Sequence record: PZ386953.1
DNA from: a phage
Length of the DNA: 64,000 nucleotides
Reading direction: 5' to 3' (one strand)
Positions within the stretch are counted from its first letter, which is position 1. Each line of letters starts with the position of its first letter. Both the position numbers and the translations under genes were made by a program. The notes under the pieces were generated by a model that was given only the letters and a program-made list of their open reading frames with translations, was not told the DNA's origin and made no database searches. This document shows positions 1-64,000 of this stretch, piece after piece.

Positions 1-1
1 C

Positions 2-487
2 CAGCGTAATCATTCTAACGCTCGTGATCGTAAGCATCCGGATAAGTGGCTAACACCGCCAAATGATGGCATGCAGGTTGGGGATGAGAAGGAGATGTCG
101 CCTGGAAAAGATGGCAACTACATTCGCACTAAGGACGCTGGTCCAAAGGATGACAGCTATCTTGTAGATAAGGTTCTTGATGGTATCAATGTAGATGTTG
201 ACACTGCACGAAACCTTTTTCTTGGGTGGTATCGCACAGGTTTTTTCGACATCAAGGCTATTCGTCGTGTTTGTGATATTAAAAAGTCTGCATATGATGA
301 CGACTCGTTACATCGCACCCTGAGACAATATTCAGAAAGATATGGTCATCCGGTTATCACTCTTGACGATGTTAACGAAGTGATGTATCATGCAGAGGTT
401 GTTGCAGGAAGATTTGGTGATGCATATCTTGATATCCTTTCTGCAAAGGATGAGGTAATGTTAAATAAGATTTACTATGAACGCTGA
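2..487 (+). CDS. hypothetical protein, 5'-truncated at window edge
   Basis: Frame-2 ORF open from the first window base to the stop at 487; the track lists only its internal ATG at 71. Confidence 0.45.
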   Translation, partial: QRNHSNARDRKHPDKWLTPPNDGMQVGDEKEMSPGKDGNYIRTKDAGPKDDSYLVDKVLDGINVDVDTARNLFLGWYRTGFFDIKAIRRVCDIKKSAYDDDSLHRTLRQYSERYGHPVITLDDVNEVMYHAEVVAGRFGDAYLDILSAKDEVMLNKIYYER

Positions 488-686
488 GGAGCGCTTAATG
501 AACAACCCGGTAGCAAAGAACTGTAATAAGTTCAACAAGTCTGCAATTCACACTGACAGGAAAAAGAGCTGGTCTCCTGACATTGACGAGGAGCTTGAGA
601 GTTACTTTGAAGACCTGGTCACTAATGCAGATGAGGTTGCGATTAAAGAATACGCAGACAGGAAGGATAAGGCCGGAATCTGTTGA
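477..686 (+). CDS. hypothetical protein (69 aa)
   Basis: ORF whose start overlaps the upstream stop; no clear SD. Confidence 0.35.
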   Translation: MNAEERLMNNPVAKNCNKFNKSAIHTDRKKSWSPDIDEELESYFEDLVTNADEVAIKEYADRKDKAGIC

Positions 687-711
687 CAAAAATAGTGTTA
701 CCTGATAAGAT
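683..711 (+). promoter_or_regulatory. sigma70-like promoter TTGACA-17-TAAGAT
   Basis: -35 TTGACA 683-688, 17-nt spacer, -10 TAAGAT 706-711, upstream of ORF 763. Confidence 0.45.
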
Positions 712-762
712 CTGCAATATGATGTGATGCAATTTTAACTTACGAGGTCTACAGGTAATGCT

Positions 763-1005
763 ATGTTTAAGGTTAAGCTCGTTTTTCGTTCCATGAATGA
801 GGATTATTTAGAAGATGAAGGTGAATTTCGTGCACTGGATGATGCAATAGATTTTGCCAACGACTTAGCTTGTATGAATACTGGTTATGGGCTATGCTGT
901 TGGGATGGTGGTGTTCAGATCGGTGATAGCAAGATCTTCTACTTCTACCCTGAGCCTGATAACAAACAAATTAAGTATGTTTTATTTATTTGTGCTTTAC
1001 AATGA
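763..1005 (+). CDS. hypothetical protein (80 aa)
   Basis: ORF downstream of promoter-like motif; weak AGGT SD. Confidence 0.4.
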   Translation: MFKVKLVFRSMNEDYLEDEGEFRALDDAIDFANDLACMNTGYGLCCWDGGVQIGDSKIFYFYPEPDNKQIKYVLFICALQ

Positions 1006-1292
1006 GGTTGTTTTCGTGTATCATGATGAATATCCAATTTAAAGATGAATTTGATGGCTTTATCTCCGGATGCTTTGAAACAGGGTTCGGAGAAGGCTGA
1101 GTTCCCCTTAGAGGGCTTGATAGTGCACCACACTTAAAATGGCAGGGGCAGCCAGCACATGACGATGTGACCCCGGCCAACCTGTAATAAGGTCGAGCCA
1201 AAGTGCGGTAATGGGCTCTGGTAACCCACTTGTTGGGTCTTGCTGGTCCAGGACGCTGGACAAGTCGCAGGGAATACCACCCTGCGGCGAAC

Positions 1293-1321
1293 TTGACAAT
1301 CAGTATTTGCTATGATAAAAT
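1293..1321 (+). promoter_or_regulatory. sigma70-like promoter TTGACA-17-TAAAAT
   Basis: -35 TTGACA 1293-1298, 17-nt spacer, -10 TAAAAT 1316-1321, 28 nt upstream of ATG 1350. Confidence 0.5.
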
Positions 1322-1349
1322 CCACCTATCACGTGATAATGGAGGAAAC

Positions 1350-1688
1350 ATGGCGGATACAACTAAAAAGCGTCGCCGTAGAGGCAGACCTCTGAAAGAG
1401 GAGTCCAACGCCATTCAGCTAGAGAAGAACATCCTTGATATGAAGGAATCTTTTATAGCGATGGTTCCAGAAGCTCACAAAGTTTTAAGAGAGCTGATGT
1501 TGGACCCGAAAACCAAACAAAATATTCGTCAAAGCATTGCAGAGTATGTTCTTGATAAGGCAGACCGAATGCAGGAAGAATATGATGAGATGTTTGGTGA
1601 AGAGGAAGAGGTGGTAGTGGAAGAGGCTGAAAAACCAGCACCTTTTATGCCATTTACTACAGAAATACAGCCTGTTAGCAATAGCTAA
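1350..1688 (+). CDS. hypothetical DNA-binding-like protein (basic KKRRRRGRP N-terminus, acidic C-terminus)
   Basis: ATG 1350 with GGAGG SD at 1341-1345, in frame with track ORF 1230..1688; AT-hook-like RGRP motif. Confidence 0.5.
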   Translation: MADTTKKRRRRGRPLKEESNAIQLEKNILDMKESFIAMVPEAHKVLRELMLDPKTKQNIRQSIAEYVLDKADRMQEEYDEMFGEEEEVVVEEAEKPAPFMPFTTEIQPVSNS

Positions 1689-1697
1689 AATATTTTC

Positions 1698-1726
1698 TTG
1701 ACAAACTTTGCTTAACAGTGTAATAT
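1698..1726 (+). promoter_or_regulatory. sigma70-like promoter TTGACA-17-TAATAT driving tRNA cluster
   Basis: -35 TTGACA 1698-1703, 17-nt spacer, -10 TAATAT 1721-1726, about 60 nt upstream of the first tRNA. Confidence 0.55.
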
Positions 1727-1784
1727 TGTAAACATGGTCTCCCACCTTTTCTGGCGGCTAAGGTGTAAAAGAAAGCCACCCAGT

Positions 1785-1856
1785 GCCCTGTTAGCTTAGT
1801 GGATAAAGCAGCGGCCTTCTAAGCCGTTGACACTGGTTCGAGTCCAGTACGGGGTG
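1785..1856 (+). tRNA. tRNA-Arg (anticodon TCT)
   Basis: Cloverleaf read by eye: acceptor GCCCTGT/ACGGGGT (two G-U pairs), D-arm GCTT/AAGC, anticodon loop CTTCTAA, T-arm ACTGG-TTCGAGT-CCAGT, CCA encoded. Confidence 0.7.
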
Positions 1857-1863
1857 CCAAATT

Positions 1864-1947
1864 GGGGAGTTATCCCGTAGAGGTAGCGGTGTAGACTGTA
1901 AATCTATTGTCATTGCGACTCGGGTGGTTCGACTCCACCACTCCCCA
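1864..1947 (+). tRNA. tRNA-Tyr (anticodon GTA), long variable arm
   Basis: Acceptor GGGGAGT/ACTCCCC perfect 7 bp, anticodon loop CTGTAAA, T-arm GGTGG-TTCGACT-CCACC, CCA encoded, 84 nt. Confidence 0.65.
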
Positions 1948-2064
1948 CCAAATTTATATTTTTAGATGCATAAATAATACAGATAATGGCATTGATATTT
2001 ATCGTCGTTTATACTAGTCACTAACTGCTCGAAAATCAGTGTCATTATCAGTATAATTTATAAA

Positions 2065-2152
2065 GGAGGGTAGGGAGCAATGGTGCTCAAGCGGTCTTGA
2101 AAACCGTCCCGTTGAGGATGACTCGATGATGGTTCGATTACATTACTCTCCG
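2065..2152 (+). tRNA. tRNA-Ser (anticodon TGA), long variable arm
   Basis: Acceptor GGAGGGT/ACTCTCC, D-stem GAGC/GCTC, anticodon stem-loop GCGGT-CTTGAAA-ACCGT, CCA encoded; T-stem has one mismatch. Confidence 0.55.
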
Positions 2153-2253
2153 CCACATTGTTGACCTTGTAATTAAGCGAAAGCCGGAAGCAGAACCGGA
2201 TTATCAAATGTTACAGTCGTCATCGCCGACTAGCAACATGGTCAACATACTGA

Positions 2254-2350
2254 GCTAGGTAAGCCCTTTGGCAAGGGCGAGGATTTTTAATCCTGAAAAT
2301 AGACGAGGTAGTCGTTGAATACATAGGTGGTTCGATTCCATCACCTAGCA
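2254..2350 (+). tRNA. tRNA-like element, atypical (97 nt; possible anticodon TTT)
   Basis: Perfect acceptor GCTAGGT/ACCTAGC, D-arm GCCC-TTTGGCAA-GGGC, canonical T-arm GGTGG-TTCGATT-CCATC, but a ~47-nt middle with only a 4-bp anticodon-like stem (loop TTTTTAA) and an extra hairpin; no encoded CCA. Confidence 0.4.
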
Positions 2351-2357
2351 CCTTTTT

Positions 2358-2430
2358 GCTGATGTAGCACAATCGGTAGTGCAATTGATTTGTAATCAAT
2401 AGGTTGTAGGTTCAAGTCCTGCCATCAGCA
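2358..2430 (+). tRNA. tRNA-Thr (anticodon TGT)
   Basis: Acceptor GCTGATG/CATCAGC perfect, anticodon stem-loop ATTGA-TTTGTAA-TCAAT, T-arm GTAGG-TTCAAGT-CCTGC, CCA encoded. Confidence 0.75.
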
Positions 2431-2434
2431 CCAA

Positions 2435-2507
2435 GGCCCTGTAGCTGGAAGGTTCAAGCAAGCGACTCATAATCGCCAGACGGTGGTTCAATTCCACCCA
2501 GGGCCAC
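2435..2507 (+). tRNA. tRNA-Met (anticodon CAT; initiator/elongator/Ile-lysidine not distinguished)
   Basis: Acceptor GGCCCTG/CAGGGCC perfect, anticodon loop CTCATAA, T-arm GGTGG-TTCAATT-CCACC, CCA encoded. Confidence 0.7.
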
Positions 2508-2520
2508 CAAATAATAAATA

Positions 2521-2594
2521 CTCCGCGTAGCTCAGCTTGGTAGAGCGCCTGATTTGGGATCAGGAGGTCGAGTGTTCGAATCACTCCGTGGAGA
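2521..2594 (+). tRNA. tRNA-Pro (anticodon TGG)
   Basis: Acceptor CTCCGCG/CGTGGAG, classic D-arm TAGCTCAGCTTGGTAGAGCG, anticodon stem-loop CCTGA-TTTGGGA-TCAGG, T-arm GAGTG-TTCGAAT-CACTC, CCA encoded. Confidence 0.75.
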
Positions 2595-2643
2595 CCACTT
2601 TCAGTTATACTTTAAACATATACAAACAAAAGGAACCTTTAAA

Positions 2644-2913
2644 ATGTATACACTTAAAATTGTAGAGCGTGTAAATCCAACCCATACCGTAGATTTTCGT
2701 GACGATTTCAATCCTCTGGCTGTAAATCTTCGAGAGTCATATCATGAACTCAGCTGCGATGCAGTGGTGGTCTTTTTTGAAGACAACTCTGAAGGGGCGG
2801 TAGCTTGTGTTGTTGATAGTGAGCAGAAGTTTTATATTTACAGAGATGTAGATGCATACTTGATGAATGAAAACGCAGTTACTGTTAGAATCATCCACCG
2901 AGTGCCTCGATAA
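2644..2913 (+). CDS. hypothetical protein (89 aa)
   Basis: ATG 2644 with AAAGGA SD; the track ORF 2554..2913 N-terminus overlaps tRNA-Pro and is rejected. Confidence 0.45.
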   Translation: MYTLKIVERVNPTHTVDFRDDFNPLAVNLRESYHELSCDAVVVFFEDNSEGAVACVVDSEQKFYIYRDVDAYLMNENAVTVRIIHRVPR

Positions 2914-2965
2914 GTATTAGTCTCCTTTTAGTTAGTTTCGATCTATTTAGGTTACTCAATTTTAA

Positions 2966-3002
2966 CCCGCCCCGTTAGCTGTATAGCTGCGGGGTTTTTT
3001 CG
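2966..3002 (+). terminator. intrinsic terminator
   Basis: CCCCG/CGGGG stem enclosing AGCT/AGCT inner stem, followed by a 6-7 T tract at 2995-3001. Confidence 0.65.
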
Positions 3003-3018
3003 TTTCTGGAGCCTTAAA

Positions 3019-3417
3019 ATGATTTCAGTTTTAACATGGCTGAGCAGGTATAGAGGGATCATAAAAGGTTTAGTTTTTGCAGCTGCGATAGGTACAGCTT
3101 ATCTTGGGTCCGTGTATTGGTTTAACTCTAAGCTTAATGATGCCTACCAAGAAGGTGTGTCAGCAACAGAGTTAAAGTGGGAACGGATCCTTGATCAGCA
3201 ACAAAAGCAGGCCGACAAAATTAAAATGGGCCACGCAGAGGAGGTTAAAAACCTTGAAAAATCCCTTTCTGATCTACAGGATAAATTAAATATGGCTGAG
3301 AAGGCAGGTAAAGAAAAGCAGATTATTTACCTCCAGTCACCTGAGGGTAAGAAGTCAACACTCCCTGATCAGCTTATAGATATTTATAATGAGAGTATTA
3401 ATCAGGAGGGTAGATGA
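3019..3417 (+). CDS. i-spanin-like protein (Rz-like)
   Basis: N-terminal hydrophobic helix GLVFAAAIGTAYLGSVYWF followed by charged coiled-coil region; GGAG SD; overlaps downstream lipoprotein gene by 4 nt. Confidence 0.5.
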   Translation: MISVLTWLSRYRGIIKGLVFAAAIGTAYLGSVYWFNSKLNDAYQEGVSATELKWERILDQQQKQADKIKMGHAEEVKNLEKSLSDLQDKLNMAEKAGKEKQIIYLQSPEGKKSTLPDQLIDIYNESINQEGR

Positions 3418-3701
3418 GAGTTGCTACACTGTTTATTGTGTGCTTGTTATTATGTGGGTGTGCAACCAGCGTTGAGAGAGAATACAAGATTGACCCTCCG
3501 GATGTAGGAAGGTTGATTGTTAAACCCCCGGAAGGTGCCATGAAACCACCTGCTAAAGCTATGCCTTTGAAGAAAGGTGCGCCAGATGCAGTGAATTCTG
3601 GCATTATGAGGGATAATAATCTGTCTTGTAGCAATGATAGAGCTAAATTGATCATTTTGCAAGACTATATTAGAACACTGTTTCCAAAGGAGAGAGGTTA
3701 A
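3414..3701 (+). CDS. o-spanin-like outer-membrane lipoprotein (Rz1-like)
   Basis: Signal peptide with lipobox-like LLCGC, proline-rich mature part, AGGAGGG SD; typical partner position after i-spanin. Confidence 0.5.
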   Translation: MRVATLFIVCLLLCGCATSVEREYKIDPPDVGRLIVKPPEGAMKPPAKAMPLKKGAPDAVNSGIMRDNNLSCSNDRAKLIILQDYIRTLFPKERG

Positions 3702-5248
3702 TGTCTAAGATTTACGGACCGTGTTCTGAAAAGCAGAAGATGATCCTAGAAAACGATGCAGATATTTTGGTAATCGGCGGTGCCGCAGGGTCTGGCAAGT
3801 CGTTCCTCTTGCAGTTGATGCCACTTAAAATTATTGATGACCCCCACAGCTCTGTGGTTATGTTCCGAAGAACAACCCCACAGTTGGAAGGTGAGGGTGG
3901 ACTATGGCCTAAAGCAGTAGCTATTTACAGTGATCTGCCTGAAAACATTAAGCCAAAGTTCAGAGAGAAGGATCATAAGTTCATTTTTCCACGGTTTGAT
4001 CCGAACACTGGTAAGTGGGATAGAAGCAAAAAGGGAGCTGTTGTAAAATACTGCCATATGGAGTATGTACAAGATAAGCTTAACCATCAGGGGCTTGAGT
4101 ACACCATGGTTTGCTTCGATGAGGGCACGCAGTTCGAATGGGAGCAGATAGACTATCTGATGTCTCGTCTGCGATCTCAGTCAAAGTATCCATCAAGAAT
4201 GGTTATCAGCTGTAACCCCGATTCAGAACACATGCTTGCCAAACTGGTTAGATGGTGGTTGGACGATGAAGGGTATCCAGATCCGGAGAAATGCGGTAAG
4301 AAAAGATATTTTATCCGACGCGACGGTGAATTTATCTGGGGAGACTCTAAAGAAGAGTTGATAGAGAAATACACCACGGTTAACGGACTTGGCGTAGAGA
4401 TCAAGCCAAGACCGTTGTCATTCTCGTTCATAGGCGCAACAATATTCGATAATCCTGTCTGTTTGAGAGACAACCCAGAATACCTTGCTTTCCTCGAAGG
4501 TCTACCAGAGCTGGAAAAAGCTCAGCTTCTCCATGGTAACTGGTTTGCAAAGCCTGAGGGTGCAAACTATTTTCAAAGATCTTTCCTTCGTGATGCCGAT
4601 AGAGTACCTCTTGGGTCAGTATCTTGCAGGGCATGGGATAAGGCAGGAACCGAGAGAACTTCCGGTAATAAATTTCCTGACTTTACTGCCAGTATTAAGG
4701 TAAGTAAAGATAGCGACGGCTTTTATTACCTGTCCGGTGATTATTGTCCTGAGAACGTGGATGACGGGAGGTATTCCACAGGTCTGGAAGGCAAGTTCTG
4801 TAAAAAGGCTGGTGAACGAGATGTGATCATCAGGAAACAGGCGCAGTTCGATGGTGATGATTGCATAATCGTCTTCTCTGTGGACCCAGGGCAGGCAGGT
4901 AAGAGTGAGTTCTTAACCTCCTCCAGATCCTTGCTTGCCGAAGGGTTCAGGGTTGAAGAAGACCCAATGCCTTCCAACAAGTCTAAACTGACAAGGTTCT
5001 CACCTTTTGCCAATCTTGCCCAACAAGGAATGGTGAGGATTGTAAAATCCAGTTTCCATCCTGATACTCTGGAAGCATTTCTGACTGAACTTGAAAAATT
5101 CAACGGGGAAAGATCAACATTTAACAGAAAAGACGACTGGGCCGACTGTGTAGCTTCTGCGATTAATTTCCTAGAGAAAGAGGAGGTAGCACTTCCTTGT
5201 GTGATTCCATCAATCTCATCACCTTCTATGTTCAAGCGTTTTATCTAA
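3701..5248 (+). CDS. terminase large subunit
   Basis: Walker A VIGGAAGSGKS, Walker B-like MVCFDEGTQF, ISCNP motif, C-terminal nuclease-sized domain; 515 aa. Confidence 0.85.
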   Translation: MSKIYGPCSEKQKMILENDADILVIGGAAGSGKSFLLQLMPLKIIDDPHSSVVMFRRTTPQLEGEGGLWPKAVAIYSDLPENIKPKFREKDHKFIFPRFDPNTGKWDRSKKGAVVKYCHMEYVQDKLNHQGLEYTMVCFDEGTQFEWEQIDYLMSRLRSQSKYPSRMVISCNPDSEHMLAKLVRWWLDDEGYPDPEKCGKKRYFIRRDGEFIWGDSKEELIEKYTTVNGLGVEIKPRPLSFSFIGATIFDNPVCLRDNPEYLAFLEGLPELEKAQLLHGNWFAKPEGANYFQRSFLRDADRVPLGSVSCRAWDKAGTERTSGNKFPDFTASIKVSKDSDGFYYLSGDYCPENVDDGRYSTGLEGKFCKKAGERDVIIRKQAQFDGDDCIIVFSVDPGQAGKSEFLTSSRSLLAEGFRVEEDPMPSNKSKLTRFSPFANLAQQGMVRIVKSSFHPDTLEAFLTELEKFNGERSTFNRKDDWADCVASAINFLEKEEVALPCVIPSISSPSMFKRFI

Positions 5249-5251
5249 GTG

Positions 5252-5280
5252 TTGCCAATCTTAATTAGATGTGGTACAAT
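5252..5280 (+). promoter_or_regulatory. sigma70-like promoter TTGCCA-17-TACAAT with TGG extended -10
   Basis: -35 TTGCCA 5252-5257, 17-nt spacer ending TGG, -10 TACAAT 5275-5280. Confidence 0.45.
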
Positions 5281-5297
5281 AAAGTAATTGGAGATAC

Positions 5298-5324
5298 TAG
5301 CCCTCTGACGAGGGCTATTTTGTT
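5298..5324 (+). terminator. terminator-like hairpin with T tract between promoter and portal gene
   Basis: TAGCCCTC-TGAC-GAGGGCTA stem-loop followed by TTTTGTT. Confidence 0.45.
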
Positions 5325-5348
5325 ATACTGTTTTGAGGGGTAAAGCTT

Positions 5349-6905
5349 GTGTCCAAAAAGAACCGCAGGAAACACAACGCCACAGCCAAAACTGTGAATA
5401 AATCTGGGAACGCAGGCGCACCAACTCATAATGTTCGTATGAGTGAGATCGGTTCTGGCGCACTTTCCCAAATTATGGCAGAATCGCAATCTATGATGGT
5501 TGAGGAATTGCGTTGGCCTCAGCTGATTGCCACAGTGGAGACTATGAAATGTGATTCCACAGTTGCTACTGCCTTAGATACAAAATATGTTTTCATCACG
5601 AAAGCATTCAATGATTTTAAGATCCTTTATAATGTTAAAAGTGAAGACTCTAAGAAAGCTGCCGAGCTTATAGAGTATTCTTTGCGTAATTTGGCAAACC
5701 AACAAACTCTTCGAGATATTGCAAGAAGCGCAGCTACCTTTAACGAGTATGGTTTTTCACTGTTTGAGAAAGTATACCGCAGAGAGAAAGAAGGTAAATA
5801 TGCCGGGATGCTTCTTATCGATAAAATTGCATTCCGACCTCAGGCCAGCCTGTCCAGATCAGAGCCGTTTGTTTTTGATAAGAATAGCAGAACACTGACA
5901 GGTATTTATCAGTCACCTAATGCATTTCTAAACACTCAGAATGCACGCTGGGCTGGACCTCTTGCTGCAATGCCTTCAAAAGGCTTTAATGAGCCTGAAA
6001 TTTTCATCCCTGCTAAAAAGCTTATGCTCATGACCCTGTCAGGAACAGAATCTAACCCTGCAGGTGTGTCACCTATGATAGGTTGCTACAGATCTTTCCG
6101 TGAGAAAGTTCTGATTGAAAACCTTGAGGTTGTTGGCTGTTCCAAAGACCTTGGTGGTGTGCTTGAGCTGAAAATTCCTTCCAATATTTTGAACAAGGCC
6201 AGCATTGACCCGAATTCAATGGAAGGGAGAATGGTTGCAGACCTTATGCTTGACGCAGCAAACGCCCATAGTGGTGAGCAAAGTTTCTTTATACTTCCGT
6301 CTGATAGAGATAAGTCTGGTAAAGAGCTTTACTCCATGACCCTGAAGGGGGTTGACGGTATGGGTAAGCAGTATTCCACTAAAGATTTGATTGATGCCCG
6401 TAAGAAGGCGATTCTTGACCGTTTCGGTGCTGGCTTTATTAACCTCGGTAACGATAACGTTGGATCCTTCTCTCTGTCTGAGTCAAAACAGTCTATCCAT
6501 GGTCATTTTGTTCAGCGTGATATAGATATTATCACTGAAGCCTTCAATAAGGATCTTATTCCACAGCTTCTGGCATTGAATGGTATCATCCTTGAAGATG
6601 ATGATATGCCTAAACTGAAACCTGGTCTGATTGAAGAAGTGGATATGGAGAGCTTCTCCAAGTTTGTCCAGAGGATCGGTGCTGTAGGTTACTTGCCAAA
6701 AACTCCTGCAGTAATTAATAAGATTCTTGAAGTAGGCGGGTTTGATGAAAGATTTGACGAGGACATGGATCAGGAAGAGCTGATGAAGCTCTTGGGCCAG
6801 GACATCAGTAGAGCTGGTGATGGAATGGCTGCAGGATCCACTGGCAACGGCACTTCTAAGATATCATCAACCAGAGATAATTCCATATCCAACATGGAAA
6901 ATTAA
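5349..6905 (+). CDS. portal protein
   Basis: 518-aa ORF (GTG start, GAGGGG SD) immediately downstream of terminase; size and position typical of portal. Confidence 0.65.
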   Translation: MSKKNRRKHNATAKTVNKSGNAGAPTHNVRMSEIGSGALSQIMAESQSMMVEELRWPQLIATVETMKCDSTVATALDTKYVFITKAFNDFKILYNVKSEDSKKAAELIEYSLRNLANQQTLRDIARSAATFNEYGFSLFEKVYRREKEGKYAGMLLIDKIAFRPQASLSRSEPFVFDKNSRTLTGIYQSPNAFLNTQNARWAGPLAAMPSKGFNEPEIFIPAKKLMLMTLSGTESNPAGVSPMIGCYRSFREKVLIENLEVVGCSKDLGGVLELKIPSNILNKASIDPNSMEGRMVADLMLDAANAHSGEQSFFILPSDRDKSGKELYSMTLKGVDGMGKQYSTKDLIDARKKAILDRFGAGFINLGNDNVGSFSLSESKQSIHGHFVQRDIDIITEAFNKDLIPQLLALNGIILEDDDMPKLKPGLIEEVDMESFSKFVQRIGAVGYLPKTPAVINKILEVGGFDERFDEDMDQEELMKLLGQDISRAGDGMAAGSTGNGTSKISSTRDNSISNMEN

Positions 6906-6972
6906 AAATTATCAACACAGGGGGTTGCAAAACCTCCTTTGGCGTGATAAAATAATCCACATGGGGAATAAG

Positions 6973-7392
6973 ATGCCACAGGAAGAAATGATTTCCTACG
7001 AAATCATCTACGAGCCTGACACTAAAGATGCTCACGGTGAGTGGATGAGTAAAGACACCATCAAAAAGGCTAAAGATAACTGGGACGCAGCATACGCTGC
7101 AGGCCTAGTTTCTGAAAACCTTTTCCACTTGACCTCTACAGATGCTTTCACTATTGAAAAGACGTGGATTCAAGAAGAGTTTGATGTTGTAGTAATTGGC
7201 ACTGAGCAGGTCATCAAGGCTGGCTCTTGGGTTGCTAAAGTTAAATACAATAATCCTGAATTATGGGAAGCTAAGAAGGCTGGCATTGTTGGTGGCCTAA
7301 GCATTCAGGCAACAGGTAATGTTGATGAAGAAACTGGTGAAATTACCAACGTAAACTTCGGGATCAGTGTTGTAGAAGAGGGCAATGAATAA
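6973..7392 (+). CDS. putative prohead protease or head morphogenesis protein
   Basis: 139-aa ORF between portal and scaffold; weak resemblance to HK97-type protease motifs (AHGEW, G-x-S); start chosen at ATG 6973 after GGGG, ATG 6961 also possible. Confidence 0.35.
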   Translation: MPQEEMISYEIIYEPDTKDAHGEWMSKDTIKKAKDNWDAAYAAGLVSENLFHLTSTDAFTIEKTWIQEEFDVVVIGTEQVIKAGSWVAKVKYNNPELWEAKKAGIVGGLSIQATGNVDEETGEITNVNFGISVVEEGNE

Positions 7393-8369
7393 TGTCTGAA
7401 AAAACGATTACTATTAAAGAGAAGGGGATTGCCCTGTGCCATAAGGCGCAAGGCTATAGCGCTAACAACAGACCTGTATCTCTTTTGATGAAGAGTGATC
7501 TTAAGCCTGAGCAGTTAACAGACGATATTGTTAAGGCACTTCGCCAAGTTACTGTGGAGCTTAGTTTTGAAGAATACCTGCGTCGTTTCTTCGATATGTG
7601 GTATGATGATGCTAAAGCACTTGCACACATGCTTGGTTTTGAGATTGAAGAGGAGGCTTGGGCTAAAGAGCATCCTGATTGGGAATGGGCGCAAGCTGAC
7701 GCAGAGTCTTGTATTGCATGGCTGGAAGAGCGTTGTGATAACGTGACCATTCATAAGGCTGCAAAAGAAGGCAAGCAGCTTAGTGTGGTAGATCAGTACA
7801 GCCTGTTAAAAACACAACAGATTTTTGAACAAGTAACCGCTGATCTCTTCGATAAAGAAGGGAACCTGATCAAGGCGGTACAGGAACCTGCTGAGGTGGA
7901 TAAAACTACCGAGGTGGATGATGTTGCAAAATCCGCAAATACCGAGGAGAATCCGGTGGACGTAACCAAAACTAAAGAGTATCTGGATCTGCTGAAGCAA
8001 GTAGAAGAGCTGAAAGCAACCCAGAGTAAAGCTGAAGAAATCATCAAGGCCCAGGTTGAAGTTGAAAAAGCTAAAATGCTGACTAAGGCTCAAGCTTTAA
8101 GCTTTGTTGGTGAAGAAGATCACGCAACCCTGGTTGACTTCATGCTGGAAAAAGCTAACGAACCTATCGTAGCTATGCTGGAGAAAGCTCAAGCAAAAAT
8201 TGAAGAGCTGGAAGCAGAGGTGCATAAAACTAAAGAAGAGTTTGCCACCACTGAACATGGTAATGATGGCGAACCTGTTGTGGATGATATTGCAAAATCC
8301 GCAGAAGAAATTCTTGCTGAAAACGTTGCAAAAGCACTTGCTCGTGCACGTGCAGAATCTAACAAATAA
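7392..8369 (+). CDS. capsid scaffolding protein
   Basis: 325-aa highly acidic, helical/coiled-coil-rich protein between protease-position gene and capsid gene; start overlaps upstream stop. Confidence 0.55.
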   Translation: MSEKTITIKEKGIALCHKAQGYSANNRPVSLLMKSDLKPEQLTDDIVKALRQVTVELSFEEYLRRFFDMWYDDAKALAHMLGFEIEEEAWAKEHPDWEWAQADAESCIAWLEERCDNVTIHKAAKEGKQLSVVDQYSLLKTQQIFEQVTADLFDKEGNLIKAVQEPAEVDKTTEVDDVAKSANTEENPVDVTKTKEYLDLLKQVEELKATQSKAEEIIKAQVEVEKAKMLTKAQALSFVGEEDHATLVDFMLEKANEPIVAMLEKAQAKIEELEAEVHKTKEEFATTEHGNDGEPVVDDIAKSAEEILAENVAKALARARAESNK

Positions 8370-8389
8370 GACATTAACGGGGGAAATAA

Positions 8390-8779
8390 ATGATTACCGC
8401 TCAATATTCTGATATCGTGCTCGGCAAAGTTGATTCTAGCGATGCTGGCTACAATTTTAAAGAGATGGAAATTACACTGACAGAGCACCATCATGCTGGC
8501 ACGGTTGTGACCAAAGATGGTAGCATTGCCAATCAGGACGGTTCAGACGCCTATGGCGTTCTGGTGGATCGTGCTTTAATTCCGGACGCTGCTGGTAAAG
8601 TACATATCGCTGAACCTCTTGGCACAAAGAAATATAAACTGGTTGTTGCTGTGCGTGGTGTTACTTTTGCCAAGGATAAATTGCTGGCAACTGGTGGTGC
8701 TAAAGCAGAACAGGCTGTGTTAGACAAGCTTGAGGCTCTGGGTAACAAGGTTCAGGTCCAGACTCTTGGTGAAGAGTAA
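8390..8779 (+). CDS. putative head decoration or auxiliary capsid protein
   Basis: 129-aa ORF between scaffold and major capsid gene, the lambda D-like position. Confidence 0.4.
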   Translation: MITAQYSDIVLGKVDSSDAGYNFKEMEITLTEHHHAGTVVTKDGSIANQDGSDAYGVLVDRALIPDAAGKVHIAEPLGTKKYKLVVAVRGVTFAKDKLLATGGAKAEQAVLDKLEALGNKVQVQTLGEE

Positions 8780-8827
8780 GCCCTAAATTGTTCGGGAAAA
8801 TATTTAAGTTTTACTTTGGAGAAATAA

Positions 8828-9835
8828 ATGATTACTCGTAAAGATGAATTTGGCATTGTTGATTTAGGTGCTACTCTGGACCTTGTTCCGCGCCAATTCC
8901 GACTGATTACTGGTATGGATCTGTTCGAAACCCGTCTCGGCACCTCAACGATTGCTCAGATCGAGCGTGTTGATGAAGTTGTAACCGACATTCCGGCACG
9001 CCGTCGTGGTGGTGAGCGTAATTACGTTGGTAGTGAACGTGCTCAGGTTAAAAACCTGAACATCCCGTTCTTCCCTCTGGACAAAGGCATCACCGCAGCA
9101 GATGTTCAGAACTTCCGTCGTTACTTCACCCCTGATGCTCCGAAAACTGTTCAGGACGTAGTAACCCGCGTTGTTCGCCGTATCCGTGTTTCTCATGAAG
9201 CACTGCGTGAGAAAGCGCTGTTCCAGGCTATTCTGGGTAAATCCTATGCACCAGGTGACACCACCTGTCAGTATGATTACTACACTCTGTGGGGTGTGTC
9301 CCAGAAATCTGTAGAAATTGATCCAGCGAAAGCAGATCAGGACCCGATGGAAGTTCTGGAAGACGCTCGTCTGCATATCGCCCTGCAAGCTGGTGACAAC
9401 GCTGCTGGCTACCGTATCGTGGCTCTGTGCTCTCCTGAGTTCTTCAGTGCAATCACTCACCACCCGCTGGTAGAACTGGCATACACCTACTACGGCTCTG
9501 CTCAGGAACCTCTGCGTCGTCGTCTGGGTGCTGGCGGTCAGGACAGCGTTTATCGTGTGTTCGAACATAAAGGTATCACCTTTATCGAAGATATCTCTGG
9601 CAATATCCCTAAGAAAGAAGCTCGCATTCTGCCGATGGGTATTGATCAGATGTTCCAGCTGCACTTTGCTCCGGCAGATGATGTTAACGAAGCAAATACC
9701 CCAGCACAGGAACTGTATATGTGGTATAAACACTCTGCATACCTGCGTGAAGAGAAGATTGAATCTGAAACTTCCATGCTGGCAGTTAACACCCGTCCAG
9801 AGCTGGTTGTTAAAGCAACTCTGAAAGGTGAATAA
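8828..9835 (+). CDS. major capsid protein
   Basis: 335-aa ORF at the lambda E-like position, GGAG SD, followed by a strong terminator. Confidence 0.75.
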   Translation: MITRKDEFGIVDLGATLDLVPRQFRLITGMDLFETRLGTSTIAQIERVDEVVTDIPARRRGGERNYVGSERAQVKNLNIPFFPLDKGITAADVQNFRRYFTPDAPKTVQDVVTRVVRRIRVSHEALREKALFQAILGKSYAPGDTTCQYDYYTLWGVSQKSVEIDPAKADQDPMEVLEDARLHIALQAGDNAAGYRIVALCSPEFFSAITHHPLVELAYTYYGSAQEPLRRRLGAGGQDSVYRVFEHKGITFIEDISGNIPKKEARILPMGIDQMFQLHFAPADDVNEANTPAQELYMWYKHSAYLREEKIESETSMLAVNTRPELVVKATLKGE

Positions 9836-9859
9836 TCACTAAGGTGATTCATCCCATAT

Positions 9860-9890
9860 GGGGAGGGGGTTCTCCCCTCCCCTTTTTATT
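9860..9890 (+). terminator. intrinsic terminator after capsid gene
   Basis: GGGGAGGGGG-TTCT-CCCCTCCCC hairpin followed by TTTTT. Confidence 0.7.
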
Positions 9891-9915
9891 TATTAGGGTT
9901 TAACAGGAGTGTCCC

Positions 9916-10761
9916 GTGAAGAGAGCCGTATATCCAGTTGAGTATGATCCGCTATTAAGAGTTTTCAACAATCAGTTAAGTTTTTATCAATTTTTAGCAC
10001 AATATAACCCAGAAATCAATGTTGGTTTATCAGCCCTGCTGCCACCAACAGAATTCGTTATTGGCAGTGTTCACTATCCATGTAGAACGATTGTAGACTT
10101 CTTTGAGAAGATTGCAAAACATACAGGCCTGCCAATTGATACTGGTATTTCAACTATCCGTATGGGTGTTATTCTTCTGTTCTTCACAGAGAACCTTGAT
10201 GAAAGCACTTTAACACTGCAAAGCGGGGATGTCAATATCACCCTCACCCCGTCAGTGTTTAAAGAGGTAGATGCTGCTTTCCAAGTTTCCGTGGCAGAGG
10301 GGCATCTATGGGACCCTGTAGGGATGCCTAAAAAAGTGACCATAAACGATGAGCAATGCAACATTGTTTATGAAGAAGATACCCAAACTTTCACCATTGA
10401 GTGGCCTAAGAAACGTTCTCAGGTTGTAAATCTTGGACTGGTTTCTACGATAGCTCCACCGCCTGAACCAGAACCGGAGCCGCCTGTAGGTCCTACTGAA
10501 CCTGGTGGTGACGGTGAAGAATCCCCAGATCCGGCTGCACCGGGAGGCACTGAGCAGGATCCTGAACAGGCACAAGAATCAAGATCTTCTCGCAGTGATA
10601 TTGATGCCATACTGCAGCAGGCCGCAGCTCTTAACAACGAAGATGACAAAAGTGGTTCAAAAGATGCACTCCAAACCTTCGCCAAAGAGCACGGTGTTAC
10701 CTTAAGTAAGGCAAAAACTTTCCAAAATATGATGAAAGATTTTGAGGCTGCACTGGCATAA
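9916..10761 (+). CDS. hypothetical virion protein with Pro/Glu-rich linker
   Basis: GTG start with AGGAG SD; low-complexity PPPEPEPEPP segment; head-tail joining region. Confidence 0.45.
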   Translation: MKRAVYPVEYDPLLRVFNNQLSFYQFLAQYNPEINVGLSALLPPTEFVIGSVHYPCRTIVDFFEKIAKHTGLPIDTGISTIRMGVILLFFTENLDESTLTLQSGDVNITLTPSVFKEVDAAFQVSVAEGHLWDPVGMPKKVTINDEQCNIVYEEDTQTFTIEWPKKRSQVVNLGLVSTIAPPPEPEPEPPVGPTEPGGDGEESPDPAAPGGTEQDPEQAQESRSSRSDIDAILQQAAALNNEDDKSGSKDALQTFAKEHGVTLSKAKTFQNMMKDFEAALA

Positions 10762-10770
10762 TTTTGTTAA

Positions 10771-10806
10771 GGCCCCTTCCAAATCAGGAATGGGGCTTTA
10801 TTTTTA
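10771..10806 (+). terminator. terminator-like hairpin with T tract
   Basis: GCCCCTTCC / GGAATGGGGC stem with one bulge, followed by TTTATTTTTAC. Confidence 0.45.
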
Positions 10807-10820
10807 CGAGGTATTTTCAA

Positions 10821-11441
10821 ATGGCATGGTATGAAGATGAAGAGATTATCCCGTCACCGCCTAACCATGATGGTGTAGTCGATACCCCAGAAGAACCACC
10901 AAAAGAAGATCCTGTACCTCCGGAACCTGATCCAGACCAACCTCTTATTAATATTATGAGGTTGTTGCTTGGCAATGTTGATGAGGAAACCCTCCCTGAT
11001 GAGGTAATTAAAACATTCCTTGACATGGAGAAGTTGAAACTAAATTATCCGGCAGATCCTGATAAGCTACCTCTACTTAAGTATAATGTGCTTGTGCAGC
11101 TTGTGCGGTGGCTGATGATGCAGGAAGTGTCCAGCGGTAATGCAAGTATAACTTCCCGTCTGGAAAAAATAGGTGATGAGACCATAGAGATTCGTGGTGG
11201 ATCTTCCTACGCCCAATGGAAGGATTTCCTTGATTGGCTGCTGGCACACCCAGACTATGTAGATTCTGAGCTAGATGCTTACAGCAGAATGATTATCATT
11301 GGTGGTGTTCGTGTAGACGAAGGAATTCGGGTTAAATTTAATGAAAACAGCAACGGACCGTTCGATGTCCAGGGGATTACACCTATCAGCGGTCTAAATA
11401 ACCAACCTCCTCGCCACCCAAGACGCAAACGCAGTTTTTAA
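10821..11441 (+). CDS. hypothetical protein (head-tail joining region)
   Basis: ATG 10821 in frame with track ORF 10764..11441, downstream of hairpin; Pro/Glu-rich N-terminus. Confidence 0.45.
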   Translation: MAWYEDEEIIPSPPNHDGVVDTPEEPPKEDPVPPEPDPDQPLINIMRLLLGNVDEETLPDEVIKTFLDMEKLKLNYPADPDKLPLLKYNVLVQLVRWLMMQEVSSGNASITSRLEKIGDETIEIRGGSSYAQWKDFLDWLLAHPDYVDSELDAYSRMIIIGGVRVDEGIRVKFNENSNGPFDVQGITPISGLNNQPPRHPRRKRSF

Positions 11442-11447
11442 AAATTG

Positions 11448-11476
11448 TTGCTTTTGATGTATCTTTGTGGTAAAAT
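11448..11476 (+). promoter_or_regulatory. sigma70-like promoter TTGCTT-17-TAAAAT with TGG extended -10
   Basis: -35 TTGCTT 11448-11453, spacer ending TGG, -10 TAAAAT 11471-11476. Confidence 0.45.
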
Positions 11477-11494
11477 ACATTAGTGAGGGATATA

Positions 11495-11959
11495 ATGCTA
11501 AAGGTTAAATGTCAAACAAGGTTCAACCTAAAGCGTTTAGATCGCTTCTACAAAGAACTTGTGAGACTTGAAAGTAAAACAATAACCTACGGCTTTTATG
11601 ACGAACCTCACCCGTCAGGCTTAAATATGGCAACATTGGCAGCCATTCACAACTTCGGTTGGAACGGGCTGCCTGTTCGCAATTTCATGGAGACAGCTTT
11701 TGCATTTCACAGCACTCAACTACAGACCTTGACAGAAAAATTGTTGAGAGCTATGGCTAGAGGATCAAGTGCAGAGGCTATTCTTAAGCAGATGGGGGAC
11801 ACAGGGGCCAAAGCTATCCAGTTTGTTATTGAGGCTGGTCAGTTTAGTAACCCTACTGTTAGTGAGCAGTGGGCACAAGAGAAGGGCTTCAACGAGGCTA
11901 TGCGGCATTACGATGTGCTGCTGGAATCTGCAACCTTTAAAATTGGACAGCAAAAATAA
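11495..11959 (+). CDS. putative head-tail connector/completion protein
   Basis: About 154-aa ORF (ATG 11495 after GAGGGA) between capsid and tail modules. Confidence 0.4.
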   Translation: MLKVKCQTRFNLKRLDRFYKELVRLESKTITYGFYDEPHPSGLNMATLAAIHNFGWNGLPVRNFMETAFAFHSTQLQTLTEKLLRAMARGSSAEAILKQMGDTGAKAIQFVIEAGQFSNPTVSEQWAQEKGFNEAMRHYDVLLESATFKIGQQK

Positions 11960-11968
11960 GGGGGTTGA

Positions 11969-12394
11969 GTGGCAGCAGGTTATAAGCTGATAGGAAAGAA
12001 CAGGCTAATACCCCGTAAAACATTCAAAGGTCGCCACAGAGTGTATAACAAAACAGTTGGTGGTCCTTTTGCTAACGAGGGGTTAGAACTTGAGTATGAA
12101 GAGTTTGATGTCTTAGAGTGTGTTGTGCAGCCGTTGACAGGAAGGGCAGCTAAAGATTACTCCTCTCAAATAAATCCAGAAGGTGACAGACAGTACGAGG
12201 CTTTTACAGTCTACTCCTCAACCAAGTTGTATAGTCCAGATGAAGGAACATATGCAATGGCTGATCAAATTCAGCTGCCTGACATCCGTGGTGACTTGAA
12301 ATGGTTTACCGTTTTAAAATGCGATGCATATGTTACCTCTGGTGGTGGGAGATATAGATTTTTTGTGGTAGAAGAGCCTGAAGGAGAAGACTGA
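11969..12394 (+). CDS. putative neck or tail completion protein
   Basis: 141-aa ORF, GTG start with AAGGGGG SD; position only. Confidence 0.4.
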   Translation: MAAGYKLIGKNRLIPRKTFKGRHRVYNKTVGGPFANEGLELEYEEFDVLECVVQPLTGRAAKDYSSQINPEGDRQYEAFTVYSSTKLYSPDEGTYAMADQIQLPDIRGDLKWFTVLKCDAYVTSGGGRYRFFVVEEPEGED

Positions 12395-12945
12395 TGGAAG
12401 CTTTCGAAAAAGTTTTTTCTGATCTTGAAACAACCATTGCTAAGCTTGTCAAGGTTGCCACAGGAAGAACTGTAGTTCTGGCAGAAAGCTCTACCATACC
12501 GAAGCCGGAAGGTGAGTTTGTGCTTTTACAAACCTTGGCGATCAATCCCACCACTTGGGAAGATAATGAGTTTCAAGATGCGGAGGGTAATGCTTACGTC
12601 ACCCACAGCTACACTGTTACTTATCTGTTAACAGCTTATCGTGGCAGGGCATATGCTGCACTTAGCAGAGTATTGCAAGCAATAAACCTTCCAATGTTTT
12701 ATGACAAGTATTTCCCTCTGGGATCGTGCTTTGCCTACTCTAACAATTCAACAATCTCACCTCAAAGAGTGCCGTTGAATAAGCAGACGTATGAAAATAG
12801 AGCCACTGTGATGCTGACATTTAACGTAAGGTTTGTTGAAACAGACATTGGGGCTTTTGAGGATCTTCAGGGAATTAAGGCTGAAATAACCACACACTTC
12901 CCTTCACCCAATTCTGGTAAAGCGGTTACAGACAGTGGTCAGTAA
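12394..12945 (+). CDS. putative tail completion/terminator protein
   Basis: 183-aa ORF whose start overlaps the upstream stop, directly before the major tail protein. Confidence 0.4.
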   Translation: MEAFEKVFSDLETTIAKLVKVATGRTVVLAESSTIPKPEGEFVLLQTLAINPTTWEDNEFQDAEGNAYVTHSYTVTYLLTAYRGRAYAALSRVLQAINLPMFYDKYFPLGSCFAYSNNSTISPQRVPLNKQTYENRATVMLTFNVRFVETDIGAFEDLQGIKAEITTHFPSPNSGKAVTDSGQ

Positions 12946-13017
12946 TCGTTATAATTGTGTAGTGTAATGATTACACTGCGTGTTTGATATCCGTGCACAG
13001 ATATTAAGAGGAAACAA

Positions 13018-14394
13018 ATGCCATATTTAGATAAAGTGGTAGATGTTACAGTTAACCTCGGAACCCAGCCTATTGACACTGTAGGTTTCGAAACTCCCCT
13101 GTTCATCGCTATCCACAACAACTTTACTGAGCGAGCTCGCGTATATGCAGAGCTGGATCAGATGGTGGAAGATGGTTTCGCACAAGGCTCTGCAGCGTAT
13201 GAGTTTGCAGCAAAAGCTTTTGGTGGTGTATTCCCTCCACAATACGTTATGATCGGCAGACAGGCCAAAGAAAAGACCACTGTAGATTTTAAAGGTATTG
13301 CTGCCGCAGCTGATACCGATGTCGTAATGACTATTGCAAAAGGTAGCTACAATACCTCTTTGATAGTCCCTATCTCTGGTGGAACAGCTGCAACTCAGAT
13401 TGCAGAGTCAATGAAGACTAAAATCGAAGCAGATGATAACTTGGACGATATCACTGTAGAGGCTTCTGAAGGTGTTCTCACCATCACTGGTGACTGTACT
13501 GTTGGTTACCATACTGGTAACTATACAATCAAAAATATCGCCAATGCTGAAAAACCTTCTACAGTAGTTGATAAGATCAATGCTGAGCGTGACAATTGGT
13601 ACTTCCTGTGCCATGAAGACCACACCGACATTGAAGCATGTGCTAAGTGGGCTCAGGCTAACTACAAGCTGCATGTCTACTCTACTGCAGAAGATGTGAC
13701 GGGTAAAGATAATAACATCGCCACCAAACTGAAAGCTGCACAATATGACAGTGTCGGCATGTACGATCCTCGTGCAGATAAGGACTTCCCGGAGGGTGGT
13801 ATCATAGGTGCTATGGCATCCAACGATCCGTCTTACGGCGACAGCTTGCACTTAAAACAGATGCCAGGTGTGATTGCACCGTCTCTGACTTTAACTCAGC
13901 GTATGGCTATTTGGGAAAACCACGTTAACTTCTACAGAATGATTAACGGTGTTGGTGCTTTCTGGGAAGGTAAGTGTGCTTCAGGTCAGTATGCAGACGC
14001 TATTCGTTTTGCACACTGGATCAAGTTCAGATCTGAAGAATCTATGTTTGGGTACATGCATCGTCGCTCCAACATGGGTTTAAGCATGAAGATGTCTGAT
14101 GATGATCTTCCGGTTATCAAGTCTGTCCTGATGAACAACCCAATCAACACTGGCATTAAGAATGGTGCGATCCTGACAGGTTTTGACGAAGACAACAATG
14201 TGTTCTACGACCCGATCATCACAGTTCCTAAACGTGCAGAGATTCCAACCAATCAGTTGGCTGCTCGTGTTCTGGAAGGTGTGAAAGTAGAACTGGTGTA
14301 TAACAACGCCCTGCACTTCGTTCGTATCCGGATCAACGTCCTTCTGGACAAAGTTGGTTCTAAATCCACCAATGCTGTTGCAATGACTGAATAA
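13018..14394 (+). CDS. major tail protein, sheath-sized (putative tail sheath; large tube protein not excluded)
   Basis: 458-aa ORF with AAGAGGA SD, directly upstream of a 157-aa tube-like gene, chaperones and tape measure. Confidence 0.5.
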   Translation: MPYLDKVVDVTVNLGTQPIDTVGFETPLFIAIHNNFTERARVYAELDQMVEDGFAQGSAAYEFAAKAFGGVFPPQYVMIGRQAKEKTTVDFKGIAAAADTDVVMTIAKGSYNTSLIVPISGGTAATQIAESMKTKIEADDNLDDITVEASEGVLTITGDCTVGYHTGNYTIKNIANAEKPSTVVDKINAERDNWYFLCHEDHTDIEACAKWAQANYKLHVYSTAEDVTGKDNNIATKLKAAQYDSVGMYDPRADKDFPEGGIIGAMASNDPSYGDSLHLKQMPGVIAPSLTLTQRMAIWENHVNFYRMINGVGAFWEGKCASGQYADAIRFAHWIKFRSEESMFGYMHRRSNMGLSMKMSDDDLPVIKSVLMNNPINTGIKNGAILTGFDEDNNVFYDPIITVPKRAEIPTNQLAARVLEGVKVELVYNNALHFVRIRINVLLDKVGSKSTNAVAMTE

Positions 14395-14404
14395 GGAAGA
14401 CTAG

Positions 14405-14878
14405 ATGGAAACTCAAATTTTAACTCCTTATGCTTATGATCCTAAAAAGGTCAAACTGTACCTGATGCAGCAGCGTGTCACTGGCTTCGCTGCTGACACC
14501 AAGATCGTTGTTTCAAGAAACGAAGACAACATCTACCCTCACGTTGGTGTGGATGGCGAAATGTCTGCGGCCCTGTCTCGTAACCAATCTGGTGTTATGA
14601 CTGTATCTTTGCAGAACACTTCTGTATGGAACGCTTACCTTTCTGACTGGCAGAAACAGGCATCGATTACTGGTCTGGTATTCTTCCCGGTTCTGCTGGA
14701 AGGTAGCCAGGGTCCTGGTATTTCCACAATCGGTTGGATCCAGAAACAGCCTGACCTGACTTACGGAACCGAAGTAGGTCAACTGGACTGGGATATCGGT
14801 ATTCTGGATGCATGGCTCAACCGTGATAACATCACTGGTGCTCTTACTGGCCTAGCAGGTCTTGCAGGTATTATCTAA
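14405..14878 (+). CDS. putative tail tube protein
   Basis: 157-aa ORF; C-terminal GQLDWD resembles the LQLDWD motif near the C-terminus of T4 gp19-type tube proteins (from memory). Confidence 0.5.
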   Translation: METQILTPYAYDPKKVKLYLMQQRVTGFAADTKIVVSRNEDNIYPHVGVDGEMSAALSRNQSGVMTVSLQNTSVWNAYLSDWQKQASITGLVFFPVLLEGSQGPGISTIGWIQKQPDLTYGTEVGQLDWDIGILDAWLNRDNITGALTGLAGLAGII

Positions 14879-14896
14879 GGGCACACTTTAGCATAA

Positions 14897-14926
14897 GCCT
14901 CACCTTCGGGTGGGGCTTTTTGCTTT
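14897..14926 (+). terminator. intrinsic terminator
   Basis: GCCTCACC-TTCG-GGTGGGGC hairpin followed by TTTTTGCTTTT. Confidence 0.65.
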
Positions 14927-14968
14927 TATGGTTTTGACACACGTTCTTGAATTGCTTGAAAGGTTAAA

Positions 14969-14997
14969 TTGACAATGCACCATAATCATGGTAAAAT
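14969..14997 (+). promoter_or_regulatory. sigma70-like promoter TTGACA-17-TAAAAT with TGG extended -10
   Basis: -35 TTGACA 14969-14974, spacer ending TGG, -10 TAAAAT 14992-14997. Confidence 0.55.
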
Positions 14998-15040
14998 ACA
15001 CAAATATGGTGCACAACATGACTAATAAGGATGCTATAAA

Positions 15041-15514
15041 ATGGCTATAAACTTTAGACCTACAACAGAGATTGATTTAGCAGGGCACAACTTTGTGATC
15101 ACCCACTGGGGACCGATGAAAGCAATGAAAAACATGCCTAAAATCGGTAAGATTGTGGCTGTCCCGCTAGGTGCTATCGGTGGATCTATTATCTCTGGTG
15201 GTCAGAATATGGCAGAGGTCCTTCCTACAGCTCTGGCTTACCTGTTCCAAGAACTTGATGATACCTCTATTGAAGAGCTATTTAAAATCTTGTTCGAAGA
15301 TATTACCGTAGATGGTGTGGATAAGCTTAACCCGGATGTTGTGTTTGCAGGGCATCTGCTGGAGATGATTAAGCTGGCAGGTAAGGTTCTGGAGGTTAAC
15401 TACGGCTGTTTTTTCACACAAGACGGTTTAGGAAGCCTTCTGGAGATGTTACAGCAGATGGGTATGATTCAGCAGGTGAACAACCTGGATCAGACTCCGG
15501 AAGAGCAGGAATAA
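15041..15514 (+). CDS. tail assembly chaperone (G-like)
   Basis: 157-aa acidic protein directly upstream of tape measure; contains slippery heptamer T_TTT_TTC at 15409-15415 in the zero frame. Confidence 0.6.
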   Translation: MAINFRPTTEIDLAGHNFVITHWGPMKAMKNMPKIGKIVAVPLGAIGGSIISGGQNMAEVLPTALAYLFQELDDTSIEELFKILFEDITVDGVDKLNPDVVFAGHLLEMIKLAGKVLEVNYGCFFTQDGLGSLLEMLQQMGMIQQVNNLDQTPEEQE

Positions 15515-15774
15515 GCAAGGTTGTTGTGAGGGCCAGTGAGTGGGCAGCCAAGAACAGTTCACTCAACTGGTTCGACTTTCTTTGGTGCAGGGTGCTCAAG
15601 AATTTCAAAGGGGAAAATTTTGAATCGCTAAATCTTGCAGATATGGCGTATTTCCTGAAGCTCTGTGAGTATCTTGATATCGAAGAATTCCTAGATACCG
15701 TCCAAAACAGGGAAATGGAGCGGGAGCAGAAGGCTGCCGCAGCTGCTGCGAAAGCTAAGCGCAGGAGAGGATAA
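15415..15774 (+). CDS. -1 frameshift extension of tail assembly chaperone (GT-like C-terminal part)
   Basis: The -1 frame is open from 15400 to 15774 and overlaps the G-like ORF; slippage at TTTTTTC would fuse about 125 aa of G to about 120 aa of this frame; track lists only its GTG-initiated part 15526..15774. Confidence 0.5.
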   Translation, partial: HTRRFRKPSGDVTADGYDSAGEQPGSDSGRAGISKVVVRASEWAAKNSSLNWFDFLWCRVLKNFKGENFESLNLADMAYFLKLCEYLDIEEFLDTVQNREMEREQKAAAAAAKAKRRRG

Positions 15775-15779
15775 TCTAA

Positions 15780-15816
15780 GGGCCGGATTCCTTTTCTGGG
15801 ATCTGGCCCTTTTTAT
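15780..15816 (+). terminator. terminator-like hairpin with T tract
   Basis: GGGCCGGA ... TCTGGCCC 8-bp stem with large loop, followed by TTTTTATT. Confidence 0.45.
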
Positions 15817-15828
15817 TATGAGGAAACC

Positions 15829-18165
15829 ATGGCTACAAACAAAATAGTTGCCACAACAGTCAACAAGATTGGCTTTGAGATAGAGAACTCCTCCTACAAA
15901 AAAGCTGTAGAGAAAATTCGCAGTATTGGGAGGGAGTTCAGGAAACTGGGCGAAGATTTTAACTCAGCCAACCCCATGAGCAGATGGCAGGCGGTAGCTG
16001 TTAAAACCCAGCAGACAATGCAGCGGGTTGCCAGACAGCAATCTCAGGCAAATGCCAAGCTGCACAGGGAGAGCGTAGCACAGGCCAAGAAAGAGGCTGC
16101 AGTAAGGGCTGCAATAGAACGTAGGGAGAATGCGAGACGTAAACAAGCTGTAGGTAATCTTACCGCTAAAAATCCAGAAATGGCTAGGATGCGTAAGTTC
16201 TACCAGCAGCAAGCTAAAGAGGCCAAAAAGGCTGCCAAATCTGCACCAGTATCTTACGGCGGTTATAAGGCACCTAAGGCAAGAGTTTTGGCTAATGCCA
16301 AAGCTTTCAAATATATTCCCGGTAACCCTAATATGGGTGGTGTGGCTTCCGACCCTAACCTTGTGAAAGCTCAGACAGCCGCTATGAATCGTTATCATAG
16401 ACAGCTAAGAAGAGACAGTAAAGCTGGTATGGATAATAGGCTTATGTCGGATCGTGAGGCAAGAAGAACCCACCTCTACAACTCCGCGATAAGACTTTCT
16501 GCCAAGTATGGGGCCGGATTCCGTGGAAGCTTGCCAGGATACTCAGAGTTAGAGTCTAGGTTTGCTCGCGGGGAGATGAAAAAGTCAACCTTTAACGCCC
16601 ACCTGTCAGCGCTGCAGTCTGGGTTTAAAAGCGCCACCAGCCAAACGCTTACACTAGGCGATGCCATGAGAGACTTACGTAGATCTGTTATTAATGCAAC
16701 AGCTGCGTATACAGCTTTTTCTGGATTTGCTGCGGTTAACAGATCCGGTCACATGATGGAGGGGGCAAGTGCTGCTCTTACTGCTGTTACTGGAGATCCA
16801 AACAAAGCCAACAGTGAGGTTGCGTTTGTCCAGCAAGAGGCTATGCGTCTTGGTTTTGATCTCAAATCTGGTCTTCAAGGTTACGCCCAGATGTCGGTAA
16901 ACGCCAAAAACCAGATGACAAATCAGGAAGTGCATGAGCTGTTTTCTGCATACTCCCAGTATGCTGCTGCTTATGGTGCCGATGAGGTAAAATACCAGCG
17001 CGGTATTATGGCAATCCAGCAAATGCTCGGTAAAGGGCAAGTAATGTCCGAAGAACTGAAGCAACAACTTGCTGAAGCATTGCCTGGTGCATACGAACCT
17101 TTTATCAAGGCCACCAAAGAGGCTTTTGGTCTTTCTGAACTCTCCATGGATCAGTTCATGGACATGATGAAGAAAGGTGAGGTTAAAACAGCCAAGATCA
17201 TGAAGTATGTGGCTAAGTACATGAACGAGGCATCTGCAGCTGGTTATGAAAGAATGCAGAAGTCTAACGTGCTGGCAGAAAACAGACTGAAAACCTTTAT
17301 CGAACTGACTCGTCAGAAACTGTTCACCCGTTGGTCTGACGAACTAACAGAGTTCTATTATACACTGATCCGCACAGGTGAGACTTTGCAATTTGTGTGG
17401 GATGCCTCTGGTGATTTTGTTAGCGGGTTTGTGAGAGGTCTTAACTGGGTAGTTGGTGAACTAAACAACACTATAGTCAAGATCCGCATGTTTTTCCTTG
17501 AATGGGGGATTAAATGGGGATTCATAACAGCTAAGACGAAGGAATATTCTGAAGAGCTTCATGACACCTTTAGTTATGCTAAATGGGCAGGGTTTGCTGC
17601 TGCCATCATGCTGGTAGTCAACGCCCTAACAAAAGGTTTTGTCATGGCATCCATGCTTGTAAAAACCTTTAAATTCCTTAACTCTCTAAGGGGTGCAGCT
17701 GGAGCAGCGGGTGCCGCTACTACAGAAGGGTCTGGTGGTGGAGCTCCGGCAGGAAAAGGTGGAGGTGGCCTCAAGACACCTGGTGGCAAAGTTGGTCTGC
17801 TCGGTAAGCTGGGCATTATCGGTACAATACTAAGCGCCGGGGAATTATTTAATGACCGTTACAACCCCCTAAGTGAAAGAAATCAGCAGCTGGATACTAT
17901 CAGCGATATGATTCGCAAAGATATCATATCGGGAGGTAACGGGTTTGTTAATCCTTTGGACACCTTGCCTGGCGGGACTCTTCCGTTGCCGGGTGGCCCT
18001 GGTTTTGCTTCTCAGTTAAGAACTATGGAAATGCTACCTTTAGAGATCAGTGATGGGAAAATCACGATTTCAATAGATGAGGGTGAGTTTAACAAAATAT
18101 TTGATGCAAAACTTGAGTGGGAGAACAATAAAGATATCAACTTCATGTCTACCGACCTTTGGTAA
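15829..18165 (+). CDS. tail tape measure protein
   Basis: 778-aa Ala/Lys/Gln-rich protein with Gly-rich segment, immediately after chaperone pair. Confidence 0.7.
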   Translation: MATNKIVATTVNKIGFEIENSSYKKAVEKIRSIGREFRKLGEDFNSANPMSRWQAVAVKTQQTMQRVARQQSQANAKLHRESVAQAKKEAAVRAAIERRENARRKQAVGNLTAKNPEMARMRKFYQQQAKEAKKAAKSAPVSYGGYKAPKARVLANAKAFKYIPGNPNMGGVASDPNLVKAQTAAMNRYHRQLRRDSKAGMDNRLMSDREARRTHLYNSAIRLSAKYGAGFRGSLPGYSELESRFARGEMKKSTFNAHLSALQSGFKSATSQTLTLGDAMRDLRRSVINATAAYTAFSGFAAVNRSGHMMEGASAALTAVTGDPNKANSEVAFVQQEAMRLGFDLKSGLQGYAQMSVNAKNQMTNQEVHELFSAYSQYAAAYGADEVKYQRGIMAIQQMLGKGQVMSEELKQQLAEALPGAYEPFIKATKEAFGLSELSMDQFMDMMKKGEVKTAKIMKYVAKYMNEASAAGYERMQKSNVLAENRLKTFIELTRQKLFTRWSDELTEFYYTLIRTGETLQFVWDASGDFVSGFVRGLNWVVGELNNTIVKIRMFFLEWGIKWGFITAKTKEYSEELHDTFSYAKWAGFAAAIMLVVNALTKGFVMASMLVKTFKFLNSLRGAAGAAGAATTEGSGGGAPAGKGGGGLKTPGGKVGLLGKLGIIGTILSAGELFNDRYNPLSERNQQLDTISDMIRKDIISGGNGFVNPLDTLPGGTLPLPGGPGFASQLRTMEMLPLEISDGKITISIDEGEFNKIFDAKLEWENNKDINFMSTDLW

Positions 18166-18175
18166 TAAACTGTGC

Positions 18176-18203
18176 AGGGGGGCTCCGGCCCCCTTTATTT
18201 TAT
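18176..18203 (+). terminator. intrinsic terminator after tape measure
   Basis: GGGGGGC-TCCG-GCCCCC hairpin followed by TTTATTTTAT. Confidence 0.65.
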
Positions 18204-18208
18204 CGGTG

Positions 18209-18237
18209 TTGTAAAAACGGCTATTTTATGATACAAT
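18209..18237 (+). promoter_or_regulatory. sigma70-like promoter TTGTAA-17-TACAAT
   Basis: -35 TTGTAA 18209-18214, 17-nt spacer, -10 TACAAT 18232-18237. Confidence 0.45.
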
Positions 18238-18270
18238 ATCTAGATGGTATCGGAGTGTCCTGGAGAGGTT

Positions 18271-19155
18271 ATGCCAAGCAATATAGTTGATGAAAAAGAC
18301 CTGTACAAGCCTCAAGAGGTTAAATCTCCAAAGGCTGAAAAGGCAGAGCAGCAAACTGAAAGCGATGTAAAGTACACTATGTTTGTCAGCGGTCTTAACT
18401 ATGGCGGTCGCAATACGGAGATGAAGGGTAAAAACTTTACTAACGATCTTGCCATTATCTTCGATCAGGTTGAGAATTACTCTTTCAAACATTCTGTTGA
18501 TAAGACTGGGTTTGCGGTGGAAGATAAATCTACCCTGTCAGACCACGCCGTAATTAAAGATGGTGTATTTTCTTTTACTGGTAGGGTAAATACATCCCCA
18601 CACATAATCTATGAGCAAAACTACATTGATAGGAATACTGACTCTAAAAACCCTGCAGCATCTATGCGACCAGGAGCTGCATTGGAGGCTTTGACTGAGA
18701 TTATCAATAAGCGACAGTTGGTTTCTTTGGTTACCGAGGAGAGACTTCTTGAGAACTACATCATAACCAGTCTTTCTGCCAACAAGTCTGTTGGTGAAGG
18801 CGCTGCAATGGTGTTTGATGTAGAACTTACAGAGTTCCGCACATTCTACTTGAATAAGGTTGTTAATGCAACTGTATACAGCAATCCTAAGAAAGTAGGC
18901 AAGACCCAACAAAAAGGCGCTGTCAACGACTGTAAGAATGGTAGTAACGTAGGTAACAAGAGGGACACAGGAGCATTCGCAGACACTGCATCCACAAACG
19001 CTGCAGAGGAGTGGCAGCCATACAAATCTATGATGTGGACAGATGAAAACGGTGTTACCCAATCGGCTGCGGATTGGTATTATCAGGAATATGGAAGACC
19101 TTCTACCATAGTCCCCTCTGAGCAGGGAAACTACAACAAAGTTAACGGGAAATAA
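18271..19155 (+). CDS. tail/baseplate structural protein
   Basis: ATG 18271 with GGAGAGG SD, in frame with track ORF 18244..19155; first gene after tape measure. Confidence 0.45.
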   Translation: MPSNIVDEKDLYKPQEVKSPKAEKAEQQTESDVKYTMFVSGLNYGGRNTEMKGKNFTNDLAIIFDQVENYSFKHSVDKTGFAVEDKSTLSDHAVIKDGVFSFTGRVNTSPHIIYEQNYIDRNTDSKNPAASMRPGAALEALTEIINKRQLVSLVTEERLLENYIITSLSANKSVGEGAAMVFDVELTEFRTFYLNKVVNATVYSNPKKVGKTQQKGAVNDCKNGSNVGNKRDTGAFADTASTNAAEEWQPYKSMMWTDENGVTQSAADWYYQEYGRPSTIVPSEQGNYNKVNGK

Positions 19156-19167
19156 GGAGAGCGTATA

Positions 19168-19548
19168 ATGGAGCTTAAAGATTGGTGCATAATTACCTTT
19201 GTGTGGGACATTGACGGCTTTCCTGATCAAACCATGCGTGTTGTTTTAGACAATGAAACGTATGAAATGCGTATGCAATGGAATGAGAGGGATGAGTCCT
19301 GGTGGTTATCTCTTGGTCCAGTAGGTGATAGCCCTTTAGTAACCAGAAAAGTAACAGCTTGTCAAGATATTTTAGACGGACTGCATTACAGAGATGATTT
19401 ACCGAAAGGAAGACTGATGGTGCTGTCGTTTAAAGACGATCAATATTGGGGTAGAGTTGGAAGATATAACCTTGGGGCGAGATCTGAGCTACAACTTGTA
19501 TACGGCACCCCGGTTGATCTTTACAAGGAACAGCAAGGGTTAGAATAA
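19168..19548 (+). CDS. hypothetical tail/baseplate protein
   Basis: 126-aa ORF with AAGGAG SD. Confidence 0.45.
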   Translation: MELKDWCIITFVWDIDGFPDQTMRVVLDNETYEMRMQWNERDESWWLSLGPVGDSPLVTRKVTACQDILDGLHYRDDLPKGRLMVLSFKDDQYWGRVGRYNLGARSELQLVYGTPVDLYKEQQGLE

Positions 19549-20552
19549 TGGCAGAGTACAGACGTAGAACATGGCGATTATTGTTTGGTCGTCCTGTAGA
19601 ACATGGCGGTAAATCAAAAACCAATATCCCAAAATCTGTTGAAAAGAAAGGGGAGAGTGATTCCGGAGTTTATGAAGTTAGCTCGGACACTGGTGCTGCC
19701 AATATAGAGTTTGACATACAAAAGGACAATACCAAAGAGCCAAACAAAGGTTATGTGACACTTTACAACCTGTCTGACGATACAGTTAACTATCTGGATA
19801 TGCATCAGGCTGATGCCCTTGCAGTTATGTTTGAAGCTGGCTATGATAATGAGAACCAGTTGATATTTTCCGGAACTGTGGAGTTTGTTGAAGACAGGTG
19901 GGAAGGTCCGACCAGAAAAACTAAGTTCATCTTTGGGGATGGCACTGAGAACATCATTAAGTGCCAAAGCACAAGATCTTATCAGAAAGGCACACCTCTG
20001 AACTCTGTGCTTAATGACCTACTGAAGGATATGAACTTGCCAAAAGGTAGGGTTGTGGGTTTTGGAAACCAGACTCTACAATACTCTATGGCTTTCTCTG
20101 GAAACACTGCAGAGAACCTCCGCAGGTTTGCAAGGCTGACCAACTCAACATTTAGCGTTCAGGATGGGGCTTTGTATTGGACCAAGGTTGGGAAAAGGTT
20201 CAAAGACTCTGTGTTTGAAATAAGTGCAGAGTCTGGGATGCACGGATCTCCTACCCCTAAAAACCCAGAACCTGCTAAAAAACGAAAAGCTAAAGCTGCT
20301 GCCAAAGGTGGTTCGACATCTAAAAAGAAAAAGAAAAACCCGAGAGAGGATGTTGGCCTTACTGTAACCACCTGCCTTAACGGAGCTATCCTCCCAGAGT
20401 CCACTATTTATCTTAAAAGCAAGCAATATACAGGATTCTATAAGGTGATCACGGTGCATCATAAGGGCACCATAGAAGGAGGTGATTACACTACAGAGCT
20501 TGGCCTTGGGGAAACAGTGGGTGGAGTTGTTGACAAAACTGAGGAGGTATAA
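19548..20552 (+). CDS. tail/baseplate structural protein with Lys-rich linker
   Basis: 334-aa ORF, start overlapping upstream stop; KKRKAKAAAKGG...KKKKK segment. Confidence 0.45.
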   Translation: MAEYRRRTWRLLFGRPVEHGGKSKTNIPKSVEKKGESDSGVYEVSSDTGAANIEFDIQKDNTKEPNKGYVTLYNLSDDTVNYLDMHQADALAVMFEAGYDNENQLIFSGTVEFVEDRWEGPTRKTKFIFGDGTENIIKCQSTRSYQKGTPLNSVLNDLLKDMNLPKGRVVGFGNQTLQYSMAFSGNTAENLRRFARLTNSTFSVQDGALYWTKVGKRFKDSVFEISAESGMHGSPTPKNPEPAKKRKAKAAAKGGSTSKKKKKNPREDVGLTVTTCLNGAILPESTIYLKSKQYTGFYKVITVHHKGTIEGGDYTTELGLGETVGGVVDKTEEV

Positions 20553-21229
20553 TGGCAATAAATAGGAAAGATGCTGCTGTAAGATCCTTCATAGAAAAAA
20601 TAATGAGGGACTACCACACAAGTATCAGGGCCAGAGTTGTCAGTGTTGACTACAGTATTCCTTCTGCAGCCGTGCAGCCAATAGCTGAAACCACGTTTGA
20701 TGACGGAGATGTGGAGAGATACCCTCTTATCTATGACGTTCCAATTCAGGTGATGTCTGCAAACAGCGGCAAGGCAAGGTTAACACTTCCTATTAAGGCT
20801 GGTGATGTTGTAGGATTACAGTTTTCAGAGAGAAATGAAAACAATAACGACGATCAACAAACTCACGGCCTGTTTCCAGGGTGGGCAATCACCTCTGTTC
20901 ATTCAGACTCAAACGCTTTACAGATCGATCCTGATAACGTAGAGTTATGGAATGATAGGGTTTATTTTAAACTGACACCTTCTGGTGATTTTGAGCTTCA
21001 AACACCGGGTGGGACATTGCGGTGCGATAGCAGCGGGGAGTTTTCTTTCACTAACGGAGCTGCCAATTTGCGAGCTGCTGTGGATGGAAATATCAGAATG
21101 AATGGTGCCACAATAGACCCATCTGGTAGAATTATAACTGCTGCGGGTGTGGATTTGGATTCATTCTATGCAGAATATAAAGGTCATACCCACTCTTGCC
21201 CTGATGGCGAGACAAGTGGACCGCACTAA
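20552..21229 (+). CDS. tail/baseplate structural protein
   Basis: 225-aa ORF, translationally coupled (TAATG); function from position only. Confidence 0.4.
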   Translation: MAINRKDAAVRSFIEKIMRDYHTSIRARVVSVDYSIPSAAVQPIAETTFDDGDVERYPLIYDVPIQVMSANSGKARLTLPIKAGDVVGLQFSERNENNNDDQQTHGLFPGWAITSVHSDSNALQIDPDNVELWNDRVYFKLTPSGDFELQTPGGTLRCDSSGEFSFTNGAANLRAAVDGNIRMNGATIDPSGRIITAAGVDLDSFYAEYKGHTHSCPDGETSGPH

Positions 21230-21241
21230 TAGAGGGCTTTC

Positions 21242-21958
21242 ATGGCTACGCTTTATAGTGATATATTAATGGACCCACAGACAGGCGATTTGGCGATAGA
21301 CAAAGGTCTTGAGTTGATAGATTCAAACCAAGTAAGTCTACGCCAGCGCTTGTGGATGAGGTTTAATACGTGGAAGGGGAGCTGGTACTTTGACGAGTTG
21401 TTTGGCTTCCCTTATATGGACTTTCTCAGTAAGAAGGTCATGAAGACTGTTCTTGATAACAAGATTATGGAAGTGGCAAGACAGGAGCCGGATGTGCTAA
21501 ACATCATAAACTTCCAGTCTACCATGGATCGAAGATCGAGAACATACCAAGCGTTCTTTGAGGTTGTTACCAAAGAGAACGAGATTGTAAGGCTGGCTTT
21601 CGTAGGTCTTGATCAGTTCACCTACCCACAGCCTGATTCTGGGACAACCTCTCTCTGTGATGATGAGGGTTGGATTAAGTGGGCTAATAAACTGTACTAT
21701 CTGATCAACTTCAGATTACCTAGAACCGGAGATGCCACATGGTGGAACCAGTATGCTGGTCCTGAGATGGAAAACCCGATCCCTGTAGGCTCTCTGTTGA
21801 CTCAGGATAAAGATCTGCTGATGACTGAGGCAGAACAAACTATTAACCGCAATACCTGGACACTTGCTCCAGATGAGCGCGAATACTCTGGTGTTATTGC
21901 TACCTCCAATGATGAGGCTATTGCCAACCAGTCTGGTCGTGCTATTGATGTTAACTAA
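21242..21958 (+). CDS. tail/baseplate structural protein
   Basis: 238-aa ORF with GAGGG SD. Confidence 0.4.
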   Translation: MATLYSDILMDPQTGDLAIDKGLELIDSNQVSLRQRLWMRFNTWKGSWYFDELFGFPYMDFLSKKVMKTVLDNKIMEVARQEPDVLNIINFQSTMDRRSRTYQAFFEVVTKENEIVRLAFVGLDQFTYPQPDSGTTSLCDDEGWIKWANKLYYLINFRLPRTGDATWWNQYAGPEMENPIPVGSLLTQDKDLLMTEAEQTINRNTWTLAPDEREYSGVIATSNDEAIANQSGRAIDVN

Positions 21959-21967
21959 GGAGAAATC

Positions 21968-22636
21968 ATGGCTGTAGCTTATCCTACAATACCAATTCCA
22001 GATCTTGAAGATGCAGAAACAGTCCTGAGTGATGACTTCTTGGTTGTCAACCAGACTGATGGGACAAGAAAGGCTAAGATTGACGATGTTGTCAACGATC
22101 TTAGCATTACTAAGATAGTCTATTTCACAGAGGGTGGCTATCTTAAGAGCAAGAAGGACTTTGCTTATGACCCAGAGACTAAGCGCTACTACACGTGGAA
22201 CGGGGATTATCCTAAAATAATCCTCCCAGACTCCACTGTAGAGGGTGCTGGGGGTGTGTCTGCAAATGCATGGTCTGTTTTTGGTGAGCTTGCTGCAACT
22301 TCTTATGGCAGAATAGTTGATTACGGATCTATCGGCGGTCAGCTTGATATGGATCTTGAAGTTGCGGATACCTTTAAGGTTCGACTAACTTCAAATACCA
22401 CAATCTCTTTTGAAAATCAAACAGAAGGTCTTGAAGGGGTGGCGAGAACTATAACCGTATGCATTACTCAGACCTCTGGCGGCAACAAAGTCTATTGGCC
22501 TGATAATGTTAAATGGGCCTACGGAAGAGATCCTATCCTAACATTTACAGCTGGTGCAACAGATATTTTCAAGTTGGAAACCTACGACAACGGGTTAACT
22601 TGGTACGGGGCACTGATCATCGCAGGAGCTATCTAA
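21968..22636 (+). CDS. fibre adaptor-like protein sharing its N-terminal domain with the 1270-aa fibre
   Basis: 222 aa; N-terminal ~110 aa share a motif pattern (DYLVV-Q-D-TR-KI-DVV, F-EGG, DFAY, AW-V) with the N-terminus of ORF 25271..29083. Confidence 0.5.
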   Translation: MAVAYPTIPIPDLEDAETVLSDDFLVVNQTDGTRKAKIDDVVNDLSITKIVYFTEGGYLKSKKDFAYDPETKRYYTWNGDYPKIILPDSTVEGAGGVSANAWSVFGELAATSYGRIVDYGSIGGQLDMDLEVADTFKVRLTSNTTISFENQTEGLEGVARTITVCITQTSGGNKVYWPDNVKWAYGRDPILTFTAGATDIFKLETYDNGLTWYGALIIAGAI

Positions 22637-22637
22637 G

Positions 22638-25235
22638 ATGCGTATTCAACATAACATTGATAACGTATTTCAGATGATTGAGGGGCACAGGAAGTGCCTC
22701 GATAACAACACAGGTATTACCAACACCCCCACACAAAATAAGCTAGTAAACCCTGATGGTCTTATAGCTGCAGGGTGGGCAGGTAATAAGATAAATAATG
22801 ATTGGGCAATGCATGAGTCCCAAGCTGTGTTGATTCTGGGATACATTGAAGCATACAGGGCATCGAAAAGCGATTTCTATCTGGATAGGGCAAAAGATGC
22901 TTGGGAAGCTTACAATAGTCATCTTCTGGGCGCATATGCTGTAGAAAGTAAAATGCAAAGATTGTCCCACTACCCTCTATCCACAGACGGGGTTCCATCA
23001 CATGGTGGGTTTAAAGATGTGGTGGTATCTTTTACTAACGGTAGAGGAAAAATCCCAGCTGGATCTCCGACATGGGGAGAATACCTGGACAAGGCCTTCC
23101 AAGCATATAACGGTGTGTTAGGAAGAAACACTGTAGACTCTGATGTTTACGGCGGCACAGATGCTAACCCAGATTGGACAACATCTGGATTAAGTTGGTG
23201 GATTGAGTGGTATATAGCATGGGATGGTAACCGCTATTGGGCTAACGGCAGCATAGCCGACAGTGGTCATACGTCTGTAGAGTTCGGCACAATCCAATTA
23301 CAAGATAAGGGTGTTACAGGCAGCCACAAGGTGACCTATTGTGTAAGATTACCCCAAGAGCAGGGTGGATCGGTGATACCTGCAGGATCGCCTGTAATTG
23401 TAAATCCTATAAACGTGGTTGCAGATAATCAAGCCCCAGAGTTGGACGGGGAAGAGATGTGGTGTGACGCTTGTTATCAACTCTACACCTTAACAGGTGA
23501 GGAAAAGTATTACACCGCGTTTGAACAGTCTTACAACAAGTTGCTTAATTTCAGTGATATAAACGCCTACGACAAACTGTTTAGAAAGACCACGTTGATT
23601 AAGGCACCGTTTACAGATGGTACTTGTCTTGTTGCAGGAACAGTTCCTGTCATGAGCAGGGACAGTGACGGGTATATCAATTTTAGAATGAACGCACGCC
23701 AGCCTTGCGAAATAATTCAAAAAGGGACTACATACAAAATAGGCAGAGATGCTGAAATTGTTATGAATTTCGGAGGAGAAGGGGTTCTATTCCAGCCACA
23801 TTTCATCCTTAATGATGGCAACAATAACAAAAGACAGTACAGGATAGGGGTTCCTTTTGGAGGAGCAGAGGTAACAGAAATAGTTGCCAAGGTTACTGAT
23901 TTCGTAGAGGTAGTTGGTAAAGACGGTAATCCGTATCTCTTACCTAAAGAGGAAAACATTACCGTAAGCGGTGGTGCTAGTGTTAGTATGCAGTATGATA
24001 CCGACATTTACAACCACTCTGACAACTTCACCCGTTGTAATATAGCAAGAGGTAAAGTAACTTTCAATTTTGGAAGAGAGATTTCTTTAAACTCAGTAAC
24101 TTATCGATCAGATGATGAGATGGTAAGGGTCAAATTTCTTGACAAAGACAGGTGGTTATGGTATGCTGATCTATATGCCACTAATGGACAATGGATAACA
24201 GAAACTCTTACTCTAGGAGATTTCAAACTAGATCCGACACAACCTCATCACACCGAAGAAGAGATTAAACCTTTCTTTGCTAATCCTAAAGGGCTCACCT
24301 CTGTAGATTTCAGCCTAAGCGACAGACAGATAGGTAATGGCTTGTTTGATCTATATTGCGTCAACACACTACCGCAATTTTATATTGCAGATAGGGATGC
24401 TTATCTAATCTGGTTTAGCGTATGGATGGCAAGCAAGACAGAATCAACCGCTAAGGTTGGTGATTGCTATGTCAGAAACTACAAGCAAGGTGCATACAGG
24501 CACACACCTGGTGTGTTTCCTGCCGGAAAGGTGATAGATAAGGAAAATTATCTCTTAGAGGAAAGGCCAAACTGGCCCTACCCTGGTATGCAATACCCAG
24601 CAGTCTACTGCATGGGTGCAGAAAACATAGATCGCCATAGATTGTCAAATACAATAGGCTTTCTGTATGACGCTCAAGTCTGGTATAATAATACATTTAA
24701 GACAGAGGGTCCAGTTGCCTCACGTTATGTATGGCAAAGAGGTAATGAAGGGTTGACTGGTTGGTGGGAGATGGTAGATAACTCTAAGCTCCAGTCAAGA
24801 TCTTTTGTTGCTGCGTGCCGCACAATATATGAGCTCAAGAAACATAAAGAACCTGTTGATGAAAGACTATTCCTGTTCTGCCAGAAATGGGCATGGTTCC
24901 TCAACAGATTCCAGTCATCTCATTCAGGAAATCTACCTACAGACTTTAACACCTCTGGGGGGTATTCTTATCAGGACAGAGGGGACAGGATGTGGGTGGT
25001 AGGTGAATGGCTTGCAGGTTGCTGCTGGTTAGGTCTGTGCGGGTATTCAGAGACAATACCTCAAATAGATATTGTTGTAGAAGCCTGTGTGAAGCTATTA
25101 CAAAAGCACCACTTCATTAATGGGGATAATGTTTTAAACGGCTGCTGGGCAGTTTCTGATCCGGTAGGCTATCACTCTGGCGAAATCCTTCGCGGTCTGG
25201 GCCTCTATGCTCAATACCGTGGATTGTACCTTTAA
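22638..25235 (+). CDS. tail-associated protein, possible glycosidase/depolymerase
   Basis: 865-aa Trp/Tyr-rich protein in the fibre cluster; N-terminal region resembles (alpha/alpha)6-barrel glycoside hydrolase patterns by eye only. Confidence 0.4.
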   Translation: MRIQHNIDNVFQMIEGHRKCLDNNTGITNTPTQNKLVNPDGLIAAGWAGNKINNDWAMHESQAVLILGYIEAYRASKSDFYLDRAKDAWEAYNSHLLGAYAVESKMQRLSHYPLSTDGVPSHGGFKDVVVSFTNGRGKIPAGSPTWGEYLDKAFQAYNGVLGRNTVDSDVYGGTDANPDWTTSGLSWWIEWYIAWDGNRYWANGSIADSGHTSVEFGTIQLQDKGVTGSHKVTYCVRLPQEQGGSVIPAGSPVIVNPINVVADNQAPELDGEEMWCDACYQLYTLTGEEKYYTAFEQSYNKLLNFSDINAYDKLFRKTTLIKAPFTDGTCLVAGTVPVMSRDSDGYINFRMNARQPCEIIQKGTTYKIGRDAEIVMNFGGEGVLFQPHFILNDGNNNKRQYRIGVPFGGAEVTEIVAKVTDFVEVVGKDGNPYLLPKEENITVSGGASVSMQYDTDIYNHSDNFTRCNIARGKVTFNFGREISLNSVTYRSDDEMVRVKFLDKDRWLWYADLYATNGQWITETLTLGDFKLDPTQPHHTEEEIKPFFANPKGLTSVDFSLSDRQIGNGLFDLYCVNTLPQFYIADRDAYLIWFSVWMASKTESTAKVGDCYVRNYKQGAYRHTPGVFPAGKVIDKENYLLEERPNWPYPGMQYPAVYCMGAENIDRHRLSNTIGFLYDAQVWYNNTFKTEGPVASRYVWQRGNEGLTGWWEMVDNSKLQSRSFVAACRTIYELKKHKEPVDERLFLFCQKWAWFLNRFQSSHSGNLPTDFNTSGGYSYQDRGDRMWVVGEWLAGCCWLGLCGYSETIPQIDIVVEACVKLLQKHHFINGDNVLNGCWAVSDPVGYHSGEILRGLGLYAQYRGLYL

Positions 25236-25239
25236 CATA

Positions 25240-25262
25240 GGGGGCTGTTTGCCCCCTTTCAG
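25240..25262 (+). terminator. hairpin, weak terminator-like
   Basis: GGGGGC-TGTTT-GCCCCC followed by only TTTC. Confidence 0.3.
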
Positions 25263-25270
25263 GAGAAAGA

Positions 25271-28200
25271 ATGGCTGATATTAAAGTTGTCAGAATTGAA
25301 TCTCTTCCTGCCACTACCGCAGTGACAGAGGATGATTACCTGGTTGTTCAACAACCAGACCTGACTCGTCGTGTAAAAATTGGCGATGTTGTCCATGTGG
25401 ATGGGACTGTTTCTCATGTAATCTCCTTTAAGGAAGGTGGTAAGTTAAACGGCCCAATGGATTTTGCCTACTTCGAAGAGGAAGACCTCTACCTGCGTTG
25501 GAAAGGCGAATTTCCGCACACCGTTCCTGCACTGTCTTCACCATACTCCGATGGTGGGATTACTGACGCTGCATGGATGGTATATACTGACCCGTCCTTA
25601 AGGGAGGAGCTGGAATCTACCATTGGCGCATCTATGATCATGACAGCCGAAGGGCAGTCTGTCCAGGATGTGATGGATGTTACGGTTCAGACAGCTAACG
25701 ATGCTAAAGCACTTGCACAGCGGGTAGATTTTGGTACAGTGCATACTGTAGGTGATGTTATTCACCTTGTCAACTTTGTTGGCCCTGCAGTTATTGAAGA
25801 GGGAAGAACCACCAACTACCCTTCCGTAGCAGCTGGTGAAAGATTTCTGAACGGTGTGGTATCTCGTCGTGATACTACAACTGTTGATGGTATTTTCCGT
25901 GGCGCTACCACCGGAGCCATGTACACCATTGCAGTAACCAACGGTGTAGCAACAACGAAAAGAATAGCACTTCGTGATGAATTTAAACGCCTAGAGGCAA
26001 ACAACCCAACAAGAACAGTTATCCGTGCTGGAGATGATTTAAATACGGCAGGGTACTTGCAGCTTGATGCAACAGGCCGTTGGGGTATGTGGAACCAACA
26101 AACAGCTTCGTGGCAACCTCTTGCTATAGAGCAAGGCGGCACAGGGGCTAGAGATGCCGCTGGAGTCCGTATCAATATCGGTGCTTTCTATAAGCAACGT
26201 GCAGCCCTTGAGCCAAATTTCAATATCAATAACTTGACTGGTAATCAGGATGGTGTATACTACCAGCCAATTACTGCTTATGCAACTGAGGCAAATGGTT
26301 ACCCTGCAGGTTCTGGTGCTGGTCACTTGATTGTTTGGCAGAACAATGCTAACGGAGGTACAGGTTGTCGTCAGGAATACTATCCATTCTCTAACGTAGA
26401 TGTTTGGTATTTGAGAACCTATCAGGCCAACACAAATCAGTGGACTGCATGGCAGCCGATGGTCAGACCTCGTAACGATGATACCTTCAGATCTCATATT
26501 GGCCTTGGTAAAAACAACTCGCCAGCCTTCGGGCACCTTTACTTAGCTCAATACTCGGGAGATGTTAAATCGGCCTCAGGTATTCTCCATGGAGATAAAT
26601 ATAATACTGACGGTGTCCTTGAGCATGGATATAGGATCTATTCTGAGGTAAGAAACGACAATAAGGCTTGGTTGACAATCCACCTGCACAAAGGCGCAAA
26701 AGGATCTGAAACTCATAGATATTTAGGCTTCCGTGAGGATGGGGTCTTAGATTGTCCTAAATATATGCAGGTTGGTGATCTGAACGGTCAGATGGCAAAC
26801 TGGGGACTTGGAGAATGGATCCGCAGTTCAGAAGCAGAAAGAGGTTTCTGGGGATCTAAGAAAGCCGCCAAGATGGTCATTTGGGATGGCGGTATGGACG
26901 AGCAAGGTGAAGGAACGCTTGAGTGGGGTGTTTATAACAACCGGAAAGCCAAATGGGAACCACTACCGATAGCTTGTGGTGGTACCAGTGCCAGGACTGT
27001 AGGGGATGCTCAAGCACAATTCAGAATCCCTCTGGCAGCAGGTGCTAGACCATATGTAAACCTGCCTAGAACTGCAGCTATGCAGGACGGTAAGTATTAT
27101 CCTATTATCGTCAGAACTGACCCCAACTTTGCAGCAACTATCGGGACAGATTTAACCATTGTCACCAGATCTTCTTCTGGCGGCGACCCAATGAACTGTG
27201 CTACACTACAGTGTCACTACAGAACTGGTGGCTGGACAGACAGAGGTGATTCTTTCCAAGGGGTTATTAATTTCTACCAAAACGAGAGAGCAATCCTCGG
27301 ATGTGTATCTCCAACCAGAGGTAAGCAGGAGTATGTTGCATTCTATGTAGAGGCACGTGCATTCCCTGTTACGGTATATGCTGGCGCTACTGTAATAGAA
27401 GTGTCAACCAGGGAGGCTGATTGGCAGGTAGGCAACGTGACAGGTAACCAAGATGGTGTCAAGTTCTGTGCTCCTCTGGAATCTGCAGATTTGAGTCTTG
27501 CAATCAAAGGTGATGATGTAACAAACACCAGACCTCTGGTTGAGTTCAAAGGAACATCAGGTTTCTACACTGGTGGTGGAACTATGTGGCACTACCTGGG
27601 GACTCCTGAACGCTATGCAGTGATGAGCAAAATGAACATGCCTAAAGTCGAGCTTTGGGCAGACGGTATTGACTACATTTGTCCTGGTAGTCAGACCACT
27701 AGAAAAGCACTGTTCTCTAACGCAGGGTTCCAAGCTGCATCGGAAGGAACAGAGGATCTGATCAACAACACCTTTACCTCTAAATGTGGTAATGGTGCAA
27801 GACTGCAAGGCCAGGCAGAGTTCAGATCTACTCCGGAAGCTGGTCAAGTTATCGTTCGCGATGTTGTAGGTACAGCTCATAAGTTCTACAATTTCAACAA
27901 AGACGGCACATTTTTCCCTCCTGGAGGCTATGTTTGCCAGACAGGTGCTGACTGGAACAATCAGTTTGGTAATACAAACCCCTCCAAGATAATGGCTGGC
28001 AATGTCAACGGACCGGAAGGTTCGATGGTTGTTGGTGGACTGTCTGTGGCGTTTTCTGGAAACTATGCTTTCCAAATGGCTGGTCGCCTTGATCAGTTAT
28101 ACACCAGATCTATTGAGGGTGGTAACCACAGGGCGTGGAACAAAGTTATTCAGCACCGTGGTCAAGGTCTGGGGACAGAAGACCTTAATGCCTACGATGG

Positions 28201-29083
28201 TAGCCGTGAAGGTTTCTATCACCAAAGTTCAAACGCTGACGCACTTGTAATAGATCGCCACTACCCTGCTCCGTACGCTGGTACACTGCTTGTTTACAAA
28301 AACACAGCTAACAGACCTCAAGGTTGTGTGCAGGAATATATCACCTATTTTGGTGACAGATATACTCGTGCTGGTAACTACGTTGGCGATGTCTTTACTT
28401 GGGAAGAATGGAGACACGATGCTGGTAAAGGCATTCAGTTAAGACCTAATCACACTTTTGGTGAAACCAGTAATCAACTGGAAATTCATGTCGGTGCTAA
28501 TAGTCTTTCTAGCAACGCCGATAACTTACCTACCAATACAGGTAGAATGTTCTATTGGGGTAACGCAGACAGGAAGAACGTGCTTGAGTTTCAGGTAAAC
28601 GACAACGCTGCATCTGCTAGCTGGGTATTCCACTGTGGCACTAGGTCAGACGAGGCTAAGTCAAGATATTTTGCTGTCAACGGTGTAGTAGAGTGCACCA
28701 CTGTGAGCCAGAGCTCTGATAGAGACCTGAAGGACAATATAGAGGTTATTCCTAACGCGCTGGAAGCTATCCGTAAGATGAAGGGCTATACCTACACTTT
28801 AAAAGAGAATGGTATGCCTCACGCGGGGGTAATTGCTCAAGAGGTCATGGAAGCATTGCCAGAGGCAGTAGGGTCTTTCGTGAAAAGGAAGGAAATCCCA
28901 AATCCTGATCAAGATGGAACTCCTTTGATAACAGAAGAAAGGTTCTATAACGTTGACTACGCAGCTGTAACAGGCTTGCTTGTCCAGGTTTGCAGGGAAC
29001 AGGACGATAAAATAACCGCCCTTGAGGAGCAGGTTAAAAAATTGACAGAGGTTGTTACTGGGTTGCAAGAGAAACTGAAGTAA
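25271..29083 (+). CDS. tail fibre/tailspike with C-terminal intramolecular chaperone (peptidase S74-like) domain
   Basis: 1270 aa; C-terminus SSDRDLKDNIEVIPNALEAIRKMKGYTYTL...GVIAQEV...VDYAAVTGLL...coiled coil matches the self-cleaving chaperone domain of endosialidase/L-shaped fibres (from memory). Confidence 0.75.
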   Translation: MADIKVVRIESLPATTAVTEDDYLVVQQPDLTRRVKIGDVVHVDGTVSHVISFKEGGKLNGPMDFAYFEEEDLYLRWKGEFPHTVPALSSPYSDGGITDAAWMVYTDPSLREELESTIGASMIMTAEGQSVQDVMDVTVQTANDAKALAQRVDFGTVHTVGDVIHLVNFVGPAVIEEGRTTNYPSVAAGERFLNGVVSRRDTTTVDGIFRGATTGAMYTIAVTNGVATTKRIALRDEFKRLEANNPTRTVIRAGDDLNTAGYLQLDATGRWGMWNQQTASWQPLAIEQGGTGARDAAGVRINIGAFYKQRAALEPNFNINNLTGNQDGVYYQPITAYATEANGYPAGSGAGHLIVWQNNANGGTGCRQEYYPFSNVDVWYLRTYQANTNQWTAWQPMVRPRNDDTFRSHIGLGKNNSPAFGHLYLAQYSGDVKSASGILHGDKYNTDGVLEHGYRIYSEVRNDNKAWLTIHLHKGAKGSETHRYLGFREDGVLDCPKYMQVGDLNGQMANWGLGEWIRSSEAERGFWGSKKAAKMVIWDGGMDEQGEGTLEWGVYNNRKAKWEPLPIACGGTSARTVGDAQAQFRIPLAAGARPYVNLPRTAAMQDGKYYPIIVRTDPNFAATIGTDLTIVTRSSSGGDPMNCATLQCHYRTGGWTDRGDSFQGVINFYQNERAILGCVSPTRGKQEYVAFYVEARAFPVTVYAGATVIEVSTREADWQVGNVTGNQDGVKFCAPLESADLSLAIKGDDVTNTRPLVEFKGTSGFYTGGGTMWHYLGTPERYAVMSKMNMPKVELWADGIDYICPGSQTTRKALFSNAGFQAASEGTEDLINNTFTSKCGNGARLQGQAEFRSTPEAGQVIVRDVVGTAHKFYNFNKDGTFFPPGGYVCQTGADWNNQFGNTNPSKIMAGNVNGPEGSMVVGGLSVAFSGNYAFQMAGRLDQLYTRSIEGGNHRAWNKVIQHRGQGLGTEDLNAYDGSREGFYHQSSNADALVIDRHYPAPYAGTLLVYKNTANRPQGCVQEYITYFGDRYTRAGNYVGDVFTWEEWRHDAGKGIQLRPNHTFGETSNQLEIHVGANSLSSNADNLPTNTGRMFYWGNADRKNVLEFQVNDNAASASWVFHCGTRSDEAKSRYFAVNGVVECTTVSQSSDRDLKDNIEVIPNALEAIRKMKGYTYTLKENGMPHAGVIAQEVMEALPEAVGSFVKRKEIPNPDQDGTPLITEERFYNVDYAAVTGLLVQVCREQDDKITALEEQVKKLTEVVTGLQEKLK

Positions 29084-29090
29084 CTGTTTT

Positions 29091-29118
29091 GCCCTCGCTT
29101 CGGCGGGGGCTTTTTGTT
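29091..29118 (+). terminator. intrinsic terminator
   Basis: GCCCTCGC-TTCG-GCGGGGGC hairpin followed by TTTTTGTTTG. Confidence 0.65.
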
Positions 29119-29122
29119 TGTA

Positions 29123-29151
29123 TTGCGTATTAACTCAAAATCTGGTAAAAT
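29123..29151 (+). promoter_or_regulatory. sigma70-like promoter TTGCGT-17-TAAAAT with TGG extended -10
   Basis: -35 TTGCGT 29123-29128, spacer ending TGG, -10 TAAAAT 29146-29151. Confidence 0.45.
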
Positions 29152-29182
29152 AACTATCATGATTGTTTAACCTGGAGGCACA

Positions 29183-29773
29183 ATGTTTTTATGGGAAAGG
29201 CCTAGATACCTTCCAGATATTAGATTGGAGCTGCTGGCAGATATTGTTACGTTTAAAAGTCCGTTTACAGGTAAAACGCAAAAAGTGACCTATGCCACAC
29301 CTAACTGGAAAGGCACTTTGACGGTTTCCAATATCAGCGAGTCACAGTTGCTAGAGCTTAAGAGCTTTGTTGATCAGGTGTATAAAGACGGGAACATTTT
29401 TCTTATTAAAACGTACGGTCACTCAGTTACAGCTAATGAGCCAATCGCCCTTGGGCCTACTGGTAACGACGATTTTTTGAAGACGGTTGGGTGGGAGCCA
29501 AACAGAGACATAGCTAGAGCTGGGGATAAAATATCTGTCAATGATGAATTGAAAGTGGTAACAGCTCCAGTGCGTAGCGATGGTGTTGGGTCTGCTGTTA
29601 TAAGCATATCTCCAAGACTTAGAAAACCTATTGCCGCAGGGGACACTATGAAGATAATAACTCAATCCCCTAAGGGTAGGTTTCATATCAGAGATATTTA
29701 TAAAATTAAGCAAAAAGTCGATGCTATGCAAAAAGGTGATAATATAGTTATCAACTTCTTTGAGGATTTCTAA
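29183..29773 (+). CDS. tail/baseplate structural protein
   Basis: 196-aa ORF with GGAGG SD downstream of promoter. Confidence 0.45.
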   Translation: MFLWERPRYLPDIRLELLADIVTFKSPFTGKTQKVTYATPNWKGTLTVSNISESQLLELKSFVDQVYKDGNIFLIKTYGHSVTANEPIALGPTGNDDFLKTVGWEPNRDIARAGDKISVNDELKVVTAPVRSDGVGSAVISISPRLRKPIAAGDTMKIITQSPKGRFHIRDIYKIKQKVDAMQKGDNIVINFFEDF

Positions 29774-29774
29774 G

Positions 29775-30326
29775 ATGATCAGAGCGCCATTAGATAATTT
29801 ATTTCTTGAAAAGCTGGAGCTTGATGGTGTTGAGATCTTAATTGCTGCAAAGCTGGAGCTACCGACAGGAACTGTCAGGGTGTGCTCAGGCACTGGTGTT
29901 GTAGTAATTGAGGGGCAACATTTTATAGGGATAGGTGGATCAGCAACGTTAACTGCTGTGTCTGAGAAAGATGCCACCAACTTCGGATCTGTGGTAGCGA
30001 CATTGAACGGGTTTGATCCTAAGTATGTGGGTGATCTTCTGAAGACGGAGTATTCTGGGTGTCGTGCCACGTTGTACATTACCGCTATGGAGAATGGTCT
30101 GCCTGTTACAACCAATGGCTTGTTTGACGGCCTTATAACAGATATGGCTATTCAGACGGGTGAGAATAGTGCTTTGTCCATATCCATTTCTTCCATCTTC
30201 AACAGTTGGTTAAGAGGTTTTCCTTATCGGTACACGGAGGAAAGCCACAGCTCAAGAAACGATAATGACAGATTTTTTAAATATGTGGATCAGGTGGCGA
30301 GCCGCCCGATCATTTGGGAGGTTTAA
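29775..30326 (+). CDS. tail/baseplate structural protein
   Basis: ATG 29775 with GAGGA SD right after upstream stop; track ORF starts at an in-frame TTG 29760. Confidence 0.45.
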   Translation: MIRAPLDNLFLEKLELDGVEILIAAKLELPTGTVRVCSGTGVVVIEGQHFIGIGGSATLTAVSEKDATNFGSVVATLNGFDPKYVGDLLKTEYSGCRATLYITAMENGLPVTTNGLFDGLITDMAIQTGENSALSISISSIFNSWLRGFPYRYTEESHSSRNDNDRFFKYVDQVASRPIIWEV

Positions 30327-30751
30327 TGAGCACACACCCTCGTTTAGTGGATTGGCAAGAAAGATTGTGGAAAGTGTTTGACGAAGAGGCCACCATACCT
30401 TTTGAATGGGGATTCCACGATTGCTGCACCTTTGCAGCTAAGTGTGTTGATGCCCAATACGGAACAGATTTTCTTTCTAACTTCGAAGGAACGTATAAAA
30501 CAGAGTTGGAAAGCAAAAGATGGTGCATGCTCCGTTTCAAAACCACACACCTGCCTACTATTTTTGATCTCTTTATGACTCGACTAGATACTCCTAAACA
30601 GGTTCAGCGTGGCGATATTGTTATCTTCGAAGGTCTGAACGGGCTCACCGCTGGTGTGTTCTGGAACAACCAGATTTTGGCGAAAGGTGATAAAGGGGTC
30701 TTTATGTTCGACATGAAAGATTCTATAGTTGTTGATGTCTGGAGGTATTAA
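30326..30751 (+). CDS. tail/baseplate protein with conserved Cys (FHDCC)
   Basis: ATG 30326 overlapping upstream stop with GGGAGG SD; NlpC/P60-like catalytic Cys context is only a weak by-eye resemblance. Confidence 0.4.
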   Translation: MSTHPRLVDWQERLWKVFDEEATIPFEWGFHDCCTFAAKCVDAQYGTDFLSNFEGTYKTELESKRWCMLRFKTTHLPTIFDLFMTRLDTPKQVQRGDIVIFEGLNGLTAGVFWNNQILAKGDKGVFMFDMKDSIVVDVWRY

Positions 30752-33700
30752 TGCCAATTGCAATGATTGATAACATCGTTGCTTCTGCAAGATCTTCAAG
30801 TTATGACTGGAACGCATCCAAGGCAGCTCTGGCTGACAGCCTGAACACTGTTACCACCAGAACTCTGGATAAGATTTTTGAGGGCAACAAATCTTACAGA
30901 AGTCAGCAAGATAGACAAAAGCTTCTCAGATCTTCTGCTGCACCCTGCTCTGTAGTGTATGGGAAGACACGCACATCCGGATTGCTTGCGTTTTTGGAGC
31001 AGGATAGCGACAGAACCCTCCATTGTGCTATTGTTCTTGCCAATCACCCTCTGGAAGGTATAGAAGATATACTTATCGACGGTAATCCTATTTCCTCGTA
31101 TGGAGATCTGGTATCGTGGGAGCTACATAACGACAGAAAAACATCTGATCCTTTCATGGGTACACACTGCCCATCATGGTCACCCGATATGATAGGTAGA
31201 GGGATCAGTTGGCTACGTGCCAGCTTCAGGTTTGACCCTAACAAGTTTCCTTTTGGGTTGCCAAACGTTACACTTGTCAAGGTTGGTAAAAAATGCTATG
31301 ATCCTCGTACCAGTAAAGAGGTGTATACCAATAACGCGGCCTTGGTGATCCTAGACTATTTAAGAACGTACCTTAAATGTCCTGACGAAACCATCAACTG
31401 GGAGTCCTTCAAGGAGGCTGCCAATATATGCGACGAGGCGGTAAAAAACGCAGACGGAACCAGCGAGAGCCGTTACACAATTAATGGCGAGTTCGATATG
31501 GATGAGGCCCCAGCAAGTATTATGGCAGAAATGCTGAAAGCTTGTGGCGCAGATCTCAGCTATGTAGCTGGTAAATATGGTTTGCTGGTTGGTGCATACT
31601 ATGGCCCGGCAACAATGACACTGAGTGAGGACTGTGTCTGTGGTGAGGTCAAGATCTATCCGGAAGCCTCATTTGACAAAAGATCCAACACAATAACTGG
31701 CAGATTCACTAGTCCTGCCAAAGGGTATTCTGAAACAGATTTTCCATCAGTGTTTGTCCCAGAGTGGATAGAGAAGGATGGAGAAAGAAAGATAATCGAT
31801 ATAGACTATCGCTTTGTTACCAGTCCTTATCAAGCTCAGCGTGTTTCTGCAATCTTCCTAAGACGTGCCAGAGCTGGCAGGATTATTGAAGTCACCTGCA
31901 ATATGCGAGGTTTCAAATTTAAACCTGGTCGTTACGTTACAATGGACCTCCCAAGTATTGGTATAGTGGGCCAAGAAATGAGAGTTCTTGAATGGGAGTT
32001 TACTAAAAAGGGTGGTGTCAAGGTAAAACTTCGTCAGGATGCTAAAGAGTGGAATGATGCCACAGGGCAACTTCCGGATTCTGGCGATGTAGATATTCCA
32101 ATATCTCCATCTGGTGTAGCTCAACCGCAAAACTTCAGATATTCCGTTCTCCAAGCTGGAGAAGTAACTCACGGTGTTTTGGCTTGGGACAACGTTGGGA
32201 CATACGCTCAAAATATTGTGCAGGTAAGAAAGAACGGAGAGATTGTTTGGACAGCACAGACAGTTGAGCAGTTTGTCCGTGTTGAGGGTCTGACTAAAGG
32301 ATTCTACACAGCCACTGTTGTTGCAACATCTTATAAAGGTGGTGTATCTCCGGAAGCATATTGTGAGTTCAACATTCAGGCACCTGAAGCTCCTGTTTCT
32401 GTGGAGGTTAAACAGGGATACTTTGCTATTACCCTGATCCCGCACAGCAGAGACTTGGCTAGTGTAAGCACCCAGTACGACTTTTGGACATCTGGGATGA
32501 CAAGATTGCCAGATACCAGTGATGCAACCGTTACTTCAAAAGCCACGCGTATGGGTGTTGGTTCAACTTGGACATCTGAAGGTCTGCAGAACGATAAGAT
32601 TTATTATTGGTACATTAGAACCACAAACGCTTTTGGTAGTTCTCAGTTTGTAGAATGCGCTGCACGCTGCTATACATCCATTGAAGATCTGATGCCTCAG
32701 ATAGATGCTGAATTTAAAAAGACAGAAACTTATAAAGAGTTGATGAGCACTTTAGATTCCTCTATCGAAGAGGTTGAAAATCGGGTCACAGAGCTCAATA
32801 AATACATGGATGGTAGGGTAGATGAAGCATTCCAGCAACTCGGAGATAGGATAGGCGCGGTAGTTACAGAGACAACTCAGAAGTTTGAGGATGTCAATGG
32901 TAACATTACAGCACTGGATAAGAAACTTGTTGCTGCACAAAATAAGTTTACTAACGACCTGAACACTGAAAGTGGTAGACTGGCATCCCTGATCGAGACA
33001 ACCAATAAAGCAACTACTGATCTTTTGAACAAAAAGACAGAGGCTTTAGATGAAAAATTGGTTGCCGCCAAGGGTGAGCTGGTAGAGCAAATAGGGGGTG
33101 TTGAGAGCGGATACCTTGCTGGAGATAAAACTCTAGATGGCAAGATCAATACTCAGAGAACAGAGCTTGATGCAAGTATCCTAAGCACCAACAAGGCAAC
33201 AGTGGATCTTTTGAACAAGACCTCTGAAACCCTGGATCAAAAGATTAGTCAGACAAATGCGACGGTATCTAAGAACTATACCACGTTAGATGGTAAGATA
33301 ACCACTGCAAAAACTGATCTCAATACTTTGATCGCTAATACCAATAAGGCCACCACAGATTTATTGAATCAGAAAACATCTGCACTGTCAGAGCAGATAA
33401 CTTCTGCCCGTGGAGAGATCTCTACCAACAAGCAGGCAATTAAGGACTTGGATGGGAAACTTACCTCCACAAAAACAGCACTTGATGCTACAATTTCTGA
33501 TACTAATAAAGCCACTGTGGATCTTATTAACGGTACCGCGTCAGCTATTCGCCAAGAACTTGCGGTTGCTAAACAGGAAATAATTGATGATGTTGGTGAT
33601 GTATCTGAGCTTAGAGCTGCAGTAGCTACAACATCTAAGGCTGTAACCGACTTAGAGGGCAAAGTAAATGCTCAATGGGGAACAAAGATACAGGTAGACT

Positions 33701-34590
33701 CCGCAGGGAATAAGTATGTTGCAGGTATCCAGCTGGGCATGGAGGGGTCTGGGGGACAAGTTCAATCATACTTCATGGTTAGTGCAAACAACTTTGCGGT
33801 ATACAACCCCGGAAACGGAACAGCAACCCTTGCTTTCGCAATCAAGAACAACCAAGCGTTCTTGAAAGACGCTTTTATAGAGAATGGCACAATCTCCTCT
33901 GCCAAGATTGCACAAGAAATTTCGTCAAACAACTACGATGGCAACGGGTACCATAAATACGGTTGGTATATTAACAAGAACGGGCATGCCCAATTTATGG
34001 ATGTGTGGGTGAAAGGCAACATTAACGCCAGTTCTGGTAACTTCACAGGGGCAGTTAACGCCACTAGTGGTACCTTCCGTGGAGATGTTTATGCCAATAA
34101 TGGTAGCTTTAGAGGCACCATAGATGCAACCGGAGGTACATTCCGTGGTCGTGTAGAAGCTTCTGTTATCCGTGCTAACCAGTTTGAAGGTGCAATTGTT
34201 GCACACAGGACTTACGGAGATTGTGCTCCAGTATATAACTCCCAGCAGAGGGTTTGCCGTTGGAGGTGGAGATACGTAGATAACGTTTCAGGTCAAGGTA
34301 AGAACGTAACATTCTTCTTTAAACTGAACGGTACTCGTGCCAACTCCCAACTAAATGCGTGGATAGCTGGTCATCAACTCCTTGCTGGCAAGAAGTACGG
34401 AAACGACAATGATGGCATGTGTGCAGTTGGGATAACAGGTCTAGGTGAACAGACTATAGACATTATTATTGAAATCTACACCCCGTGGTCAACGTCAAAC
34501 GTGACAGGTATTACAATATCCTGTCCTACTGTGGTTGTTAGTCGTTCTAACTCCAGCTTCCAGGGACCTTGGAACGAGTCTCACGACTAA
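30751..34590 (+). CDS. large central-fibre/tail fibre protein with internal coiled-coil repeats
   Basis: 1279 aa; four degenerate ~55-60-aa repeats (TNKAT[TV]DL[LI]N...); Gly-rich C-terminal beta-like repeats (SGNFTGAVNATSGTFRG). Confidence 0.55.
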   Translation: MPIAMIDNIVASARSSSYDWNASKAALADSLNTVTTRTLDKIFEGNKSYRSQQDRQKLLRSSAAPCSVVYGKTRTSGLLAFLEQDSDRTLHCAIVLANHPLEGIEDILIDGNPISSYGDLVSWELHNDRKTSDPFMGTHCPSWSPDMIGRGISWLRASFRFDPNKFPFGLPNVTLVKVGKKCYDPRTSKEVYTNNAALVILDYLRTYLKCPDETINWESFKEAANICDEAVKNADGTSESRYTINGEFDMDEAPASIMAEMLKACGADLSYVAGKYGLLVGAYYGPATMTLSEDCVCGEVKIYPEASFDKRSNTITGRFTSPAKGYSETDFPSVFVPEWIEKDGERKIIDIDYRFVTSPYQAQRVSAIFLRRARAGRIIEVTCNMRGFKFKPGRYVTMDLPSIGIVGQEMRVLEWEFTKKGGVKVKLRQDAKEWNDATGQLPDSGDVDIPISPSGVAQPQNFRYSVLQAGEVTHGVLAWDNVGTYAQNIVQVRKNGEIVWTAQTVEQFVRVEGLTKGFYTATVVATSYKGGVSPEAYCEFNIQAPEAPVSVEVKQGYFAITLIPHSRDLASVSTQYDFWTSGMTRLPDTSDATVTSKATRMGVGSTWTSEGLQNDKIYYWYIRTTNAFGSSQFVECAARCYTSIEDLMPQIDAEFKKTETYKELMSTLDSSIEEVENRVTELNKYMDGRVDEAFQQLGDRIGAVVTETTQKFEDVNGNITALDKKLVAAQNKFTNDLNTESGRLASLIETTNKATTDLLNKKTEALDEKLVAAKGELVEQIGGVESGYLAGDKTLDGKINTQRTELDASILSTNKATVDLLNKTSETLDQKISQTNATVSKNYTTLDGKITTAKTDLNTLIANTNKATTDLLNQKTSALSEQITSARGEISTNKQAIKDLDGKLTSTKTALDATISDTNKATVDLINGTASAIRQELAVAKQEIIDDVGDVSELRAAVATTSKAVTDLEGKVNAQWGTKIQVDSAGNKYVAGIQLGMEGSGGQVQSYFMVSANNFAVYNPGNGTATLAFAIKNNQAFLKDAFIENGTISSAKIAQEISSNNYDGNGYHKYGWYINKNGHAQFMDVWVKGNINASSGNFTGAVNATSGTFRGDVYANNGSFRGTIDATGGTFRGRVEASVIRANQFEGAIVAHRTYGDCAPVYNSQQRVCRWRWRYVDNVSGQGKNVTFFFKLNGTRANSQLNAWIAGHQLLAGKKYGNDNDGMCAVGITGLGEQTIDIIIEIYTPWSTSNVTGITISCPTVVVSRSNSSFQGPWNESHD
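32990..33640 (+). repeat. four degenerate in-frame tandem repeats inside fibre gene
   Basis: Repeat units start near 33001, 33186, 33340, 33503; shared DNA core GGATCTTTTGAACAA in the first two. Confidence 0.5.
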
Positions 34591-34595
34591 CCTTT

Positions 34596-34626
34596 AAAGC
34601 CCCGCTTCGGCGGGGTTTATTTTTAT
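34596..34626 (+). terminator. intrinsic terminator
   Basis: AAAGCCCCGC-TTCG-GCGGGGTTT hairpin followed by TTTATTTTTAT. Confidence 0.7.
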
Positions 34627-34633
34627 GCTCAGA

Positions 34634-34662
34634 TTGACTATTGTTACAAAATTTGGTAAAAT
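34634..34662 (+). promoter_or_regulatory. sigma70-like promoter TTGACT-17-TAAAAT with TGG extended -10
   Basis: -35 TTGACT 34634-34639, spacer ending TGG, -10 TAAAAT 34657-34662. Confidence 0.55.
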
Positions 34663-34695
34663 ACCTTGTAGAGATTTTCATACCGGAGGAGTGAC

Positions 34696-36186
34696 GTGGC
34701 TAAGTATGGATTGACAGAGGCTGGTTTCGTTATACCAACCCTAAATGACCTAATCGTTGAAACTAAGCAAAGCCTGATCCGTGCTTTTGGCGAAAACTTC
34801 AACGTACAGAGTAACTCCGTTGCAGATAAGCTGACCACTATCTTCAACGAGCGAGAGTATCAACTTATTCTTATGGCAGCATCTGTATACGCATCACAGA
34901 CGCTGTATGGGGCAGAAGGTATTTACCTGGACGAACTTCTTGGAAGACAAGGTATTTACCGAAGAGGCCGTTCTAAATCATCAGGTACCTGCCAGTTGAC
35001 GATCAACACAACTGTGCCGTACAATATGATTTATGATTCCAAAACTTATACGCTGGATAGTGGCAACTTTGTTCTTAGCAATGATGTGCAAGTGGCAGGG
35101 AATCTTATTGCCCACAGAATAAATGCTCCAGACCTAAGGATTGGTAAATACAACTTTCAAATTACCAACCAGACAGATGGAAGTATCAAAACAAAAAGTT
35201 TGGTTTTAACAGATAAGGCTCTGGACTCTTCTGATCTGCCAAGCTTTTACGGAGAGATTAAGCAATTCATTGTCGATAATACAACCCTGTTGAACGACGA
35301 TTTGATTCAGATCGATATGTTGACAGGAACGTTGTGGATAGGGTACAATTCGAATCTTGATCAAGTTGGACTTAATAGTAGGGTAGATTTCAGAGTATCC
35401 CCGATTGTAGGGGAAAGAACCATCACCCTGGATGTTATCGCTAACGAGGCTGGTGAGCTGTCAAGAGAGGCAGAAACCGTGACAACAATGTCACCTACTC
35501 CCAGTGGATTTATCAAGCTTACCAACCGCGAAAGATTCAACGAGGGCAGGGATGTTGAGAAAGATTCCGAGTATCGCTTAAGAGCTTCCAGCACTAAACA
35601 GTTAACATCGAAGGCTACCCGTCCTGCAATCCTTAGCGCGGTAAGCGAGGTGAAAGGTGTTGAGAAAGTGAGAGTGTTCTCCAACAACACCGATAAAACT
35701 GATGCTAAAGGTATACCTCCTTACAAGTTCCAAGTGGTTGTGTTTGGTGGTGCAACGGAGGACATTTGCCAAGCACTTTACCAAACTATAGCCTGTACGA
35801 ACAGAACTTATGGTAATATTTTCTACGATGTAACTACATCTGACGGTCAAACTGAAAGAATTTATTATTCCAAGGCAAATACCTACCGCCTGGATGTAAG
35901 AATTACCTACTCAGGTGCTGCGCTTTCCACAACCGAAAAAGATGCCATTGTAGAGGCTCTTTTGCAGGTTGTTAACGGACTGGATGTTGCAGATACGTTG
36001 TACAATATCCAATTGGTTGGTGCTGCATCTGCTGCTGTGTCGATAGGTAGATTTAATAGACTGGTAATTCAAGTTAAACCTGTGGGGGCTTCTGATGAAG
36101 CTTACACTGCAAACGATATTGTTGCAAACATGACCGAGGTGTTTGACCTCGATGAAAGTAATATAACTTTCCAACAAACTATTTAA
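34696..36186 (+). CDS. tail/baseplate structural protein
   Basis: 496-aa ORF, GTG start with GGAGGAG SD. Confidence 0.45.
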   Translation: MAKYGLTEAGFVIPTLNDLIVETKQSLIRAFGENFNVQSNSVADKLTTIFNEREYQLILMAASVYASQTLYGAEGIYLDELLGRQGIYRRGRSKSSGTCQLTINTTVPYNMIYDSKTYTLDSGNFVLSNDVQVAGNLIAHRINAPDLRIGKYNFQITNQTDGSIKTKSLVLTDKALDSSDLPSFYGEIKQFIVDNTTLLNDDLIQIDMLTGTLWIGYNSNLDQVGLNSRVDFRVSPIVGERTITLDVIANEAGELSREAETVTTMSPTPSGFIKLTNRERFNEGRDVEKDSEYRLRASSTKQLTSKATRPAILSAVSEVKGVEKVRVFSNNTDKTDAKGIPPYKFQVVVFGGATEDICQALYQTIACTNRTYGNIFYDVTTSDGQTERIYYSKANTYRLDVRITYSGAALSTTEKDAIVEALLQVVNGLDVADTLYNIQLVGAASAAVSIGRFNRLVIQVKPVGASDEAYTANDIVANMTEVFDLDESNITFQQTI

Positions 36187-36197
36187 GGCGGCGAGAT

Positions 36198-36884
36198 ATG
36201 GCAGAGATTAAGTCGGATGTTAACCACATCCACACTCTGCCAGATTTTGTTCAGGGAGGTCTTGACTACCTGCCTGGAGATTTTCTGGCTGAGAAGGTTA
36301 ATTTAGTCACATTCTTAACCGTGTACCTTAAAAGGTTGGAGGATGTTGATAAGATGCTGGTAGGTTTGGCTGAAGGAAGATTGCTTAATAATGCCAGCGG
36401 AAGATACCTTGACGAAGTTGGTAATCAACTCGGTATTCTTAGGAATGGACTTTCAGATGCTGATTTTCGTGCCACACTAATTATTCAGCAGGCCGCAGCA
36501 TCAAGGGGCGGGACTCGCGAAGATGTCATCTCCACCTTGCGACAATTGTTCGGAAGAAACAATTTCGATACGTGGAAAGGAGACAACTTCAGGTTTGACA
36601 TAAATATTAGAAAAACTTGCTTTGACATATTGCAGTCTATTGATCAGATCTTAGACATGCTACCACTGCCTTGTCATTTGCGTCTTACAGAATCGCAAGG
36701 GCAAGCTTTTGGTTTTGAAGGTGACTCTACAGCTCTTGGCTTCGGATCAGTGTGGGAAGAAAACCAATTCGGAGTTGGTGGGCTGGCTACTTTGCTGTAT
36801 GTTCCTGACGTAAGACCTGATTGGGACACCACAACCATTTATTGTGAAAGTATTACAGTAAACGCAACTAGACAGGAGGGTTAA
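36198..36884 (+). CDS. tail/baseplate structural protein
   Basis: 228-aa ORF with AAGG SD. Confidence 0.45.
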   Translation: MAEIKSDVNHIHTLPDFVQGGLDYLPGDFLAEKVNLVTFLTVYLKRLEDVDKMLVGLAEGRLLNNASGRYLDEVGNQLGILRNGLSDADFRATLIIQQAAASRGGTREDVISTLRQLFGRNNFDTWKGDNFRFDINIRKTCFDILQSIDQILDMLPLPCHLRLTESQGQAFGFEGDSTALGFGSVWEENQFGVGGLATLLYVPDVRPDWDTTTIYCESITVNATRQEG

Positions 36885-38956
36885 TGGCAACAGCTGTTTT
36901 TAAACCTTACCGTGATTACTCTACAATGGCTGCACGGTTTCATTACCGCACAGTTCAGGATACTGCCGTTCCTGGTAGGGATTATGATCATGTTGAGGGC
37001 GATATAACTATCCCAGTTGGGGCAACCAGTATTGAAATCCCAGTGGAAATTGTTGACAAATTACCCAACAGGTTACCAAGAAGCTTCTTTATGGAGTTTT
37101 CATCAAAATCTCAAGGGGTGATGATTGGGACACAAAGGGCGAAATGTACAATAGTTTCAGATGAGAATCTTGACAGAATATCTTGGGATACTGTCGAGGA
37201 GAGAATGTTTCACCCAAGATATTGGGTTACAACCACTCAGCAGACTGAAAGTACCTGTATTGTTGCAGATGACAACTGTTGTATTAACCGTTTAGTGTCA
37301 AGAACATATGGAGGTATGGCTGGGTGCATTTGGGAAACAGTTGACAAGTATGACCATTTCGGTATTGGGTTTGATGATCACTATGAGATGAGAAACACCA
37401 AGCTTTGGTTCAGAATGTCAATAACCAATGCCAGCAACTTCTCCACTCCTGAAAAGATGATTATGACTGTAGACCTTGTTGATGGTACAATCATCTATGT
37501 TCCTTTAGCTCAATATGCTGTCAGCATCTCAGAGGATAAGAATGTTGCAGAGATTCATATTGATTTCGAGGACTGCGTCGGGATGGATCAGAACAACAAC
37601 ATGATGGGTGTTGATCCTCGACAGGTGAGAAGAATTTTAATACCGCTCATGCCTAAAGACTGGGTAAGTAATAGCACAGACCCGAGAACGGAAAATGTAG
37701 AGTGTGAGTTGCGCCTAGATCTGCTTCAGCCAGACACGGGCTGGAAAATGATGCAACTTAACAATATTCAGGTTAAAGAGCACGACGTTGGGATCTGCAC
37801 CGCATATGACGATATGTGGAACGTATCTCCTTTAAGGGTGTTGAACAATATCAAGCGTCTGGGCTATACCGGAACCATAAACCATTATGTTGGTATGAGT
37901 CATTATTATGACTACACATGGTCAGGAACCCAATGGTCTATAAACAGAACAGGAGCGCTAAACGCTGCAGCTTATAAATGGCATGATGATTTTATGTACA
38001 ATGCCAAACGACATAACTTCGACGTTATGCAATCTGTAAGTTTTGAGCTTTTCAGCGATGCCTGCCCGTTGGAATGGACCCAAAGAGACTGGAACGATAA
38101 CTACGCTAAAACAGGGTATACACCTTGTAGCTACCTCCTGTCTCCAACCATTGAAGAGGGTATGAATTTCCTTACTGCAGTATTTAAGAATTTTGCATCA
38201 GCCGCTATGAGAAACAACCTGCCAGTGATTATGCAGGTTGGTGAACCGTGGTGGTGGTACAATACCGATACTCGTAGACCTTGTATTTATGATTACCCTA
38301 CAAAACAGGCGTTTTATGATGAGACAGGCGAGTATGCCTTAGATATTGGGACTATTGACGATCCTAAAACTGGAGGTGTTTACGACAAGTATGTAGCATT
38401 TTGTCGTGGTAAGCTTGGCGCTCGTATTGCGGCTATTTCAAAGGCAATAAAGGCACACGCTGCATCAGCTCAGATGACAGCTCTGCTGTTTTTCCCAACC
38501 ATTATGGAAACCGAGCTTACGCAAAAGCTTAACCTTGCTGACCAATATAAAAAAGAAGCAGGCGCTCTTGATTTCTTCTGCACTGAGTGCTACGATTGGG
38601 TGATGCAGGGAGGTATTGAAAAGGCAAAAGAGTCTGTAAACATACCTATCGTTAAGTTAGGTTGGCAACCGTCTGAAATACAATACCTTGCAGGGTTCGT
38701 TCCTAGTAAAGAGCTTGCTCCGGTATATGGATACGACCCAACTAGGAATTACCAAGAATTTTTATGGAGATGTATTTGCGGAAACATGGCAACTATAGAG
38801 TATAGATACCCTGAGGTAAAACAGTATGTGTGGGCATACCCGCAAGTAATGTCTGACAGCATCACTGTTACCGCTAGAGATTCTACCGTGCTTCATATGG
38901 GGCAGGTTGCTCTGAAAGGGTATGTAGAAGATGTTGTCCCGCCAGACTTCTCATAA
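36884..38956 (+). CDS. tail protein with N-terminal Calx-beta-like domain
   Basis: 690 aa; N-terminal HYRTVQDTAVPGRDYDHVEGDITIPVGATSIEIPVEIVD fits the Calx-beta motif pattern by eye; start overlaps upstream stop. Confidence 0.45.
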   Translation: MATAVFKPYRDYSTMAARFHYRTVQDTAVPGRDYDHVEGDITIPVGATSIEIPVEIVDKLPNRLPRSFFMEFSSKSQGVMIGTQRAKCTIVSDENLDRISWDTVEERMFHPRYWVTTTQQTESTCIVADDNCCINRLVSRTYGGMAGCIWETVDKYDHFGIGFDDHYEMRNTKLWFRMSITNASNFSTPEKMIMTVDLVDGTIIYVPLAQYAVSISEDKNVAEIHIDFEDCVGMDQNNNMMGVDPRQVRRILIPLMPKDWVSNSTDPRTENVECELRLDLLQPDTGWKMMQLNNIQVKEHDVGICTAYDDMWNVSPLRVLNNIKRLGYTGTINHYVGMSHYYDYTWSGTQWSINRTGALNAAAYKWHDDFMYNAKRHNFDVMQSVSFELFSDACPLEWTQRDWNDNYAKTGYTPCSYLLSPTIEEGMNFLTAVFKNFASAAMRNNLPVIMQVGEPWWWYNTDTRRPCIYDYPTKQAFYDETGEYALDIGTIDDPKTGGVYDKYVAFCRGKLGARIAAISKAIKAHAASAQMTALLFFPTIMETELTQKLNLADQYKKEAGALDFFCTECYDWVMQGGIEKAKESVNIPIVKLGWQPSEIQYLAGFVPSKELAPVYGYDPTRNYQEFLWRCICGNMATIEYRYPEVKQYVWAYPQVMSDSITVTARDSTVLHMGQVALKGYVEDVVPPDFS

Positions 38957-38968
38957 TCAGGAGATAAA

Positions 38969-40009
38969 ATGTCAAAACCTAGTTTTCCATTAGAGATTTG
39001 GGCAGAGGAGGATCAGGTTCTGCCTAACACCCACAGACAGAACAGGCTACGCCCGATTGATGATTTGTGGAGAAAAGGTTGGGATCTTGGTCAAAAGCCC
39101 TCATGTGAAGAACTTAACTATATTTTCAATATGCTCGGAACTTGGGCAAAATATATTGCTGACGAGCAGATCCCCGCTCAAGAAGGCCGTTATCTGGTAC
39201 GCGATAATAACTTGAGTGATCTTTTGAACATTCCTGTTGCCCGTAGAAACCTTGGGATTATTACTAAGGAAGAGGCAGACGCCAGATATGTAAAAGTTAC
39301 AGGTGATACAATGACAGGCCCACTGGGTTTGCAACGTATCAACTTTAAAGCTGCCGAGACAGATAAGGCTTGGATAGAGACAACTATTGGCCCAGATAAG
39401 ACAACTCTCGACTTTGGGTTAAGTGATAATACCGGGTCGTTTGATGATGGTGGTACATCTACAGTAGATGCGTTCCGTTGGAGATTCCAGCCAACTCAGC
39501 CGGATATTAATCCAGAGTTCACTTTGATGTACCTTAACGCGATCACGGCTAACCGTGCGCTGTTGAAAGTGGTAGGCAATGTTGAAGTTGTCGATAACAT
39601 GAGGTGCAATAACCTTACTATCAGCAATACAGCAACATTCACCAACTGTAATGTGGCTAGTCAGTTGACGGCTGGGTCAGTATATGTTAATGGTGGTGCA
39701 AGTTGTGACAGCATGGTTGTAAGAAGCCAGCACTGTGTTGTCGGTAACAGAAATGTGGTGCGCTCTGTGAATGGGGTGACGGCTAACGGTAACGGTGATG
39801 TAACAATCACTATCCCGCAGACAGGTGTGCAAGACATCAGAATCGGTGCAAGACTTGTTGACGGCGTTTCTGAATCTCCAATTCGCAACGGCTACGTTGT
39901 CACAGGCTGGCATTTCGGTGACAAAAAAGAGATGCGTGGTTCAACCTACTGGGCAGGACCTTTACAAAAACTTGTAAATGGTCAATGGATCACTGTTAAT
40001 TATGCATAG
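38969..40009 (+). CDS. receptor-binding tail fibre, paralogue A
   Basis: 346 aa; paralogous over its length to ORF 41024..42067 (shared N-terminus M-x-KP..PL.IWA, central FRWRFQP...LNAITANRA, C-terminal QKLVNGQWIT). Confidence 0.55.
   Translation: MSKPSFPLEIWAEEDQVLPNTHRQNRLRPIDDLWRKGWDLGQKPSCEELNYIFNMLGTWAKYIADEQIPAQEGRYLVRDNNLSDLLNIPVARRNLGIITKEEADARYVKVTGDTMTGPLGLQRINFKAAETDKAWIETTIGPDKTTLDFGLSDNTGSFDDGGTSTVDAFRWRFQPTQPDINPEFTLMYLNAITANRALLKVVGNVEVVDNMRCNNLTISNTATFTNCNVASQLTAGSVYVNGGASCDSMVVRSQHCVVGNRNVVRSVNGVTANGNGDVTITIPQTGVQDIRIGARLVDGVSESPIRNGYVVTGWHFGDKKEMRGSTYWAGPLQKLVNGQWITVNYA
39965..39994 (+). repeat. 30-nt segment identical to 42022..42051 (3' end of fibre paralogue A)
   Basis: CAAAAACTTGTAAATGGTCAATGGATCACT read identically at both loci while flanking DNA is diverged. 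Confidence 0.8.
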
Positions 40010-40023
40010 ATCGGAGGACTAGC

Positions 40024-40608
40024 ATGAAAATACTTCAAGAGTTTAAACTTTACCAACCGGGATCTGGCGAATACCACCCTAACAAGGGAACCAAGGAGCT
40101 GACCCCTCAAGAGGTTGAGGATTACACCGCATACACTGGGTATTTTTTACGTAATGATGATGGCGATTGGTATGTGCAGTCACGAACATTACGACAAGAA
40201 AATCCGGGTTGTATCTTCCTACTTGTTGACGAGAAGGGAATTCTTAAGACATCTACAGAAGAACCTGATGCCCTATGGCCTGCTCCAGGTCTTCGTGTGG
40301 TTATCGCCAAAAAAGAAGAGGTACCAGAAAACATTATGCTTCACCACGACGCTTTGCGTTTAGTTGGTGATGAATTTGTCACAGACAATGAATTCTTTGT
40401 TCAACAGGCAGAGGGTGTCATAGAGACAGAACTTGCTTGGGCTACTGCTAGAATTGGTGCCTATCAAGACATGATTGACCTTGAATATGATCTTACTGAT
40501 GACCAGAAACGTAACATCAGAGATTTGAAAATGTACAGGGTAAAACTTCTTGAAATAGATACATCTAAAGCCCCTGACATTTTCTTCCCGGAGCGACCTA
40601 CCCTCTAA
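40024..40608 (+). CDS. hypothetical fibre-associated protein (possible assembly factor)
   Basis: 194-aa acidic ORF with GGAGG SD directly after fibre paralogue A. Confidence 0.45.
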   Translation: MKILQEFKLYQPGSGEYHPNKGTKELTPQEVEDYTAYTGYFLRNDDGDWYVQSRTLRQENPGCIFLLVDEKGILKTSTEEPDALWPAPGLRVVIAKKEEVPENIMLHHDALRLVGDEFVTDNEFFVQQAEGVIETELAWATARIGAYQDMIDLEYDLTDDQKRNIRDLKMYRVKLLEIDTSKAPDIFFPERPTL

Positions 40609-40619
40609 GAGGAGGTGTT

Positions 40620-40934
40620 GTGGAGTTGGATTTGGCGGCATTGTACGGTATCTGCATGGGTACCGTTGTCCCGATCTGTGTATGGGCTTTCAACCAGTGG
40701 CACACCAAATGGAAAGGCATTTCCAAGAGGTTGGATGAACTGGAGAAAGACCTCATCTTAGTGAAAAACAGTATGGTTACAAAAGATAAACTTGATTCTA
40801 TTATCGAGACCCGGTTAAGCAAGCTAGAGGCCGATATTAACGACCTTAAGCAGGATGTTAGGACAGATGTCTCCGGCATCAGAGCTGATGTACAAAAGAT
40901 TTTGCACATGCTTGTAGAGCATAGTAAAAGGTAA
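40620..40934 (+). CDS. small membrane protein (N-terminal TM helix + coiled coil)
   Basis: 104 aa; hydrophobic LAALYGICMGTVVPICVWAF then charged helical region; start codon uncertain (GTG 40620 sits too close to SD). Confidence 0.4.
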   Translation: MELDLAALYGICMGTVVPICVWAFNQWHTKWKGISKRLDELEKDLILVKNSMVTKDKLDSIIETRLSKLEADINDLKQDVRTDVSGIRADVQKILHMLVEHSKR

Positions 40935-40939
40935 ACAAA

Positions 40940-40963
40940 GGTCAGGACGGAAAGGACTCCGTT
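40940..40963 (+). terminator. hairpin, weak terminator-like
   Basis: GGACGGA-AAGGAC-TCCGTTC stem-loop after ORF 40620..40934, without a clear T tract before the promoter. Confidence 0.3.
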
Positions 40964-40964
40964 C

Positions 40965-40993
40965 TTGCATTTTGTTCACTAAAGTGTTAAAAT
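40965..40993 (+). promoter_or_regulatory. sigma70-like promoter TTGCAT-17-TAAAAT
   Basis: -35 TTGCAT 40965-40970, 17-nt spacer, -10 TAAAAT 40988-40993, upstream of fibre paralogue B. Confidence 0.5.
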
Positions 40994-41023
40994 AGTCCTA
41001 AGGAATTTTCTCAGGAGAACGTG

Positions 41024-42067
41024 ATGACTAAACCAGTTATCCCTCTTGATATTTGGGCCAATCAGGATGTTGTGCTTGAAAATACGGGAGAATTGAATAA
41101 GTCCCAACCAAAAAAAGAAGAGAGACTGAAAGGTTGGGATATGACACAAAGAGTGGCATGTGAAGTTGTTAACTTTGAACTTCACATGCTTTCTGCGTGG
41201 TTAAAGCATTTAACAGAAGATGTTGTCCCAGGATGGGATAATAGATTCTTAAGGGTCACTAATAATCTGGCAGACGTTCCAGACAAAGCTGCTGCACGTC
41301 AAGTTCTCAATGTATACTCGCCTGAAGAAATGGATGACCTTTATGTTGACAAGGCTGGAGACACAATGATCCAGACTCAAACTTTAGGTCTTCAAAGAAT
41401 CGAGTTTGCATCCGCGTCAACAGACAATGCGGCGATATACACCACCATAACTTCAGACAAGACGATGATGGATTTCTGGATTATGGACAACATCGGTGGT
41501 GCTGACGGCACAGACCTTGATGATCCCTCTCACCAAATAGACGGTTTCCGTTGGAGATTTCAACCTTCTGGTGGGCAGCCTGTGTTTTCAGCTATGAAGC
41601 TCAATGCTATAACTGCCAACCGTGCAAGACTGGCTATCCAAGGAAATCTTGAATGCAACGACGCAAAAAGTTCCTCTGCAAATGCCAATGCAGCTACGAT
41701 ACCAAGAGCCACTGTTAATGGACAACAATCCTGTGGAAGCGCTCAAATAGGTGGAAGAGTTGATTGTAACGATGAAACCGTCAGGGGCCAATATGCAACA
41801 GTTGGTGGAAGAAACGTGGTCCGCAGGGTAAATGGTAACAGCGCAGACGGTAGTGGTAACCTTACTATCCCTATGCCCAGCAGAGGGGTTGATGATGTGA
41901 GGATAGCAAACCGTTTCAAAACCACCTACAGAGAGTCAAGAGTCTACCCTGGACATGTGATGTGCTCGGGTAACTACGCTTATAAACACCCTTATCAAGG
42001 TGATTACTGGACAGGTGCTATCCAAAAACTTGTAAATGGTCAATGGATCACTATATCTTATGCTTAA
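41024..42067 (+). CDS. receptor-binding tail fibre, paralogue B
   Basis: ATG 41024 with AGGAGA SD; N-terminus MTKPVIPLDIWAN parallels paralogue A; own promoter. Confidence 0.55.
   Translation: MTKPVIPLDIWANQDVVLENTGELNKSQPKKEERLKGWDMTQRVACEVVNFELHMLSAWLKHLTEDVVPGWDNRFLRVTNNLADVPDKAAARQVLNVYSPEEMDDLYVDKAGDTMIQTQTLGLQRIEFASASTDNAAIYTTITSDKTMMDFWIMDNIGGADGTDLDDPSHQIDGFRWRFQPSGGQPVFSAMKLNAITANRARLAIQGNLECNDAKSSSANANAATIPRATVNGQQSCGSAQIGGRVDCNDETVRGQYATVGGRNVVRRVNGNSADGSGNLTIPMPSRGVDDVRIANRFKTTYRESRVYPGHVMCSGNYAYKHPYQGDYWTGAIQKLVNGQWITISYA
42022..42051 (+). repeat. 30-nt segment identical to 39965..39994 (3' end of fibre paralogue B)
   Basis: Same 30-mer as in paralogue A, encoding QKLVNGQWIT. 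Confidence 0.8.
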
Positions 42068-42078
42068 AAAGAGGGTAA

Positions 42079-42345
42079 ATGAAACTAACTCAGTTTTTAT
42101 GGGGACTGGTTGCGGCATCTGATGACCCTACGAAAGTGTCCCAATCTAAGCTATGGTCAAACATAGGTATGGCGGTGATGACTGGGGTGTTTATTCATAT
42201 GGGGTATAATGATACGCTTCCTGAATGGTATGCGTGGATATATGCGCCTTCGGTAGCTTGCCCCCAGCTTATTAGCAAATTCATCTCGCTCCGGTGGGGT
42301 TGCCAGCACCCTGACCACGTTAAAAACGAAGAGCAAAAAGCTTAA
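42079..42345 (+). CDS. small multi-pass membrane protein (holin-like or exclusion-like)
   Basis: 88 aa with 2-3 hydrophobic segments and charged C-terminus; AGAGGG SD; directly after fibre paralogue B. Confidence 0.45.
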   Translation: MKLTQFLWGLVAASDDPTKVSQSKLWSNIGMAVMTGVFIHMGYNDTLPEWYAWIYAPSVACPQLISKFISLRWGCQHPDHVKNEEQKA

Positions 42346-42354
42346 GGAGAGATC

Positions 42355-44100
42355 ATGGCGCAAGACATGACAAGCTTTGAGCAGGCGGTAGATCAAGTAA
42401 TTGTTGATTCTGAACGTTTGCACCTGATTGTCAACGGTAACGCTGTGGATGAGGTTGTCGTAGAGGATGGGACCACCATCCCTACGGTACGAAAAGCCAT
42501 GCTTGACACCCTTTATTTTAAAACGCCGCCGATCCCTTGGGCGTATGGTGCATCCACAACAGTTTTTAACCAGCTATATGAGTTTAAAGGGGACACAGGG
42601 CCCCAGTGGTGGTACGCTCCCGCAGCATCAAAATCTAACCCGGTTAGAATGCCAGCAGATCCTTCACAATCCCCAAACTGGAGATTATATACTGACTCTG
42701 CAGTAATGGCAAAATACTATGCAAAACTTAACAGCCCAAGGTTCGAAGGTGACCCGCGAGTACCTACACCTCCAATGGACGATAAGTCAGAGTCTATAGC
42801 AAACACAGAGTTTGTTGTTGACTATGTTGATAGTATATTTAAAGCCATGGAGGGGATGAAAGTTACTGTAGGATCTTTGGTGGTGAAAGGTCTTACAGAA
42901 CTCGCTAACACCATAGTTGGTGGCACCCTTACCTTACATGGACCTGTTAATGGGGCAGATTCTACTGCACGCTTTAGGAATCTAATCCTCACGGCAAATA
43001 CTTCTACACTTACTTTTGCGTGGAGCGATCCTAAGCATGCAGACTGGAGAAGTACAGAGCTGCAACCTCATGAAGTGTCCACCCACAGGGTTATAGCTGA
43101 CACTATAACTTCTGGGAAACCAGTGGCTAATAATAACGATGTACATTTTGATGGTCTGGGTAATAACTTTTTTGACTACGTGTACATTCGTGGTAATGCC
43201 ATGAAGGCAGCAACCGAACCGACATTGCAGGTCGATGGGACCACCAGGGTTAAGAACCTTGAGGTGACAGGTACCGTTACAGGGATAACCTACTCTGTTG
43301 ATGGCACCATGATCTACCCTAGCTATATTGAAAGCACGGGCGATGCATTGATAAACGGCGATTTGGAGGTTGGCGGGTCTGTAGTTATCCGAGGTACAGC
43401 CTCTATCCAAAATATAGCTCTGAATACTTTAAGAGTCAATGAGCGTGCAACTTTTGAAGGAGAAGGGCTTACAGCCAATAAAGGTACAATTACTGAGCTG
43501 ACCACCACCACTTTAACTGCAACAACTGCAAACTCTGAAAACTGCAACATTACCAGAAACTTGCAGGTAAATGGAGATGTTAGTTTAAACGCCGCAGGGA
43601 CTGGCACCACCTACCTTCACAATCTTGAAATATCCGGCACAGTGACCGGATGGCTGCCAGACTTCTCTAATGTCAACTTTGTCTGTAATGGTATTAACTC
43701 CAGTGGTAAGATAACCACCTCTCAAGAAATTGAGGCTGGTAAAACCATCACTGCCCCTACTTTCCACGCAGGGAAGGTAGATTTCGATTTAGAGGAGGTT
43801 GACGCGTCCAGTGGGACATGGACACCTAACGGGCAGGCCAGTATGTATGTTGTCCACGCTAAAGGGGATTTTACAATAGGGCAGTGGCCTGGGACATCAG
43901 CGGAAGATAAACCTTATCCATTTACTGCGGTTATCTATGTAATTCAGGATGCTGTAGGTCACAACGTGACTTTGCACGATAAGTATGCTATCCTGTCGGC
44001 AACACCTGTTATTAACAACAAGGCTAACAGTGTTACCTTGCTGCAATTAACGTATTGTGGTGTTGGTGATATCGTAGATGTAGTAATTGCACAACGTTAA
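42355..44100 (+). CDS. tail fibre protein
   Basis: 581-aa Thr/Gly/Asn-rich fibre-like protein with AAGGAG SD. Confidence 0.5.
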   Translation: MAQDMTSFEQAVDQVIVDSERLHLIVNGNAVDEVVVEDGTTIPTVRKAMLDTLYFKTPPIPWAYGASTTVFNQLYEFKGDTGPQWWYAPAASKSNPVRMPADPSQSPNWRLYTDSAVMAKYYAKLNSPRFEGDPRVPTPPMDDKSESIANTEFVVDYVDSIFKAMEGMKVTVGSLVVKGLTELANTIVGGTLTLHGPVNGADSTARFRNLILTANTSTLTFAWSDPKHADWRSTELQPHEVSTHRVIADTITSGKPVANNNDVHFDGLGNNFFDYVYIRGNAMKAATEPTLQVDGTTRVKNLEVTGTVTGITYSVDGTMIYPSYIESTGDALINGDLEVGGSVVIRGTASIQNIALNTLRVNERATFEGEGLTANKGTITELTTTTLTATTANSENCNITRNLQVNGDVSLNAAGTGTTYLHNLEISGTVTGWLPDFSNVNFVCNGINSSGKITTSQEIEAGKTITAPTFHAGKVDFDLEEVDASSGTWTPNGQASMYVVHAKGDFTIGQWPGTSAEDKPYPFTAVIYVIQDAVGHNVTLHDKYAILSATPVINNKANSVTLLQLTYCGVGDIVDVVIAQR

Positions 44101-44108
44101 TATATCTA

Positions 44109-44134
44109 ACCGCTCCTGACGGGGCGGTTTTCTT
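44109..44134 (+). terminator. intrinsic terminator
   Basis: CCGCTCC-TGAC-GGGGCGG hairpin followed by TTTTCTT. Confidence 0.55.
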
Positions 44135-44148
44135 ATCTGGAGAACACA

Positions 44149-47100
44149 ATGCTTCCAATCCCTTTGCTAAAACTTGGTCGTCATTTCCTCGATAAGAGGG
44201 GTGGAATTAAGGAACTTGCTGTTCTGTCATACCCAATAGACAACAGTGATGGTACAAGCAATACAGTATCCTATGTAAATAGCTTAGCTATACTTTTTGA
44301 TGATGGTCAGCTTAATATTACTGGTTATAATAGGTTCGGAGAGTGTCGGACTGGAGATCTTGATACAATAAACTATCCTAATGAGGCAGCTTGGAACGTA
44401 GACCATGTTTGGAGAGCTGACCGTGCATTTGTAATCCGCACATTCGATAATAAATTTTTCTATATTGGTTGCACAGCTGGTCTTATCGGATCGGAGGCAG
44501 CAGGTGGAAACGATGTTTGTGTCAGAGAGTGGACACCTTTGCCGGAACAGATCGTAACAGGGTTGCATTTGGACACCCATCCTGAGAGACTTGTTGAAGT
44601 AATGGGTGGCGTAAACAATACAGTGTGGGTAATTGCTGCACCAGAGGCTGATGGTATGCTTCACCTGTACGGCTCTGGCAATAATACTTACGGCTCTCTT
44701 CATGTTGACAAAAATCAACACGCTACTCCAGTTAAGATTGGTGAAACATCTGAAAGTCCAGAGACAGGTCCTTGGAAAAACCCAAGAATTAATTGTGAAG
44801 TTCATGACAACTCGGTTATTTTTGGTGGTCCTAACGGATTCTGGATTGCAGGTTACGATTTCTTAAGAAATAACAGCAAAAACACACTAATTTATCCAGC
44901 CGAGCATGCGACTCTTGACCAGTTTAAAGGCATCTCGGTGGGCGAGACATGGAAAGGGTTTATGTGTGGACCTAATGGTGCAATTATAGCCACAGAAAGG
45001 ATGCACAAACCTGATGACCAACAGCTTGTTAATGTGTTTTATGGTCAGGATGTTTGGGGTGACGACACGTGGAGAAGCCTTAACATCACCTATACCCATG
45101 AAGTAATTATGGCTCGCGGGTACGGGACTAGTGGAATTTTCTTCAATAATGGTACAAAACAGTACCGTGGTTTCTCCAGAAACCTGTGTAACGATATTGG
45201 TGCTCAATCTGCTAATAATAATCCTAGGGCCAATTTTATTCATTACAGAGCGCTGGCAACAGCTAAGTTTGTTGAACAGACAGAGCCAGTAAGCTGGACA
45301 GAAAGCGTTTATTTTCAAGGGATCCACAGGGAAGGTTTCTTAGGCACATTCTGTGTGGTAAATGGAAAGCTTTGGTGGTCAGGTATCCCAAGGGGCAGTT
45401 TTTCAGGCTCTAATAACCTGTTCGGCGGCAGACTTAACAGCCAAGGGTTCACAGAGATTCCTGAGAATTGGTATAAAAATGTTCCGGTAGATAGCTGGAG
45501 TATCGAAGACATCTTTGATGTCAATGGTGTAAGCAGTGTTAGCAATATATACATTGGCGACACTGTCAAAATGAAGTTGAAACCTCAACCGGAGGGTGCT
45601 ACGTTCATTATTGACAAGATTGAGCTCGTGAACGCTGCAGGTACTGTTGTTACAGATGCAAACTATCAGTTCTCTACTAGCTGGAACCATGGCGGTGCTA
45701 ACGAGGTTGTGGTTACCCAGCATAACCGTAACATCAACAGACGCGGTCTGTATTCTGTCAAGATCACCTATCATGATAAACATGGCGCTGGAAGAACCCA
45801 CACCACACGAAACTTAAACTGGAACATTGTAGTTCCTGCATATCCGTCAGACGGCAAATGGCACACTGTTGGCAGGAAGAAACAGTTCCATGTAAACGAT
45901 ACTGTATACTTTGGGCTTAACGGCTCTCAGCCTGCTCCAGAAAGCGATACAGCATATATGGTTAGGCTTCACAGGCAAGATGCCGGATCTACCACGTATG
46001 ATGTGACCCAGGAGATCTACGACCAGAGACGCAGTATCTATGACAATCTTGTGAAAACACAAGCCTTGTGGGAGTTCAACCCTAACGGCAAAGGCGGGAA
46101 GATGCTGCAGGTTAACGAGCAGAACGGAACATCGTTAACAGTGCACGAGCATGCTGATCCATGGCCTGATCCTGGTAAGCCTAACCCAGGTGCTCGCACA
46201 CTGAAAGTTGTTAGCCACAACGCAGGGTATTTCGGGATACGTTGGGAAGCTACAGTAAAATATGTTGATGGAACAACAAACAATATAGGTATTACTCTGG
46301 GTGGTACCAGTGAAGATAGTTCTCTGAAAATTGCCTACACCCCTAGAGGCATCTCTATTGACAATATGGATATAGTTCGTAACGGTTACGGTGATGTAAA
46401 CATCAAAGTTACCCTCGGTGAACATCTTGGTGGAGAAAGGATCATCATGTATGCCTTTGACCATGATCCTCGCACCAATGGAACCTATGCAAATCAGGCG
46501 TGGAGTTACCTGATAAATGCACCTGAGCCAAATACTAAAGAGTTTTATTATGGTATGAAGCGCGATGTGTGCAAGAAAACAGGAACACATGACTGGATCG
46601 CTATCTGCGTTAAAGATGAGCGGACAGCTTGGGACGAGCCTGTTAACAGATGGTTCATAGGAATCCCAACCAGAAGTGATAAATATGTCACAGAATATAT
46701 TGTGTGCATGGGCGGCACCAACCTGAACCTGTGTTGGAACGAAGATGCAAACAAATATTCCGATTATGACTATATGAGAGATATCTCTTGTAATCAGTGG
46801 TTTAACCAGACTACAGGTTACCCTCCGCGTCAGGCGAGAGTAAACCCTGCAATCTTCACAGATACGCAGGTTTTCTTGACAAAACAGGCCAACGAGGTTC
46901 AGACCTTCAAGAACAAATACGACCCTAACAAGTGGTTTTATAACTGTTATGGCGCATTTTTCTGGGGTCCGGGGGAACTACCTAACGGGGGATCTTGCTT
47001 CGAGGCTGCAACCTATGGCAGCGACTATATTATGGGGCAAGTCAAGAAATACAAAATGATCCCTGGTCCTGAAACCCTGGGTAATGCTGTTGACCCGTAT

Positions 47101-49785
47101 ATAGTCTTCTCGTCTGTCCATGCAAATATGAACGGAGAGAAGTATCCGTTCGACGTTCCGGTAGCCAATGGATACAGACGTGTCGTGATGATCATTAAGT
47201 GCGACCTGATAGGTAAGCAAGTTCCTGCTGAAAACGGAACATCAACACACCCGTTTGAAATTGCTCTGCACTACCAATTTGCAGATTCTCCTTTTGCAGG
47301 GGATAAGAGAATATCTGATACAGATGCACAGCGTTGTAAGAAGGTATTGTTAGGTGCTGGATGGTGGTGGTATGAGTTTGACTTGACAGACAAACTCACA
47401 GACAACACAAAAACTCTTACAGGTATTCGTCTGGACCTTGGTGAAAACATGCACAAAAGTGTCTGCGATGGCACCTATGGTGATCCTACAGTACACTTGA
47501 AATATGTTTCTCTTGAGCATCCGGAGGAAACTGTTATTGGCCCCAAACTGAGACTGTTTGGCAGCTGGATTGCTAAAGACAGAGTAGGAATGGGTAAAAA
47601 GGTAAGAGGATTCCTGATGGATGCGGGGACAGAAGACATGCTGGTTAATGCAGTGTGGCCTACTCTAGAGGGAACCGACTACAACAATGCTGCAAGATCT
47701 GTCAACTGGTTTAACATCCACAGAGCCATGTGGACTACCAACTGCTATTTGTGGAGAGAGCTTAACGATAATGCCTTCGGCTTCAGCAATGGCAGAAGGA
47801 TGGCTATCATTTGCTGGACAACACTGCAACGTTGCTATGACCACAACTATGAAATAGGTGGTAGAGCGTGGAAAGACACCAGGGATAGAATTGTGTACAA
47901 CTTTGCAGACGACAACGGTGGTGGAGCGTATAACTTCGGCACAAGCAGACTTATCCACTTAAACGGATCCTCGGCCTACAAGAAAGAAGGTTACTCTGGA
48001 TCCATGATTGAGTGGGGTCTGGTAAAAGATGCTCGCGTATTGATGGGCCAACAACTTGCTGCTGCAATAGGTCCTAACGCAGTGCAATCTGTTAAACCAG
48101 CGTGGTTCGATATTCCATTGTGGTCATCCGGCACACCAGGGACTGCTGCAATCAATCCTACCACGGGAGATCTGGAAATCTCTTGGGAAGACTTGAAGCA
48201 GGTTGGGGGCTGGGATAAGACAGGGTATCAGGTGCAGTGGTGGAAATCTGACGGATCGTTAGCAGCTGATGAGTTTGTTAAGGACAATTTCTACACCATG
48301 TCCTCTGCAAAAGCACAGGAATTGTTCGGTCAGGCAACTCCGTCAACGATCACCATGTCCATGTGCTGTAAAGACAACAGGACTGGAGCTTTGGGGCCAA
48401 GGGTTGCTAAGGTTTTCTCAGGTATTAAATGGAATCCCTCTGTTCAAAGTGTTTCATGGAAGCAAATAGGTGATAACAAGCTGCTAGTTACCCCCGCCTG
48501 TCAGTTCAACGCAACTCTTAACGTTGATCCTGCTGCTGCGGCAAACTCAGCTAAAGCTTCTGACTTCTCTGTGTCTAACACTGCTATGGCAGATGTGAGG
48601 AAGATTGACACACTGAACGCCAGAATTACCTGTAAAAACACTTATGGCACATTCCAAATCATCAACAACTTCACAGATGCTGATTCTAAGGTAGTGAGGA
48701 CAGCAAGCCAGACTCTGAGTTTAGGAACTCTGGCCTATGCGGCCCTGATCACCGAACAGTCGGCAACACTCCAAGGAGGTGGTGTAGGCAAGTCCATTAC
48801 AACACCTGTGTGGAAGCCAAATGAGTGGGTTGTGTTTGATTTGACTGTGGACTTCTCCAGCGATAATAACTGGACATGGGTAAGGAATTGCTTGTCACAA
48901 CTGATGGGTGGTCCAAGCTCCGTTAGTGATAGCTACGACTCCACTGACCCGAGTGTGTTTCAGGTGGGTAAAACTCACCCGGAGACTGGAGCAACGTTGC
49001 CTGACAGGAAGTATGCTTTGGTTTGCATCTCTTACGGGAAGGCAGATGTCACCTTCTCAGGGACACACACTTATAACGGAACCTACAACTTCTCAAGGAA
49101 GTATAGTCTCAAAGCAGGGAACATTATAGACGAGGTTGGTGTGCTGTATAATCCGGGCAACGGCATAGGGATTGTGGGTGGTAAACTGCAGATGCAGGAA
49201 CCTTCTATTACCCCTTCCAACGTATCCGGGATTAGAAAGACTTGGGAAAGTAGTAATACCAACATTGCAACAGTGGATGCCACCACAGGACTGGTAACAT
49301 TTAAAGCTACTGGGAATGTCACCATAAAGTTTGTAGTTACAGATGATGCAGGGCGCAAAACGTCTTCAACATCTTTTACTGTCAAACAGATGGCACCACA
49401 GTGGAGAATGTGGATAGGTACAGCAACAAACGGGGCATACCCTAATCCGGCAGGTACTTCTGGTATGAAGACTTTCTCTACAAGCAAACCGATGGAGTAC
49501 GGCAGCGGTCCTAAGGTAGGGCAGATGGTGTACTTTGGTGCGTATATTCCTGAAATTATAGGGCTTCCGAGAAGTCAGCTTCAGTTGCTGTTTGGGGCTG
49601 GTGTTGACGATCTTGCCACTTTCGGGTATAGCGACAACATCGAGGCTGCAAGGAGTTCAGGATGGGTAGGGTTCAGAATGGAGTCTGGAAAGGAAGGCAG
49701 GATTCTAGGGACAGCCTCTATAGGTGTTATGTTCCCTGGTGACCAGCAGTATCGTCTAGAAGCCTACGCAACCTTTTCTCGTTAA
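44149..49785 (+). CDS. giant tail fibre/adhesin-like protein with C-terminal Ig-like (Big_2-like) domain
   Basis: 1878-aa ORF with GGAG SD; segment SNTNIATVDATTGLVTFKATGNVTIKFVVTDDAGRKTSSTSFTV resembles bacterial Ig-like group 2 domains. Confidence 0.6.
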   Translation: MLPIPLLKLGRHFLDKRGGIKELAVLSYPIDNSDGTSNTVSYVNSLAILFDDGQLNITGYNRFGECRTGDLDTINYPNEAAWNVDHVWRADRAFVIRTFDNKFFYIGCTAGLIGSEAAGGNDVCVREWTPLPEQIVTGLHLDTHPERLVEVMGGVNNTVWVIAAPEADGMLHLYGSGNNTYGSLHVDKNQHATPVKIGETSESPETGPWKNPRINCEVHDNSVIFGGPNGFWIAGYDFLRNNSKNTLIYPAEHATLDQFKGISVGETWKGFMCGPNGAIIATERMHKPDDQQLVNVFYGQDVWGDDTWRSLNITYTHEVIMARGYGTSGIFFNNGTKQYRGFSRNLCNDIGAQSANNNPRANFIHYRALATAKFVEQTEPVSWTESVYFQGIHREGFLGTFCVVNGKLWWSGIPRGSFSGSNNLFGGRLNSQGFTEIPENWYKNVPVDSWSIEDIFDVNGVSSVSNIYIGDTVKMKLKPQPEGATFIIDKIELVNAAGTVVTDANYQFSTSWNHGGANEVVVTQHNRNINRRGLYSVKITYHDKHGAGRTHTTRNLNWNIVVPAYPSDGKWHTVGRKKQFHVNDTVYFGLNGSQPAPESDTAYMVRLHRQDAGSTTYDVTQEIYDQRRSIYDNLVKTQALWEFNPNGKGGKMLQVNEQNGTSLTVHEHADPWPDPGKPNPGARTLKVVSHNAGYFGIRWEATVKYVDGTTNNIGITLGGTSEDSSLKIAYTPRGISIDNMDIVRNGYGDVNIKVTLGEHLGGERIIMYAFDHDPRTNGTYANQAWSYLINAPEPNTKEFYYGMKRDVCKKTGTHDWIAICVKDERTAWDEPVNRWFIGIPTRSDKYVTEYIVCMGGTNLNLCWNEDANKYSDYDYMRDISCNQWFNQTTGYPPRQARVNPAIFTDTQVFLTKQANEVQTFKNKYDPNKWFYNCYGAFFWGPGELPNGGSCFEAATYGSDYIMGQVKKYKMIPGPETLGNAVDPYIVFSSVHANMNGEKYPFDVPVANGYRRVVMIIKCDLIGKQVPAENGTSTHPFEIALHYQFADSPFAGDKRISDTDAQRCKKVLLGAGWWWYEFDLTDKLTDNTKTLTGIRLDLGENMHKSVCDGTYGDPTVHLKYVSLEHPEETVIGPKLRLFGSWIAKDRVGMGKKVRGFLMDAGTEDMLVNAVWPTLEGTDYNNAARSVNWFNIHRAMWTTNCYLWRELNDNAFGFSNGRRMAIICWTTLQRCYDHNYEIGGRAWKDTRDRIVYNFADDNGGGAYNFGTSRLIHLNGSSAYKKEGYSGSMIEWGLVKDARVLMGQQLAAAIGPNAVQSVKPAWFDIPLWSSGTPGTAAINPTTGDLEISWEDLKQVGGWDKTGYQVQWWKSDGSLAADEFVKDNFYTMSSAKAQELFGQATPSTITMSMCCKDNRTGALGPRVAKVFSGIKWNPSVQSVSWKQIGDNKLLVTPACQFNATLNVDPAAAANSAKASDFSVSNTAMADVRKIDTLNARITCKNTYGTFQIINNFTDADSKVVRTASQTLSLGTLAYAALITEQSATLQGGGVGKSITTPVWKPNEWVVFDLTVDFSSDNNWTWVRNCLSQLMGGPSSVSDSYDSTDPSVFQVGKTHPETGATLPDRKYALVCISYGKADVTFSGTHTYNGTYNFSRKYSLKAGNIIDEVGVLYNPGNGIGIVGGKLQMQEPSITPSNVSGIRKTWESSNTNIATVDATTGLVTFKATGNVTIKFVVTDDAGRKTSSTSFTVKQMAPQWRMWIGTATNGAYPNPAGTSGMKTFSTSKPMEYGSGPKVGQMVYFGAYIPEIIGLPRSQLQLLFGAGVDDLATFGYSDNIEAARSSGWVGFRMESGKEGRILGTASIGVMFPGDQQYRLEAYATFSR

Positions 49786-49795
49786 CAAGGGGGTA

Positions 49796-49831
49796 AATAA
49801 AAAGGGGCCAAACGGCCCCTTTCTTTTTATA
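49796..49831. terminator. bidirectional intrinsic terminator between convergent operons
   Basis: AGGGGCC-AAAC-GGCCCCT hairpin flanked by an A tract upstream and a T tract downstream. Confidence 0.7.
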
Positions 49832-49832
49832 G

Positions 49833-50033
49833 TTAGTAATACTCCCAACATGCCCCATCTTCAGACGGCTTGACGCGCTTACCTTTATGGTCAACATAGG
49901 TATAGCCACAACCTTCACAAATAACAGGTGCTGCATAGCCTTCCTTCCACTGATCCTCAGTGATCAGACCTTCCAAATCTTTGCAGTCAAAGCCAAACAA
50001 CTCTTCAGAGCAATCTTTACAAAAATCAGCCAT
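49833..50033 (-). CDS. small zinc-ribbon-like protein
   Basis: 66 aa with two CxxC pairs (CKDC ... CEGC). Confidence 0.5.
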   Translation of the reverse strand: MADFCKDCSEELFGFDCKDLEGLITEDQWKEGYAAPVICEGCGYTYVDHKGKRVKPSEDGACWEYY

Positions 50034-50036
50034 TTC

Positions 50037-50501
50037 TCAGTCCTCGCATTTAACAAATTTTTCTATAGATCCACCAAGCACAGCTTGTTGTTTGATGGCA
50101 CTTTCTTCATCATAGTGGATAGACTTATGTTCCGTACCTCCAAACTTACCTGTGTGGAAGGTGTGCACCCAAATCTCTTTAGGAAGGTATTTATTCTCTT
50201 CCTCCACCAACTCCCACATACCCCACAAGTGATCTGTGATATCTCTGATGAAATATCCCTCGCCGAGGTTTGTATTCACACTGTAAGCTGATTCGTGATC
50301 TCCGCAAATATAACGGAAGGCAGTGTACTCTTTACCTGGTGTGAAGTGAGTATCCATTAGTATGGCTGTTAAAGAATAAGGGTCTCGAAAGCCCAAGAAC
50401 TTTAGTTTAACAATTTCGACATTTACATCTGCAAGATTATCCATGACGATCTCCTCTGTTTGGTTGGTGAGAATTATATATAGATCTGGTGGTGGTGTCA
50501 A
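50037..50501 (-). CDS. hypothetical protein (154 aa)
   Basis: Tightly packed in leftward operon; His-rich motifs but no assignable family. Confidence 0.5.
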   Translation of the reverse strand: MTPPPDLYIILTNQTEEIVMDNLADVNVEIVKLKFLGFRDPYSLTAILMDTHFTPGKEYTAFRYICGDHESAYSVNTNLGEGYFIRDITDHLWGMWELVEEENKYLPKEIWVHTFHTGKFGGTEHKSIHYDEESAIKQQAVLGGSIEKFVKCED

Positions 50502-50605
50502 GCTTAATTTTAAGAGATCTGAGAGGGTATTTTATTCAGGAAGGCAATCGCACAGGGTGGAGAAATTTATGAAGGAACAGGCCTCGTTTGAGGCCTTAAA
50601 TTCTA

Positions 50606-50986
50606 TTATGACACTTTGACATAGCGCTCTGACAAAGCTGGGAAGCCAAAAGTAGTGCCGATACTACCATAGGCTATCCACCATTGGAGTTCATCGTGAC
50701 ACCATTTTCCGATCAGGAAGGTGCTGGGATAGCGGGTCAGTATTTTGGCATAAGCTTTAGGATCTACATCTTCTGGGATAATGATGCTTGGAATATCTTT
50801 GTTATGACCACAGCAGCAGTTTAGCGTTTTCAAACCTGCTGCCCACAAACTCATGATAGGCTTAGCCATACACTTATCAAGGCACACACGTTTTTTGCCG
50901 TCACGAAGATTTTTAGGCACATCAACGATAACATTTGGATGCTTGGCACCTTTCACTTTCCAATTATAGGATTTACACTTGCACAT
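50606..50986 (-). CDS. cysteine-rich hypothetical protein
   Basis: 126 aa with CKC, CLDKC and NCCCGHN clusters suggesting metal binding. Confidence 0.5.
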   Translation of the reverse strand: MCKCKSYNWKVKGAKHPNVIVDVPKNLRDGKKRVCLDKCMAKPIMSLWAAGLKTLNCCCGHNKDIPSIIIPEDVDPKAYAKILTRYPSTFLIGKWCHDELQWWIAYGSIGTTFGFPALSERYVKVS

Positions 50987-51036
50987 TTAATCAGTCTCCG
51001 TCTAGAAAGCCGCACTATACGTTTTTGAGGTATACT

Positions 51037-51207
51037 TTACTTAAAGTCTTTATCACCTGCCACGATTGCATGAATCCACTCATTGTGATGCTCAATAGCG
51101 GTGAGATGTAACATGATGTAGTGATCGTCATTGCCAAACATGATATGATAGGCTTTGGCAGCATTTTGATATAACTTCCACATCAGGTAATGATATCTTC
51201 GCCTCAT
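51037..51207 (-). CDS. small His-rich hypothetical protein (56 aa, not in ORF track)
   Basis: Minus-strand ATG at 51207 preceded by GGAG; fills an otherwise empty gap in the operon. Confidence 0.3.
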   Translation of the reverse strand: MRRRYHYLMWKLYQNAAKAYHIMFGNDDHYIMLHLTAIEHHNEWIHAIVAGDKDFK

Positions 51208-51212
51208 GGCTC

Positions 51213-51683
51213 TTACTCCGGTTCAGGATCTGGGTAATCTTCAATAATAAAGGGCCATCCGTTCCGCTTAGCCTCAGACTTATACTCAATCTCCTTCATT
51301 GCAAACTCTAACTGATTCTTAGCCGGAATACATGCCGGAGAATCATCAATCCAGATATCTGGGTAGATATCAAACTGCGCCAGGTAGGCTGCCTTCTGAA
51401 CACCACCTGTGTAGAACACACCAACATCGAGCTCCTTGCGCCAATACTCAATGTCTACATTGTCTTGAGTAATGAATCGGAAAGTCACAAGGTAGACTGT
51501 CCACCCCTCCTTCTTCAGATCCCTGATCAGGCTGGAGAAGATGAAAGGGCTCGCATTAAACGTTCCATCAAAGTCGATGGCAATGATGTGCGTGCCGTGG
51601 CGAGTCTCATATGGATTGCTCGTGGTAAGATTGCTGTAATTAAAAGGGACTTCTTCCCCGCAGTAGCTGTAGTCCATATTCAC
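51213..51683 (-). CDS. HAD-superfamily phosphatase (5'-deoxyribonucleotidase-like)
   Basis: Motif I IIAIDFDGTF and motif IV IWIDDSP; AGAAGGTG SD; 156 aa. Confidence 0.6.
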   Translation of the reverse strand: MNMDYSYCGEEVPFNYSNLTTSNPYETRHGTHIIAIDFDGTFNASPFIFSSLIRDLKKEGWTVYLVTFRFITQDNVDIEYWRKELDVGVFYTGGVQKAAYLAQFDIYPDIWIDDSPACIPAKNQLEFAMKEIEYKSEAKRNGWPFIIEDYPDPEPE

Positions 51684-51955
51684 ACCTTCTCGTTGATAAA
51701 TTTACGGGCGGTTTGGTGAGTTGTTTCTGCTGTCTTCAGAATGATATTAATTTTATCGTCAAGATCATTCATCTCGGCAGTTAATTCAGGAATCTCTCCG
51801 GCATGCATGGTGAAATCATACATAGACATGCCCAAGATCTCATTGATGCGGCGGTTGCATTCTGCAGCACGCTGGTTCATTTTCCAAGCTAACACCAAAG
51901 CCTCCTGCGTAGCCTCTAGTGCAAAATCTAATACGTCGGCCTCTTCTTTCGTCAT
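51680..51955 (-). CDS. hypothetical protein (91 aa)
   Basis: Overlaps downstream HAD gene by 4 nt. Confidence 0.45.
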   Translation of the reverse strand: MTKEEADVLDFALEATQEALVLAWKMNQRAAECNRRINEILGMSMYDFTMHAGEIPELTAEMNDLDDKINIILKTAETTHQTARKFINEKV

Positions 51956-52012
51956 CTTAGTCTCTCCTGTTGTATTGTTGGTAGGTGTATGAATACCTTA
52001 TAACTCACCTTT

Positions 52013-52579
52013 TTATTCAAACTGCAATAGTAAGTCCACCACCGCGCTAGGTCTGTCAACAAATTCCCCAGGTCCACATGCCCACAGAGGGTATCCGTCT
52101 ACATACCGCCAAATCCAACCTGCAGTGTGGAGTTCGAGCAGGGCAGTACCGTCCTTACTGTCAACCACTCTTTCCCACAGTGTCGGGCAGCGAAGCTTGA
52201 GGATCGGATCCCCTCCCTTATACCCATCCATGTAGATACCCATTGCAAAGTTCAGCATCATCTTTTTGTGCACTGATCTTTTACTGAGGGTACTCATCAC
52301 TTCCTCTTTGTGAATGTTTGTAAGCTTCTCCTTGGCTACCCGCAGATCGTTGCAACCATTGTTCAGCAGATCTTCCAGACACTTGATCCGAAGGTCGTGA
52401 ATGTCTTTGTCGTGTACCGTTGGCACAGGGTCGTAGCGGTATAGCACTGTTGATACAAGGTTGCTCGGGTGTGGGTCTGACAGCAACCCATAACCCCAAT
52501 ACTCTTCTGTATCTGAAAGGACAAGACACCCAATGTCTCTGTCAAGCTTTCCTGTGTTGTAAGCCACATTGACCGCCAT
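52013..52579 (-). CDS. hypothetical protein (188 aa)
   Basis: ORF in leftward operon; no family recognised. Confidence 0.5.
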   Translation of the reverse strand: MAVNVAYNTGKLDRDIGCLVLSDTEEYWGYGLLSDPHPSNLVSTVLYRYDPVPTVHDKDIHDLRIKCLEDLLNNGCNDLRVAKEKLTNIHKEEVMSTLSKRSVHKKMMLNFAMGIYMDGYKGGDPILKLRCPTLWERVVDSKDGTALLELHTAGWIWRYVDGYPLWACGPGEFVDRPSAVVDLLLQFE

Positions 52580-52581
52580 GA

Positions 52582-52827
52582 CTATAGCTCCACTAGCAAA
52601 GTGCTTTCAAAGTGCCGTTCATGCAAACCGTTGTAAGGGACCACTTCTACAACGCCATCACGGACATATGGGGCCATCATGGTGGTATAATCTCCAAACG
52701 GGTTGGTATTGTCACTAACCACAACCACCTTCTGCCCTTCCTTGGCAGAGTGCCAAATAGATCTGCACTTCATCAGGTGTTCGAGAGCTCCAGGTAAAAT
52801 TTTGTTACGTTCTTTACGGGTCTTCAT
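52582..52827 (-). CDS. hypothetical protein (81 aa)
   Basis: ORF with 4-nt overlap to upstream gene. Confidence 0.45.
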   Translation of the reverse strand: MKTRKERNKILPGALEHLMKCRSIWHSAKEGQKVVVVSDNTNPFGDYTTMMAPYVRDGVVEVVPYNGLHERHFESTLLVEL

Positions 52828-53273
52828 AGCAGGTATAGCTCCTTATGAAAGTGATCTTTTAATTTCTCACTGAGAAACCTCTTGATACCTTCCTCTAAAG
52901 TGTTTTCGATGTAGTCCAGCTTAACTGCTTCGATGGACATATCATAGATTGCCAGCTCTAAGCTGTCAAGTCCCATCATAGCATGAACCATAAGATTTTC
53001 ATCTTCAGATACATTCAGGGGACTTCCTATAACATCTGGAGGCAGAATAGTTTCCCAATTATTCTGGGTGGTAGTTCTCCCGCCATCTACTTTACGGCGC
53101 AGTTCGAATGTGTTCTTAGTGTAGAACACTTCATAAGAAACGATACGACTGTCACTCTCATAATAAACGAAGTTCAGGTAGGAGCCTAGCCGCAGTCGGC
53201 AAACTTCCACCCCAAACCATTGTTTCTTATAAGAATTCAGGCTAATGCTGTCGCATTCACGTTTGCTCAACAC
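52824..53273 (-). CDS. hypothetical protein (149 aa)
   Basis: ORF in leftward operon. Confidence 0.5.
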   Translation of the reverse strand: MLSKRECDSISLNSYKKQWFGVEVCRLRLGSYLNFVYYESDSRIVSYEVFYTKNTFELRRKVDGGRTTTQNNWETILPPDVIGSPLNVSEDENLMVHAMMGLDSLELAIYDMSIEAVKLDYIENTLEEGIKRFLSEKLKDHFHKELYLL

Positions 53274-53289
53274 GGCTATCTCCTTTTTG

Positions 53290-53523
53290 TTAATCTTCGT
53301 AAATCAGGATTTCTGCTTTAGGTTTTCGTGCTTTCAGGTCCAGCTCTATCCAGTGCACCATAGCTGTTTCAAGAAAAACAGCTTGGATGCATCCGTCCTC
53401 AGCGTGCCCCACCAACATAACGAGATCTTCACCTTCGTCATCTGCATCACGAACATAAAGAATCTCTCCAGATTCGAAGTCTTTCACAACCTGATTGCTA
53501 GATAATTTTCTAATTTTTGCCAT
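53290..53523 (-). CDS. small protein, tandem paralogue D (77 aa)
   Basis: Shares G-E-(I/V)-(L/V) core and acidic patches with the three upstream ~87-aa paralogues. Confidence 0.5.
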   Translation of the reverse strand: MAKIRKLSSNQVVKDFESGEILYVRDADDEGEDLVMLVGHAEDGCIQAVFLETAMVHWIELDLKARKPKAEILIYED

Positions 53524-53524
53524 A

Positions 53525-53788
53525 TCAGAAACCCTCTAAAAAGCTCTTGTAGAAAACAATCTCAGTATCCACACCAGTCACAATCTTGTCGTTCCTGATT
53601 TCATCGGTAAGATAGGTGTCAAAACGCAGAACCTGTGTGGTGTTGTCACACATCCACTCAGCTGTGACCATTGCGAAAATCTTAGCATCTTCATTATCTG
53701 GTGTGAATGTTACCACCTCACCGCACTTAAACTTTTCGATAGGCTGAGTGTTAGCTTTCGGTTCTGCGATAGTGATTTTTGTGGTCAT
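53525..53788 (-). CDS. small protein, tandem paralogue C (87 aa)
   Basis: CGEVVTF and VTGVDTEIVF motifs parallel paralogues A/B. Confidence 0.5.
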   Translation of the reverse strand: MTTKITIAEPKANTQPIEKFKCGEVVTFTPDNEDAKIFAMVTAEWMCDNTTQVLRFDTYLTDEIRNDKIVTGVDTEIVFYKSFLEGF

Positions 53789-54051
53789 TATTCTCCTCCT
53801 TCTTTTGAATAGCTTGTCTCTCCAAGGATGGTAATTTTGGTGTCAAGCTCTGTAACTTTCATGTTTGGCGGCAGATCGTACAACTCATTATTTTCTAAAT
53901 CGAACCCCCACACACAATGTTCTCCTGTTTTGACAATCATAACTATGTTTTGAATGCCGTCTCCGTCGCAACTTACCACGGTCCCACACGGAAAACTGTC
54001 TGCACGCTTTTTGTTCTTCACCTTAGAATTGAATACAATGCTGGTAGCCAT
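53788..54051 (-). CDS. small protein, tandem paralogue B (87 aa)
   Basis: MAT start, GTVV, FDL, VTELD, ILGE motifs shared with paralogue A; start overlaps A's stop by 1 nt. Confidence 0.5.
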   Translation of the reverse strand: MATSIVFNSKVKNKKRADSFPCGTVVSCDGDGIQNIVMIVKTGEHCVWGFDLENNELYDLPPNMKVTELDTKITILGETSYSKEGGE

Positions 54052-54314
54052 TATTGTTCCTCCACCATAACTTCGCCAAGAATTTCTATGCAGGCATCCA
54101 TTTCTGTAACAACCAAACTGTGAGGCAGTTCTACAAACACCTTTCTGAACAGGTCAAATACCCCAACATATATGTTTGCAGGATGTGATTTTACAACAAG
54201 TGCTGTATTCACATCCCCAAGTTCATCAACAAACATCACCACAGTGCCTGGAGCTACTGAGGACAGATACTTCTTAGTTTTACGGTTTGATGCAAATTTT
54301 AACTCTGTTGCCAT
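54051..54314 (-). CDS. small protein, tandem paralogue A (87 aa)
   Basis: Strong AGAGGAGG SD; first of four coupled paralogous genes. Confidence 0.55.
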   Translation of the reverse strand: MATELKFASNRKTKKYLSSVAPGTVVMFVDELGDVNTALVVKSHPANIYVGVFDLFRKVFVELPHSLVVTEMDACIEILGEVMVEEQ

Positions 54315-54329
54315 AAATAACCTCCTCTC

Positions 54330-55811
54330 TTACTTAGCGTACTCGATTAATTCCACAGTTTTCCCAAAGCTCGGGATATAATTTTTATTATACCCCTCAG
54401 TGAGGACCCATAGAGTATCGTACTTTTTCCACTTGTTGTCAACAACCTTTTGTTCAAAGTTATGCTCAAAGTATAGGTCGGTCAGGACGATGACATCTTT
54501 TGCATTAGGTATGTTGGCATCCAGATACTCGAACACGCAAGCAGCTGTTGTGCCCCATGTTGAGTGGACCTCATAGTTGACCATCTCGTCTATGTTGCCG
54601 CGAGTGTATACTTTAACCTCTCCAACCTCAGTTGACCAACAGAACATTGTAACCTTAAACTCTTTATACAGATTGCACAATCCGGTGATTTCATTGAACA
54701 TTTTCTTTAAAGTTCTTTGAGAGATCGAGCCAGAAACGTCTAAAGCCACCACAATATCTATAGTGTTTTCCGGATTACGACCAGGAACAATAACGTGCTG
54801 GTTCTTGTTTATAGCCCCAACTTTTCGCATTGTGCTGGTCAAAGACCCAGATCGGCGACCAGGTTTTCTGTAGGTCAGTTCGGCCTTTCTTTTAGACAAC
54901 ATACGTTGCTTAATGATGTCTATATAGTTGATTACAGGCTTACCTCTGTTCTTGACAAACTCACGCACCGCCTCAGGGCAACGGCCTCCGGACGCTTGCA
55001 TTGCTGCCTCCAGCATATCACCAGAGTCCTGCATGGCCTGATCTTTATCAGATTGGCTGATTACAGGTTGTGGCTGATCATACCCCATAGCCTTTCCAAG
55101 ATTATCACTGGTGCCACCGTTCCCACTCATGTGATCATCGGTTTGTCGCTTATCACTTTGAGAGTTCTCACCTTTACCGTTCTTACTTTTACCGTTATTC
55201 TGATCTCTTTGCTTATCAAGAACTGCATAAACGTTCTCAGCAATCCATCCATGAAACTTCATGTCGCAGTAGCAGCTGGCTAAGAAGCCAAAAGGCTTAC
55301 CTTTCATGAACGTAGTGCTTTTCCCCTTCGGGAAGAAAACACAAGGAGGTTTGCTAAAGTCAACCACAAGGCCTGTGTTGATAACGTGATCACAAGCAAT
55401 ATTGAACAGTTCCGGCTCAAAGCTTTTACCACGGACTAGGTGATCACAGATAATATGCCCCACCTCATGTGACAGAAGGAAGGCCACCTCTTTCACAGAT
55501 TTTGGGGAATAGAAAACTTCAGCCATCTCAAACTGCTCGTCAGTTAGAGAAGCCTTAAGAATAGCCTTGCGTTCATCAGCCAATCCCATAATGAACTCAG
55601 GACTGTAATAGATGCGTTTATGGTCGGTTGCCATGGTGGAGCACCATGTGTGGTTTTCTACGAACTGCAACCCTGACAGTAGTGTGCCATAAAACGGCAA
55701 CTTTTCAAGGAGATACATACGTGCAGCCTGCAACATTCTCAGGGCATCATCTTTCTGCGAGGCAATGATTTCTGAACTTCTGCTATCCATTAAAACTCCA
55801 GGAGGGGCCAT
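54330..55811 (-). CDS. metallopeptidase-domain plus VWA-domain protein
   Basis: HExxH-type motif LLSHEVGHIICDH in N-terminal half; MIDAS-like VVALDVSGSIS in C-terminal half; 493 aa. Confidence 0.7.
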   Translation of the reverse strand: MAPPGVLMDSRSSEIIASQKDDALRMLQAARMYLLEKLPFYGTLLSGLQFVENHTWCSTMATDHKRIYYSPEFIMGLADERKAILKASLTDEQFEMAEVFYSPKSVKEVAFLLSHEVGHIICDHLVRGKSFEPELFNIACDHVINTGLVVDFSKPPCVFFPKGKSTTFMKGKPFGFLASCYCDMKFHGWIAENVYAVLDKQRDQNNGKSKNGKGENSQSDKRQTDDHMSGNGGTSDNLGKAMGYDQPQPVISQSDKDQAMQDSGDMLEAAMQASGGRCPEAVREFVKNRGKPVINYIDIIKQRMLSKRKAELTYRKPGRRSGSLTSTMRKVGAINKNQHVIVPGRNPENTIDIVVALDVSGSISQRTLKKMFNEITGLCNLYKEFKVTMFCWSTEVGEVKVYTRGNIDEMVNYEVHSTWGTTAACVFEYLDANIPNAKDVIVLTDLYFEHNFEQKVVDNKWKKYDTLWVLTEGYNKNYIPSFGKTVELIEYAK

Positions 55812-55823
55812 TGGCCCCTGTCA

Positions 55824-56864
55824 TTATTTAACGTGTTTGAAAATACCTGCCAACTCGGTCATTGTCATGCGGGTGGTCTTCATAAGATCTGTCATAGCTT
55901 TCTCCATAATTGGAGATACTACCATAAAGTTTCCTTTAGTGAAACCTTTATTCCAGTCGGTCACCAACAGGGGTTTAAGTCCAGCTCCAAGACGTTCACC
56001 AGTTAAAGCACAGCATTTGCGAATATACGAACTCTTAAATTGGCTGAACGACAGATCAACTTTCATACCTACATCGTAGAACGTTTGACAATAGAAAGTG
56101 TAAGCTTTGGCAATCTCAACATCATCAGGTAGTGCAGGAACCTCTTCTGTAAGCCCCTCTTCGACCTCCTGAGTCTCTTTTTCCTCTTCATGCACCTGTT
56201 GCGTCATTTCTTCAATCTCTTCTGTGATAGGCTCGTTTACAATGTCGGAAATGTGCTTCTTGGGTGCACGATAAGTAACTTTAGACATCGGTAGCATATC
56301 TTCCTCCTCTTCTTCGTCAAAGAGTGCTAGTTTATCCTCTTCCGTTCCATATTGCAAGATGAAATCTTCAAAAGTATAATCACCTTTCAATTTCTCCATA
56401 CGCTCTTCGCTCAGGTGGAGCATCATCTGCTGGACAATTTTTCGATCAGTTTCGTCTTTAATCAAGACTGCAGTCTTTTTATCTACCAGACAGTCCTTTA
56501 GAGAGTTGCATCTCAATCCCACCACACAACAGTTATCAACCGCATAAGGACCTTCATCATCTATCCGCTCCAGGGATGGGTAGAAAGGATTCCCCAGCCC
56601 GTTTTCATCTGTGTGCATGTCAAAAGGTATAAGGGTATAGTCGCATACTCCATCTCCTAAAAGTTTTTTACCAAATAGGAGGTATTCTTCCCATGACAGG
56701 TCGAACTCTATATCTCGTTTCCGTGCGTTATTCTGTTTGCGTCTATATTTTTTGAGCAAGCGCTCTAACTCTTCTGGTGTATAATATTTTTCAAGATTCA
56801 TGAGTCGTCTCTCGTGCTCTGTAAGTGAAGAAATCGTATCAATTGTCTCAACAGATGTCAACAT
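55824..56864 (-). CDS. protein with two tandem degenerate HNH/EndoVII-like domains and acidic linker
   Basis: N-terminal IEFDLSWEEY...CDYT...VDNCCVVGLRCNSLK and C-terminal VDLSFSQFKSSY...CCALT... are mutually similar; start taken at ATG 56864 (track uses TTG 56867). Confidence 0.5.
   Translation of the reverse strand: MLTSVETIDTISSLTEHERRLMNLEKYYTPEELERLLKKYRRKQNNARKRDIEFDLSWEEYLLFGKKLLGDGVCDYTLIPFDMHTDENGLGNPFYPSLERIDDEGPYAVDNCCVVGLRCNSLKDCLVDKKTAVLIKDETDRKIVQQMMLHLSEERMEKLKGDYTFEDFILQYGTEEDKLALFDEEEEEDMLPMSKVTYRAPKKHISDIVNEPITEEIEEMTQQVHEEEKETQEVEEGLTEEVPALPDDVEIAKAYTFYCQTFYDVGMKVDLSFSQFKSSYIRKCCALTGERLGAGLKPLLVTDWNKGFTKGNFMVVSPIMEKAMTDLMKTTRMTMTELAGIFKHVK
56265..56293 (-). repeat. 29-nt inverted-repeat arm 1
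   Basis: Reverse complement equals TACCGATGTCTAAAGTTACTTATCGTGCA, identical to 58127..58155; encodes internal LPMSKVTYRA preceded by GAGGAGGAAG. Confidence 0.85.
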
Positions 56865-56875
56865 CAAAAACGTGT

Positions 56876-56904
56876 TGACTTTACTCTAACTCCACAATAT
56901 AGTG
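56876..56904 (+). promoter_or_regulatory. sigma70-like promoter TTGACT-17-TATAGT for rightward operon
   Basis: -35 TTGACT 56876-56881, 17-nt spacer, -10 TATAGT 56899-56904, in the 76-nt divergent intergenic region. Confidence 0.5.
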
Positions 56905-56943
56905 CACCCATTCGAAAGAAAACTAACATAGGAGCACTTACTT

Positions 56944-57843
56944 ATGGCAAATCTTAACAGTTTTAGTACGCGGTGGAAACAGGACATAACAACCAATCTT
57001 TCAGCTGGGGACATCCTTTCTGCAATTTACGAGGCTTTAGATGATAAAGCTACTTCAAAAGCGGTTTGTACCAACCCATTAATTCCTATAGTGATGAAGG
57101 TTATTGAGCGTAGATTGGTATCTGGGTCTGATAAGTGGACATATTTAGATAATGAAGGACACACCTATTCCAATGGGTATGTCGATATAAAAGTAGAATA
57201 CGCGGTATCATACCGCCGGAGCGGTTCTGTAACTTTCAACTTCTCTGGAGGTTTTCGATCTCTGGCTACCTCACCTTTTGTTTCCTCGGAGGAGAAGTAT
57301 GAGCTGCCATTTCTTTGGATGATGGCTAACGCGACAGGAAAAACCCCCGTTAGCATCCGAGTAAAATACAACTACAACGGATCTAGTAAGATCTATGCCG
57401 AAAGTGTCTCAGCAAGTTTTTATTTTGTGATGGGGGATGGAATCCTCAAACATATAAAGATGTGCGATATGCATGATGTTATAAATGAAGTGACTGATAA
57501 GAATGTTCTAGTGAAAGACCTCAACAATTTTTATACACCTGGAGACTATTACGTCAGCCGTCCACTGTGCATCTTTAATGCCGCACACCCTCTAGGTGAG
57601 TATTTGATCGCCAATAGCGATATTGCCAATAACCGCTTCGAGGTAGCAAGAGTTCAGAATGAGGTATTGACATCTTGCAAGAGCGGTGATAAGTTTACCG
57701 AAGAAGAGATGGGTGTTTTAGAAATGATGGGATATAAGTGTAGCCTTTGGGTAGATGAGGTGTTTAATGATTGCATCTATGGACAGGATATTTACCCATT
57801 AAAGAAGTATACTGATACAAGTTTAATTTATGCGAGGGTTTGA
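56944..57843 (+). CDS. hypothetical protein (299 aa)
   Basis: First gene of rightward operon, AGGAG SD. Confidence 0.5.
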   Translation: MANLNSFSTRWKQDITTNLSAGDILSAIYEALDDKATSKAVCTNPLIPIVMKVIERRLVSGSDKWTYLDNEGHTYSNGYVDIKVEYAVSYRRSGSVTFNFSGGFRSLATSPFVSSEEKYELPFLWMMANATGKTPVSIRVKYNYNGSSKIYAESVSASFYFVMGDGILKHIKMCDMHDVINEVTDKNVLVKDLNNFYTPGDYYVSRPLCIFNAAHPLGEYLIANSDIANNRFEVARVQNEVLTSCKSGDKFTEEEMGVLEMMGYKCSLWVDEVFNDCIYGQDIYPLKKYTDTSLIYARV

Positions 57844-57845
57844 CT

Positions 57846-58118
57846 ATGATGAAGGCATGTGGTAATGTATATTACGTCGGTGAACATGTTCAGGCAGACA
57901 GTGTGTGGAAATCTATTAAGTCCACCACTGACGATGCCTTTCTGAGTGGACTATGTTTCCCCAATCCGGGAGACATCCTCCCTCATCCTGGAGATTTTGT
58001 TGTCAACAAGATGGACGGTTATACCGTGTGCCTGATGGTTGAAAAAATCTTTTTAGACACTAGACACAATCACCGTCTTGTGTTAAAATTTCAAGAATGT
58101 AAAATGACAATTGCCTAA
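57846..58118 (+). CDS. hypothetical protein (about 90 aa)
   Basis: ATG 57846 after GAGGG; track ORF starts at in-frame TTG 57840. Confidence 0.4.
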   Translation: MMKACGNVYYVGEHVQADSVWKSIKSTTDDAFLSGLCFPNPGDILPHPGDFVVNKMDGYTVCLMVEKIFLDTRHNHRLVLKFQECKMTIA

Positions 58119-58126
58119 GGAGACCT

Positions 58127-58155
58127 TACCGATGTCTAAAGTTACTTATCGTGCA
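58127..58155 (+). repeat. 29-nt inverted-repeat arm 2
   Basis: TACCGATGTCTAAAGTTACTTATCGTGCA covering the start codon and first 8 codons of ORF 58132. Confidence 0.85.
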
Positions 58156-58488
58156 GCTATTTACTGCAATGAACACCCAATCAATAATGATGGTCACTGC
58201 CTTTTTAAAGAAAATCAATTGGGCTGTATTGTCCTCCCCGATGAAGGGGAAGGTTATCTGATTGCATTGACAGGGTTTGAACCTGAGGCTCTGGAAGCCA
58301 ATCTGGACTACCTGGTAGAAGAGGGTGCTGCAGACCTGGTTGCCAATGGCCTCTCCATAAGCCTTGACGAAGTAGAGCGCTTCATGGGCAATTACCGTGT
58401 AGTGCGTGAGTTTACTATCGAGGTGGAAACTCCCGAGTGGGGTAGCCATGAAACTAATGCCGAAGAAAAAGAAGAGGAGGTAGAATAA
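58132..58488 (+). CDS. hypothetical acidic protein (118 aa)
   Basis: ATG 58132 with AAGGAG SD at 58117-58122; track ORF starts at upstream in-frame TTG 58111. Confidence 0.5.
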   Translation: MSKVTYRAAIYCNEHPINNDGHCLFKENQLGCIVLPDEGEGYLIALTGFEPEALEANLDYLVEEGAADLVANGLSISLDEVERFMGNYRVVREFTIEVETPEWGSHETNAEEKEEEVE

Positions 58489-58745
58489 TGAAAGTGCAGA
58501 TCTTGACTAATGCTGAGAAGATGTTTATTGAAGATACACCTTTTGAAGCTGGTGAGCTACAGTTCGTTTATTTTGTTGACTTAGATAAGGTGTTTCCTGC
58601 ACTGAATCTAGGTTTGGATGAAGTTCCTCATAAGGTTTTGTGCCGAGTTGTTCGTGCCTTAGCGGCAGAGGGGGAGTTCCACACCCTTCAAGATGTCCAG
58701 ACCTACGGGTATCTTGAACTACAACGAGAAGAAGAGGTGGACTGA
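58488..58745 (+). CDS. hypothetical protein (85 aa)
   Basis: Start overlaps upstream stop, GAGGAGG SD. Confidence 0.45.
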   Translation: MKVQILTNAEKMFIEDTPFEAGELQFVYFVDLDKVFPALNLGLDEVPHKVLCRVVRALAAEGEFHTLQDVQTYGYLELQREEEVD

Positions 58746-58747
58746 TA

Positions 58748-59128
58748 ATGGCTCAGTGGAAGACAACAGTTGACCTTCATGATCAGTGGTTAGGACGCAT
58801 CACTGAAGACGGGAAGCTAGTGGAGTGGGACAATAAGCATGTTAGCGAGTTGGCAAGTATTGTGGCTGGCAAGTTACGCTCCAAGTTCCCTGAACAACTG
58901 GATCCTGATAGTTCAAAGTTCGATCCTGAGTTAGAGGATGTTGTATACTACTTCGACACCGTTGATGACTACGACGCGTGGTTTGCAGCACGGGAGCTTT
59001 ACCCACAAGGCTCTGCTATGCGCCAGATGGAAGAAGATTATCCTCCGTGTGAGCAATTCAATAGTGCAATGACTTGCCTCTATGATTGGGCAGATAAGAA
59101 CCTTGTCTGGATTCGGACTGCATTTTAG
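58748..59128 (+). CDS. hypothetical protein (126 aa)
   Basis: ORF 2 nt after the upstream stop. Confidence 0.45.
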   Translation: MAQWKTTVDLHDQWLGRITEDGKLVEWDNKHVSELASIVAGKLRSKFPEQLDPDSSKFDPELEDVVYYFDTVDDYDAWFAARELYPQGSAMRQMEEDYPPCEQFNSAMTCLYDWADKNLVWIRTAF

Positions 59129-59172
59129 TGGGCAGGAATGGCGGCAAGGATGCTGCTTAAGGAGTAGTAGAG

Positions 59173-59442
59173 ATGTTATACCAGCAATATGAACTTCGTG
59201 CAGAAAAAGAGTTAAATTTTGACAAAGATATTCACAGATATTATTATGGGAAAGTTAGAGGGCAAGCAAGAAAGTGTACTCCAACACTCTTTTATGCCAG
59301 CAGACGACTAGCGCCAGAAGAGGCAACAGCAGAAAGGGTTGCGTACAACTGGAGAGTCACGTATGATATTGACAGATTCGATGTGATATCTGTTTTGGAA
59401 AACTTTGAAAACACTTACACACAAGTAGAGGACTTTTACTAA
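59173..59442 (+). CDS. hypothetical protein (89 aa)
   Basis: AAGGAG SD. Confidence 0.45.
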   Translation: MLYQQYELRAEKELNFDKDIHRYYYGKVRGQARKCTPTLFYASRRLAPEEATAERVAYNWRVTYDIDRFDVISVLENFENTYTQVEDFY

Positions 59443-60626
59443 TGTCAAGAAACGTATTCGAAAGTGGTCAAATCACTGTCCGTGAGTTGCCAGCTATTAT
59501 TCAGTTTGCCCAACGTCATAGCCGATCTGTCCTAATTTTGGGACCAATGGGTGTGGGTAAAAGCCAGGTGATGAAGCAGATCGCTGATAATATGTTCGGT
59601 GAGCGAGATGACAACCTTGTTGACGTGCGACTGTCAGATAAAGATCCTGCCGACTTATCTGGGCTACCTATCCCTGTAGAAGCGGATGGAACTACACGTA
59701 CAGTGTTTGCAATTCCAGAATTTTGGCCTGCGAATCCTGACTGGAGCGGAATTATCTTTCTGGATGAGCTCACTCATGCAGATAACTACCTGCAAAAGGT
59801 TGCAATGCAAATTATGCTTGACCACAAGTGCGGCACCTATGCATTCCCTAAGGGCTCTGTTTTTGTGGCTGCGGGTAACCGTTCTACAGATGGTGCGGTT
59901 CTTTCGGCGCTCGAAGCCCCTCTGGCTAACCGTTTTATCATTGTAGAGGTTACAAGCAATGCAGAGGTGTTTATTGAGGACTACGCATTCCTCAACGGGG
60001 TTCACTCCTCTGTAATTGGGTATCTGAAAAGAGTTCCATCAGCTATTGATAATTATGAGGCTATGGCTGAGATTAATTGTCCATCTTTTGCCACACCACG
60101 ATCTTGGGTTGCTGCATCTGACATCTTGCACGATTTTGACAGCGGTATTATTTCTGACGCTATGGCCCGTGTTCTTCTGCAAGGTGCTATTGGTCACACT
60201 GCAGCGGTAGAGATCTGGACTTACCACACCAAGAAACGTAATTTACCGGAAATCGGTCGGATTATGGCAGGTGGCTGCAAAGAATATGTAGGTCCTAAGC
60301 AGCCAGACATTTTGTGGATTCTTGGATCTGAAGGTTGTATCGCTATTCGCAATATGATGGAAAATGCAAGTATCTCAGACGAAGATCTTGTCAGCTGCGT
60401 GGCAAACTTCCTCGATTTCCTTTGGGAAAACTTCAAGGACGAGAACCGAGATTTTGTATTCTCAGTCTTTATGGCGATGATGAAACCTAATGCCTTAGGA
60501 AATGCCTTGCTTATCGGTAAAGGGCGTGACAAGATTGTTGCTCAGCTGATCAAAGCATACCCAAACCTGATGAAGATTGTAAAAGAGTTTGGTGAAGAGT
60601 TTAGCGCCATTTTGGCTAAAGCTTAA
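59442..60626 (+). CDS. MoxR/CbbQ-type AAA+ ATPase
   Basis: Walker A LILGPMGVGKSQ, Walker B IIFLDELTHA, sensor-1-like VAAGN, Arg-finger-like ANRF; 394 aa. Confidence 0.75.
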   Translation: MSRNVFESGQITVRELPAIIQFAQRHSRSVLILGPMGVGKSQVMKQIADNMFGERDDNLVDVRLSDKDPADLSGLPIPVEADGTTRTVFAIPEFWPANPDWSGIIFLDELTHADNYLQKVAMQIMLDHKCGTYAFPKGSVFVAAGNRSTDGAVLSALEAPLANRFIIVEVTSNAEVFIEDYAFLNGVHSSVIGYLKRVPSAIDNYEAMAEINCPSFATPRSWVAASDILHDFDSGIISDAMARVLLQGAIGHTAAVEIWTYHTKKRNLPEIGRIMAGGCKEYVGPKQPDILWILGSEGCIAIRNMMENASISDEDLVSCVANFLDFLWENFKDENRDFVFSVFMAMMKPNALGNALLIGKGRDKIVAQLIKAYPNLMKIVKEFGEEFSAILAKA

Positions 60627-60636
60627 GGGGGGTTGT

Positions 60637-61017
60637 ATGGCTAAAGTAGGTAAGCGGGGAAACTACCTGGTGGTATTGACCGAGGAGCCGGAGAAGGAGT
60701 ACGAATGCAGCTCCACTTGCGTGATCGATATCCGAGAAAAAGATGTAGATGAAGTCTGGTTTAAAATATTGGACGCTTGCGATAGCAGTGATTATTTCTT
60801 CATTTATGTCAACGATAAGGCTGGATTCTTCCATGACGACGGAGAGTTGCCGTATGAAATCTATGAACTTGTAGAGGCTTGCCATCGTGGAGATGCGGAG
60901 TTGTTTGGCCTACGGCTGAAAAGCGGTAAATTCTTCTATCAAGATGAGTGCATGAATCTTCATAACTTTGTAGAGGGAACTTGCAACGATGGAGAGATTT
61001 TGGCACACTACGATTAA
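60637..61017 (+). CDS. hypothetical protein (126 aa)
   Basis: ATG 60637 with AAGGGGGG SD; track ORF starts at upstream in-frame ATG 60589 overlapping the ATPase gene. Confidence 0.45.
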   Translation: MAKVGKRGNYLVVLTEEPEKEYECSSTCVIDIREKDVDEVWFKILDACDSSDYFFIYVNDKAGFFHDDGELPYEIYELVEACHRGDAELFGLRLKSGKFFYQDECMNLHNFVEGTCNDGEILAHYD

Positions 61018-61028
61018 TTTCTAAGACC

Positions 61029-61057
61029 TCCCCCGCTTCGGCGGGGATTTTCTATTT
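61029..61057 (+). terminator. intrinsic terminator
   Basis: CCCCGC-TTCG-GCGGGG hairpin followed by ATTTTCTATTT. Confidence 0.6.
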
Positions 61058-61066
61058 GGAGTCATT

Positions 61067-61567
61067 GTGAAAATTAAGATCTTTGCTATTATTTTGAGCG
61101 CACTTTTATCGCTGCCTGTTGTTGCAGCACCAAAACAAAAAGTATATCATACTTGCAAGCCATCAGATACTAAGGAAAACATTCTGGCATGCAATATCTA
61201 CAGGGAAGCTAGAGGAGATGGCACGATGGGTATGCTGGCATCTGGGTTTGCCACACTAAACAGGAAATCCCACCCTAAATACCCAGACACTATAAGAAAG
61301 ATTGTCTACCAACCTAACCAGTTTTCGTGGACAAACCACGGCAAAACTTTTAAGGTGACAGAAAAAGATTCATGGGATCACGCTAAAAGTCTTGCAAAGA
61401 TGCTTCTAAAGGTCTATAATAACAACCATGTTGCATACATGGCTATGGACATAACAGGTGGAGCAACACACTACCATACAACCAAAGTACGACCGAAATG
61501 GGCAAAAAAGATGCAGAGGACAGCTCAATTCGGGAGCCATATCTACTACAAGGAGCGCAATAAATGA
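61067..61567 (+). CDS. secreted SleB-like cell-wall hydrolase (candidate endolysin)
   Basis: N-terminal signal-peptide-like MKIKIFAIILSALLSLPVVAAP; motifs NIYREARGDG, ASGFATLNRK, VYQPNQFSW, GSHIYY resemble SleB-family hydrolases (from memory); GTG start with GGAG SD. Confidence 0.7.
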   Translation: MKIKIFAIILSALLSLPVVAAPKQKVYHTCKPSDTKENILACNIYREARGDGTMGMLASGFATLNRKSHPKYPDTIRKIVYQPNQFSWTNHGKTFKVTEKDSWDHAKSLAKMLLKVYNNNHVAYMAMDITGGATHYHTTKVRPKWAKKMQRTAQFGSHIYYKERNK

Positions 61568-63546
61568 TTGTAAACAGTAATGAAACTAAAGCAGTGCTGA
61601 CCGGAAATATGGAGGTCACCAGGGGCTCAATTTCTCTGAACAAAGAGACTTTTGGGCTAATCATTAAAGGGATTTACGAAGATAAGGTGCTGGCAAGCTG
61701 CCGTGAACCAATCTTCAATGCTGTGGACTCCCATGTTGAGTCTGGACGGGGTGATGTACCGATCATCATTCACTCTCCTACAGACCTTGAACCATACTTC
61801 TTTGTGCAGGACGTTGGATTGGGCATGTCAGAAGAGATGGTCCGCAACACTTTCATGAATCTCGGGGAGTCAACCAAGCGCAACAGCAACGCTCTGGTAG
61901 GTAATAAAGGTGTTGGTTCAAAGGCTCCGTTCAGTATGGTGGACACTTTCGATGTTATCAGTGTGCACAATGGTGTTGAAAGCACATATCTATTGTTCTT
62001 GGATCAGGGTATCCCAAACGTTACCAAGATCCGTGAGCGGAAGACTGAAGAGCACAACGGGGTAAAAGTTCAGTTCCATGTTAAGAAAGAGCATGTCCTG
62101 AAATATCGCACTGCTATTGCATCGTGCTTACGCTATGCGAAGTTTCCGTTCATCGTCACCGATCCTATGACCAGTAAGATGTTAGAAGGTGACAAGGTTG
62201 AGGCACAGTATCATTACGAGAAGGATGGCTGGAAAATGACCATCCTGAAAGGTTATACCAGTTCTGATGAGAGCCGTGTTGTGATGGGTCACCAACCTTA
62301 CCGCTCCAAGTTCCTGGAGACATTGACCGATTACCCTGCAATCTGCGTGGAAATTCCTATTGGGGATTGCAATATTAACCCTGGGCGTGAATGGACCATA
62401 GAGGGCCATGACGACGGTGGATTCCAGGATCGCCTGGAGGCCTTTGTCAAAGAAGGTATACGTCTTCGCGGGGCAGAAGTTATTGCAGAACTGGAGACGG
62501 CAAAAACCTCCGCAGAAGCACGTGAAATGATGAAGAATAGTGGAGTGTTCGGACACATCTTCGGCAAAAACTTTATGTGGAACCGTTGGGAAGAAACAGG
62601 GCTTGGCGACTTAGGCGATTGTGAAATTTTCGCTGGCGGCTTAAATAAAGGCCGCATAGGCTATGCTCGTTACGGAAAGTCGGAGTTCTTACGAGGTGTA
62701 TACCTTGTATTTAACGACGGAGATGGTAAATATAACCGAAATAAGTGTAACTACTTAAGCGAAATCACCGGACGCAACGTTTTCTATTGCCGGAACACGG
62801 ATCTGGTGAAAGAGTTTAAAGAGGCGGCACACCATCCGTTCTTTGCAGATACTGTCAAATTGTTATCAGAGCTCCCTCGCCGACCTGCGAAGAAAGGTGA
62901 AACAAAAACTCATTACGAGCCAGGTTATTGGGTTAAAAAGCTTGAGAAGGATGGTTACTTCCGTCGTGAACGTATTACTAAGGCAGAGTTCAAGAAGATT
63001 AAGCACTGCATTCCTTATGAGGGTGATATCCAACGTGGAAGTTGTTGGCTGGGACAGCTGAGTAACATCTACCAGCAAAATTATGACCGTGTGCGTGCTG
63101 CACTCCAGATTCCTGAAGGTGAAGATCTGTACTTGGTATCAGAATCTCGTCTGCTTTGGACTGATCCTGATTGCCAGTATGTTACAGAGAAGAATGTGGA
63201 ACACTTGTTGAAAGAGGATGCTTGGAAATTCTTACTGACTCGCGCAGCAAATGAAACTTCATATGACAGCTTGTATAGACAATTAGGGAAAATTATCCCC
63301 ATGCAGGATTTTGGAAATTATCGGCCACATTTCCACAAGTGGGAAGGTAACACCGCGTGGAAGCACAGTGAGCTAAATCATCGTGCCAAAATCTTAATCG
63401 CCAACCGGGTTAAGTGCGGGAAGGCCTATATTGCAAGATTGGAAAAGAAATATCCACTTTTGAAGCATGTGGGCTTGAAATATTGGGACACCCCTGCTAT
63501 GATTGAATACCGTGAGCTGATCGATACAAAGAATAACATCAAATAA
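61564..63546 (+). CDS. GHKL-family ATPase (Hsp90/MORC-like Bergerat fold) with large uncharacterised C-terminal region
   Basis: N-box-like IFNAVDS, G1 box VQDVGLGMS, G2 box GNKGVGSKAPF in first ~130 aa; 660 aa; AAGGAG SD. Confidence 0.55.
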   Translation: MIVNSNETKAVLTGNMEVTRGSISLNKETFGLIIKGIYEDKVLASCREPIFNAVDSHVESGRGDVPIIIHSPTDLEPYFFVQDVGLGMSEEMVRNTFMNLGESTKRNSNALVGNKGVGSKAPFSMVDTFDVISVHNGVESTYLLFLDQGIPNVTKIRERKTEEHNGVKVQFHVKKEHVLKYRTAIASCLRYAKFPFIVTDPMTSKMLEGDKVEAQYHYEKDGWKMTILKGYTSSDESRVVMGHQPYRSKFLETLTDYPAICVEIPIGDCNINPGREWTIEGHDDGGFQDRLEAFVKEGIRLRGAEVIAELETAKTSAEAREMMKNSGVFGHIFGKNFMWNRWEETGLGDLGDCEIFAGGLNKGRIGYARYGKSEFLRGVYLVFNDGDGKYNRNKCNYLSEITGRNVFYCRNTDLVKEFKEAAHHPFFADTVKLLSELPRRPAKKGETKTHYEPGYWVKKLEKDGYFRRERITKAEFKKIKHCIPYEGDIQRGSCWLGQLSNIYQQNYDRVRAALQIPEGEDLYLVSESRLLWTDPDCQYVTEKNVEHLLKEDAWKFLLTRAANETSYDSLYRQLGKIIPMQDFGNYRPHFHKWEGNTAWKHSELNHRAKILIANRVKCGKAYIARLEKKYPLLKHVGLKYWDTPAMIEYRELIDTKNNIK

Positions 63547-63556
63547 GGAGACCAAG

Positions 63557-64000
63557 ATGATTTTCATCTACGAACATTTCAAAACCCGTAAAGAAGCACG
63601 AGACCGCCGTGCAGAACTTGAGAAGAAGGGTTTCACATGTGCCGTTGAGAAAGGCGACACAACCTGGACACTGGCAGTTGGTGCCCCAGAGTTGTTCGAT
63701 CCTGACCGTGACAGCGTCTGCTACACCCGTGAGGATTTTGAAACCCGCGAAGAGGCCCGTTTATTTCGATACGGTCTGGAAGATAACGGTAAGTACGCTA
63801 TGATCTTAGATTTAGGCGAAGGTTCCGTTAAACGTTGGGGCGTGGTATACCCACTGTGTGTTGTTCACGGTGTGGGGTTCACTGGGGTGGCAATCAAGTC
63901 AGAAGAACCTTTAGTAGAAGTCAAAGATCCGGTGCTGGAGGTGGTGAGCAGTGTGTCTCAGCAACAGACTCGAAACATCGAGCCTTTGGTGGTTATTTGT
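63557..64000 (+). CDS. hypothetical protein, 3'-truncated at window edge
   Basis: ATG 63557 with AAGGAG SD; frame open to the end of the window; track lists only an alternative-frame ORF 63609..63803. Confidence 0.45.
   Translation, partial: MIFIYEHFKTRKEARDRRAELEKKGFTCAVEKGDTTWTLAVGAPELFDPDRDSVCYTREDFETREEARLFRYGLEDNGKYAMILDLGEGSVKRWGVVYPLCVVHGVGFTGVAIKSEEPLVEVKDPVLEVVSSVSQQQTRNIEPLVVIC

Follow-up and report, generated by a model that had tools for sequence, protein, structure and literature searches.

What does a 28-kb block of fibre-like genes reveal about the way in which a phage recognises its host? This question is raised by a phage sequence (record PZ386953.1; the 64,000-nucleotide stretch analysed here is referred to as the window), in which the first-pass annotation had proposed an unusually large, multi-receptor adsorption apparatus and a broad or switchable host range. 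The window belongs to a Vequintavirus (rV5-like) coliphage, in which the interval would, with a probability of about 85%, be the multi-fibre host-recognition locus of the baseplate periphery. Such a multi-fibre locus is already known and is ordinary for its group, so that “unusually large” does not hold within its clade.

Gene content, lineage and transcription signals

Along the plus strand, the listing of open reading frames gives products of 222, 865, 1270, 196, 188/183, 145/141, 1279, 496, 228, 690, 346, 194, 104, 348, (88), 581 and 1878 aa (Table 1). Reading frames of 580-1880 aa are far longer than expected by chance, and the sizes initially noted (865, 1270, 1279, 690, 581 and 1878 aa) agree exactly with this listing. 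The initial estimate of about 28 kb of fibre or spike coding sequence applies to the block itself, whereas the receptor-binding-type proteins total only 7479 aa (22.4 kb); of the rest, ~4.9 kb code for the wedge pair, the chaperone of the tail fibres, the three small proteins in the tail-tip cassette and two other small products.

Table 1. Positions of proteins and transcription signals in and around the locus.
Feature	Position in window	Strand	Remarks
Whole locus	21968-49785	+	one same-strand block, 17 genes, ~28 kb
gp44-like baseplate protein	21242..21958	+	just outside the locus; homologue of phi92 sheath initiator gp139
gp43-like small fibre protein, 222 aa	21968..22636	+	Tail_spike_N anchor, PF18668, E=2e-10; phrog_7760 “tail fiber protein”
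gp42-like tail protein, 865 aa	22638..25235	+	phi92 gp141 homologue
gp41-like long fibre, 1270 aa	25271..29083	+	N-terminal Tail_spike_N (PF18668), variable distal part, C-terminal Peptidase_S74 (PF13884)
Terminator hairpin 29091-29110, then promoter-like TGGTAAAATA 29143-29152	29091..29152	+	conserved in rV5, Bas59, Bas54
gp40-, gp39- and gp38-like, 196, 183 and 141 aa	29183..30751	+	phrog_1302 “distal tail protein”, phrog_2048 tail protein, PF22262 DUF6950
gp37-like, 1279 aa, lambda-J-type central-fibre/tip protein	30751..34590	+	PF24489 and PF09327 above cut-off
Terminator hairpin 34597-34618, then sigma-70-like extended -10 promoter	34597..34663	+	TTGACT, 17 nt, TAAAAT; TGGTAAAATA at 34654
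gp36-like (496 aa, Baseplate_J, PF04865) and gp35-like (228 aa) wedge proteins	34696..36884	+	fibre-carrying platform
gp34-like, 690 aa	36884..38956	+	Calx-beta, NCTSP_N and N4 gp64-type TIM barrel
gp33-like short tail fibre (346 aa), gp32-like assembly chaperone (194 aa), gp31-like small protein (104 aa)	38969..40934	+	
Terminator-like hairpin 40944-40965, then TGTTAAAATA 40985-40994	40944..40994	+	
gp30-like second short tail fibre (348 aa), gp29-like 88-aa protein	41021..42345	+	
gp28-like, 581 aa, putative baseplate-proximal long fibre	42355..44100	+	N-terminal bundle homologous to phiTE long tail fibre
Terminator-like hairpin, gp28-like/gp27-like intergenic	44108..44129	+	
gp27-like, 1878 aa, Ig-domain protein	44149..49785	+	annotated lateral tail fibre with intimin-like domain
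Strong hairpin, convergent end of late operon	49801..49822	.	bidirectional terminator in rV5 annotation

The locus is real but ordinary, since every reading frame has an annotated orthologue (84-100% identical) in phages that have already been sequenced and studied. At the DNA level it is, along its entire length (100%), ~95% identical to rV5, Murica, Bas59 and Bas54, and 94 records show 95% identity across 98-100% of 24 kb; the flanks of the window are 97-99% identical to Vequintavirus genomes, and the gene order matches rV5 gp43-gp27 gene for gene in the annotation tables. Of the initial attribution to a phi92/rV5-type lineage, the rV5 part is thus retained, while phi92 is now placed in a different subfamily. 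When 17 proteins (16 of the interval and the flanking gp44-like protein) were compared with rV5, Bas59 and Bas54, 15 were 97-100% identical, the exceptions being the gp41-like (84-96%) and gp27-like (89.5-93.6%) proteins. Per-protein identities confine allelic variation to the three largest fibre genes; it sits in the distal part of the gp41-like protein and in blocks of the gp27-like protein, while anchors and chaperone are conserved.

Three junctions of terminator and TGnTAAAATA promoter divide the locus into modules, in agreement with the initial observation that several genes have their own promoter/terminator pairs. At each, a GC-rich hairpin with a T-run directly follows the stop codon and precedes TGGTAAAATA or TGTTAAAATA; exact TGGTAAAATA occurs four times in the window, each time on the plus strand. 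Late transcription would thus proceed on one strand through roughly five modules. Module A would comprise the gp43-, gp42- and gp41-like genes, that is, two Tail_spike_N-anchored proteins with an (alpha/alpha)6 glycosidase-like gene in between, and module B a four-gene siphovirus-type tail-tip cassette, the last gene of which is lambda-J-like. Module C would contain the gp36/35-like wedge, the gp34-like TIM-barrel protein, the first short tail fibre, the Tfa-type chaperone and gp31, module D the second short tail fibre together with a small membrane protein and, after these, the gp28-like proximal long fibre, and module E the Ig-domain protein.

Docking platform, anchors and fibres

The gp44-like protein is 100% identical to its counterparts in Bas59 and rV5 and is homologous to the sheath initiator gp139 of phi92 (25%, E=6e-14), a role that comes from the phi92 and phiTE structures; it is therefore probably part of the fibre docking platform. 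The gp36-like and gp35-like proteins are homologous to the gp145/gp146 wedge of phi92 (32% and 29%), and docking sites on the wedge are visible in the phi92 and phiTE structures. Two proteins carry a related anchor: the N-terminal ~100 aa of the gp43-like protein are 38% identical to the N-terminus of the gp41-like fibre, and the solved-structure homologues include CBA120-type anchor domains. The gp43-like protein's C-terminal half is homologous to phi92 gp140 (41%, E=2e-25). The gp41-like fibre would fold with the help of its C-terminal S74 domain, a predicted intramolecular chaperone (E=1.9e-16, residues 1149-1200). Compared with rV5 and Bas54, its identity falls to 44% at residues 1001-1100, with both ends conserved, and eight peptides of rV5 gp41 were found by mass spectrometry.

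Two of the proteins initially counted as fibres or spikes, those of 865 and 690 aa, are rather enzyme-like or sheath-subunit-like than classical members of this class. The gp42-like protein looks like a glycosidase-like (alpha/alpha)6 barrel into which beta-sandwiches are inserted, the six-hairpin fold being present in a model built from a seven-sequence alignment (pLDDT 72, with weak Foldseek matches); its orthologue in Bas54 is dispensable on K-12 (bioRxiv 10.1101/2025.11.20.689424). The gp34-like protein contains an NCTSP N-terminal domain (PF23844, E=7e-13) and a TIM barrel (PF23845, E=4e-80), matches the N4 gp64 structure (9lc0, E=2e-24) and is 42% identical to phi92 gp142. It would probably bind or deacetylate the N4 glycan receptor (NGR), to which gp34-type proteins have been assigned in the literature through genetics and short homology rather than binding assays. 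No gene for a gp65-like partner was found in the locus, where only residues 285-343 (59 aa) of the gp34-like protein match the gp65-type phrog_15324. The protein from rV5 was detected by mass spectrometry, with few and mostly non-tryptic peptides.

The two proteins of about 346 aa are indeed paralogous short tail fibres (43% identical along their entire length; E=4e-95), and they flank a Tfa-type chaperone (PF02413 Caudo_TAP, E=1e-11), an arrangement that has been described for Vequintavirinae sensu stricto. The gp33-like fibre belongs to phrog_4465; its N-terminal 108 aa match the short tail fibre of phiTE (9cuy_c, E=1e-19), and its C-terminus (residues 286-343) matches Mu gpS (5yvq, E=1.7e-6). 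For the gp30-like fibre, the ATG at 41024 corresponds to the start in relatives, and the orthologue of the adjacent gp29-like protein is annotated as a membrane protein. Residues 8-325 of the gp28-like protein match the phiTE long tail fibre (9cuy_g, E=1.6e-76), a fibre that is docked to wedge 2A and to the sheath initiator (phiTE paper); furthermore, its N-terminus matches that of phi92 gp150 and its C-terminus that of phi92 gp151.

A three-layer model of adsorption and its alternatives

From these homologies and from genetic work published for phages with 95-99% identity, a three-layer model of adsorption can be drawn, for which we infer virion locations, receptors and the order of events, the receptor assignments being transferred from relatives. 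In the first layer, the gp34-like protein would engage the conserved NGR, and this would allow the phage through the O-antigen layer. In the second, the terminal receptor, namely the LPS outer core, would be bound by the Mu-S-like short tail fibres. The third would consist of large, variable fibres (gp41-, gp37- and gp27-like, together with the gp42-like protein), co-expressed accessories that only particular hosts make necessary. Structures of phi92 have led to the proposal that sheath contraction is triggered when the homologous fibre III and the periphery of the baseplate rearrange. The literature on relatives describes three fibre sets, the LPS core as the terminal receptor and the NGR as a receptor, and rV5 gp41, gp37, gp34 and gp27 were all found in a shallow mass spectrometry table of 19 proteins.

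The apparatus could also be functionally smaller, that is, effectively monovalent per host (NGR and LPS core), with several of the “fibres” acting as glycan enzymes or parts of composite fibres, and therefore eight large proteins would not mean eight receptors. According to Maffei et al., the locus is largely invariant and such phages could be “effectively monovalent on E. coli K-12”, and cryo-EM of Bas49 and Bas54 reveals only three fibre densities near the baseplate versus nine annotated fibre proteins. Likewise, the gp42-like protein has a glycosidase-like character, similarity to a sheath subunit is seen in the gp34-like protein, one anchor domain is common to the gp43-like and gp41-like proteins, and the head of the gp28-like protein touches a further, unassigned density in the cryo-EM maps. 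By contrast, transposon mapping in Bas54 showed that several genes of the locus, although dispensable on K-12, become essential on clinical isolates, with distinct fibre genes required on distinct isolates (bioRxiv 10.1101/2025.11.20.689424), and the distal parts of both the gp41-like and the gp27-like protein vary between alleles, which also speaks against a smaller apparatus. We consider this smaller apparatus a serious contender at somewhat less than even odds.

A second alternative concerns only the gp27-like giant protein, which could be an Ig-domain decoration or adhesin elsewhere on the virion, such as a Hoc-type protein of the head or neck, instead of a tail fibre. At the C-terminus, 285 aa match a head-and-packaging family, phrog_215 (“structural protein with Ig domain”), its sole recognisable Pfam domain is Big_2 (residues 1682-1733), the orthologue bas54_0041 is dispensable on K-12 (bioRxiv 10.1101/2025.11.20.689424), and no density has been assigned to a gp27-type protein in the Bas49/Bas54 cryo-EM. 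However, the fibre operon ends with this gene, the first 207 aa of the protein are 39% identical to a “tail protein” of Phapecoctavirus (also phrog_11922), and its allelic blocks form a mosaic typical of receptor-binding proteins, so that a decoration protein appears unlikely. The gene is the most divergent of the locus. Full-length gp27-like proteins are confined to Vequintavirus, and the few peptides of rV5 gp27 detected by mass spectrometry were mostly non-tryptic.

The Dit-like to J-like cassette is the least ordinary feature of the locus. Its four genes are collinear with gp16-gp19 of Seurat (32/40/44/54% identity, similar sizes); the gp37-like protein is 54% identical to Seurat J across 731 aa and matches the lambda J structure (8iyk, E=5e-28), and its lambda-J Ig and tail-tip domains exceed the Pfam threshold. 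The gp40-like protein takes its name from phrog_1302; comparison with Pfam and with PDB sequences gave no match, and its AF2 model (pLDDT 45.7) is unusable. The cassette does not directly follow the tape measure gene (15829-18165), after which come the myovirus genes for tube initiator, hub and spike. It could be a horizontally acquired passenger that plays no part in adsorption, given that it has its own promoter and terminator, that a tblastn comparison found no homologue in phi92, and that the orthologues of the gp40-like and gp37-like (bas54_0031) genes tolerate insertions in Bas54 on K-12 (bioRxiv 10.1101/2025.11.20.689424). This is quite improbable, however, since its proteins show 98-100% conservation across the three comparison phages, the gp40-like protein recurs at 90% identity or more in about 119 phage records, four peptides of rV5 gp37 were found in virions, and there are other hosts on which lateral fibre genes become conditionally essential. 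The gp37-type gene also shows strong allelic variation across the genus, one allele being common to the window and the three comparators.

A genetic host-range switch, either a Mu/P1-type invertible segment or a diversity-generating retroelement that targets a fibre tip, is suggested by the Mu-S-like paralogues flanking a Tfa-type chaperone, but is extremely improbable, since both paralogues share a strand and each has a start codon of its own, the orthologous loci of rV5 and Bas59 lack an annotated invertase or reverse transcriptase, and the 21-51 kb region holds only seven short, widely spaced inverted repeats (20-26 nt, 80-90% complementary). A repeat search of this region found no inverted repeats flanking the short tail fibre pair, which together with the shared strand argues against a Mu-type invertible fibre-tip segment, and no long template/variable direct repeats or tandem repeats. 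The locus contains neither an invertible segment nor any other genetic switch. Multiple co-expressed fibres and broad host recognition have already been published for near-identical phages; this supports the broad host range initially predicted, and switching only in the sense of alternative use of co-encoded fibres.

Comparison with known systems

The proposed likeness to the multi-receptor architecture of phi92 is borne out, in that the phi92 baseplate locus encodes homologues, whole or partial, of ten proteins of the interval and of the gp44-like protein; tblastn matches comprise gp139, 140, 141, 142, 145, 146, 147 and 148. Thus the “nanosized Swiss army knife” baseplate of phi92 shares with the window, at 23-60% identity, the sheath initiator, the wedge pair, the gp140/gp141/gp142-type proteins, the Mu-like short fibre with its chaperone and the N-terminal anchor modules of gp150/gp151, and both encode multiple co-expressed fibre sets. 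However, phi92 (Justusliebigvirus, Stephanstirmvirinae) belongs to another subfamily, has one short tail fibre and lacks both the Dit-to-J cassette and the 1878-aa Ig protein, whereas the window lacks an endosialidase or colanidase catalytic domain: tblastn gave no match to the endosialidase gp143 and matched only the N-terminal ~110 aa of the colanidase gp150. The window thus does not come from a phi92-like phage, even though the mode of working is similar.

The docking parts, namely the N-terminal 320 aa of the gp28-like protein and the N-terminus of the gp33-like fibre, are homologous to those of the Pectobacterium phage phiTE (PDB 9CUY/9MJN), whereas phiTE is flagellotropic, with a simpler fibre set and different distal fibre parts. 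The pairing of an S fibre with a U/Tfa chaperone in Mu and P2 is paralleled by the S-like C-terminus encoded beside the Caudo_TAP chaperone. N4 gp64 is homologous to the TIM barrel of the gp34-like protein and gp65 to a short stretch of it, and both phage groups depend on the NGR; gp64 and gp65, however, form a heterodimer around a podovirus tail, whereas the window encodes a single 690-aa fusion protein beside a myovirus wedge. In Seurat (a Queuovirinae siphovirus), the cassette homologues follow the tape measure gene and form the tip of a non-contractile tail, while in the window they lie 11 kb downstream of it in a myovirus with its own hub and spike. Closest are rV5, Murica, Bas59 (EduardKellenberger) and Bas54 (MaxBurger), with which the window shares genes, order, strand and intergenic signals. 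Within this group, no full-length DNA match above 91.8% exists for the gp27-like allele, and the gp41-like allele is nearest to that of Murica (98% DNA), with 84% protein identity to rV5; these differences fall inside the variation already described for the genus.

A host-recognition locus of the Vequintavirus type

The fibre locus is an unbroken run of + strand ORFs encoding products of 222, 865, 1270, 196, 183-188, 141-145, 1279, 496, 228, 690, 346, 194, 104, 348, 88, 581 and 1878 aa (ORF table). The GC skew is positive across the locus and changes sign only beyond 50 kb, which fits a single direction of transcription. The protein sizes listed in the first-pass annotation are the same in the ORF table, and the large set of fibre-like proteins is present as claimed; however, the receptor-binding-type proteins account for 7479 aa (22.4 kb) rather than for 28 kb, and ~4.9 kb of the interval codes for a pair of wedge proteins, one fibre chaperone, three small proteins of the tail tip and two further small proteins.

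A megablast search with 21968-46000 as query matched 131 phage records, and in 94 of these the match spans 80% or more of it. The best matches, rV5, Murica, Bas59 (EduardKellenberger) and Bas54 (MaxBurger), are 93-96% identical over 97-100% of the query, and the flanks (1-22000 and 46000-64000) show 97-99% identity to Vequintavirus. Each gene of the locus also has its counterpart, in the same order, in the annotated genomes of Bas59, rV5 and Bas54, from rV5 gp43 down to gp27, and the window orthologues are accordingly referred to as gp43-like to gp27-like. The locus proteins are 97-100% identical to those of the relatives, the exceptions being gp41-like (84% to rV5 and Bas54, 96% to Bas59) and gp27-like (89.5-93.6%). 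This synteny and protein identity show that the rV5-type lineage, initially a guess, was correctly named: the window carries the host-recognition locus typical of Vequintavirus. Its size is normal for Vequintavirus and its architecture is already known, having been described in near-identical phages by genomics (2013, 2021), low-resolution cryo-EM (2025) and transposon mapping (2025). The coliphage locus is also matched by 18 MG0656xx GenBank records titled "Campylobacter phage" (host C. jejuni), three of which, D#, D1 and C7, show 94-95% identity over 98-100% of the locus; these records probably stem from contamination with coliphage or from mislabelling.

GC-rich hairpins with T-runs lie directly 3' of the stop codons of the gp41-, gp37-, gp31-, gp28- and gp27-like genes, and three of the hairpins are followed within ~50 nt by TGGTAAAATA (29143 and 34654) or TGTTAAAATA (40985). 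Exact copies of TGGTAAAATA occur at four sites in the 64-kb window, all on the + strand, where we estimate ~0.1 by chance on both strands. The motif is the same as the rV5 late-gene motif TggTAaAAtA, and the intergenic sequences bearing it are nearly invariant in rV5, Bas59 and Bas54. Since a generic sigma-70 scan gave no overall excess (35 sites versus 36 expected from shuffled sequence), promoters were credited only where they are intergenic and coincide with the published rV5 motif. Promoter/terminator pairs, which had been proposed for several of the fibre genes, are confirmed at three junctions, each with a hairpin followed by the late-gene motif. All six TGnTAAAATA sites in the whole window are on the + strand, and they suggest that the structural operon is served by one shared class of late promoters with an extended -10 element. 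The Rfam scan of the window returned only a tRNA cluster, which lies outside the fibre locus. One tRNA-like gene within this cluster is assigned a four-base anticodon (atcc) by ARAGORN and scores only 35.5 bits with Rfam; candidate identities are a pseudo-tRNA, a tRNA with an intron and a tRNA resembling frameshift suppressors.

Features of the fibre locus and its surroundings (window coordinates)
Feature	Position	Strand	Basis or remark
tRNA-like gene, 97-99 nt	2254-2352		ARAGORN, Rfam; within tRNA cluster 1785-2597
TGnTAAAATA sites	6945, 11468, 14989	+	between or at edges of listed upstream ORFs
gp44-like, sheath initiator homologue	21242..21958
Fibre locus, 17 genes	21968-49785	+	ORF table
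gp43-like, 222 aa	21968..22636	+	Tail_spike_N
gp42-like, 865 aa	22638..25235	+
gp41-like, 1270 aa	25271-29083	+	Tail_spike_N, Peptidase_S74
TGnTAAAATA sites	29143, 34654, 40985	+	intergenic gaps inside the fibre locus
Tail-tip cassette, four genes (196, 183, 141, 1279 aa)	29183-34590	+	profile and structure matches
gp28-like, N-terminus	42355-42700	+	44% identity to phi92 gp150

A siphovirus tail-tip cassette

The four genes of the cassette, which stand under their own promoter and terminator, match the profiles phrog_1302 ("distal tail protein"), phrog_2048, DUF6950 and the lambda-J domains Ig_J_second and Phage_Tail_Tip, and the 1279-aa protein matches the lambda J structure 8iyk. Among the tblastn matches listed for the first protein, gp40-like, outside Vequintavirus, nearly all are siphoviruses (Seuratvirus, Nonagvirus, Serratia and Vibrio phages), and all are below 60% identity. 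In Seurat (7001-11700) four homologues of similar size (32, 40, 44 and 54% identity) are collinear with the cassette and stand immediately 3' of the tape measure gene. In the window, the tape measure gene lies 11 kb upstream of the cassette and is followed by the phage's own myovirus tube initiator, hub and spike, and a homologue of the cassette was not found in phi92. The collinearity with Seurat, the distance from the tape measure gene and the absence from phi92 together identify the cassette as a complete siphovirus tail tip, captured by a Vequintavirus ancestor and placed inside a myovirus baseplate operon.

How the captured tail tip is assembled can be proposed only tentatively. It possibly forms an autonomous, hub-like complex of a Dit ring and a J trimer at the baseplate periphery, and would then be one of the "lateral fibres"; we put the probability of this reading at roughly 0.3. 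Searches of PDB sequences with gp40-like and gp39-like gave nothing meaningful, and the gp40-like model, built from a shallow alignment of homologues that are almost all near-identical, has a pLDDT of 45.7 and does not confirm a Dit fold for this protein. Since public annotations already carry the names "distal tail protein" and "central tail fiber J" for the cassette genes, only the structural reading would be new. If true, it would represent a mode of fibre attachment unseen in any solved baseplate, and the mounting of a siphovirus tail tip on a contractile baseplate concerns the whole genus, beyond this window.

Fibres, docking and host range

Both gp43-like and gp41-like begin with Tail_spike_N (PF18668), a domain with which the CBA120 tailspikes begin as well, and share 38% identity in their first ~100 aa. 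The C-terminus of gp41-like is a Peptidase_S74 intramolecular chaperone. Residues 1-500 and the chaperone are conserved among the relatives, while residues 500-1200 vary (down to 44% identity at 1001-1100), a pattern typical of receptor-binding tips. Over residues 169-660, gp41-like also shows ~31% identity to Seurat gp21, a side tail fibre, which again points to an exchange of fibre modules between Vequintavirus and siphoviruses of the Queuovirinae. The wedge pair is formed by gp36-like and gp35-like (Baseplate_J domain), homologues of phi92 gp145/146. In gp34-like (690 aa), Calx-beta and NCTSP_N domains are combined with a TIM barrel (PF23845, E=4e-80) that matches gp64 of phage N4, where this protein is the minor subunit of the non-contractile sheath; a 59-aa stretch matches a gp65-type family, and the protein is 42% identical to phi92 gp142. 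The ~346-aa pair, gp33-like and gp30-like, are indeed paralogues (346 and 348 aa, 43% identity over the whole length, E=4e-95) and both belong to phrog_4465; the N-terminus of gp33-like resembles the short tail fibre of the Pectobacterium phage phiTE and its C-terminus Mu gpS, and gp32-like is a Caudo_TAP chaperone. Residues 8-325 of gp28-like (581 aa) match the phiTE long tail fibre (E=1.6e-76) in the region by which it is attached to wedge 2A and to the sheath initiator's C-terminal helix. In gp27-like (1878 aa), Big_2 near the C-terminus is the sole firm domain; relaxed Pfam scans of its segments hinted only weakly at RCC1-like and fn3 domains, and these hints were not used. The protein is a mosaic, restricted at full length to Vequintavirus, with a first 207 aa that are 39% identical to a Phapecoctavirus tail protein and a C-terminus of two allele types.

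Three sets of lateral tail fibres are characteristic of Vequintavirinae (Maffei et al., 2021), and RBPseg reports three fibre densities in cryo-EM of Bas49 and Bas54. The primary glycan was initially taken as ECA and is now regarded as the N4 glycan receptor (NGR), its recognition being attributed to the gp34/gp142-type protein. For rV5, the main text of PMC3606486 reports detection of gp30, 32, 33, 36, 42, 43 and 45 by mass spectrometry, and its Table S5 lists 19 proteins only, with gp34, gp41, gp37 and gp27 alone from the fibre locus; the peptide counts are 8 for gp41, 4 each for gp37 and gp34, and 3 for gp27, and several locus proteins have non-tryptic low-score peptides. The first-pass annotation named as its refutation proteomics in which most of these proteins are not virion components, and the table is too shallow to settle this point; taken together, the published data on relatives agree with the annotation as far as they reach.

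Gene content, homologies, modular transcription units and the variation pattern are direct observations on the window, and the relatives suggest how the apparatus may work. By binding or processing NGR, gp34-like would allow the phage to pass the O-antigen, and the short tail fibres would sit on the gp36-like wedge, attach to the LPS core and set off contraction. gp28-like is predicted to use its N-terminal bundle for docking on both the wedge and the gp44-like sheath initiator, and it may carry gp27-like, while gp43-like and gp41-like would dock via their common anchor domain, possibly on gp42-like. The J-like cassette would provide a further accessory fibre.

The broad or switchable host range predicted by the first-pass annotation is already tested by published data on relatives. 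Transposon mapping of Bas54 (HIDEN-SEQ, bioRxiv 10.1101/2025.11.20.689424) showed that bas54_0026, 0027, 0028, 0031 and 0041, by our mapping the orthologues of the 865-, 1270-, 196-, 1279- and 1878-aa proteins, tolerate insertions on K-12, and that lateral fibre genes are conditionally essential, with different genes required on different clinical isolates. This supports a range set by co-encoded fibres, but not a genetic switch: a search of the locus for inverted, direct and tandem repeats gave short chance-level matches only, apart from a pair of terminators that resemble each other and the 3' ends conserved between the two short tail fibre genes. With no invertible segment or repeat-based switch in the locus, a genetic switch is rejected, and versatility is ascribed to the co-encoded fibres. 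The locus sets which E. coli strains are recognised by a common class of therapeutic and biocontrol phages. Since the window carries a Murica-type gp41 and a gp27 allele without close match in the phage collection, its host range may differ from that of rV5.

Comparison with phi92

In the phi92 structure (2026), the large wedge protein carries a Mu-like fibre III and fibre I on its C-terminal domain, and a rearrangement of fibre III is linked to sheath triggering. The N-terminus of the phi92 colanidase gp150 (phi92 locus 11864-12205) is similar to that of gp28-like, in the region whose homologue in phiTE is the long-fibre bundle attached to wedge 2A and the sheath initiator; the similarity may help to assign phi92 "fibre II". 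The window locus would work like the "Swiss army knife" baseplate of phi92. However, it lacks the endosialidase and colanidase domains of phi92 and has in addition the J-like cassette, a second short tail fibre and the 1878-aa protein. As phi92 moreover belongs to a different subfamily, the window phage is not phi92-type.

Follow-up and report, generated by a model that had tools for sequence, protein, structure and literature searches.

The 64,000-nt stretch of PZ386953.1 analysed here (the window) belongs to a Vequintavirus, an rV5-like E. coli myophage. It is 98-99.6% identical at the nucleotide level to rV5, MiataMamis and other relatives, and the annotations in three records agree. The region of interest, whose features all lie on the plus strand, is the short-tail-fibre locus previously published for rV5-like phages. 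It is the same locus as rV5 gp33-gp32-gp31-P030-gp30-gp29 (98% nucleotide identity) and carries, in this order, a short tail fibre (gp33, here fibre A), a tail fibre assembly chaperone (gp32, Tfa), gp31, the late promoter P030, a second short tail fibre (gp30, fibre B) and gp29. The paralogy of the fibres, Tfa, the Mu S/U homology and P030 are already known. In the two main sources, gp33 and gp30 are described as 42.3% identical and T4 gp12-like by HHpred, and gp33, gp30 and gp32 were all found in rV5 virions (Kropinski et al. 2013; Maffei et al. 2021). The BASEL paper likewise describes two paralogous short tail fibres and a chaperone, homologous to Mu GpS/GpU (Maffei et al. 2021).

Fibre A (346 aa; 38969..40009; phrog_4465, E=1.8e-171) and fibre B (347 aa; 41024..42067; phrog_4465, E=1.7e-164, and synteny) are homologous over their full length, with 43% amino acid identity (E=4e-95) and 52% nucleotide identity in a codon alignment, in agreement with the paralogy proposed in the initial annotation. 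Residues 1-108 of fibre A match the N-terminal part of the short tail fibre of Pectobacterium phage phiTE (PDB 9cuy/9mjn; E=1.4e-19 for 9cuy), which binds wedge protein 1 according to the paper describing those structures. Residues 286-343 match residues 440-501 at the tip of Mu S (PDB 5yvq, E=1.7e-6), and Mu S and S' have the C-terminal motif PxQKxxNGxW in common with the window's fibres. By these homologies, residues 1-108 of fibre A form a baseplate-wedge docking domain and residues 286-346 a Mu-S-type tip. Both fibres have a wedge-docking N-terminal domain, followed by a shaft and then by a ~60-residue tip of the Mu S type. Fibre B follows the domain plan of A with a divergent tip, for which no relative outside the genus exceeds 48% identity. 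The phiTE fibre has a similar C-terminal PIQKKVNGVWVTI motif but differs in its length (554 aa), predicted coiled-coil shaft and Ig-like domains, and one short tail fibre is described in that phage. Across about 117 genomes of the window's genus both fibre proteins are >94% conserved, and according to the BASEL paper neither shows considerable variation between alleles (Maffei et al. 2021).

Each fibre had initially been described as closely followed by a small membrane protein. Fibre A is instead followed by the 194-aa Tfa (40024..40608; PF02413 Caudo_TAP, E=1.3e-11; phrog_136, E=3.6e-36), a gene absent from the initial annotation, and only then by a 104-aa ORF. Tfa occupies one place per Vequintavirus record in every tblastn match listed; it adjoins fibre A only, fibre B has no Tfa of its own, and this chaperone is the only fibre-specific partner at the locus. 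Solely because there is no second Tfa gene, we infer that gp32 assists fibre B as well as fibre A, acting through the C-terminal region common to the two. A Caudo_TAP gene directly downstream of a fibre gene, with its product in the virion, resembles Mu U/U'. In Mu, a site-specific inversion of the G segment alternates two tips, each with its own Tfa. The window differs in having two complete fibre genes in direct orientation and one Tfa gene, with both fibre products detected in rV5 virions; by contrast with Mu, no invertase gene is annotated among the genes flanking the fibre locus.

The 104-aa ORF is gp31 (40620..40934, GTG start; phrog_5345), and the gene after fibre B is gp29 (88 aa; 42079..42345; phrog_1322), which is highly conserved. 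The two proteins are not related. Hydrophobicity analysis of gp31 reveals one clear N-terminal transmembrane segment (residues 5-23), then a basic stretch and a helical, coiled-coil-like domain, with an N-out/C-in topology predicted from the positive-inside rule. A membrane assignment is thus borne out for gp31 but not for gp29, which is weakly hydrophobic, with no 19-residue window at Kyte-Doolittle 1.3 or above. No significant Pfam, NCBIfam or PDB match was found for gp31, and none for gp29. In all relatives examined gp31 comes after Tfa, including Av-05 (34% identity, E=5e-22) and tuntematon (21%, E=4e-8). Homologues of gp29 occur in 374 phage records from several rV5-related groups, including single-fibre genera, and one is annotated Phi92_gp144. 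In the Phapecoctavirus tuntematon, compared with gp29 by annotation rather than by alignment, the gene annotated as encoding a membrane protein is located upstream of the one for the wedge and not beside the fibre. Both gp31 and gp29 are present, in unchanged order, in single-fibre Avunavirus and Seunavirus phages. They belong to the older, conserved gene set of the fibre/baseplate region and are not fibre-specific partners. A cassette of fibre plus membrane protein was rejected, gp31 and gp29 being unrelated and both present in single-fibre relatives in the same order.

Genes for T5 Llp and for Cor of T1 and phi80 adjoin receptor-binding genes. This precedent, together with the transmembrane anchor of gp31, is what favors the earlier suggestion that gp31 and gp29, each paired with its own fibre, act in superinfection exclusion or receptor masking. 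The synteny in single-fibre phages contradicts it, as do the lack of relationship between the two proteins, the spread of gp29 over several phage groups and the position of both genes within a region with late-promoter motifs. On reading the two sequences we found no N-terminal lipoprotein signal. The terminal receptor is reported to be a sugar of the LPS core, and a small protein in the inner membrane would not easily mask it. We regard this role as extremely improbable. Participation of gp31, gp29 or both, along with a 157-aa membrane ORF of relatives, in an rV5-like holin/antiholin system within the late fibre operon is unlikely, although less so. Expression of these two small proteins is apparently late, a single transmembrane segment is present in gp31, the C-terminal tail of the gp29 family is variable and charged in the family alignment, and the placement of the genes can be likened to that of T4 gene t, which follows gene 38. 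However, the endolysin and spanin genes are located elsewhere, the predicted topology of gp31 leaves its helical domain in the cytoplasm, gp29 is only weakly hydrophobic, and no holin family was matched in Pfam, NCBIfam or PHROGs; that both genes are conserved across genera within the baseplate/fibre region points rather to a role in morphogenesis.

The position of fibre A is that of the single fibre in related genera (Av-05, NINP13076), and single-fibre relatives carry the 157-aa membrane ORF, which has no homologue in the window, at the position of gp30. Fibre B is preceded by an 89-nt gap that holds both a terminator-like hairpin (40944..40965; 8 pairs and a T-rich tail), which closes the gp33-gp32-gp31 unit, and a late-promoter motif, TGTTAAAATA (40985..40994), 30 nt upstream of the gp30 start codon. 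This arrangement is conserved in a sister clade of uncultivated phages (contigs L012, L017, L021-L024 and L028-L031, from IMG/VR and metagenomes), in which the TTGCATTTTG tail is retained, the hairpin is shorter but in the same place, and the promoter motif reads TGCTAAAATA. The motif has 5 matches in the window, all on the plus strand, versus 0.39 expected; the site before gp30 is rV5 P030 (Table S4 of Kropinski et al. 2013) and bears a promoter annotation in phage Gotham. Fibre B thus has the promoter of its own that the initial annotation gave it, in the form of a late motif; a search for a sigma-70-type site upstream of fibre B on the plus strand found none.

The N-terminal domain of fibre B is 49-50% identical to Seunavirus fibres versus 38% to the co-resident fibre A, and fibre B is either a duplicate or a horizontally acquired homologue. 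In the arrangement that we propose, fibre A, Tfa and gp31 would constitute an ancestral unit, and fibre B, a second and anciently diverged homologue behind the hairpin and its own late promoter, would be an insertion at the position of the relatives' 157-aa ORF; gp29 and then the next fibre gene lie downstream. Lambdoid morons are reportedly supernumerary genes, each carrying a promoter and a terminator of its own. Like these, gp30 is extra with respect to sister genera and sits behind a terminator-like hairpin with its own promoter in an otherwise tightly packed operon. Unlike them, it encodes a virion structural protein produced late by a lytic phage, not a fitness gene expressed in lysogeny, and it replaces another ORF instead of being purely added.

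The two fibre genes share a 30-nt direct repeat that is 100% identical (39965..39994 in fibre A and 42023..42052 in fibre B). The identity noted initially is real and copy 1 was correctly placed, but copy 2 had been put one position too low, at 42022..42051. Read in frame, the block is CAA AAA CTT GTA AAT GGT CAA TGG ATC ACT, encoding QKLVNGQWIT of the C-terminal tip motif; it stops 12 nt short of each stop codon and is nested in a 62-nt repeat of 84% identity (39947-40008 and 42005-42066). The next-longest identical runs between the genes are 14 and 12 nt. Where fibres A and B have the same degenerate amino acid, they use the same codon in 37.5% of cases gene-wide versus 9/9 in the block, a match that has P=1.4e-4 under independent codon choice and P=0.003 in a gene-wide permutation of silent sites. 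Outside the block, silent sites seem close to saturation (33-37% same codon), so the nucleotide identity within it exceeds chance (P about 1e-4 to 3e-3). At the protein level, even Mu S and S' retain the motif P-[LI]-Q-[KY]-x-[VI]-N-G-x-W, and the amino acid identity of the block therefore reflects an old structural constraint.

Block identity is not maintained among relatives. Both copies are exact in about 67 of 117 GenBank genomes (~57%), one is exact in about 41 and neither in 9; in two relatives (L009 and L014) identity between the copies is 28/30 and 26/30, with the changes confined to one copy. As silent sites vary in these relatives and in the sister clade, and only ~57% of genomes keep both copies exact, there is no nucleotide-level constraint. 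An RNA structure, regulatory site or translational signal common to both genes is accordingly hardly credible: a local hairpin is possible in copy A (z=-2.5), but it relies on flanks unique to that copy, copy B shows no folding advantage over shuffled sequence (z=-0.86), and there is no Rfam match.

The block might instead be simply the slowest-evolving stretch of two old homologues, identical through retained ancestry and chance without recombination, a reading to which we give a minor but real share of the probability. Its amino acid motif reaches Mu S, the identity decays by single changes in relatives, and the permutation P is just 0.003. Copy B of the sister clade also contains the block core GTAAATGGTCAATGGATCAC, most of which recurs in the outgroup Av-05 as well, and part of the identity could therefore be retained ancestry instead of a conversion event. 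Against this stand the apparent near-saturation of silent sites outside the block, the low codon-usage probability of the block itself, and the sister clade's copy A, which encodes the same amino acids but differs at most of the degenerate codons. Also against it, conversion between the same two genes is demonstrated beside the block.

This conversion is visible in the sister clade as non-reciprocal homologous recombination between the fibre tips. There, the N-terminal and middle parts of the fibres group by paralogue and the last ~60 residues by genome; tips within a genome are 84-97% identical, and the domain trees are incongruent. In L017 and L021, fibres A and B have 19 consecutive silent matches (P=5e-5) and a 59-nt identical run; the 3' edge of their identity lies at CAGAAACT, and a CTT variant occurs in both copies in L017 only. 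Alleles of the A tip form a graded, increasingly B-like series (P-A-S, P-A-G, P-Q-G and A-Q-G, the last being the B state), and their B-like tracts differ in length. None reaches into the last 36 nt; here the 12 terminal residues of A and B are the same, but the codons for them show 9-11 silent differences (7/7 genomes). In the longest tract (L021/L030), identity extends to the invariant CAGAAACT, where the block begins. The unconverted part in the sister clade is thus precisely the terminal 36 nt, and a conversion in the window's clade would need a tract that includes them, an observation that speaks against conversion there. No conversion or mosaic fibre is visible among the ~117 close relatives.

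The initial annotation had read the 30-mer as a recombination or gene-conversion boundary for swapping receptor-binding modules, at which breakpoints might cluster across relatives. Conversion between the fibres is real in the sister clade, and its longest tract does stop at the block start; in the window's genus, mosaic fibres are lacking and the block is not maintained. We consider a selected site for swaps between the cassettes or with other phages improbable, and more so than the holin reading. The tip is modular across phage groups, with tips about 60% identical on otherwise different Phapecoctavirus and ~52-kb Salmonella phage fibres, and T-even tail fibre adhesins are reported to recombine within or near conserved motifs (Tetart et al. 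1996, 1998, as cited by Trojet et al. 2011). Comparably, the sister-clade tracts stay out of the conserved terminal codons, at which the longest ends. The T-even exchanges, however, take place between different phages, whereas here two homologues in one genome are involved, and the exchange is apparent in the sister clade but not within the genus of the window. Further, the block is not identical in about 43% of genomes, and there is no upstream partner site of comparable identity. A nucleotide-level search of 5,426 E. coli genomes found no match to either fibre 3' region, hence no recent exchange with prophages. Since the two copies are in direct orientation, crossing over from one to the other would remove Tfa, gp31 and most of gp30.

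Because conversion with varying tract lengths is seen in the sister clade, it is the best explanation of the block, in preference to a dedicated swap site, and we think it more likely than not that the window's 30-nt identity is a small gene-conversion footprint between the fibre genes. The window's own permutation P, no lower than 0.003, weighs against conversion. The accessible portions of Kropinski et al. 2013 and Maffei et al. 2021 mention neither the 30-nt identity, nor conversion between the fibre paralogues, nor where gp30 lies with respect to the 157-aa ORF that single-fibre genera carry. Homology between fibres A and B stops at the stop codons, which makes the terminal conserved codons the last place where the genes can pair. 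The silent-site identity of the block would then be a lineage-specific conversion footprint laid over structurally constrained amino acids, a modest new detail in an otherwise ordinary locus.

The 3.5-kb stretch carrying both fibre genes is 98–99.6% identical in nucleotide sequence to more than 100 Vequintavirus genomes, including those of rV5, MiataMamis and the BASEL phages, and this short-tail-fibre locus is itself already described. Its genes, drawn from annotated records and our own ORF list, run on the + strand as fibre A (rV5 gp33; 38969–40009), the tail fibre assembly protein gp32 (Tfa; 40024–40608), gp31 (40620–40934), fibre B (rV5 gp30; 41024–42067) and gp29 (42079–42345); gp28, another fibre protein, occupies 42355–44100. 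Within the baseplate/fibre region the wedge genes and the gp34 fibre lie upstream of the two fibre genes, in an order identical in rV5, JohannBauhin and Gotham, and the annotated genes flanking the fibres are all fibre or baseplate genes. The paralogy of the two fibres proposed in the initial annotation is borne out by 43% amino acid identity (E=4e-95), and both match the profile of PHROG 4465, the Vequintavirus short tail fibre, over their full length (fibre A residues 1–346, E=1.8e-171; fibre B residues 1–347, E=1.7e-164). Each is 98–100% identical to GenBank Vequintavirus proteins. Earlier work reported gp30 and gp33 to be 42.3% identical and gp12-like by HHpred, found both of them and gp32 in the rV5 virion, and suggested that the pair might recognise two LPS chemotypes (Kropinski et al., 2013). 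A later study described a pair of paralogous short tail fibres whose chaperone is homologous to Mu GpS/GpU, noted no considerable allelic variation in the two fibres, and assigned a single short fibre to phi92-like phages and Phapecoctavirus (Maffei et al., 2021).

Upstream of the pair, gp34 (36884–38956) carries an N4 gp65-like 'non-contractile tail sheath' TIM barrel (PF23845, E=4e-80) with its N-terminal domain and a Calx-beta domain; it is a probable candidate for the counterpart of the glycan (ECA/NGR)-targeting deacetylase fibre of the literature. Separately, 16 to 21 GenBank records of the MG0656xx type (H3–H9, H12–H14 and others) are named 'Campylobacter phage', with Campylobacter jejuni as host, and are 98% identical to E. 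coli rV5-like phages across the fibre locus; these labels look like host misattribution or contamination.

The perfect 30-nt repeat at the 3' ends of the fibre genes is real, at 39965–39994 and 42023–42052, its second position having initially been placed off by one. In both genes the block is read in frame as QKLVNGQWIT and ends 12 nt before the stop codon. The two genes share 52% nucleotide identity overall and use the same codon at only 37.5% of shared degenerate amino acids, so silent sites between them look near-saturated; after the block, the next-longest identical runs are 14 and 12 nt. Given local codon usage, the probability that all nine degenerate codons of the block match is 1.4e-4, and a gene-wide permutation of silent sites gives P=0.003 for the run of 10 silent matches in the window's fibre pair. 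The block therefore exceeds what amino acid conservation would produce, at a level that is modestly and not overwhelmingly significant. By the same permutation test, the silent-site runs of the fibre pairs in three compared loci (L009, L014 and L012) are not significant.

The encoded peptide is far older than the nucleotide identity. Fibres of Mu (S and S'), phiTE, Av-05, Seunavirus and Phapecoctavirus all have the motif P-[LI]-Q-[KY]-x-[VI]-N-G-x-W, so the residues encoded by the block are an ancient trait of the tip fold. IMG/VR was scanned for every back-translation of QKLVNGQWIT. On L015, an unrelated-looking 42-kb IMG/VR contig, a fibre gene ends in RPIQKLVNGQWITVGQL (11194–11222), written in quite different codons (CAGAAGTTAGTTAACGGACAATGGATTACA), which illustrates the peptide motif travelling without nucleotide identity. 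Among the loci examined, amino acid changes inside the motif were seen in copy B, with T to A (QKLVNGQWIA) and L to F (QKFVNGQWIT) in fibre B of L008 and L014/L019; changes in copy A were silent only.

Among close relatives, an exact match of at least 28 nt to the block occurs in 108 of ~117 GenBank Vequintavirus records, at 175 places. Both copies are exact in ~67 of these ~117 genomes, one in ~41 and none in 9, and the two block copies are identical at 28/30 positions in L009 and 26/30 in L014; block identity therefore drifts and is not under strong selection. Changes in L009, L014 and L008 are confined to one copy. Ongoing concerted evolution would make the copies covary within genomes, and no such covariation is seen in the close relatives, 41 of the 108 GenBank records having a single exact copy. 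We also rejected two other explanations for the block. Near its 3' end (39957–39983) the fibre A gene can fold into a local hairpin, GACCUUUACAA/UUGUAAAUGGUC, to which the block contributes in part (z=-2.5 for a 91-nt window) and which the matching region of fibre B cannot form (z=-0.86); with no Rfam match at E<=1 and no secondary structure common to both copies, an RNA element was dismissed. Recent exchange with E. coli prophages was likewise dismissed, since blastn with 11-nt words found no match to either fibre 3' region in 5,426 complete E. coli genomes.

Viral and metagenome contigs were scanned for relatives of fibre B, the IMG/VR and JGI/ENA scans adding only a few further genomes. A sister clade emerged as ten IMG/VR and metagenome contigs of 86–141 kb (L012, L017, L021–L024 and L028–L031). 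It is uncultivated and known solely from metagenomes: among GenBank phages, megablast found no match and tblastn at most 45% identity for copy B. Gene order is as in the window, with the hairpin and promoter before gp30 kept. Fibre A is ~75% and fibre B ~45% identical to the window's copies, and gp31 homologues of 84–86% identity bear E. coli names at NCBI, which hints at an E. coli host.

In this clade, the fibres group by paralogue over their N-terminal and middle parts (A/A 73–75%, B/B 44–57%) and by genome over the last ~60 residues, where A and B are 84–97% identical. Such phylogenetic incongruence between fibre segments is present in the sister clade, and none was seen within the window's genus. 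The A and B genes of L017 and L021 share a 59-nt identical run and 19 consecutive silent matches (P=5e-5 by permutation in L017). Across seven sister-clade genomes, the tip alleles of copy A form a graded, progressively B-like series (P-A-S, P-A-G, P-Q-G, A-Q-G), as expected from conversion tracts of differing length. Together, the tree incongruence, the silent run and the allele series thus demonstrate gene conversion between the fibre genes in this phage group. Recombination at conserved motifs has already been described for T-even tail fibre genes, and the sister clade provides a further example.

In all seven of these sister-clade genomes the last 36 nt are paralogue-specific, with 9–11 silent differences and 0 amino acid differences; this variation at silent sites shows no nucleotide-level constraint on the block codons. 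In L017 and L021 the 3' edge of A/B identity falls within the invariant CAGAAACT at the block start. That no tract crosses the terminal conserved codons is understandable, since homology between the genes ends altogether at the stop codons.

For the 30-mer of the window, the best reading is a footprint that gene conversion left at the last conserved codons. Most economically, a short homogenised tract would have been present already in the ancestor of the genus, atop a deeply conserved peptide motif. The main rival is simple retention of ancestral codons, and it draws on the presence of part of the block (GTAAATGGTCAATGGATCAC) in the sister clade's copy B and of most of it in Av-05. The initial annotation had instead suggested a boundary for swapping receptor-binding modules, to be checked by whether breakpoints cluster at the 30-mer in related phages. 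Such breakpoints are missing from the window's genus, which shows no mosaics; the identity edge of L017 and L021 at the block start belongs to the sister clade. That the block is a selected recombination site is unlikely on three grounds: its identity decays freely, mosaics are missing from the genus, and the two copies are direct repeats, between which a crossover would remove the chaperone gene. Nor does the locus resemble the invertible switches of Mu G and P1 C, in which inverted repeats and a serine invertase are expected: the shared block is a direct repeat, no inverted repeat of note was found in 36000–46000, and no invertase gene is annotated among the flanking fibre and baseplate genes.

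Fibre residues 1–108 match the phiTE short tail fibre (PDB 9cuy, E=1.4e-19) over a segment that binds wedge protein 1 in the cryo-EM model. In gp33, residues 286–343 are homologous to the C-terminal domain of the Mu S fibre (5yvq residues 440–501, E=1.7e-6; E=2.2e-4 when the tip is searched alone), and gp30 aligns to gp33 through the tip, the terminal motif being common to both. In Mu and Pam3, Tfa is reported to bind the fibre tip and to be needed in trimer assembly. The 194-aa Tfa gene here (PF02413, Caudo_TAP) starts 14 nt past the fibre A stop codon; fibre B has no downstream Tfa, its next gene being gp29. The Mu S/Tfa arrangement, an S-type tip with Tfa downstream, is thus found at fibre A, and the downstream Tfa is absent at fibre B. 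Because tblastn detects only one Tfa place per genome, we infer that gp32 may serve both fibres.

The same gene order bears on the small proteins. A small membrane protein had been suggested close behind each fibre; for fibre A this is incorrect, the gene directly after it being that of the Caudo_TAP chaperone. In the single-fibre relatives Av-05 (Avunavirus), NINP13076 and LNA4 (both Seunavirus), the order is one fibre, Tfa, a 104-aa gp31 orthologue, a 157-aa protein, an 87–89-aa gp29 orthologue and a gp28-like fibre. In Phapecoctavirus tuntematon, a gp31-like gene follows Tfa, and a gene upstream of the wedge gene is a membrane-protein gene by annotation, which does not imply kinship to gp29. 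Homologues of gp29 occur in 374 phage records over Vequintavirinae, Phapecoctavirus, Certrevirus and some Aeromonas phages, one of them annotated as phi92 gp144. Since both genes are present in single-fibre genera and show no similarity to each other, gp31 and gp29 predate fibre B and are not fibre-specific partners, and synteny refutes the membrane-protein cassette. A tie to receptor masking or superinfection exclusion of the Llp or Cor type was rejected as well: gp31 and gp29 occur with one or two fibres and with different tips.

A single N-terminal transmembrane segment in gp31 (residues 5–23), followed by a basic stretch and a helical domain, suggests an N-out/C-in anchor. The gp29 protein is only weakly hydrophobic (no segment reaches KD 1.3) but highly conserved, and some lineages have a charged tail of variable sequence; homologues in the sister clade and other metagenomic relatives (L012 10789–11169; P0004–P0013) extend a nearly invariant 75-residue core by 30–40 residues at the C-terminus, in which Tyr, Ser, Asp and Arg are frequent (e.g. 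YSDDRYSDNRWPEYSDSRYSE...RR). Searches of Pfam, NCBIfam and PDB sequences returned nothing significant for gp29, gp31 or the 157-aa ORF, and the source name 'DUF2644' on one gp29 homologue was not reproduced by a Pfam scan of the same protein. The rV5 mass-spectrometry table lists no tryptic peptides of gp31 or gp29, and is uninformative here, a gp30/gp33 peptide being likewise absent. Neither gp31 nor gp29 matches a holin family in Pfam, NCBIfam or PHROG; the lysin, gp89, lies away from them and the spanin genes adjoin the terminase gene. Nothing in the analysis supports a lysis role, and membership of gp31 and gp29 in the holin system of rV5-like phages is a rather unlikely reading.

The promoter assigned to the second fibre was right in substance. 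The site is TGTTAAAATA at 40985–40994, a variant of the rV5 late-promoter motif published as P030 (Kropinski et al., 2013), and a terminator-like hairpin (40944–40965, + strand) precedes it. In the window the late-promoter motif is matched five times, always on the coding strand, where chance would give 0.39 matches. Four exact + strand copies of TGGTAAAATA stand at 11468, 14989, 29143 and 34654, the last of them 33 nt before the start of the baseplate wedge gene (34696). No sigma-70 promoter was found before gp30 on the + strand, and the predicted promoter relevant to gp30 is the phage late motif, not sigma-70.

The hairpin, late promoter and gp30 fill the exact slot of the relatives' 157-aa ORF (L004 5449–5922; L005 5461–5934; L006 5497–5970, the Av-05, LNA4 and NINP13076 loci), which encodes four hydrophobic segments, shares 4 nt with the end of the gp31-like gene and has no homologue in the 64-kb window. 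As in a moron-like insertion, gp30 is missing at the syntenic position in relatives and comes with a predicted promoter and a flanking predicted terminator. The fibre B N-terminal domain is 49–50% identical to Seunavirus fibres, against 38% to the co-resident fibre A, and branches outside the group formed by fibre A and the single-fibre genera. For its tip, tblastn of 50,697 phage records gave no match outside the genus with more than 48% identity. The N-terminal affinity, the lone tip, the separate promoter and the replaced ORF would fit an origin by old duplication or, alternatively, by transfer from a related phage.

It is conceivable, if rather improbable, that the terminal ~12 codons are dual-purpose. 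As protein, they would form the C-terminal strand where the single gp32 starts the Tfa-dependent trimer folding of both fibres, whose tips otherwise differ; as DNA, they would be the last homology anchor for copying tip-coding sequence between the genes. Such an element would let the phage either diversify the pair of short fibres, as in the window's clade, or homogenise them, as in the sister clade.

In a full-text literature search on gene conversion between tail fibre paralogues, the BASEL paper was the only one on this locus. New here are the tip conversion between paralogues, demonstrated in the uncultivated sister clade, and the placement of gp30 together with a promoter of its own; the analysis also corrects the tempting but wrong reading of one membrane-protein partner per fibre, and the advance is otherwise incremental. 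Phages of the rV5 type are common, have a broad host range on E. coli and are under consideration for use in therapy and biocontrol; the terminal LPS-core receptor is the proposed target of their short tail fibres. One chaperone gene for two fibres, a separately promoted second fibre and tip movement by conversion are useful for host-range engineering. The results suggest that tips can be exchanged between about residue 300 and the conserved terminal codons, and that the terminal motif should probably be retained in any replacement.

Follow-up and report, generated by a model that had tools for sequence, protein, structure and literature searches.

Four small tandem genes of an rV5-like phage form one divergent family with an exchangeable first slot and two strongly constrained copies

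Four consecutive small genes, here called A to D, belong on profile evidence to a single protein family and illustrate clearly how duplicated copies can come under sharply different constraint. They lie in a 64,000-nucleotide stretch of phage DNA (sequence record PZ386953.1), hereafter the window. A and B occupy a slot whose content differs between close relatives, while C and D are nearly invariant. As an explanation, we tentatively favor the expansion, within one phage lineage, of a small acidic binding module that would most likely act on host proteins.

Results

Comparison with phage records placed the window in a Murica-type Vequintavirus (rV5-like). The region 52500-56000 matched 119 phage records and was 99.7-99.8% identical to Escherichia phages rV5_ev146, pangalan, and Murica, all Vequintavirus. 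The four minus-strand open reading frames (ORFs) are exactly as originally predicted, with 87, 87, 87, and 77 codons (Table 1), and the sequence also bears out the predicted junctions: one-base overlaps (TAATG) between A and B at 54051 and between B and C at 53788, and a single base (53524) between the stop of C and the start of D. In Murica, the equivalents of A-D are gp13-gp16, each annotated "hypothetical protein." Gene A is orthologous to gp13 and is missing from rV5-type genomes; the counterparts of C are rV5 ORF15 and bas54_0053, and those of D are rV5 ORF16 and bas54_0052.

Each of the four genes has its own Shine-Dalgarno (SD) sequence 7-9 nt upstream of its start, and those of B, C, and D are embedded in the gene before them, in its C-terminal tail codons: GGAGG in the codons for VEEQ and stop (for B), AGGAGG in those for EGGE and stop (for C), and GAGGG in those for LEGF and stop (for D). 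Because these SDs fall in the last codons of the preceding genes, the Glu/Gly-rich C-terminal tails are shaped in part by the ribosome-binding site of the next gene. We note that this double use extends to A, B, and C and to X, the rV5-type gene described below. From the overlaps and embedded SDs, translational coupling of A-D is possible; similarly tight junctions are the rule across the whole operon.

Table 1. Positions of the array, its surroundings, and other paralogous genes in the window.
Feature	Positions	Strand	Description and basis
222-aa protein gene	21968-22636		shares its N-terminus with the 1270-aa fiber
1270-aa fiber gene	25271-29083		
Tail-fiber gene	38969-40009	plus	346 aa
Tail-fiber gene	41021-42067	plus	348 aa
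Terminator	49801-49822		equivalent of the bidirectional terminator after rV5 gene 26
Gene F	52582-52827	minus	81 aa; phrog_4868; 49%-identical homolog in metagenomic relative L009
Gene E	52824-53273	minus	149 aa
Gene D	53290-53523	minus	ORF, 77 aa, pI 4.6; highly conserved, most diverged paralog
Gene C	53525-53788	minus	ORF, 87 aa, pI 4.5; highly conserved distant paralog
Gene B	53788-54051	minus	ORF, 87 aa, pI 4.9; second variable-slot member, paralog of A
Swapped cassette A+B	53799-54300	minus	blastn of the window against rV5 and SYGMH1; rV5/Murica annotation
Gene A	54051-54314	minus	ORF, 87 aa, pI 5.0; variable-slot member
Shine-Dalgarno of gene A	54321-54326	minus	AGGAGG, read directly from the sequence
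DUF2201 metallopeptidase/VWA gene	54330-55811	minus	just upstream of the array; corresponds to bas54_0055
Srd-like gene	55824-56867	minus	
Sigma70-type promoter (predicted)	56833-56861	minus	consensus scan: TTGACA-17-TACGAT with TG, upstream of the Srd-like gene
394-aa ORF	59442-60626	plus	divergent arm, at the position of rV5 MoxR ATPase gene 4; corresponds to bas54_0063; assigned by size and position

Operon context suggests that the array is expressed early. The rV5 paper describes genes 11-26 as one unit, for which it predicts a sigma70 promoter (P011) ahead of the Srd-like anti-sigma gene and, after gene 26, a bidirectional terminator (PMC3606486). The window promoter, read from 56861 to 56833, has the same sequence as P011 (PMC3606486 Table S4) and likely drives the unit to which A-D belong; inside the array, the consensus scan found no strong promoter or terminator. 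Since a consensus sigma70 promoter and an adjacent Srd-like anti-sigma gene stand at the head of the operon, it is reasonable to infer early expression, in line with the original description of these as early-region genes. A structural role in the virion is unlikely given the operon position and rV5 virion proteomics, as rV5 gp14-16 had no virion mass-spectrometry evidence and no homologs listed (PMC3606486, Table S3).

Several annotations near the array deserve comment. The PHROG-derived names "tail protein" for gene E and "HNH endonuclease" for both the DUF2201 and Srd-like genes look wrong, and such doubtful names have been copied into the RefSeq annotations of GAP31, Hena1, and Klebsiella phages; one record names gene E "holin." In the rV5 reference (L002, DQ832317, 1024-2485), the DUF2201 gene is divided between two overlapping ORFs, ORF12 (441 aa) and ORF13 (81 aa). 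In the window and most relatives it is a single ORF of 486-493 aa, which suggests a frameshift or sequencing error in the rV5 reference. Other paralog pairs in the window are tail-fiber genes: two plus-strand genes are 43% identical over 356 aa, matching in size and identity the gp30/gp33 pair of the rV5 paper (PMC3606486), and a 222-aa protein resembles the start of the 1270-aa fiber (Table 1).

Sequence similarity among the four proteins, which had been described as a paralogous family, exceeds chance but is uneven. A and B were 38-39% identical (Smith-Waterman z=20, 500 shuffles; BLASTP E=6e-10), and the other five pairs were 15-22% identical in the multiple alignment, so the original estimate of roughly a third identity holds for A-B but not for the rest. 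Raw Smith-Waterman scores for pairs with C or D spanned z=1.2-4.5 (B-C 4.5, C-D 3.7, B-D 3.0), and A-C and A-D showed no significant raw similarity relative to shuffles; a non-member neighbor gene, as control, reached z=2.7 in the same test.

Profile comparisons gave a clearer separation. We built an enriched A/B-type HMM from seven sequences, adding to A and B the rV5 ORF14 protein (X), A' and B' of a diverged lineage, and the remote members P0030 and P0031, which came from an exhaustive HMMER scan of 1.84 billion representative proteins. Run against 324 window ORFs of at least 45 aa, this HMM found C (E=6.8e-7) and D (E=4.2e-4), with the best decoy at 0.099. Alignment of the A/B family with hhalign gave 91% probability to C (P=9.5e-7, 77 columns) and 74% to D (P=2.7e-5, 69 columns), both collinear over nearly the full length. 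Conversely, the best non-self window matches of the C HMM and the D HMM were array members, and among the annotated genes of two metagenomic relatives, L009 and L012, both HMMs picked the single-copy P0031 (E ~1e-3). Since these profile scores settle the pairs that were marginal in raw alignment, we conclude on profile evidence that A, B, C, and D all descended from one gene. The motifs originally listed as common to the array were shared only in part: all four proteins have the glycine of G-[TE]-[VI]-[VL], one near-C-terminal isoleucine, and the strand pattern, but K-x-KK, FDL, VTE-x-D, and ILGE are restricted to the A/B type.

A narrower reading holds that only A and B are true paralogs and that C and D are unrelated small beta-rich ORFans with convergent size, composition, and fold. 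The raw scores of C and D, marginal beside that of the non-member neighbor, speak for it, as do the weak direct hhalign comparison of C with D (P=0.03), the absence of BFVD models of C and D among the best 50 matches of the A model, and a six-locus ORF scan in which the best match of the D HMM was an unrelated ORF (E 0.0055) and P0031 came second (0.022). PHROGs likewise places the proteins in three different families, with full-length HMM matches of A (7.6e-43) and B (4.8e-41) to phrog_10698, C (8.8e-62) to phrog_12861, and D (5.1e-55) to phrog_12046. However, the enriched-profile E-values lie orders of magnitude below the best decoy, the hhalign matches are collinear over the full length, the best non-self matches among the 324 window ORFs are array members, and the four genes agree in length, strand order, acidity, and adjacency. 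We therefore regard this reading as already disfavored and quite unlikely. The three PHROG families contain the same genes from other Vequintavirus genomes, are separate and without annotation, and do not record a common origin, which would merge three "unknown" families into one.

Gene F was considered as a fifth member and rejected: D and F aligned with z=2.7, but no family HMM finds F. The diverged lineage L006-L008 has similar sequence at the position of gene F, without a called gene.

Copy number at the syntenic site ranges from zero to four across related phages, consistent with the tandem amplification proposed for the array. Seunavirus (GAP31), Mydovirus, Henunavirus, and Certrevirus have no copy; in these genera, the E homolog comes straight after the DUF2201 gene or overlaps it, and the family HMMs match none of the ORFs within 3.5 kb. 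The metagenomic relatives L009 and L012 (a short contig) have one copy, which in L009 lies directly between the E homolog and a DUF2201 gene whose product is 62% identical to that of the window. Three copies (X, C, D) are found in the rV5 type, with 74 Vequintavirus records, and four (A, B, C, D) in 44 records including the window, as well as in lineage L006-L008 as A', B', C, and D. Gene A was present at 90% identity or more in 44 of ~118 Vequintavirus records. An ~86-aa gene between the Srd-like and DUF2201 genes of Seunavirus, Mydovirus, and Henunavirus was considered as a relocated member and rejected (HMM E 1.9).

The family appears essentially confined to Vequintavirus. When 50,697 phage records were searched by tblastn with A, C, D, X, and P0031 (E <=10), nothing credible came up outside this genus, and all nine matches in the HMMER scan of 1.84 billion representatives were from the A-D family. 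A word-indexed protein search, using A alone and the four-gene and 11-sequence alignments, returned near-identical Vequintavirus proteins only and missed the rV5 ORF14 type. We also observed that sixteen GenBank "Campylobacter phage" records (MG0656xx, e.g., MG065635.1 and MG065662.1; host Campylobacter jejuni) are ~98% identical to E. coli Vequintavirus in this region, and their host label looks doubtful. A TnpB/Cas12f-like (OrfB_IS605) gene lies beside the Srd-like gene of L009 (1119-2258), in the divergent-promoter region.

The first slot of the array behaves as a cassette. The A+B segment has no nucleotide similarity to the X gene of rV5, where the slot carries a single 85-aa gene (ORF14), and the flanks are 95-96% identical DNA, with junctions ~15 nt inside the start and ~12 nt before the stop. 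A+B occupies the slot in 44 records and X in 74. A, B, and X are mutually ~40% identical; by segment, X is slightly A-like (11 vs 8) and then B-like (10 vs 6), counts too small to interpret. The combination of a conserved SD with a ATGGCAAC(A) start is found repeatedly, at A, B, X, and A', and these short repeats could mediate cassette swaps and copy-number changes.

Evolutionary rates differ strongly between the slot and the two remaining copies. Against lineage L006, the most diverged of those compared, A and A' are 57% and B and B' 63% identical, while C and D are 95-98% identical; at dS ~0.6, dN in this comparison is 0.30 (A), 0.29 (B), 0.015 (C), and 0.028 (D), which puts dN/dS of C and D at ~0.02-0.04. 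Across phage records, C (118 records) and D are 93-100% identical, among the most conserved genes of the locus. Their dN/dS values (0.01-0.02 for C and 0.03-0.04 for D, at dS ~0.5-0.6) indicate very strong purifying selection, which excludes "junk" genes. Where measurable, dN/dS of A and B is ~0.15-0.24. We note that the divergence of A and B is similar to that of the neighbors E and DUF2201 in the L006 comparison; what is unusual is how little C and D have changed. By these estimates, the array is a fast, exchangeable first slot joined to two strongly constrained copies. The arms-race pattern originally suggested for the whole array thus applies in part: the variable, swapped first slot fits it, but C and D, nearly invariant, carry the opposite signature, and dN/dS exceeded 1 in no comparison of A-D.

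Structure prediction points to an SH3/Tudor/KOW-like small beta-barrel, with the models falling in the SH3-like fold class. AlphaFold2 run on the family alignment gave pLDDT 81 and pTM 0.68 for A and pLDDT 82 and pTM 0.68 for D, with the same order of five or six strands and a low-confidence N-terminal strand (pLDDT ~60). Because the alignments were shallow (10-11 sequences) and that for D included A and B, we treat the models as supporting evidence and not as independent proof of a common fold. Foldseek matches in BFVD were uncharacterized small phage proteins only, and the best non-self match of the D model was protein A of phage nomo, predicted independently (TM 0.73). Being a generic superfold, the small barrel gives little indication of the target.

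The original statement that the family could not be placed still holds, as Pfam, PDB-sequence, PADLOC, and 1.84-billion-protein searches found no known family that fits. A-D had no match in Pfam (none to KOW/Tudor/Sm families at E <=1), none in a PDB sequence-profile search at E <=10, and none among the defense proteins of PADLOC. All family members are acidic (pI 4.2-5.7, net charge -1 to -9), which speaks against direct binding of nucleic acids and is in keeping with protein binding or mimicry.

A published transposon screen suggests that the family is accessory. The HIDEN-SEQ transposon-sequencing preprint mapped essentiality in Bas54, a Vequintavirus (10.1101/2025.11.20.689424). Three genes in its table, bas54_0054 (267 nt), 0053 (264 nt), and 0052 (234 nt), lie between a metallopeptidase gene and a 450-nt gene and fit an rV5-type three-gene array, a correspondence based on gene lengths and order in that table. 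On E. coli K-12, the table lists all three as "Non-essential," with 17/17, 13/15, and 12/12 TA sites disrupted (10.1101/2025.11.20.689424). In one clinical-isolate comparison from the same preprint, whose sheet label and command line disagree on the isolate (CFE303 and 311), the three genes were not depleted (log2FC +0.46, +0.33, and -1.32; adjusted p at least 0.68), whereas the MoxR ATPase (-7.23) and DUF2201 metallopeptidase (-2.20; adjusted p 0.009) genes were (10.1101/2025.11.20.689424). These two correspond to bas54_0063 and bas54_0055, both conditionally essential on the clinical isolate in this table, and the preprint reports that two genes, one of them the MoxR gene, are needed against the predicted defense system DS-28 (10.1101/2025.11.20.689424). 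As far as these tables go, the A-D family is accessory, being dispensable on K-12 and in one clinical-isolate comparison. The K-12 result agrees with the expectation of accessory factors; the clinical-isolate comparison, in which the three Bas54 copies were not required, lends no support to an arms-race or anti-defense role.

Discussion

We propose that A-D arose when a small acidic beta-barrel binding module, encoded in an early operon, expanded within one lineage, and that its partners are most likely host proteins; we hold this reading tentatively and place it a little short of probable. The four genes would be a tandem expansion of one small (77-88 aa), acidic, cytoplasmic barrel protein of five to six strands, made from a host-RNA-polymerase-dependent operon of rV5-like phages and therefore early. 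Each copy would be a stand-alone module that docks onto a protein partner, most likely of the host, and modulates it. The conserved target of C and D would be fixed, and the first slot (A+B or X), exchanged as a cassette between phage lineages, would track something variable, such as strain-specific host factors or defense systems. Early timing, a preference for protein over nucleic acid, a host target, and any counter-defense role are the parts of this proposal that we infer.

Alternatively, the partners may be within the phage. The paralogs could assemble with one another into a hetero-oligomer, in the manner of Sm/LSm-type small barrels, or they could have a phage partner (DUF2201/VWA-MoxR or Srd-like) and serve a regulatory or chaperone role; we consider this rather unlikely. 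The extreme conservation of C and D fits such a role equally well, near-invariance being expected for partners of conserved phage proteins. Tight junctions and SDs embedded in the upstream gene favor roughly equimolar co-expression, the single copy of L009 stands immediately after the DUF2201 gene, and the low-confidence N-terminal strand could be an exchange or oligomerization element. However, DUF2201, MoxR, and the Srd-like gene also occur in other Vequintavirinae genera, which have no detectable family member nearby, and in the available Bas54 tables DUF2201 and MoxR are conditionally essential on the clinical isolate but the three barrel genes are not. A change from three to four copies and a cassette swap would also disturb a complex of fixed stoichiometry. 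Least probable, and in our judgment very unlikely, are toxin-like (Kid/CcdB-type) or nucleic-acid-binding (KOW/Sm-type) small barrels that act on RNA, DNA, or translation. The acidity of the proteins argues against direct nucleic-acid binding, and A-D did not qualify as Kid/MazF/CcdB-type toxins, a class marked by a family HMM match together with an adjacent antitoxin and toxicity.

A stronger form of the binding-module proposal, which we consider unlikely, treats the array as a modular counter-defense or host-tuning locus whose first slot is a swappable specificity cassette. C and D would then neutralize a conserved E. coli factor, the slot allele (A+B, A'+B', X, or P0030-type) would decide which strain-specific immune or host factor the phage overcomes, and the phage would have in its small acidic barrel a new inhibitor scaffold that can evolve. 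Taken as a whole, the host-takeover or anti-defense interpretation that accompanied the original prediction is partly supported: the tandem arrangement, accessory status, and variable slot are in its favor, but the invariance of C and D and, within the Bas54 tables, the lack of a clinical-isolate requirement are not.

As it stands, A-D is a well-documented ORFan family that holds no surprise and has a narrow taxonomic reach. Its common origin, fold class, copy-number series, and cassette polymorphism were not found in the searchable literature; a search by accession number matched no paper. If the binding-module reading is true, rV5-like phages, in wide use as candidates for therapy and biocontrol, would provide a compact natural series, with copy numbers of one, three, and four and at least three alleles at one slot, in which to seek the targets of a new small inhibitor scaffold, and the family could help explain strain-to-strain differences in productive infection. 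A daunorubicin paper mentions Vequintaviruses only for drug sensitivity (PMC13250531).

Compared with known members of the SH3-like superfold (Tudor, KOW, PWWP/chromo, and the C-terminal domain of ribosomal protein L2), A-D share no sequence-family match. They are acidic, stand-alone proteins, whereas those members are basic and embedded as domains, and neither an aromatic cage nor a KOW glycine motif was identified in A-D. Uncharacterized small barrels of other phages, for example Vibrio phage Thalassa (A0A2H5BHC0), Serratia phage Hera (A0A7T3N9D3), N4 (gp21), and PaP3 (ORF65), have a similar predicted fold at 70-90 aa (Foldseek E 1e-4 to 1e-1, TM 0.55-0.7), and the A model and the D model recovered the same ones. 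With 9-22% identity, they have no detectable sequence homology to the family, and since they are without an assigned role, no function can be transferred from them.

Polymorphic accessory or counter-defense loci are known from lytic phages, for example the T4 internal-protein genes ipI-III and accessory regions between conserved genes. The array differs from such T4-type loci in that no defense system or host target is linked to it and in that half of it (C and D) is invariant. The likeness would lie in non-essential small genes of an early or takeover region, ~40%-identical alleles between near-identical flanks, and copy-number variation in close relatives.
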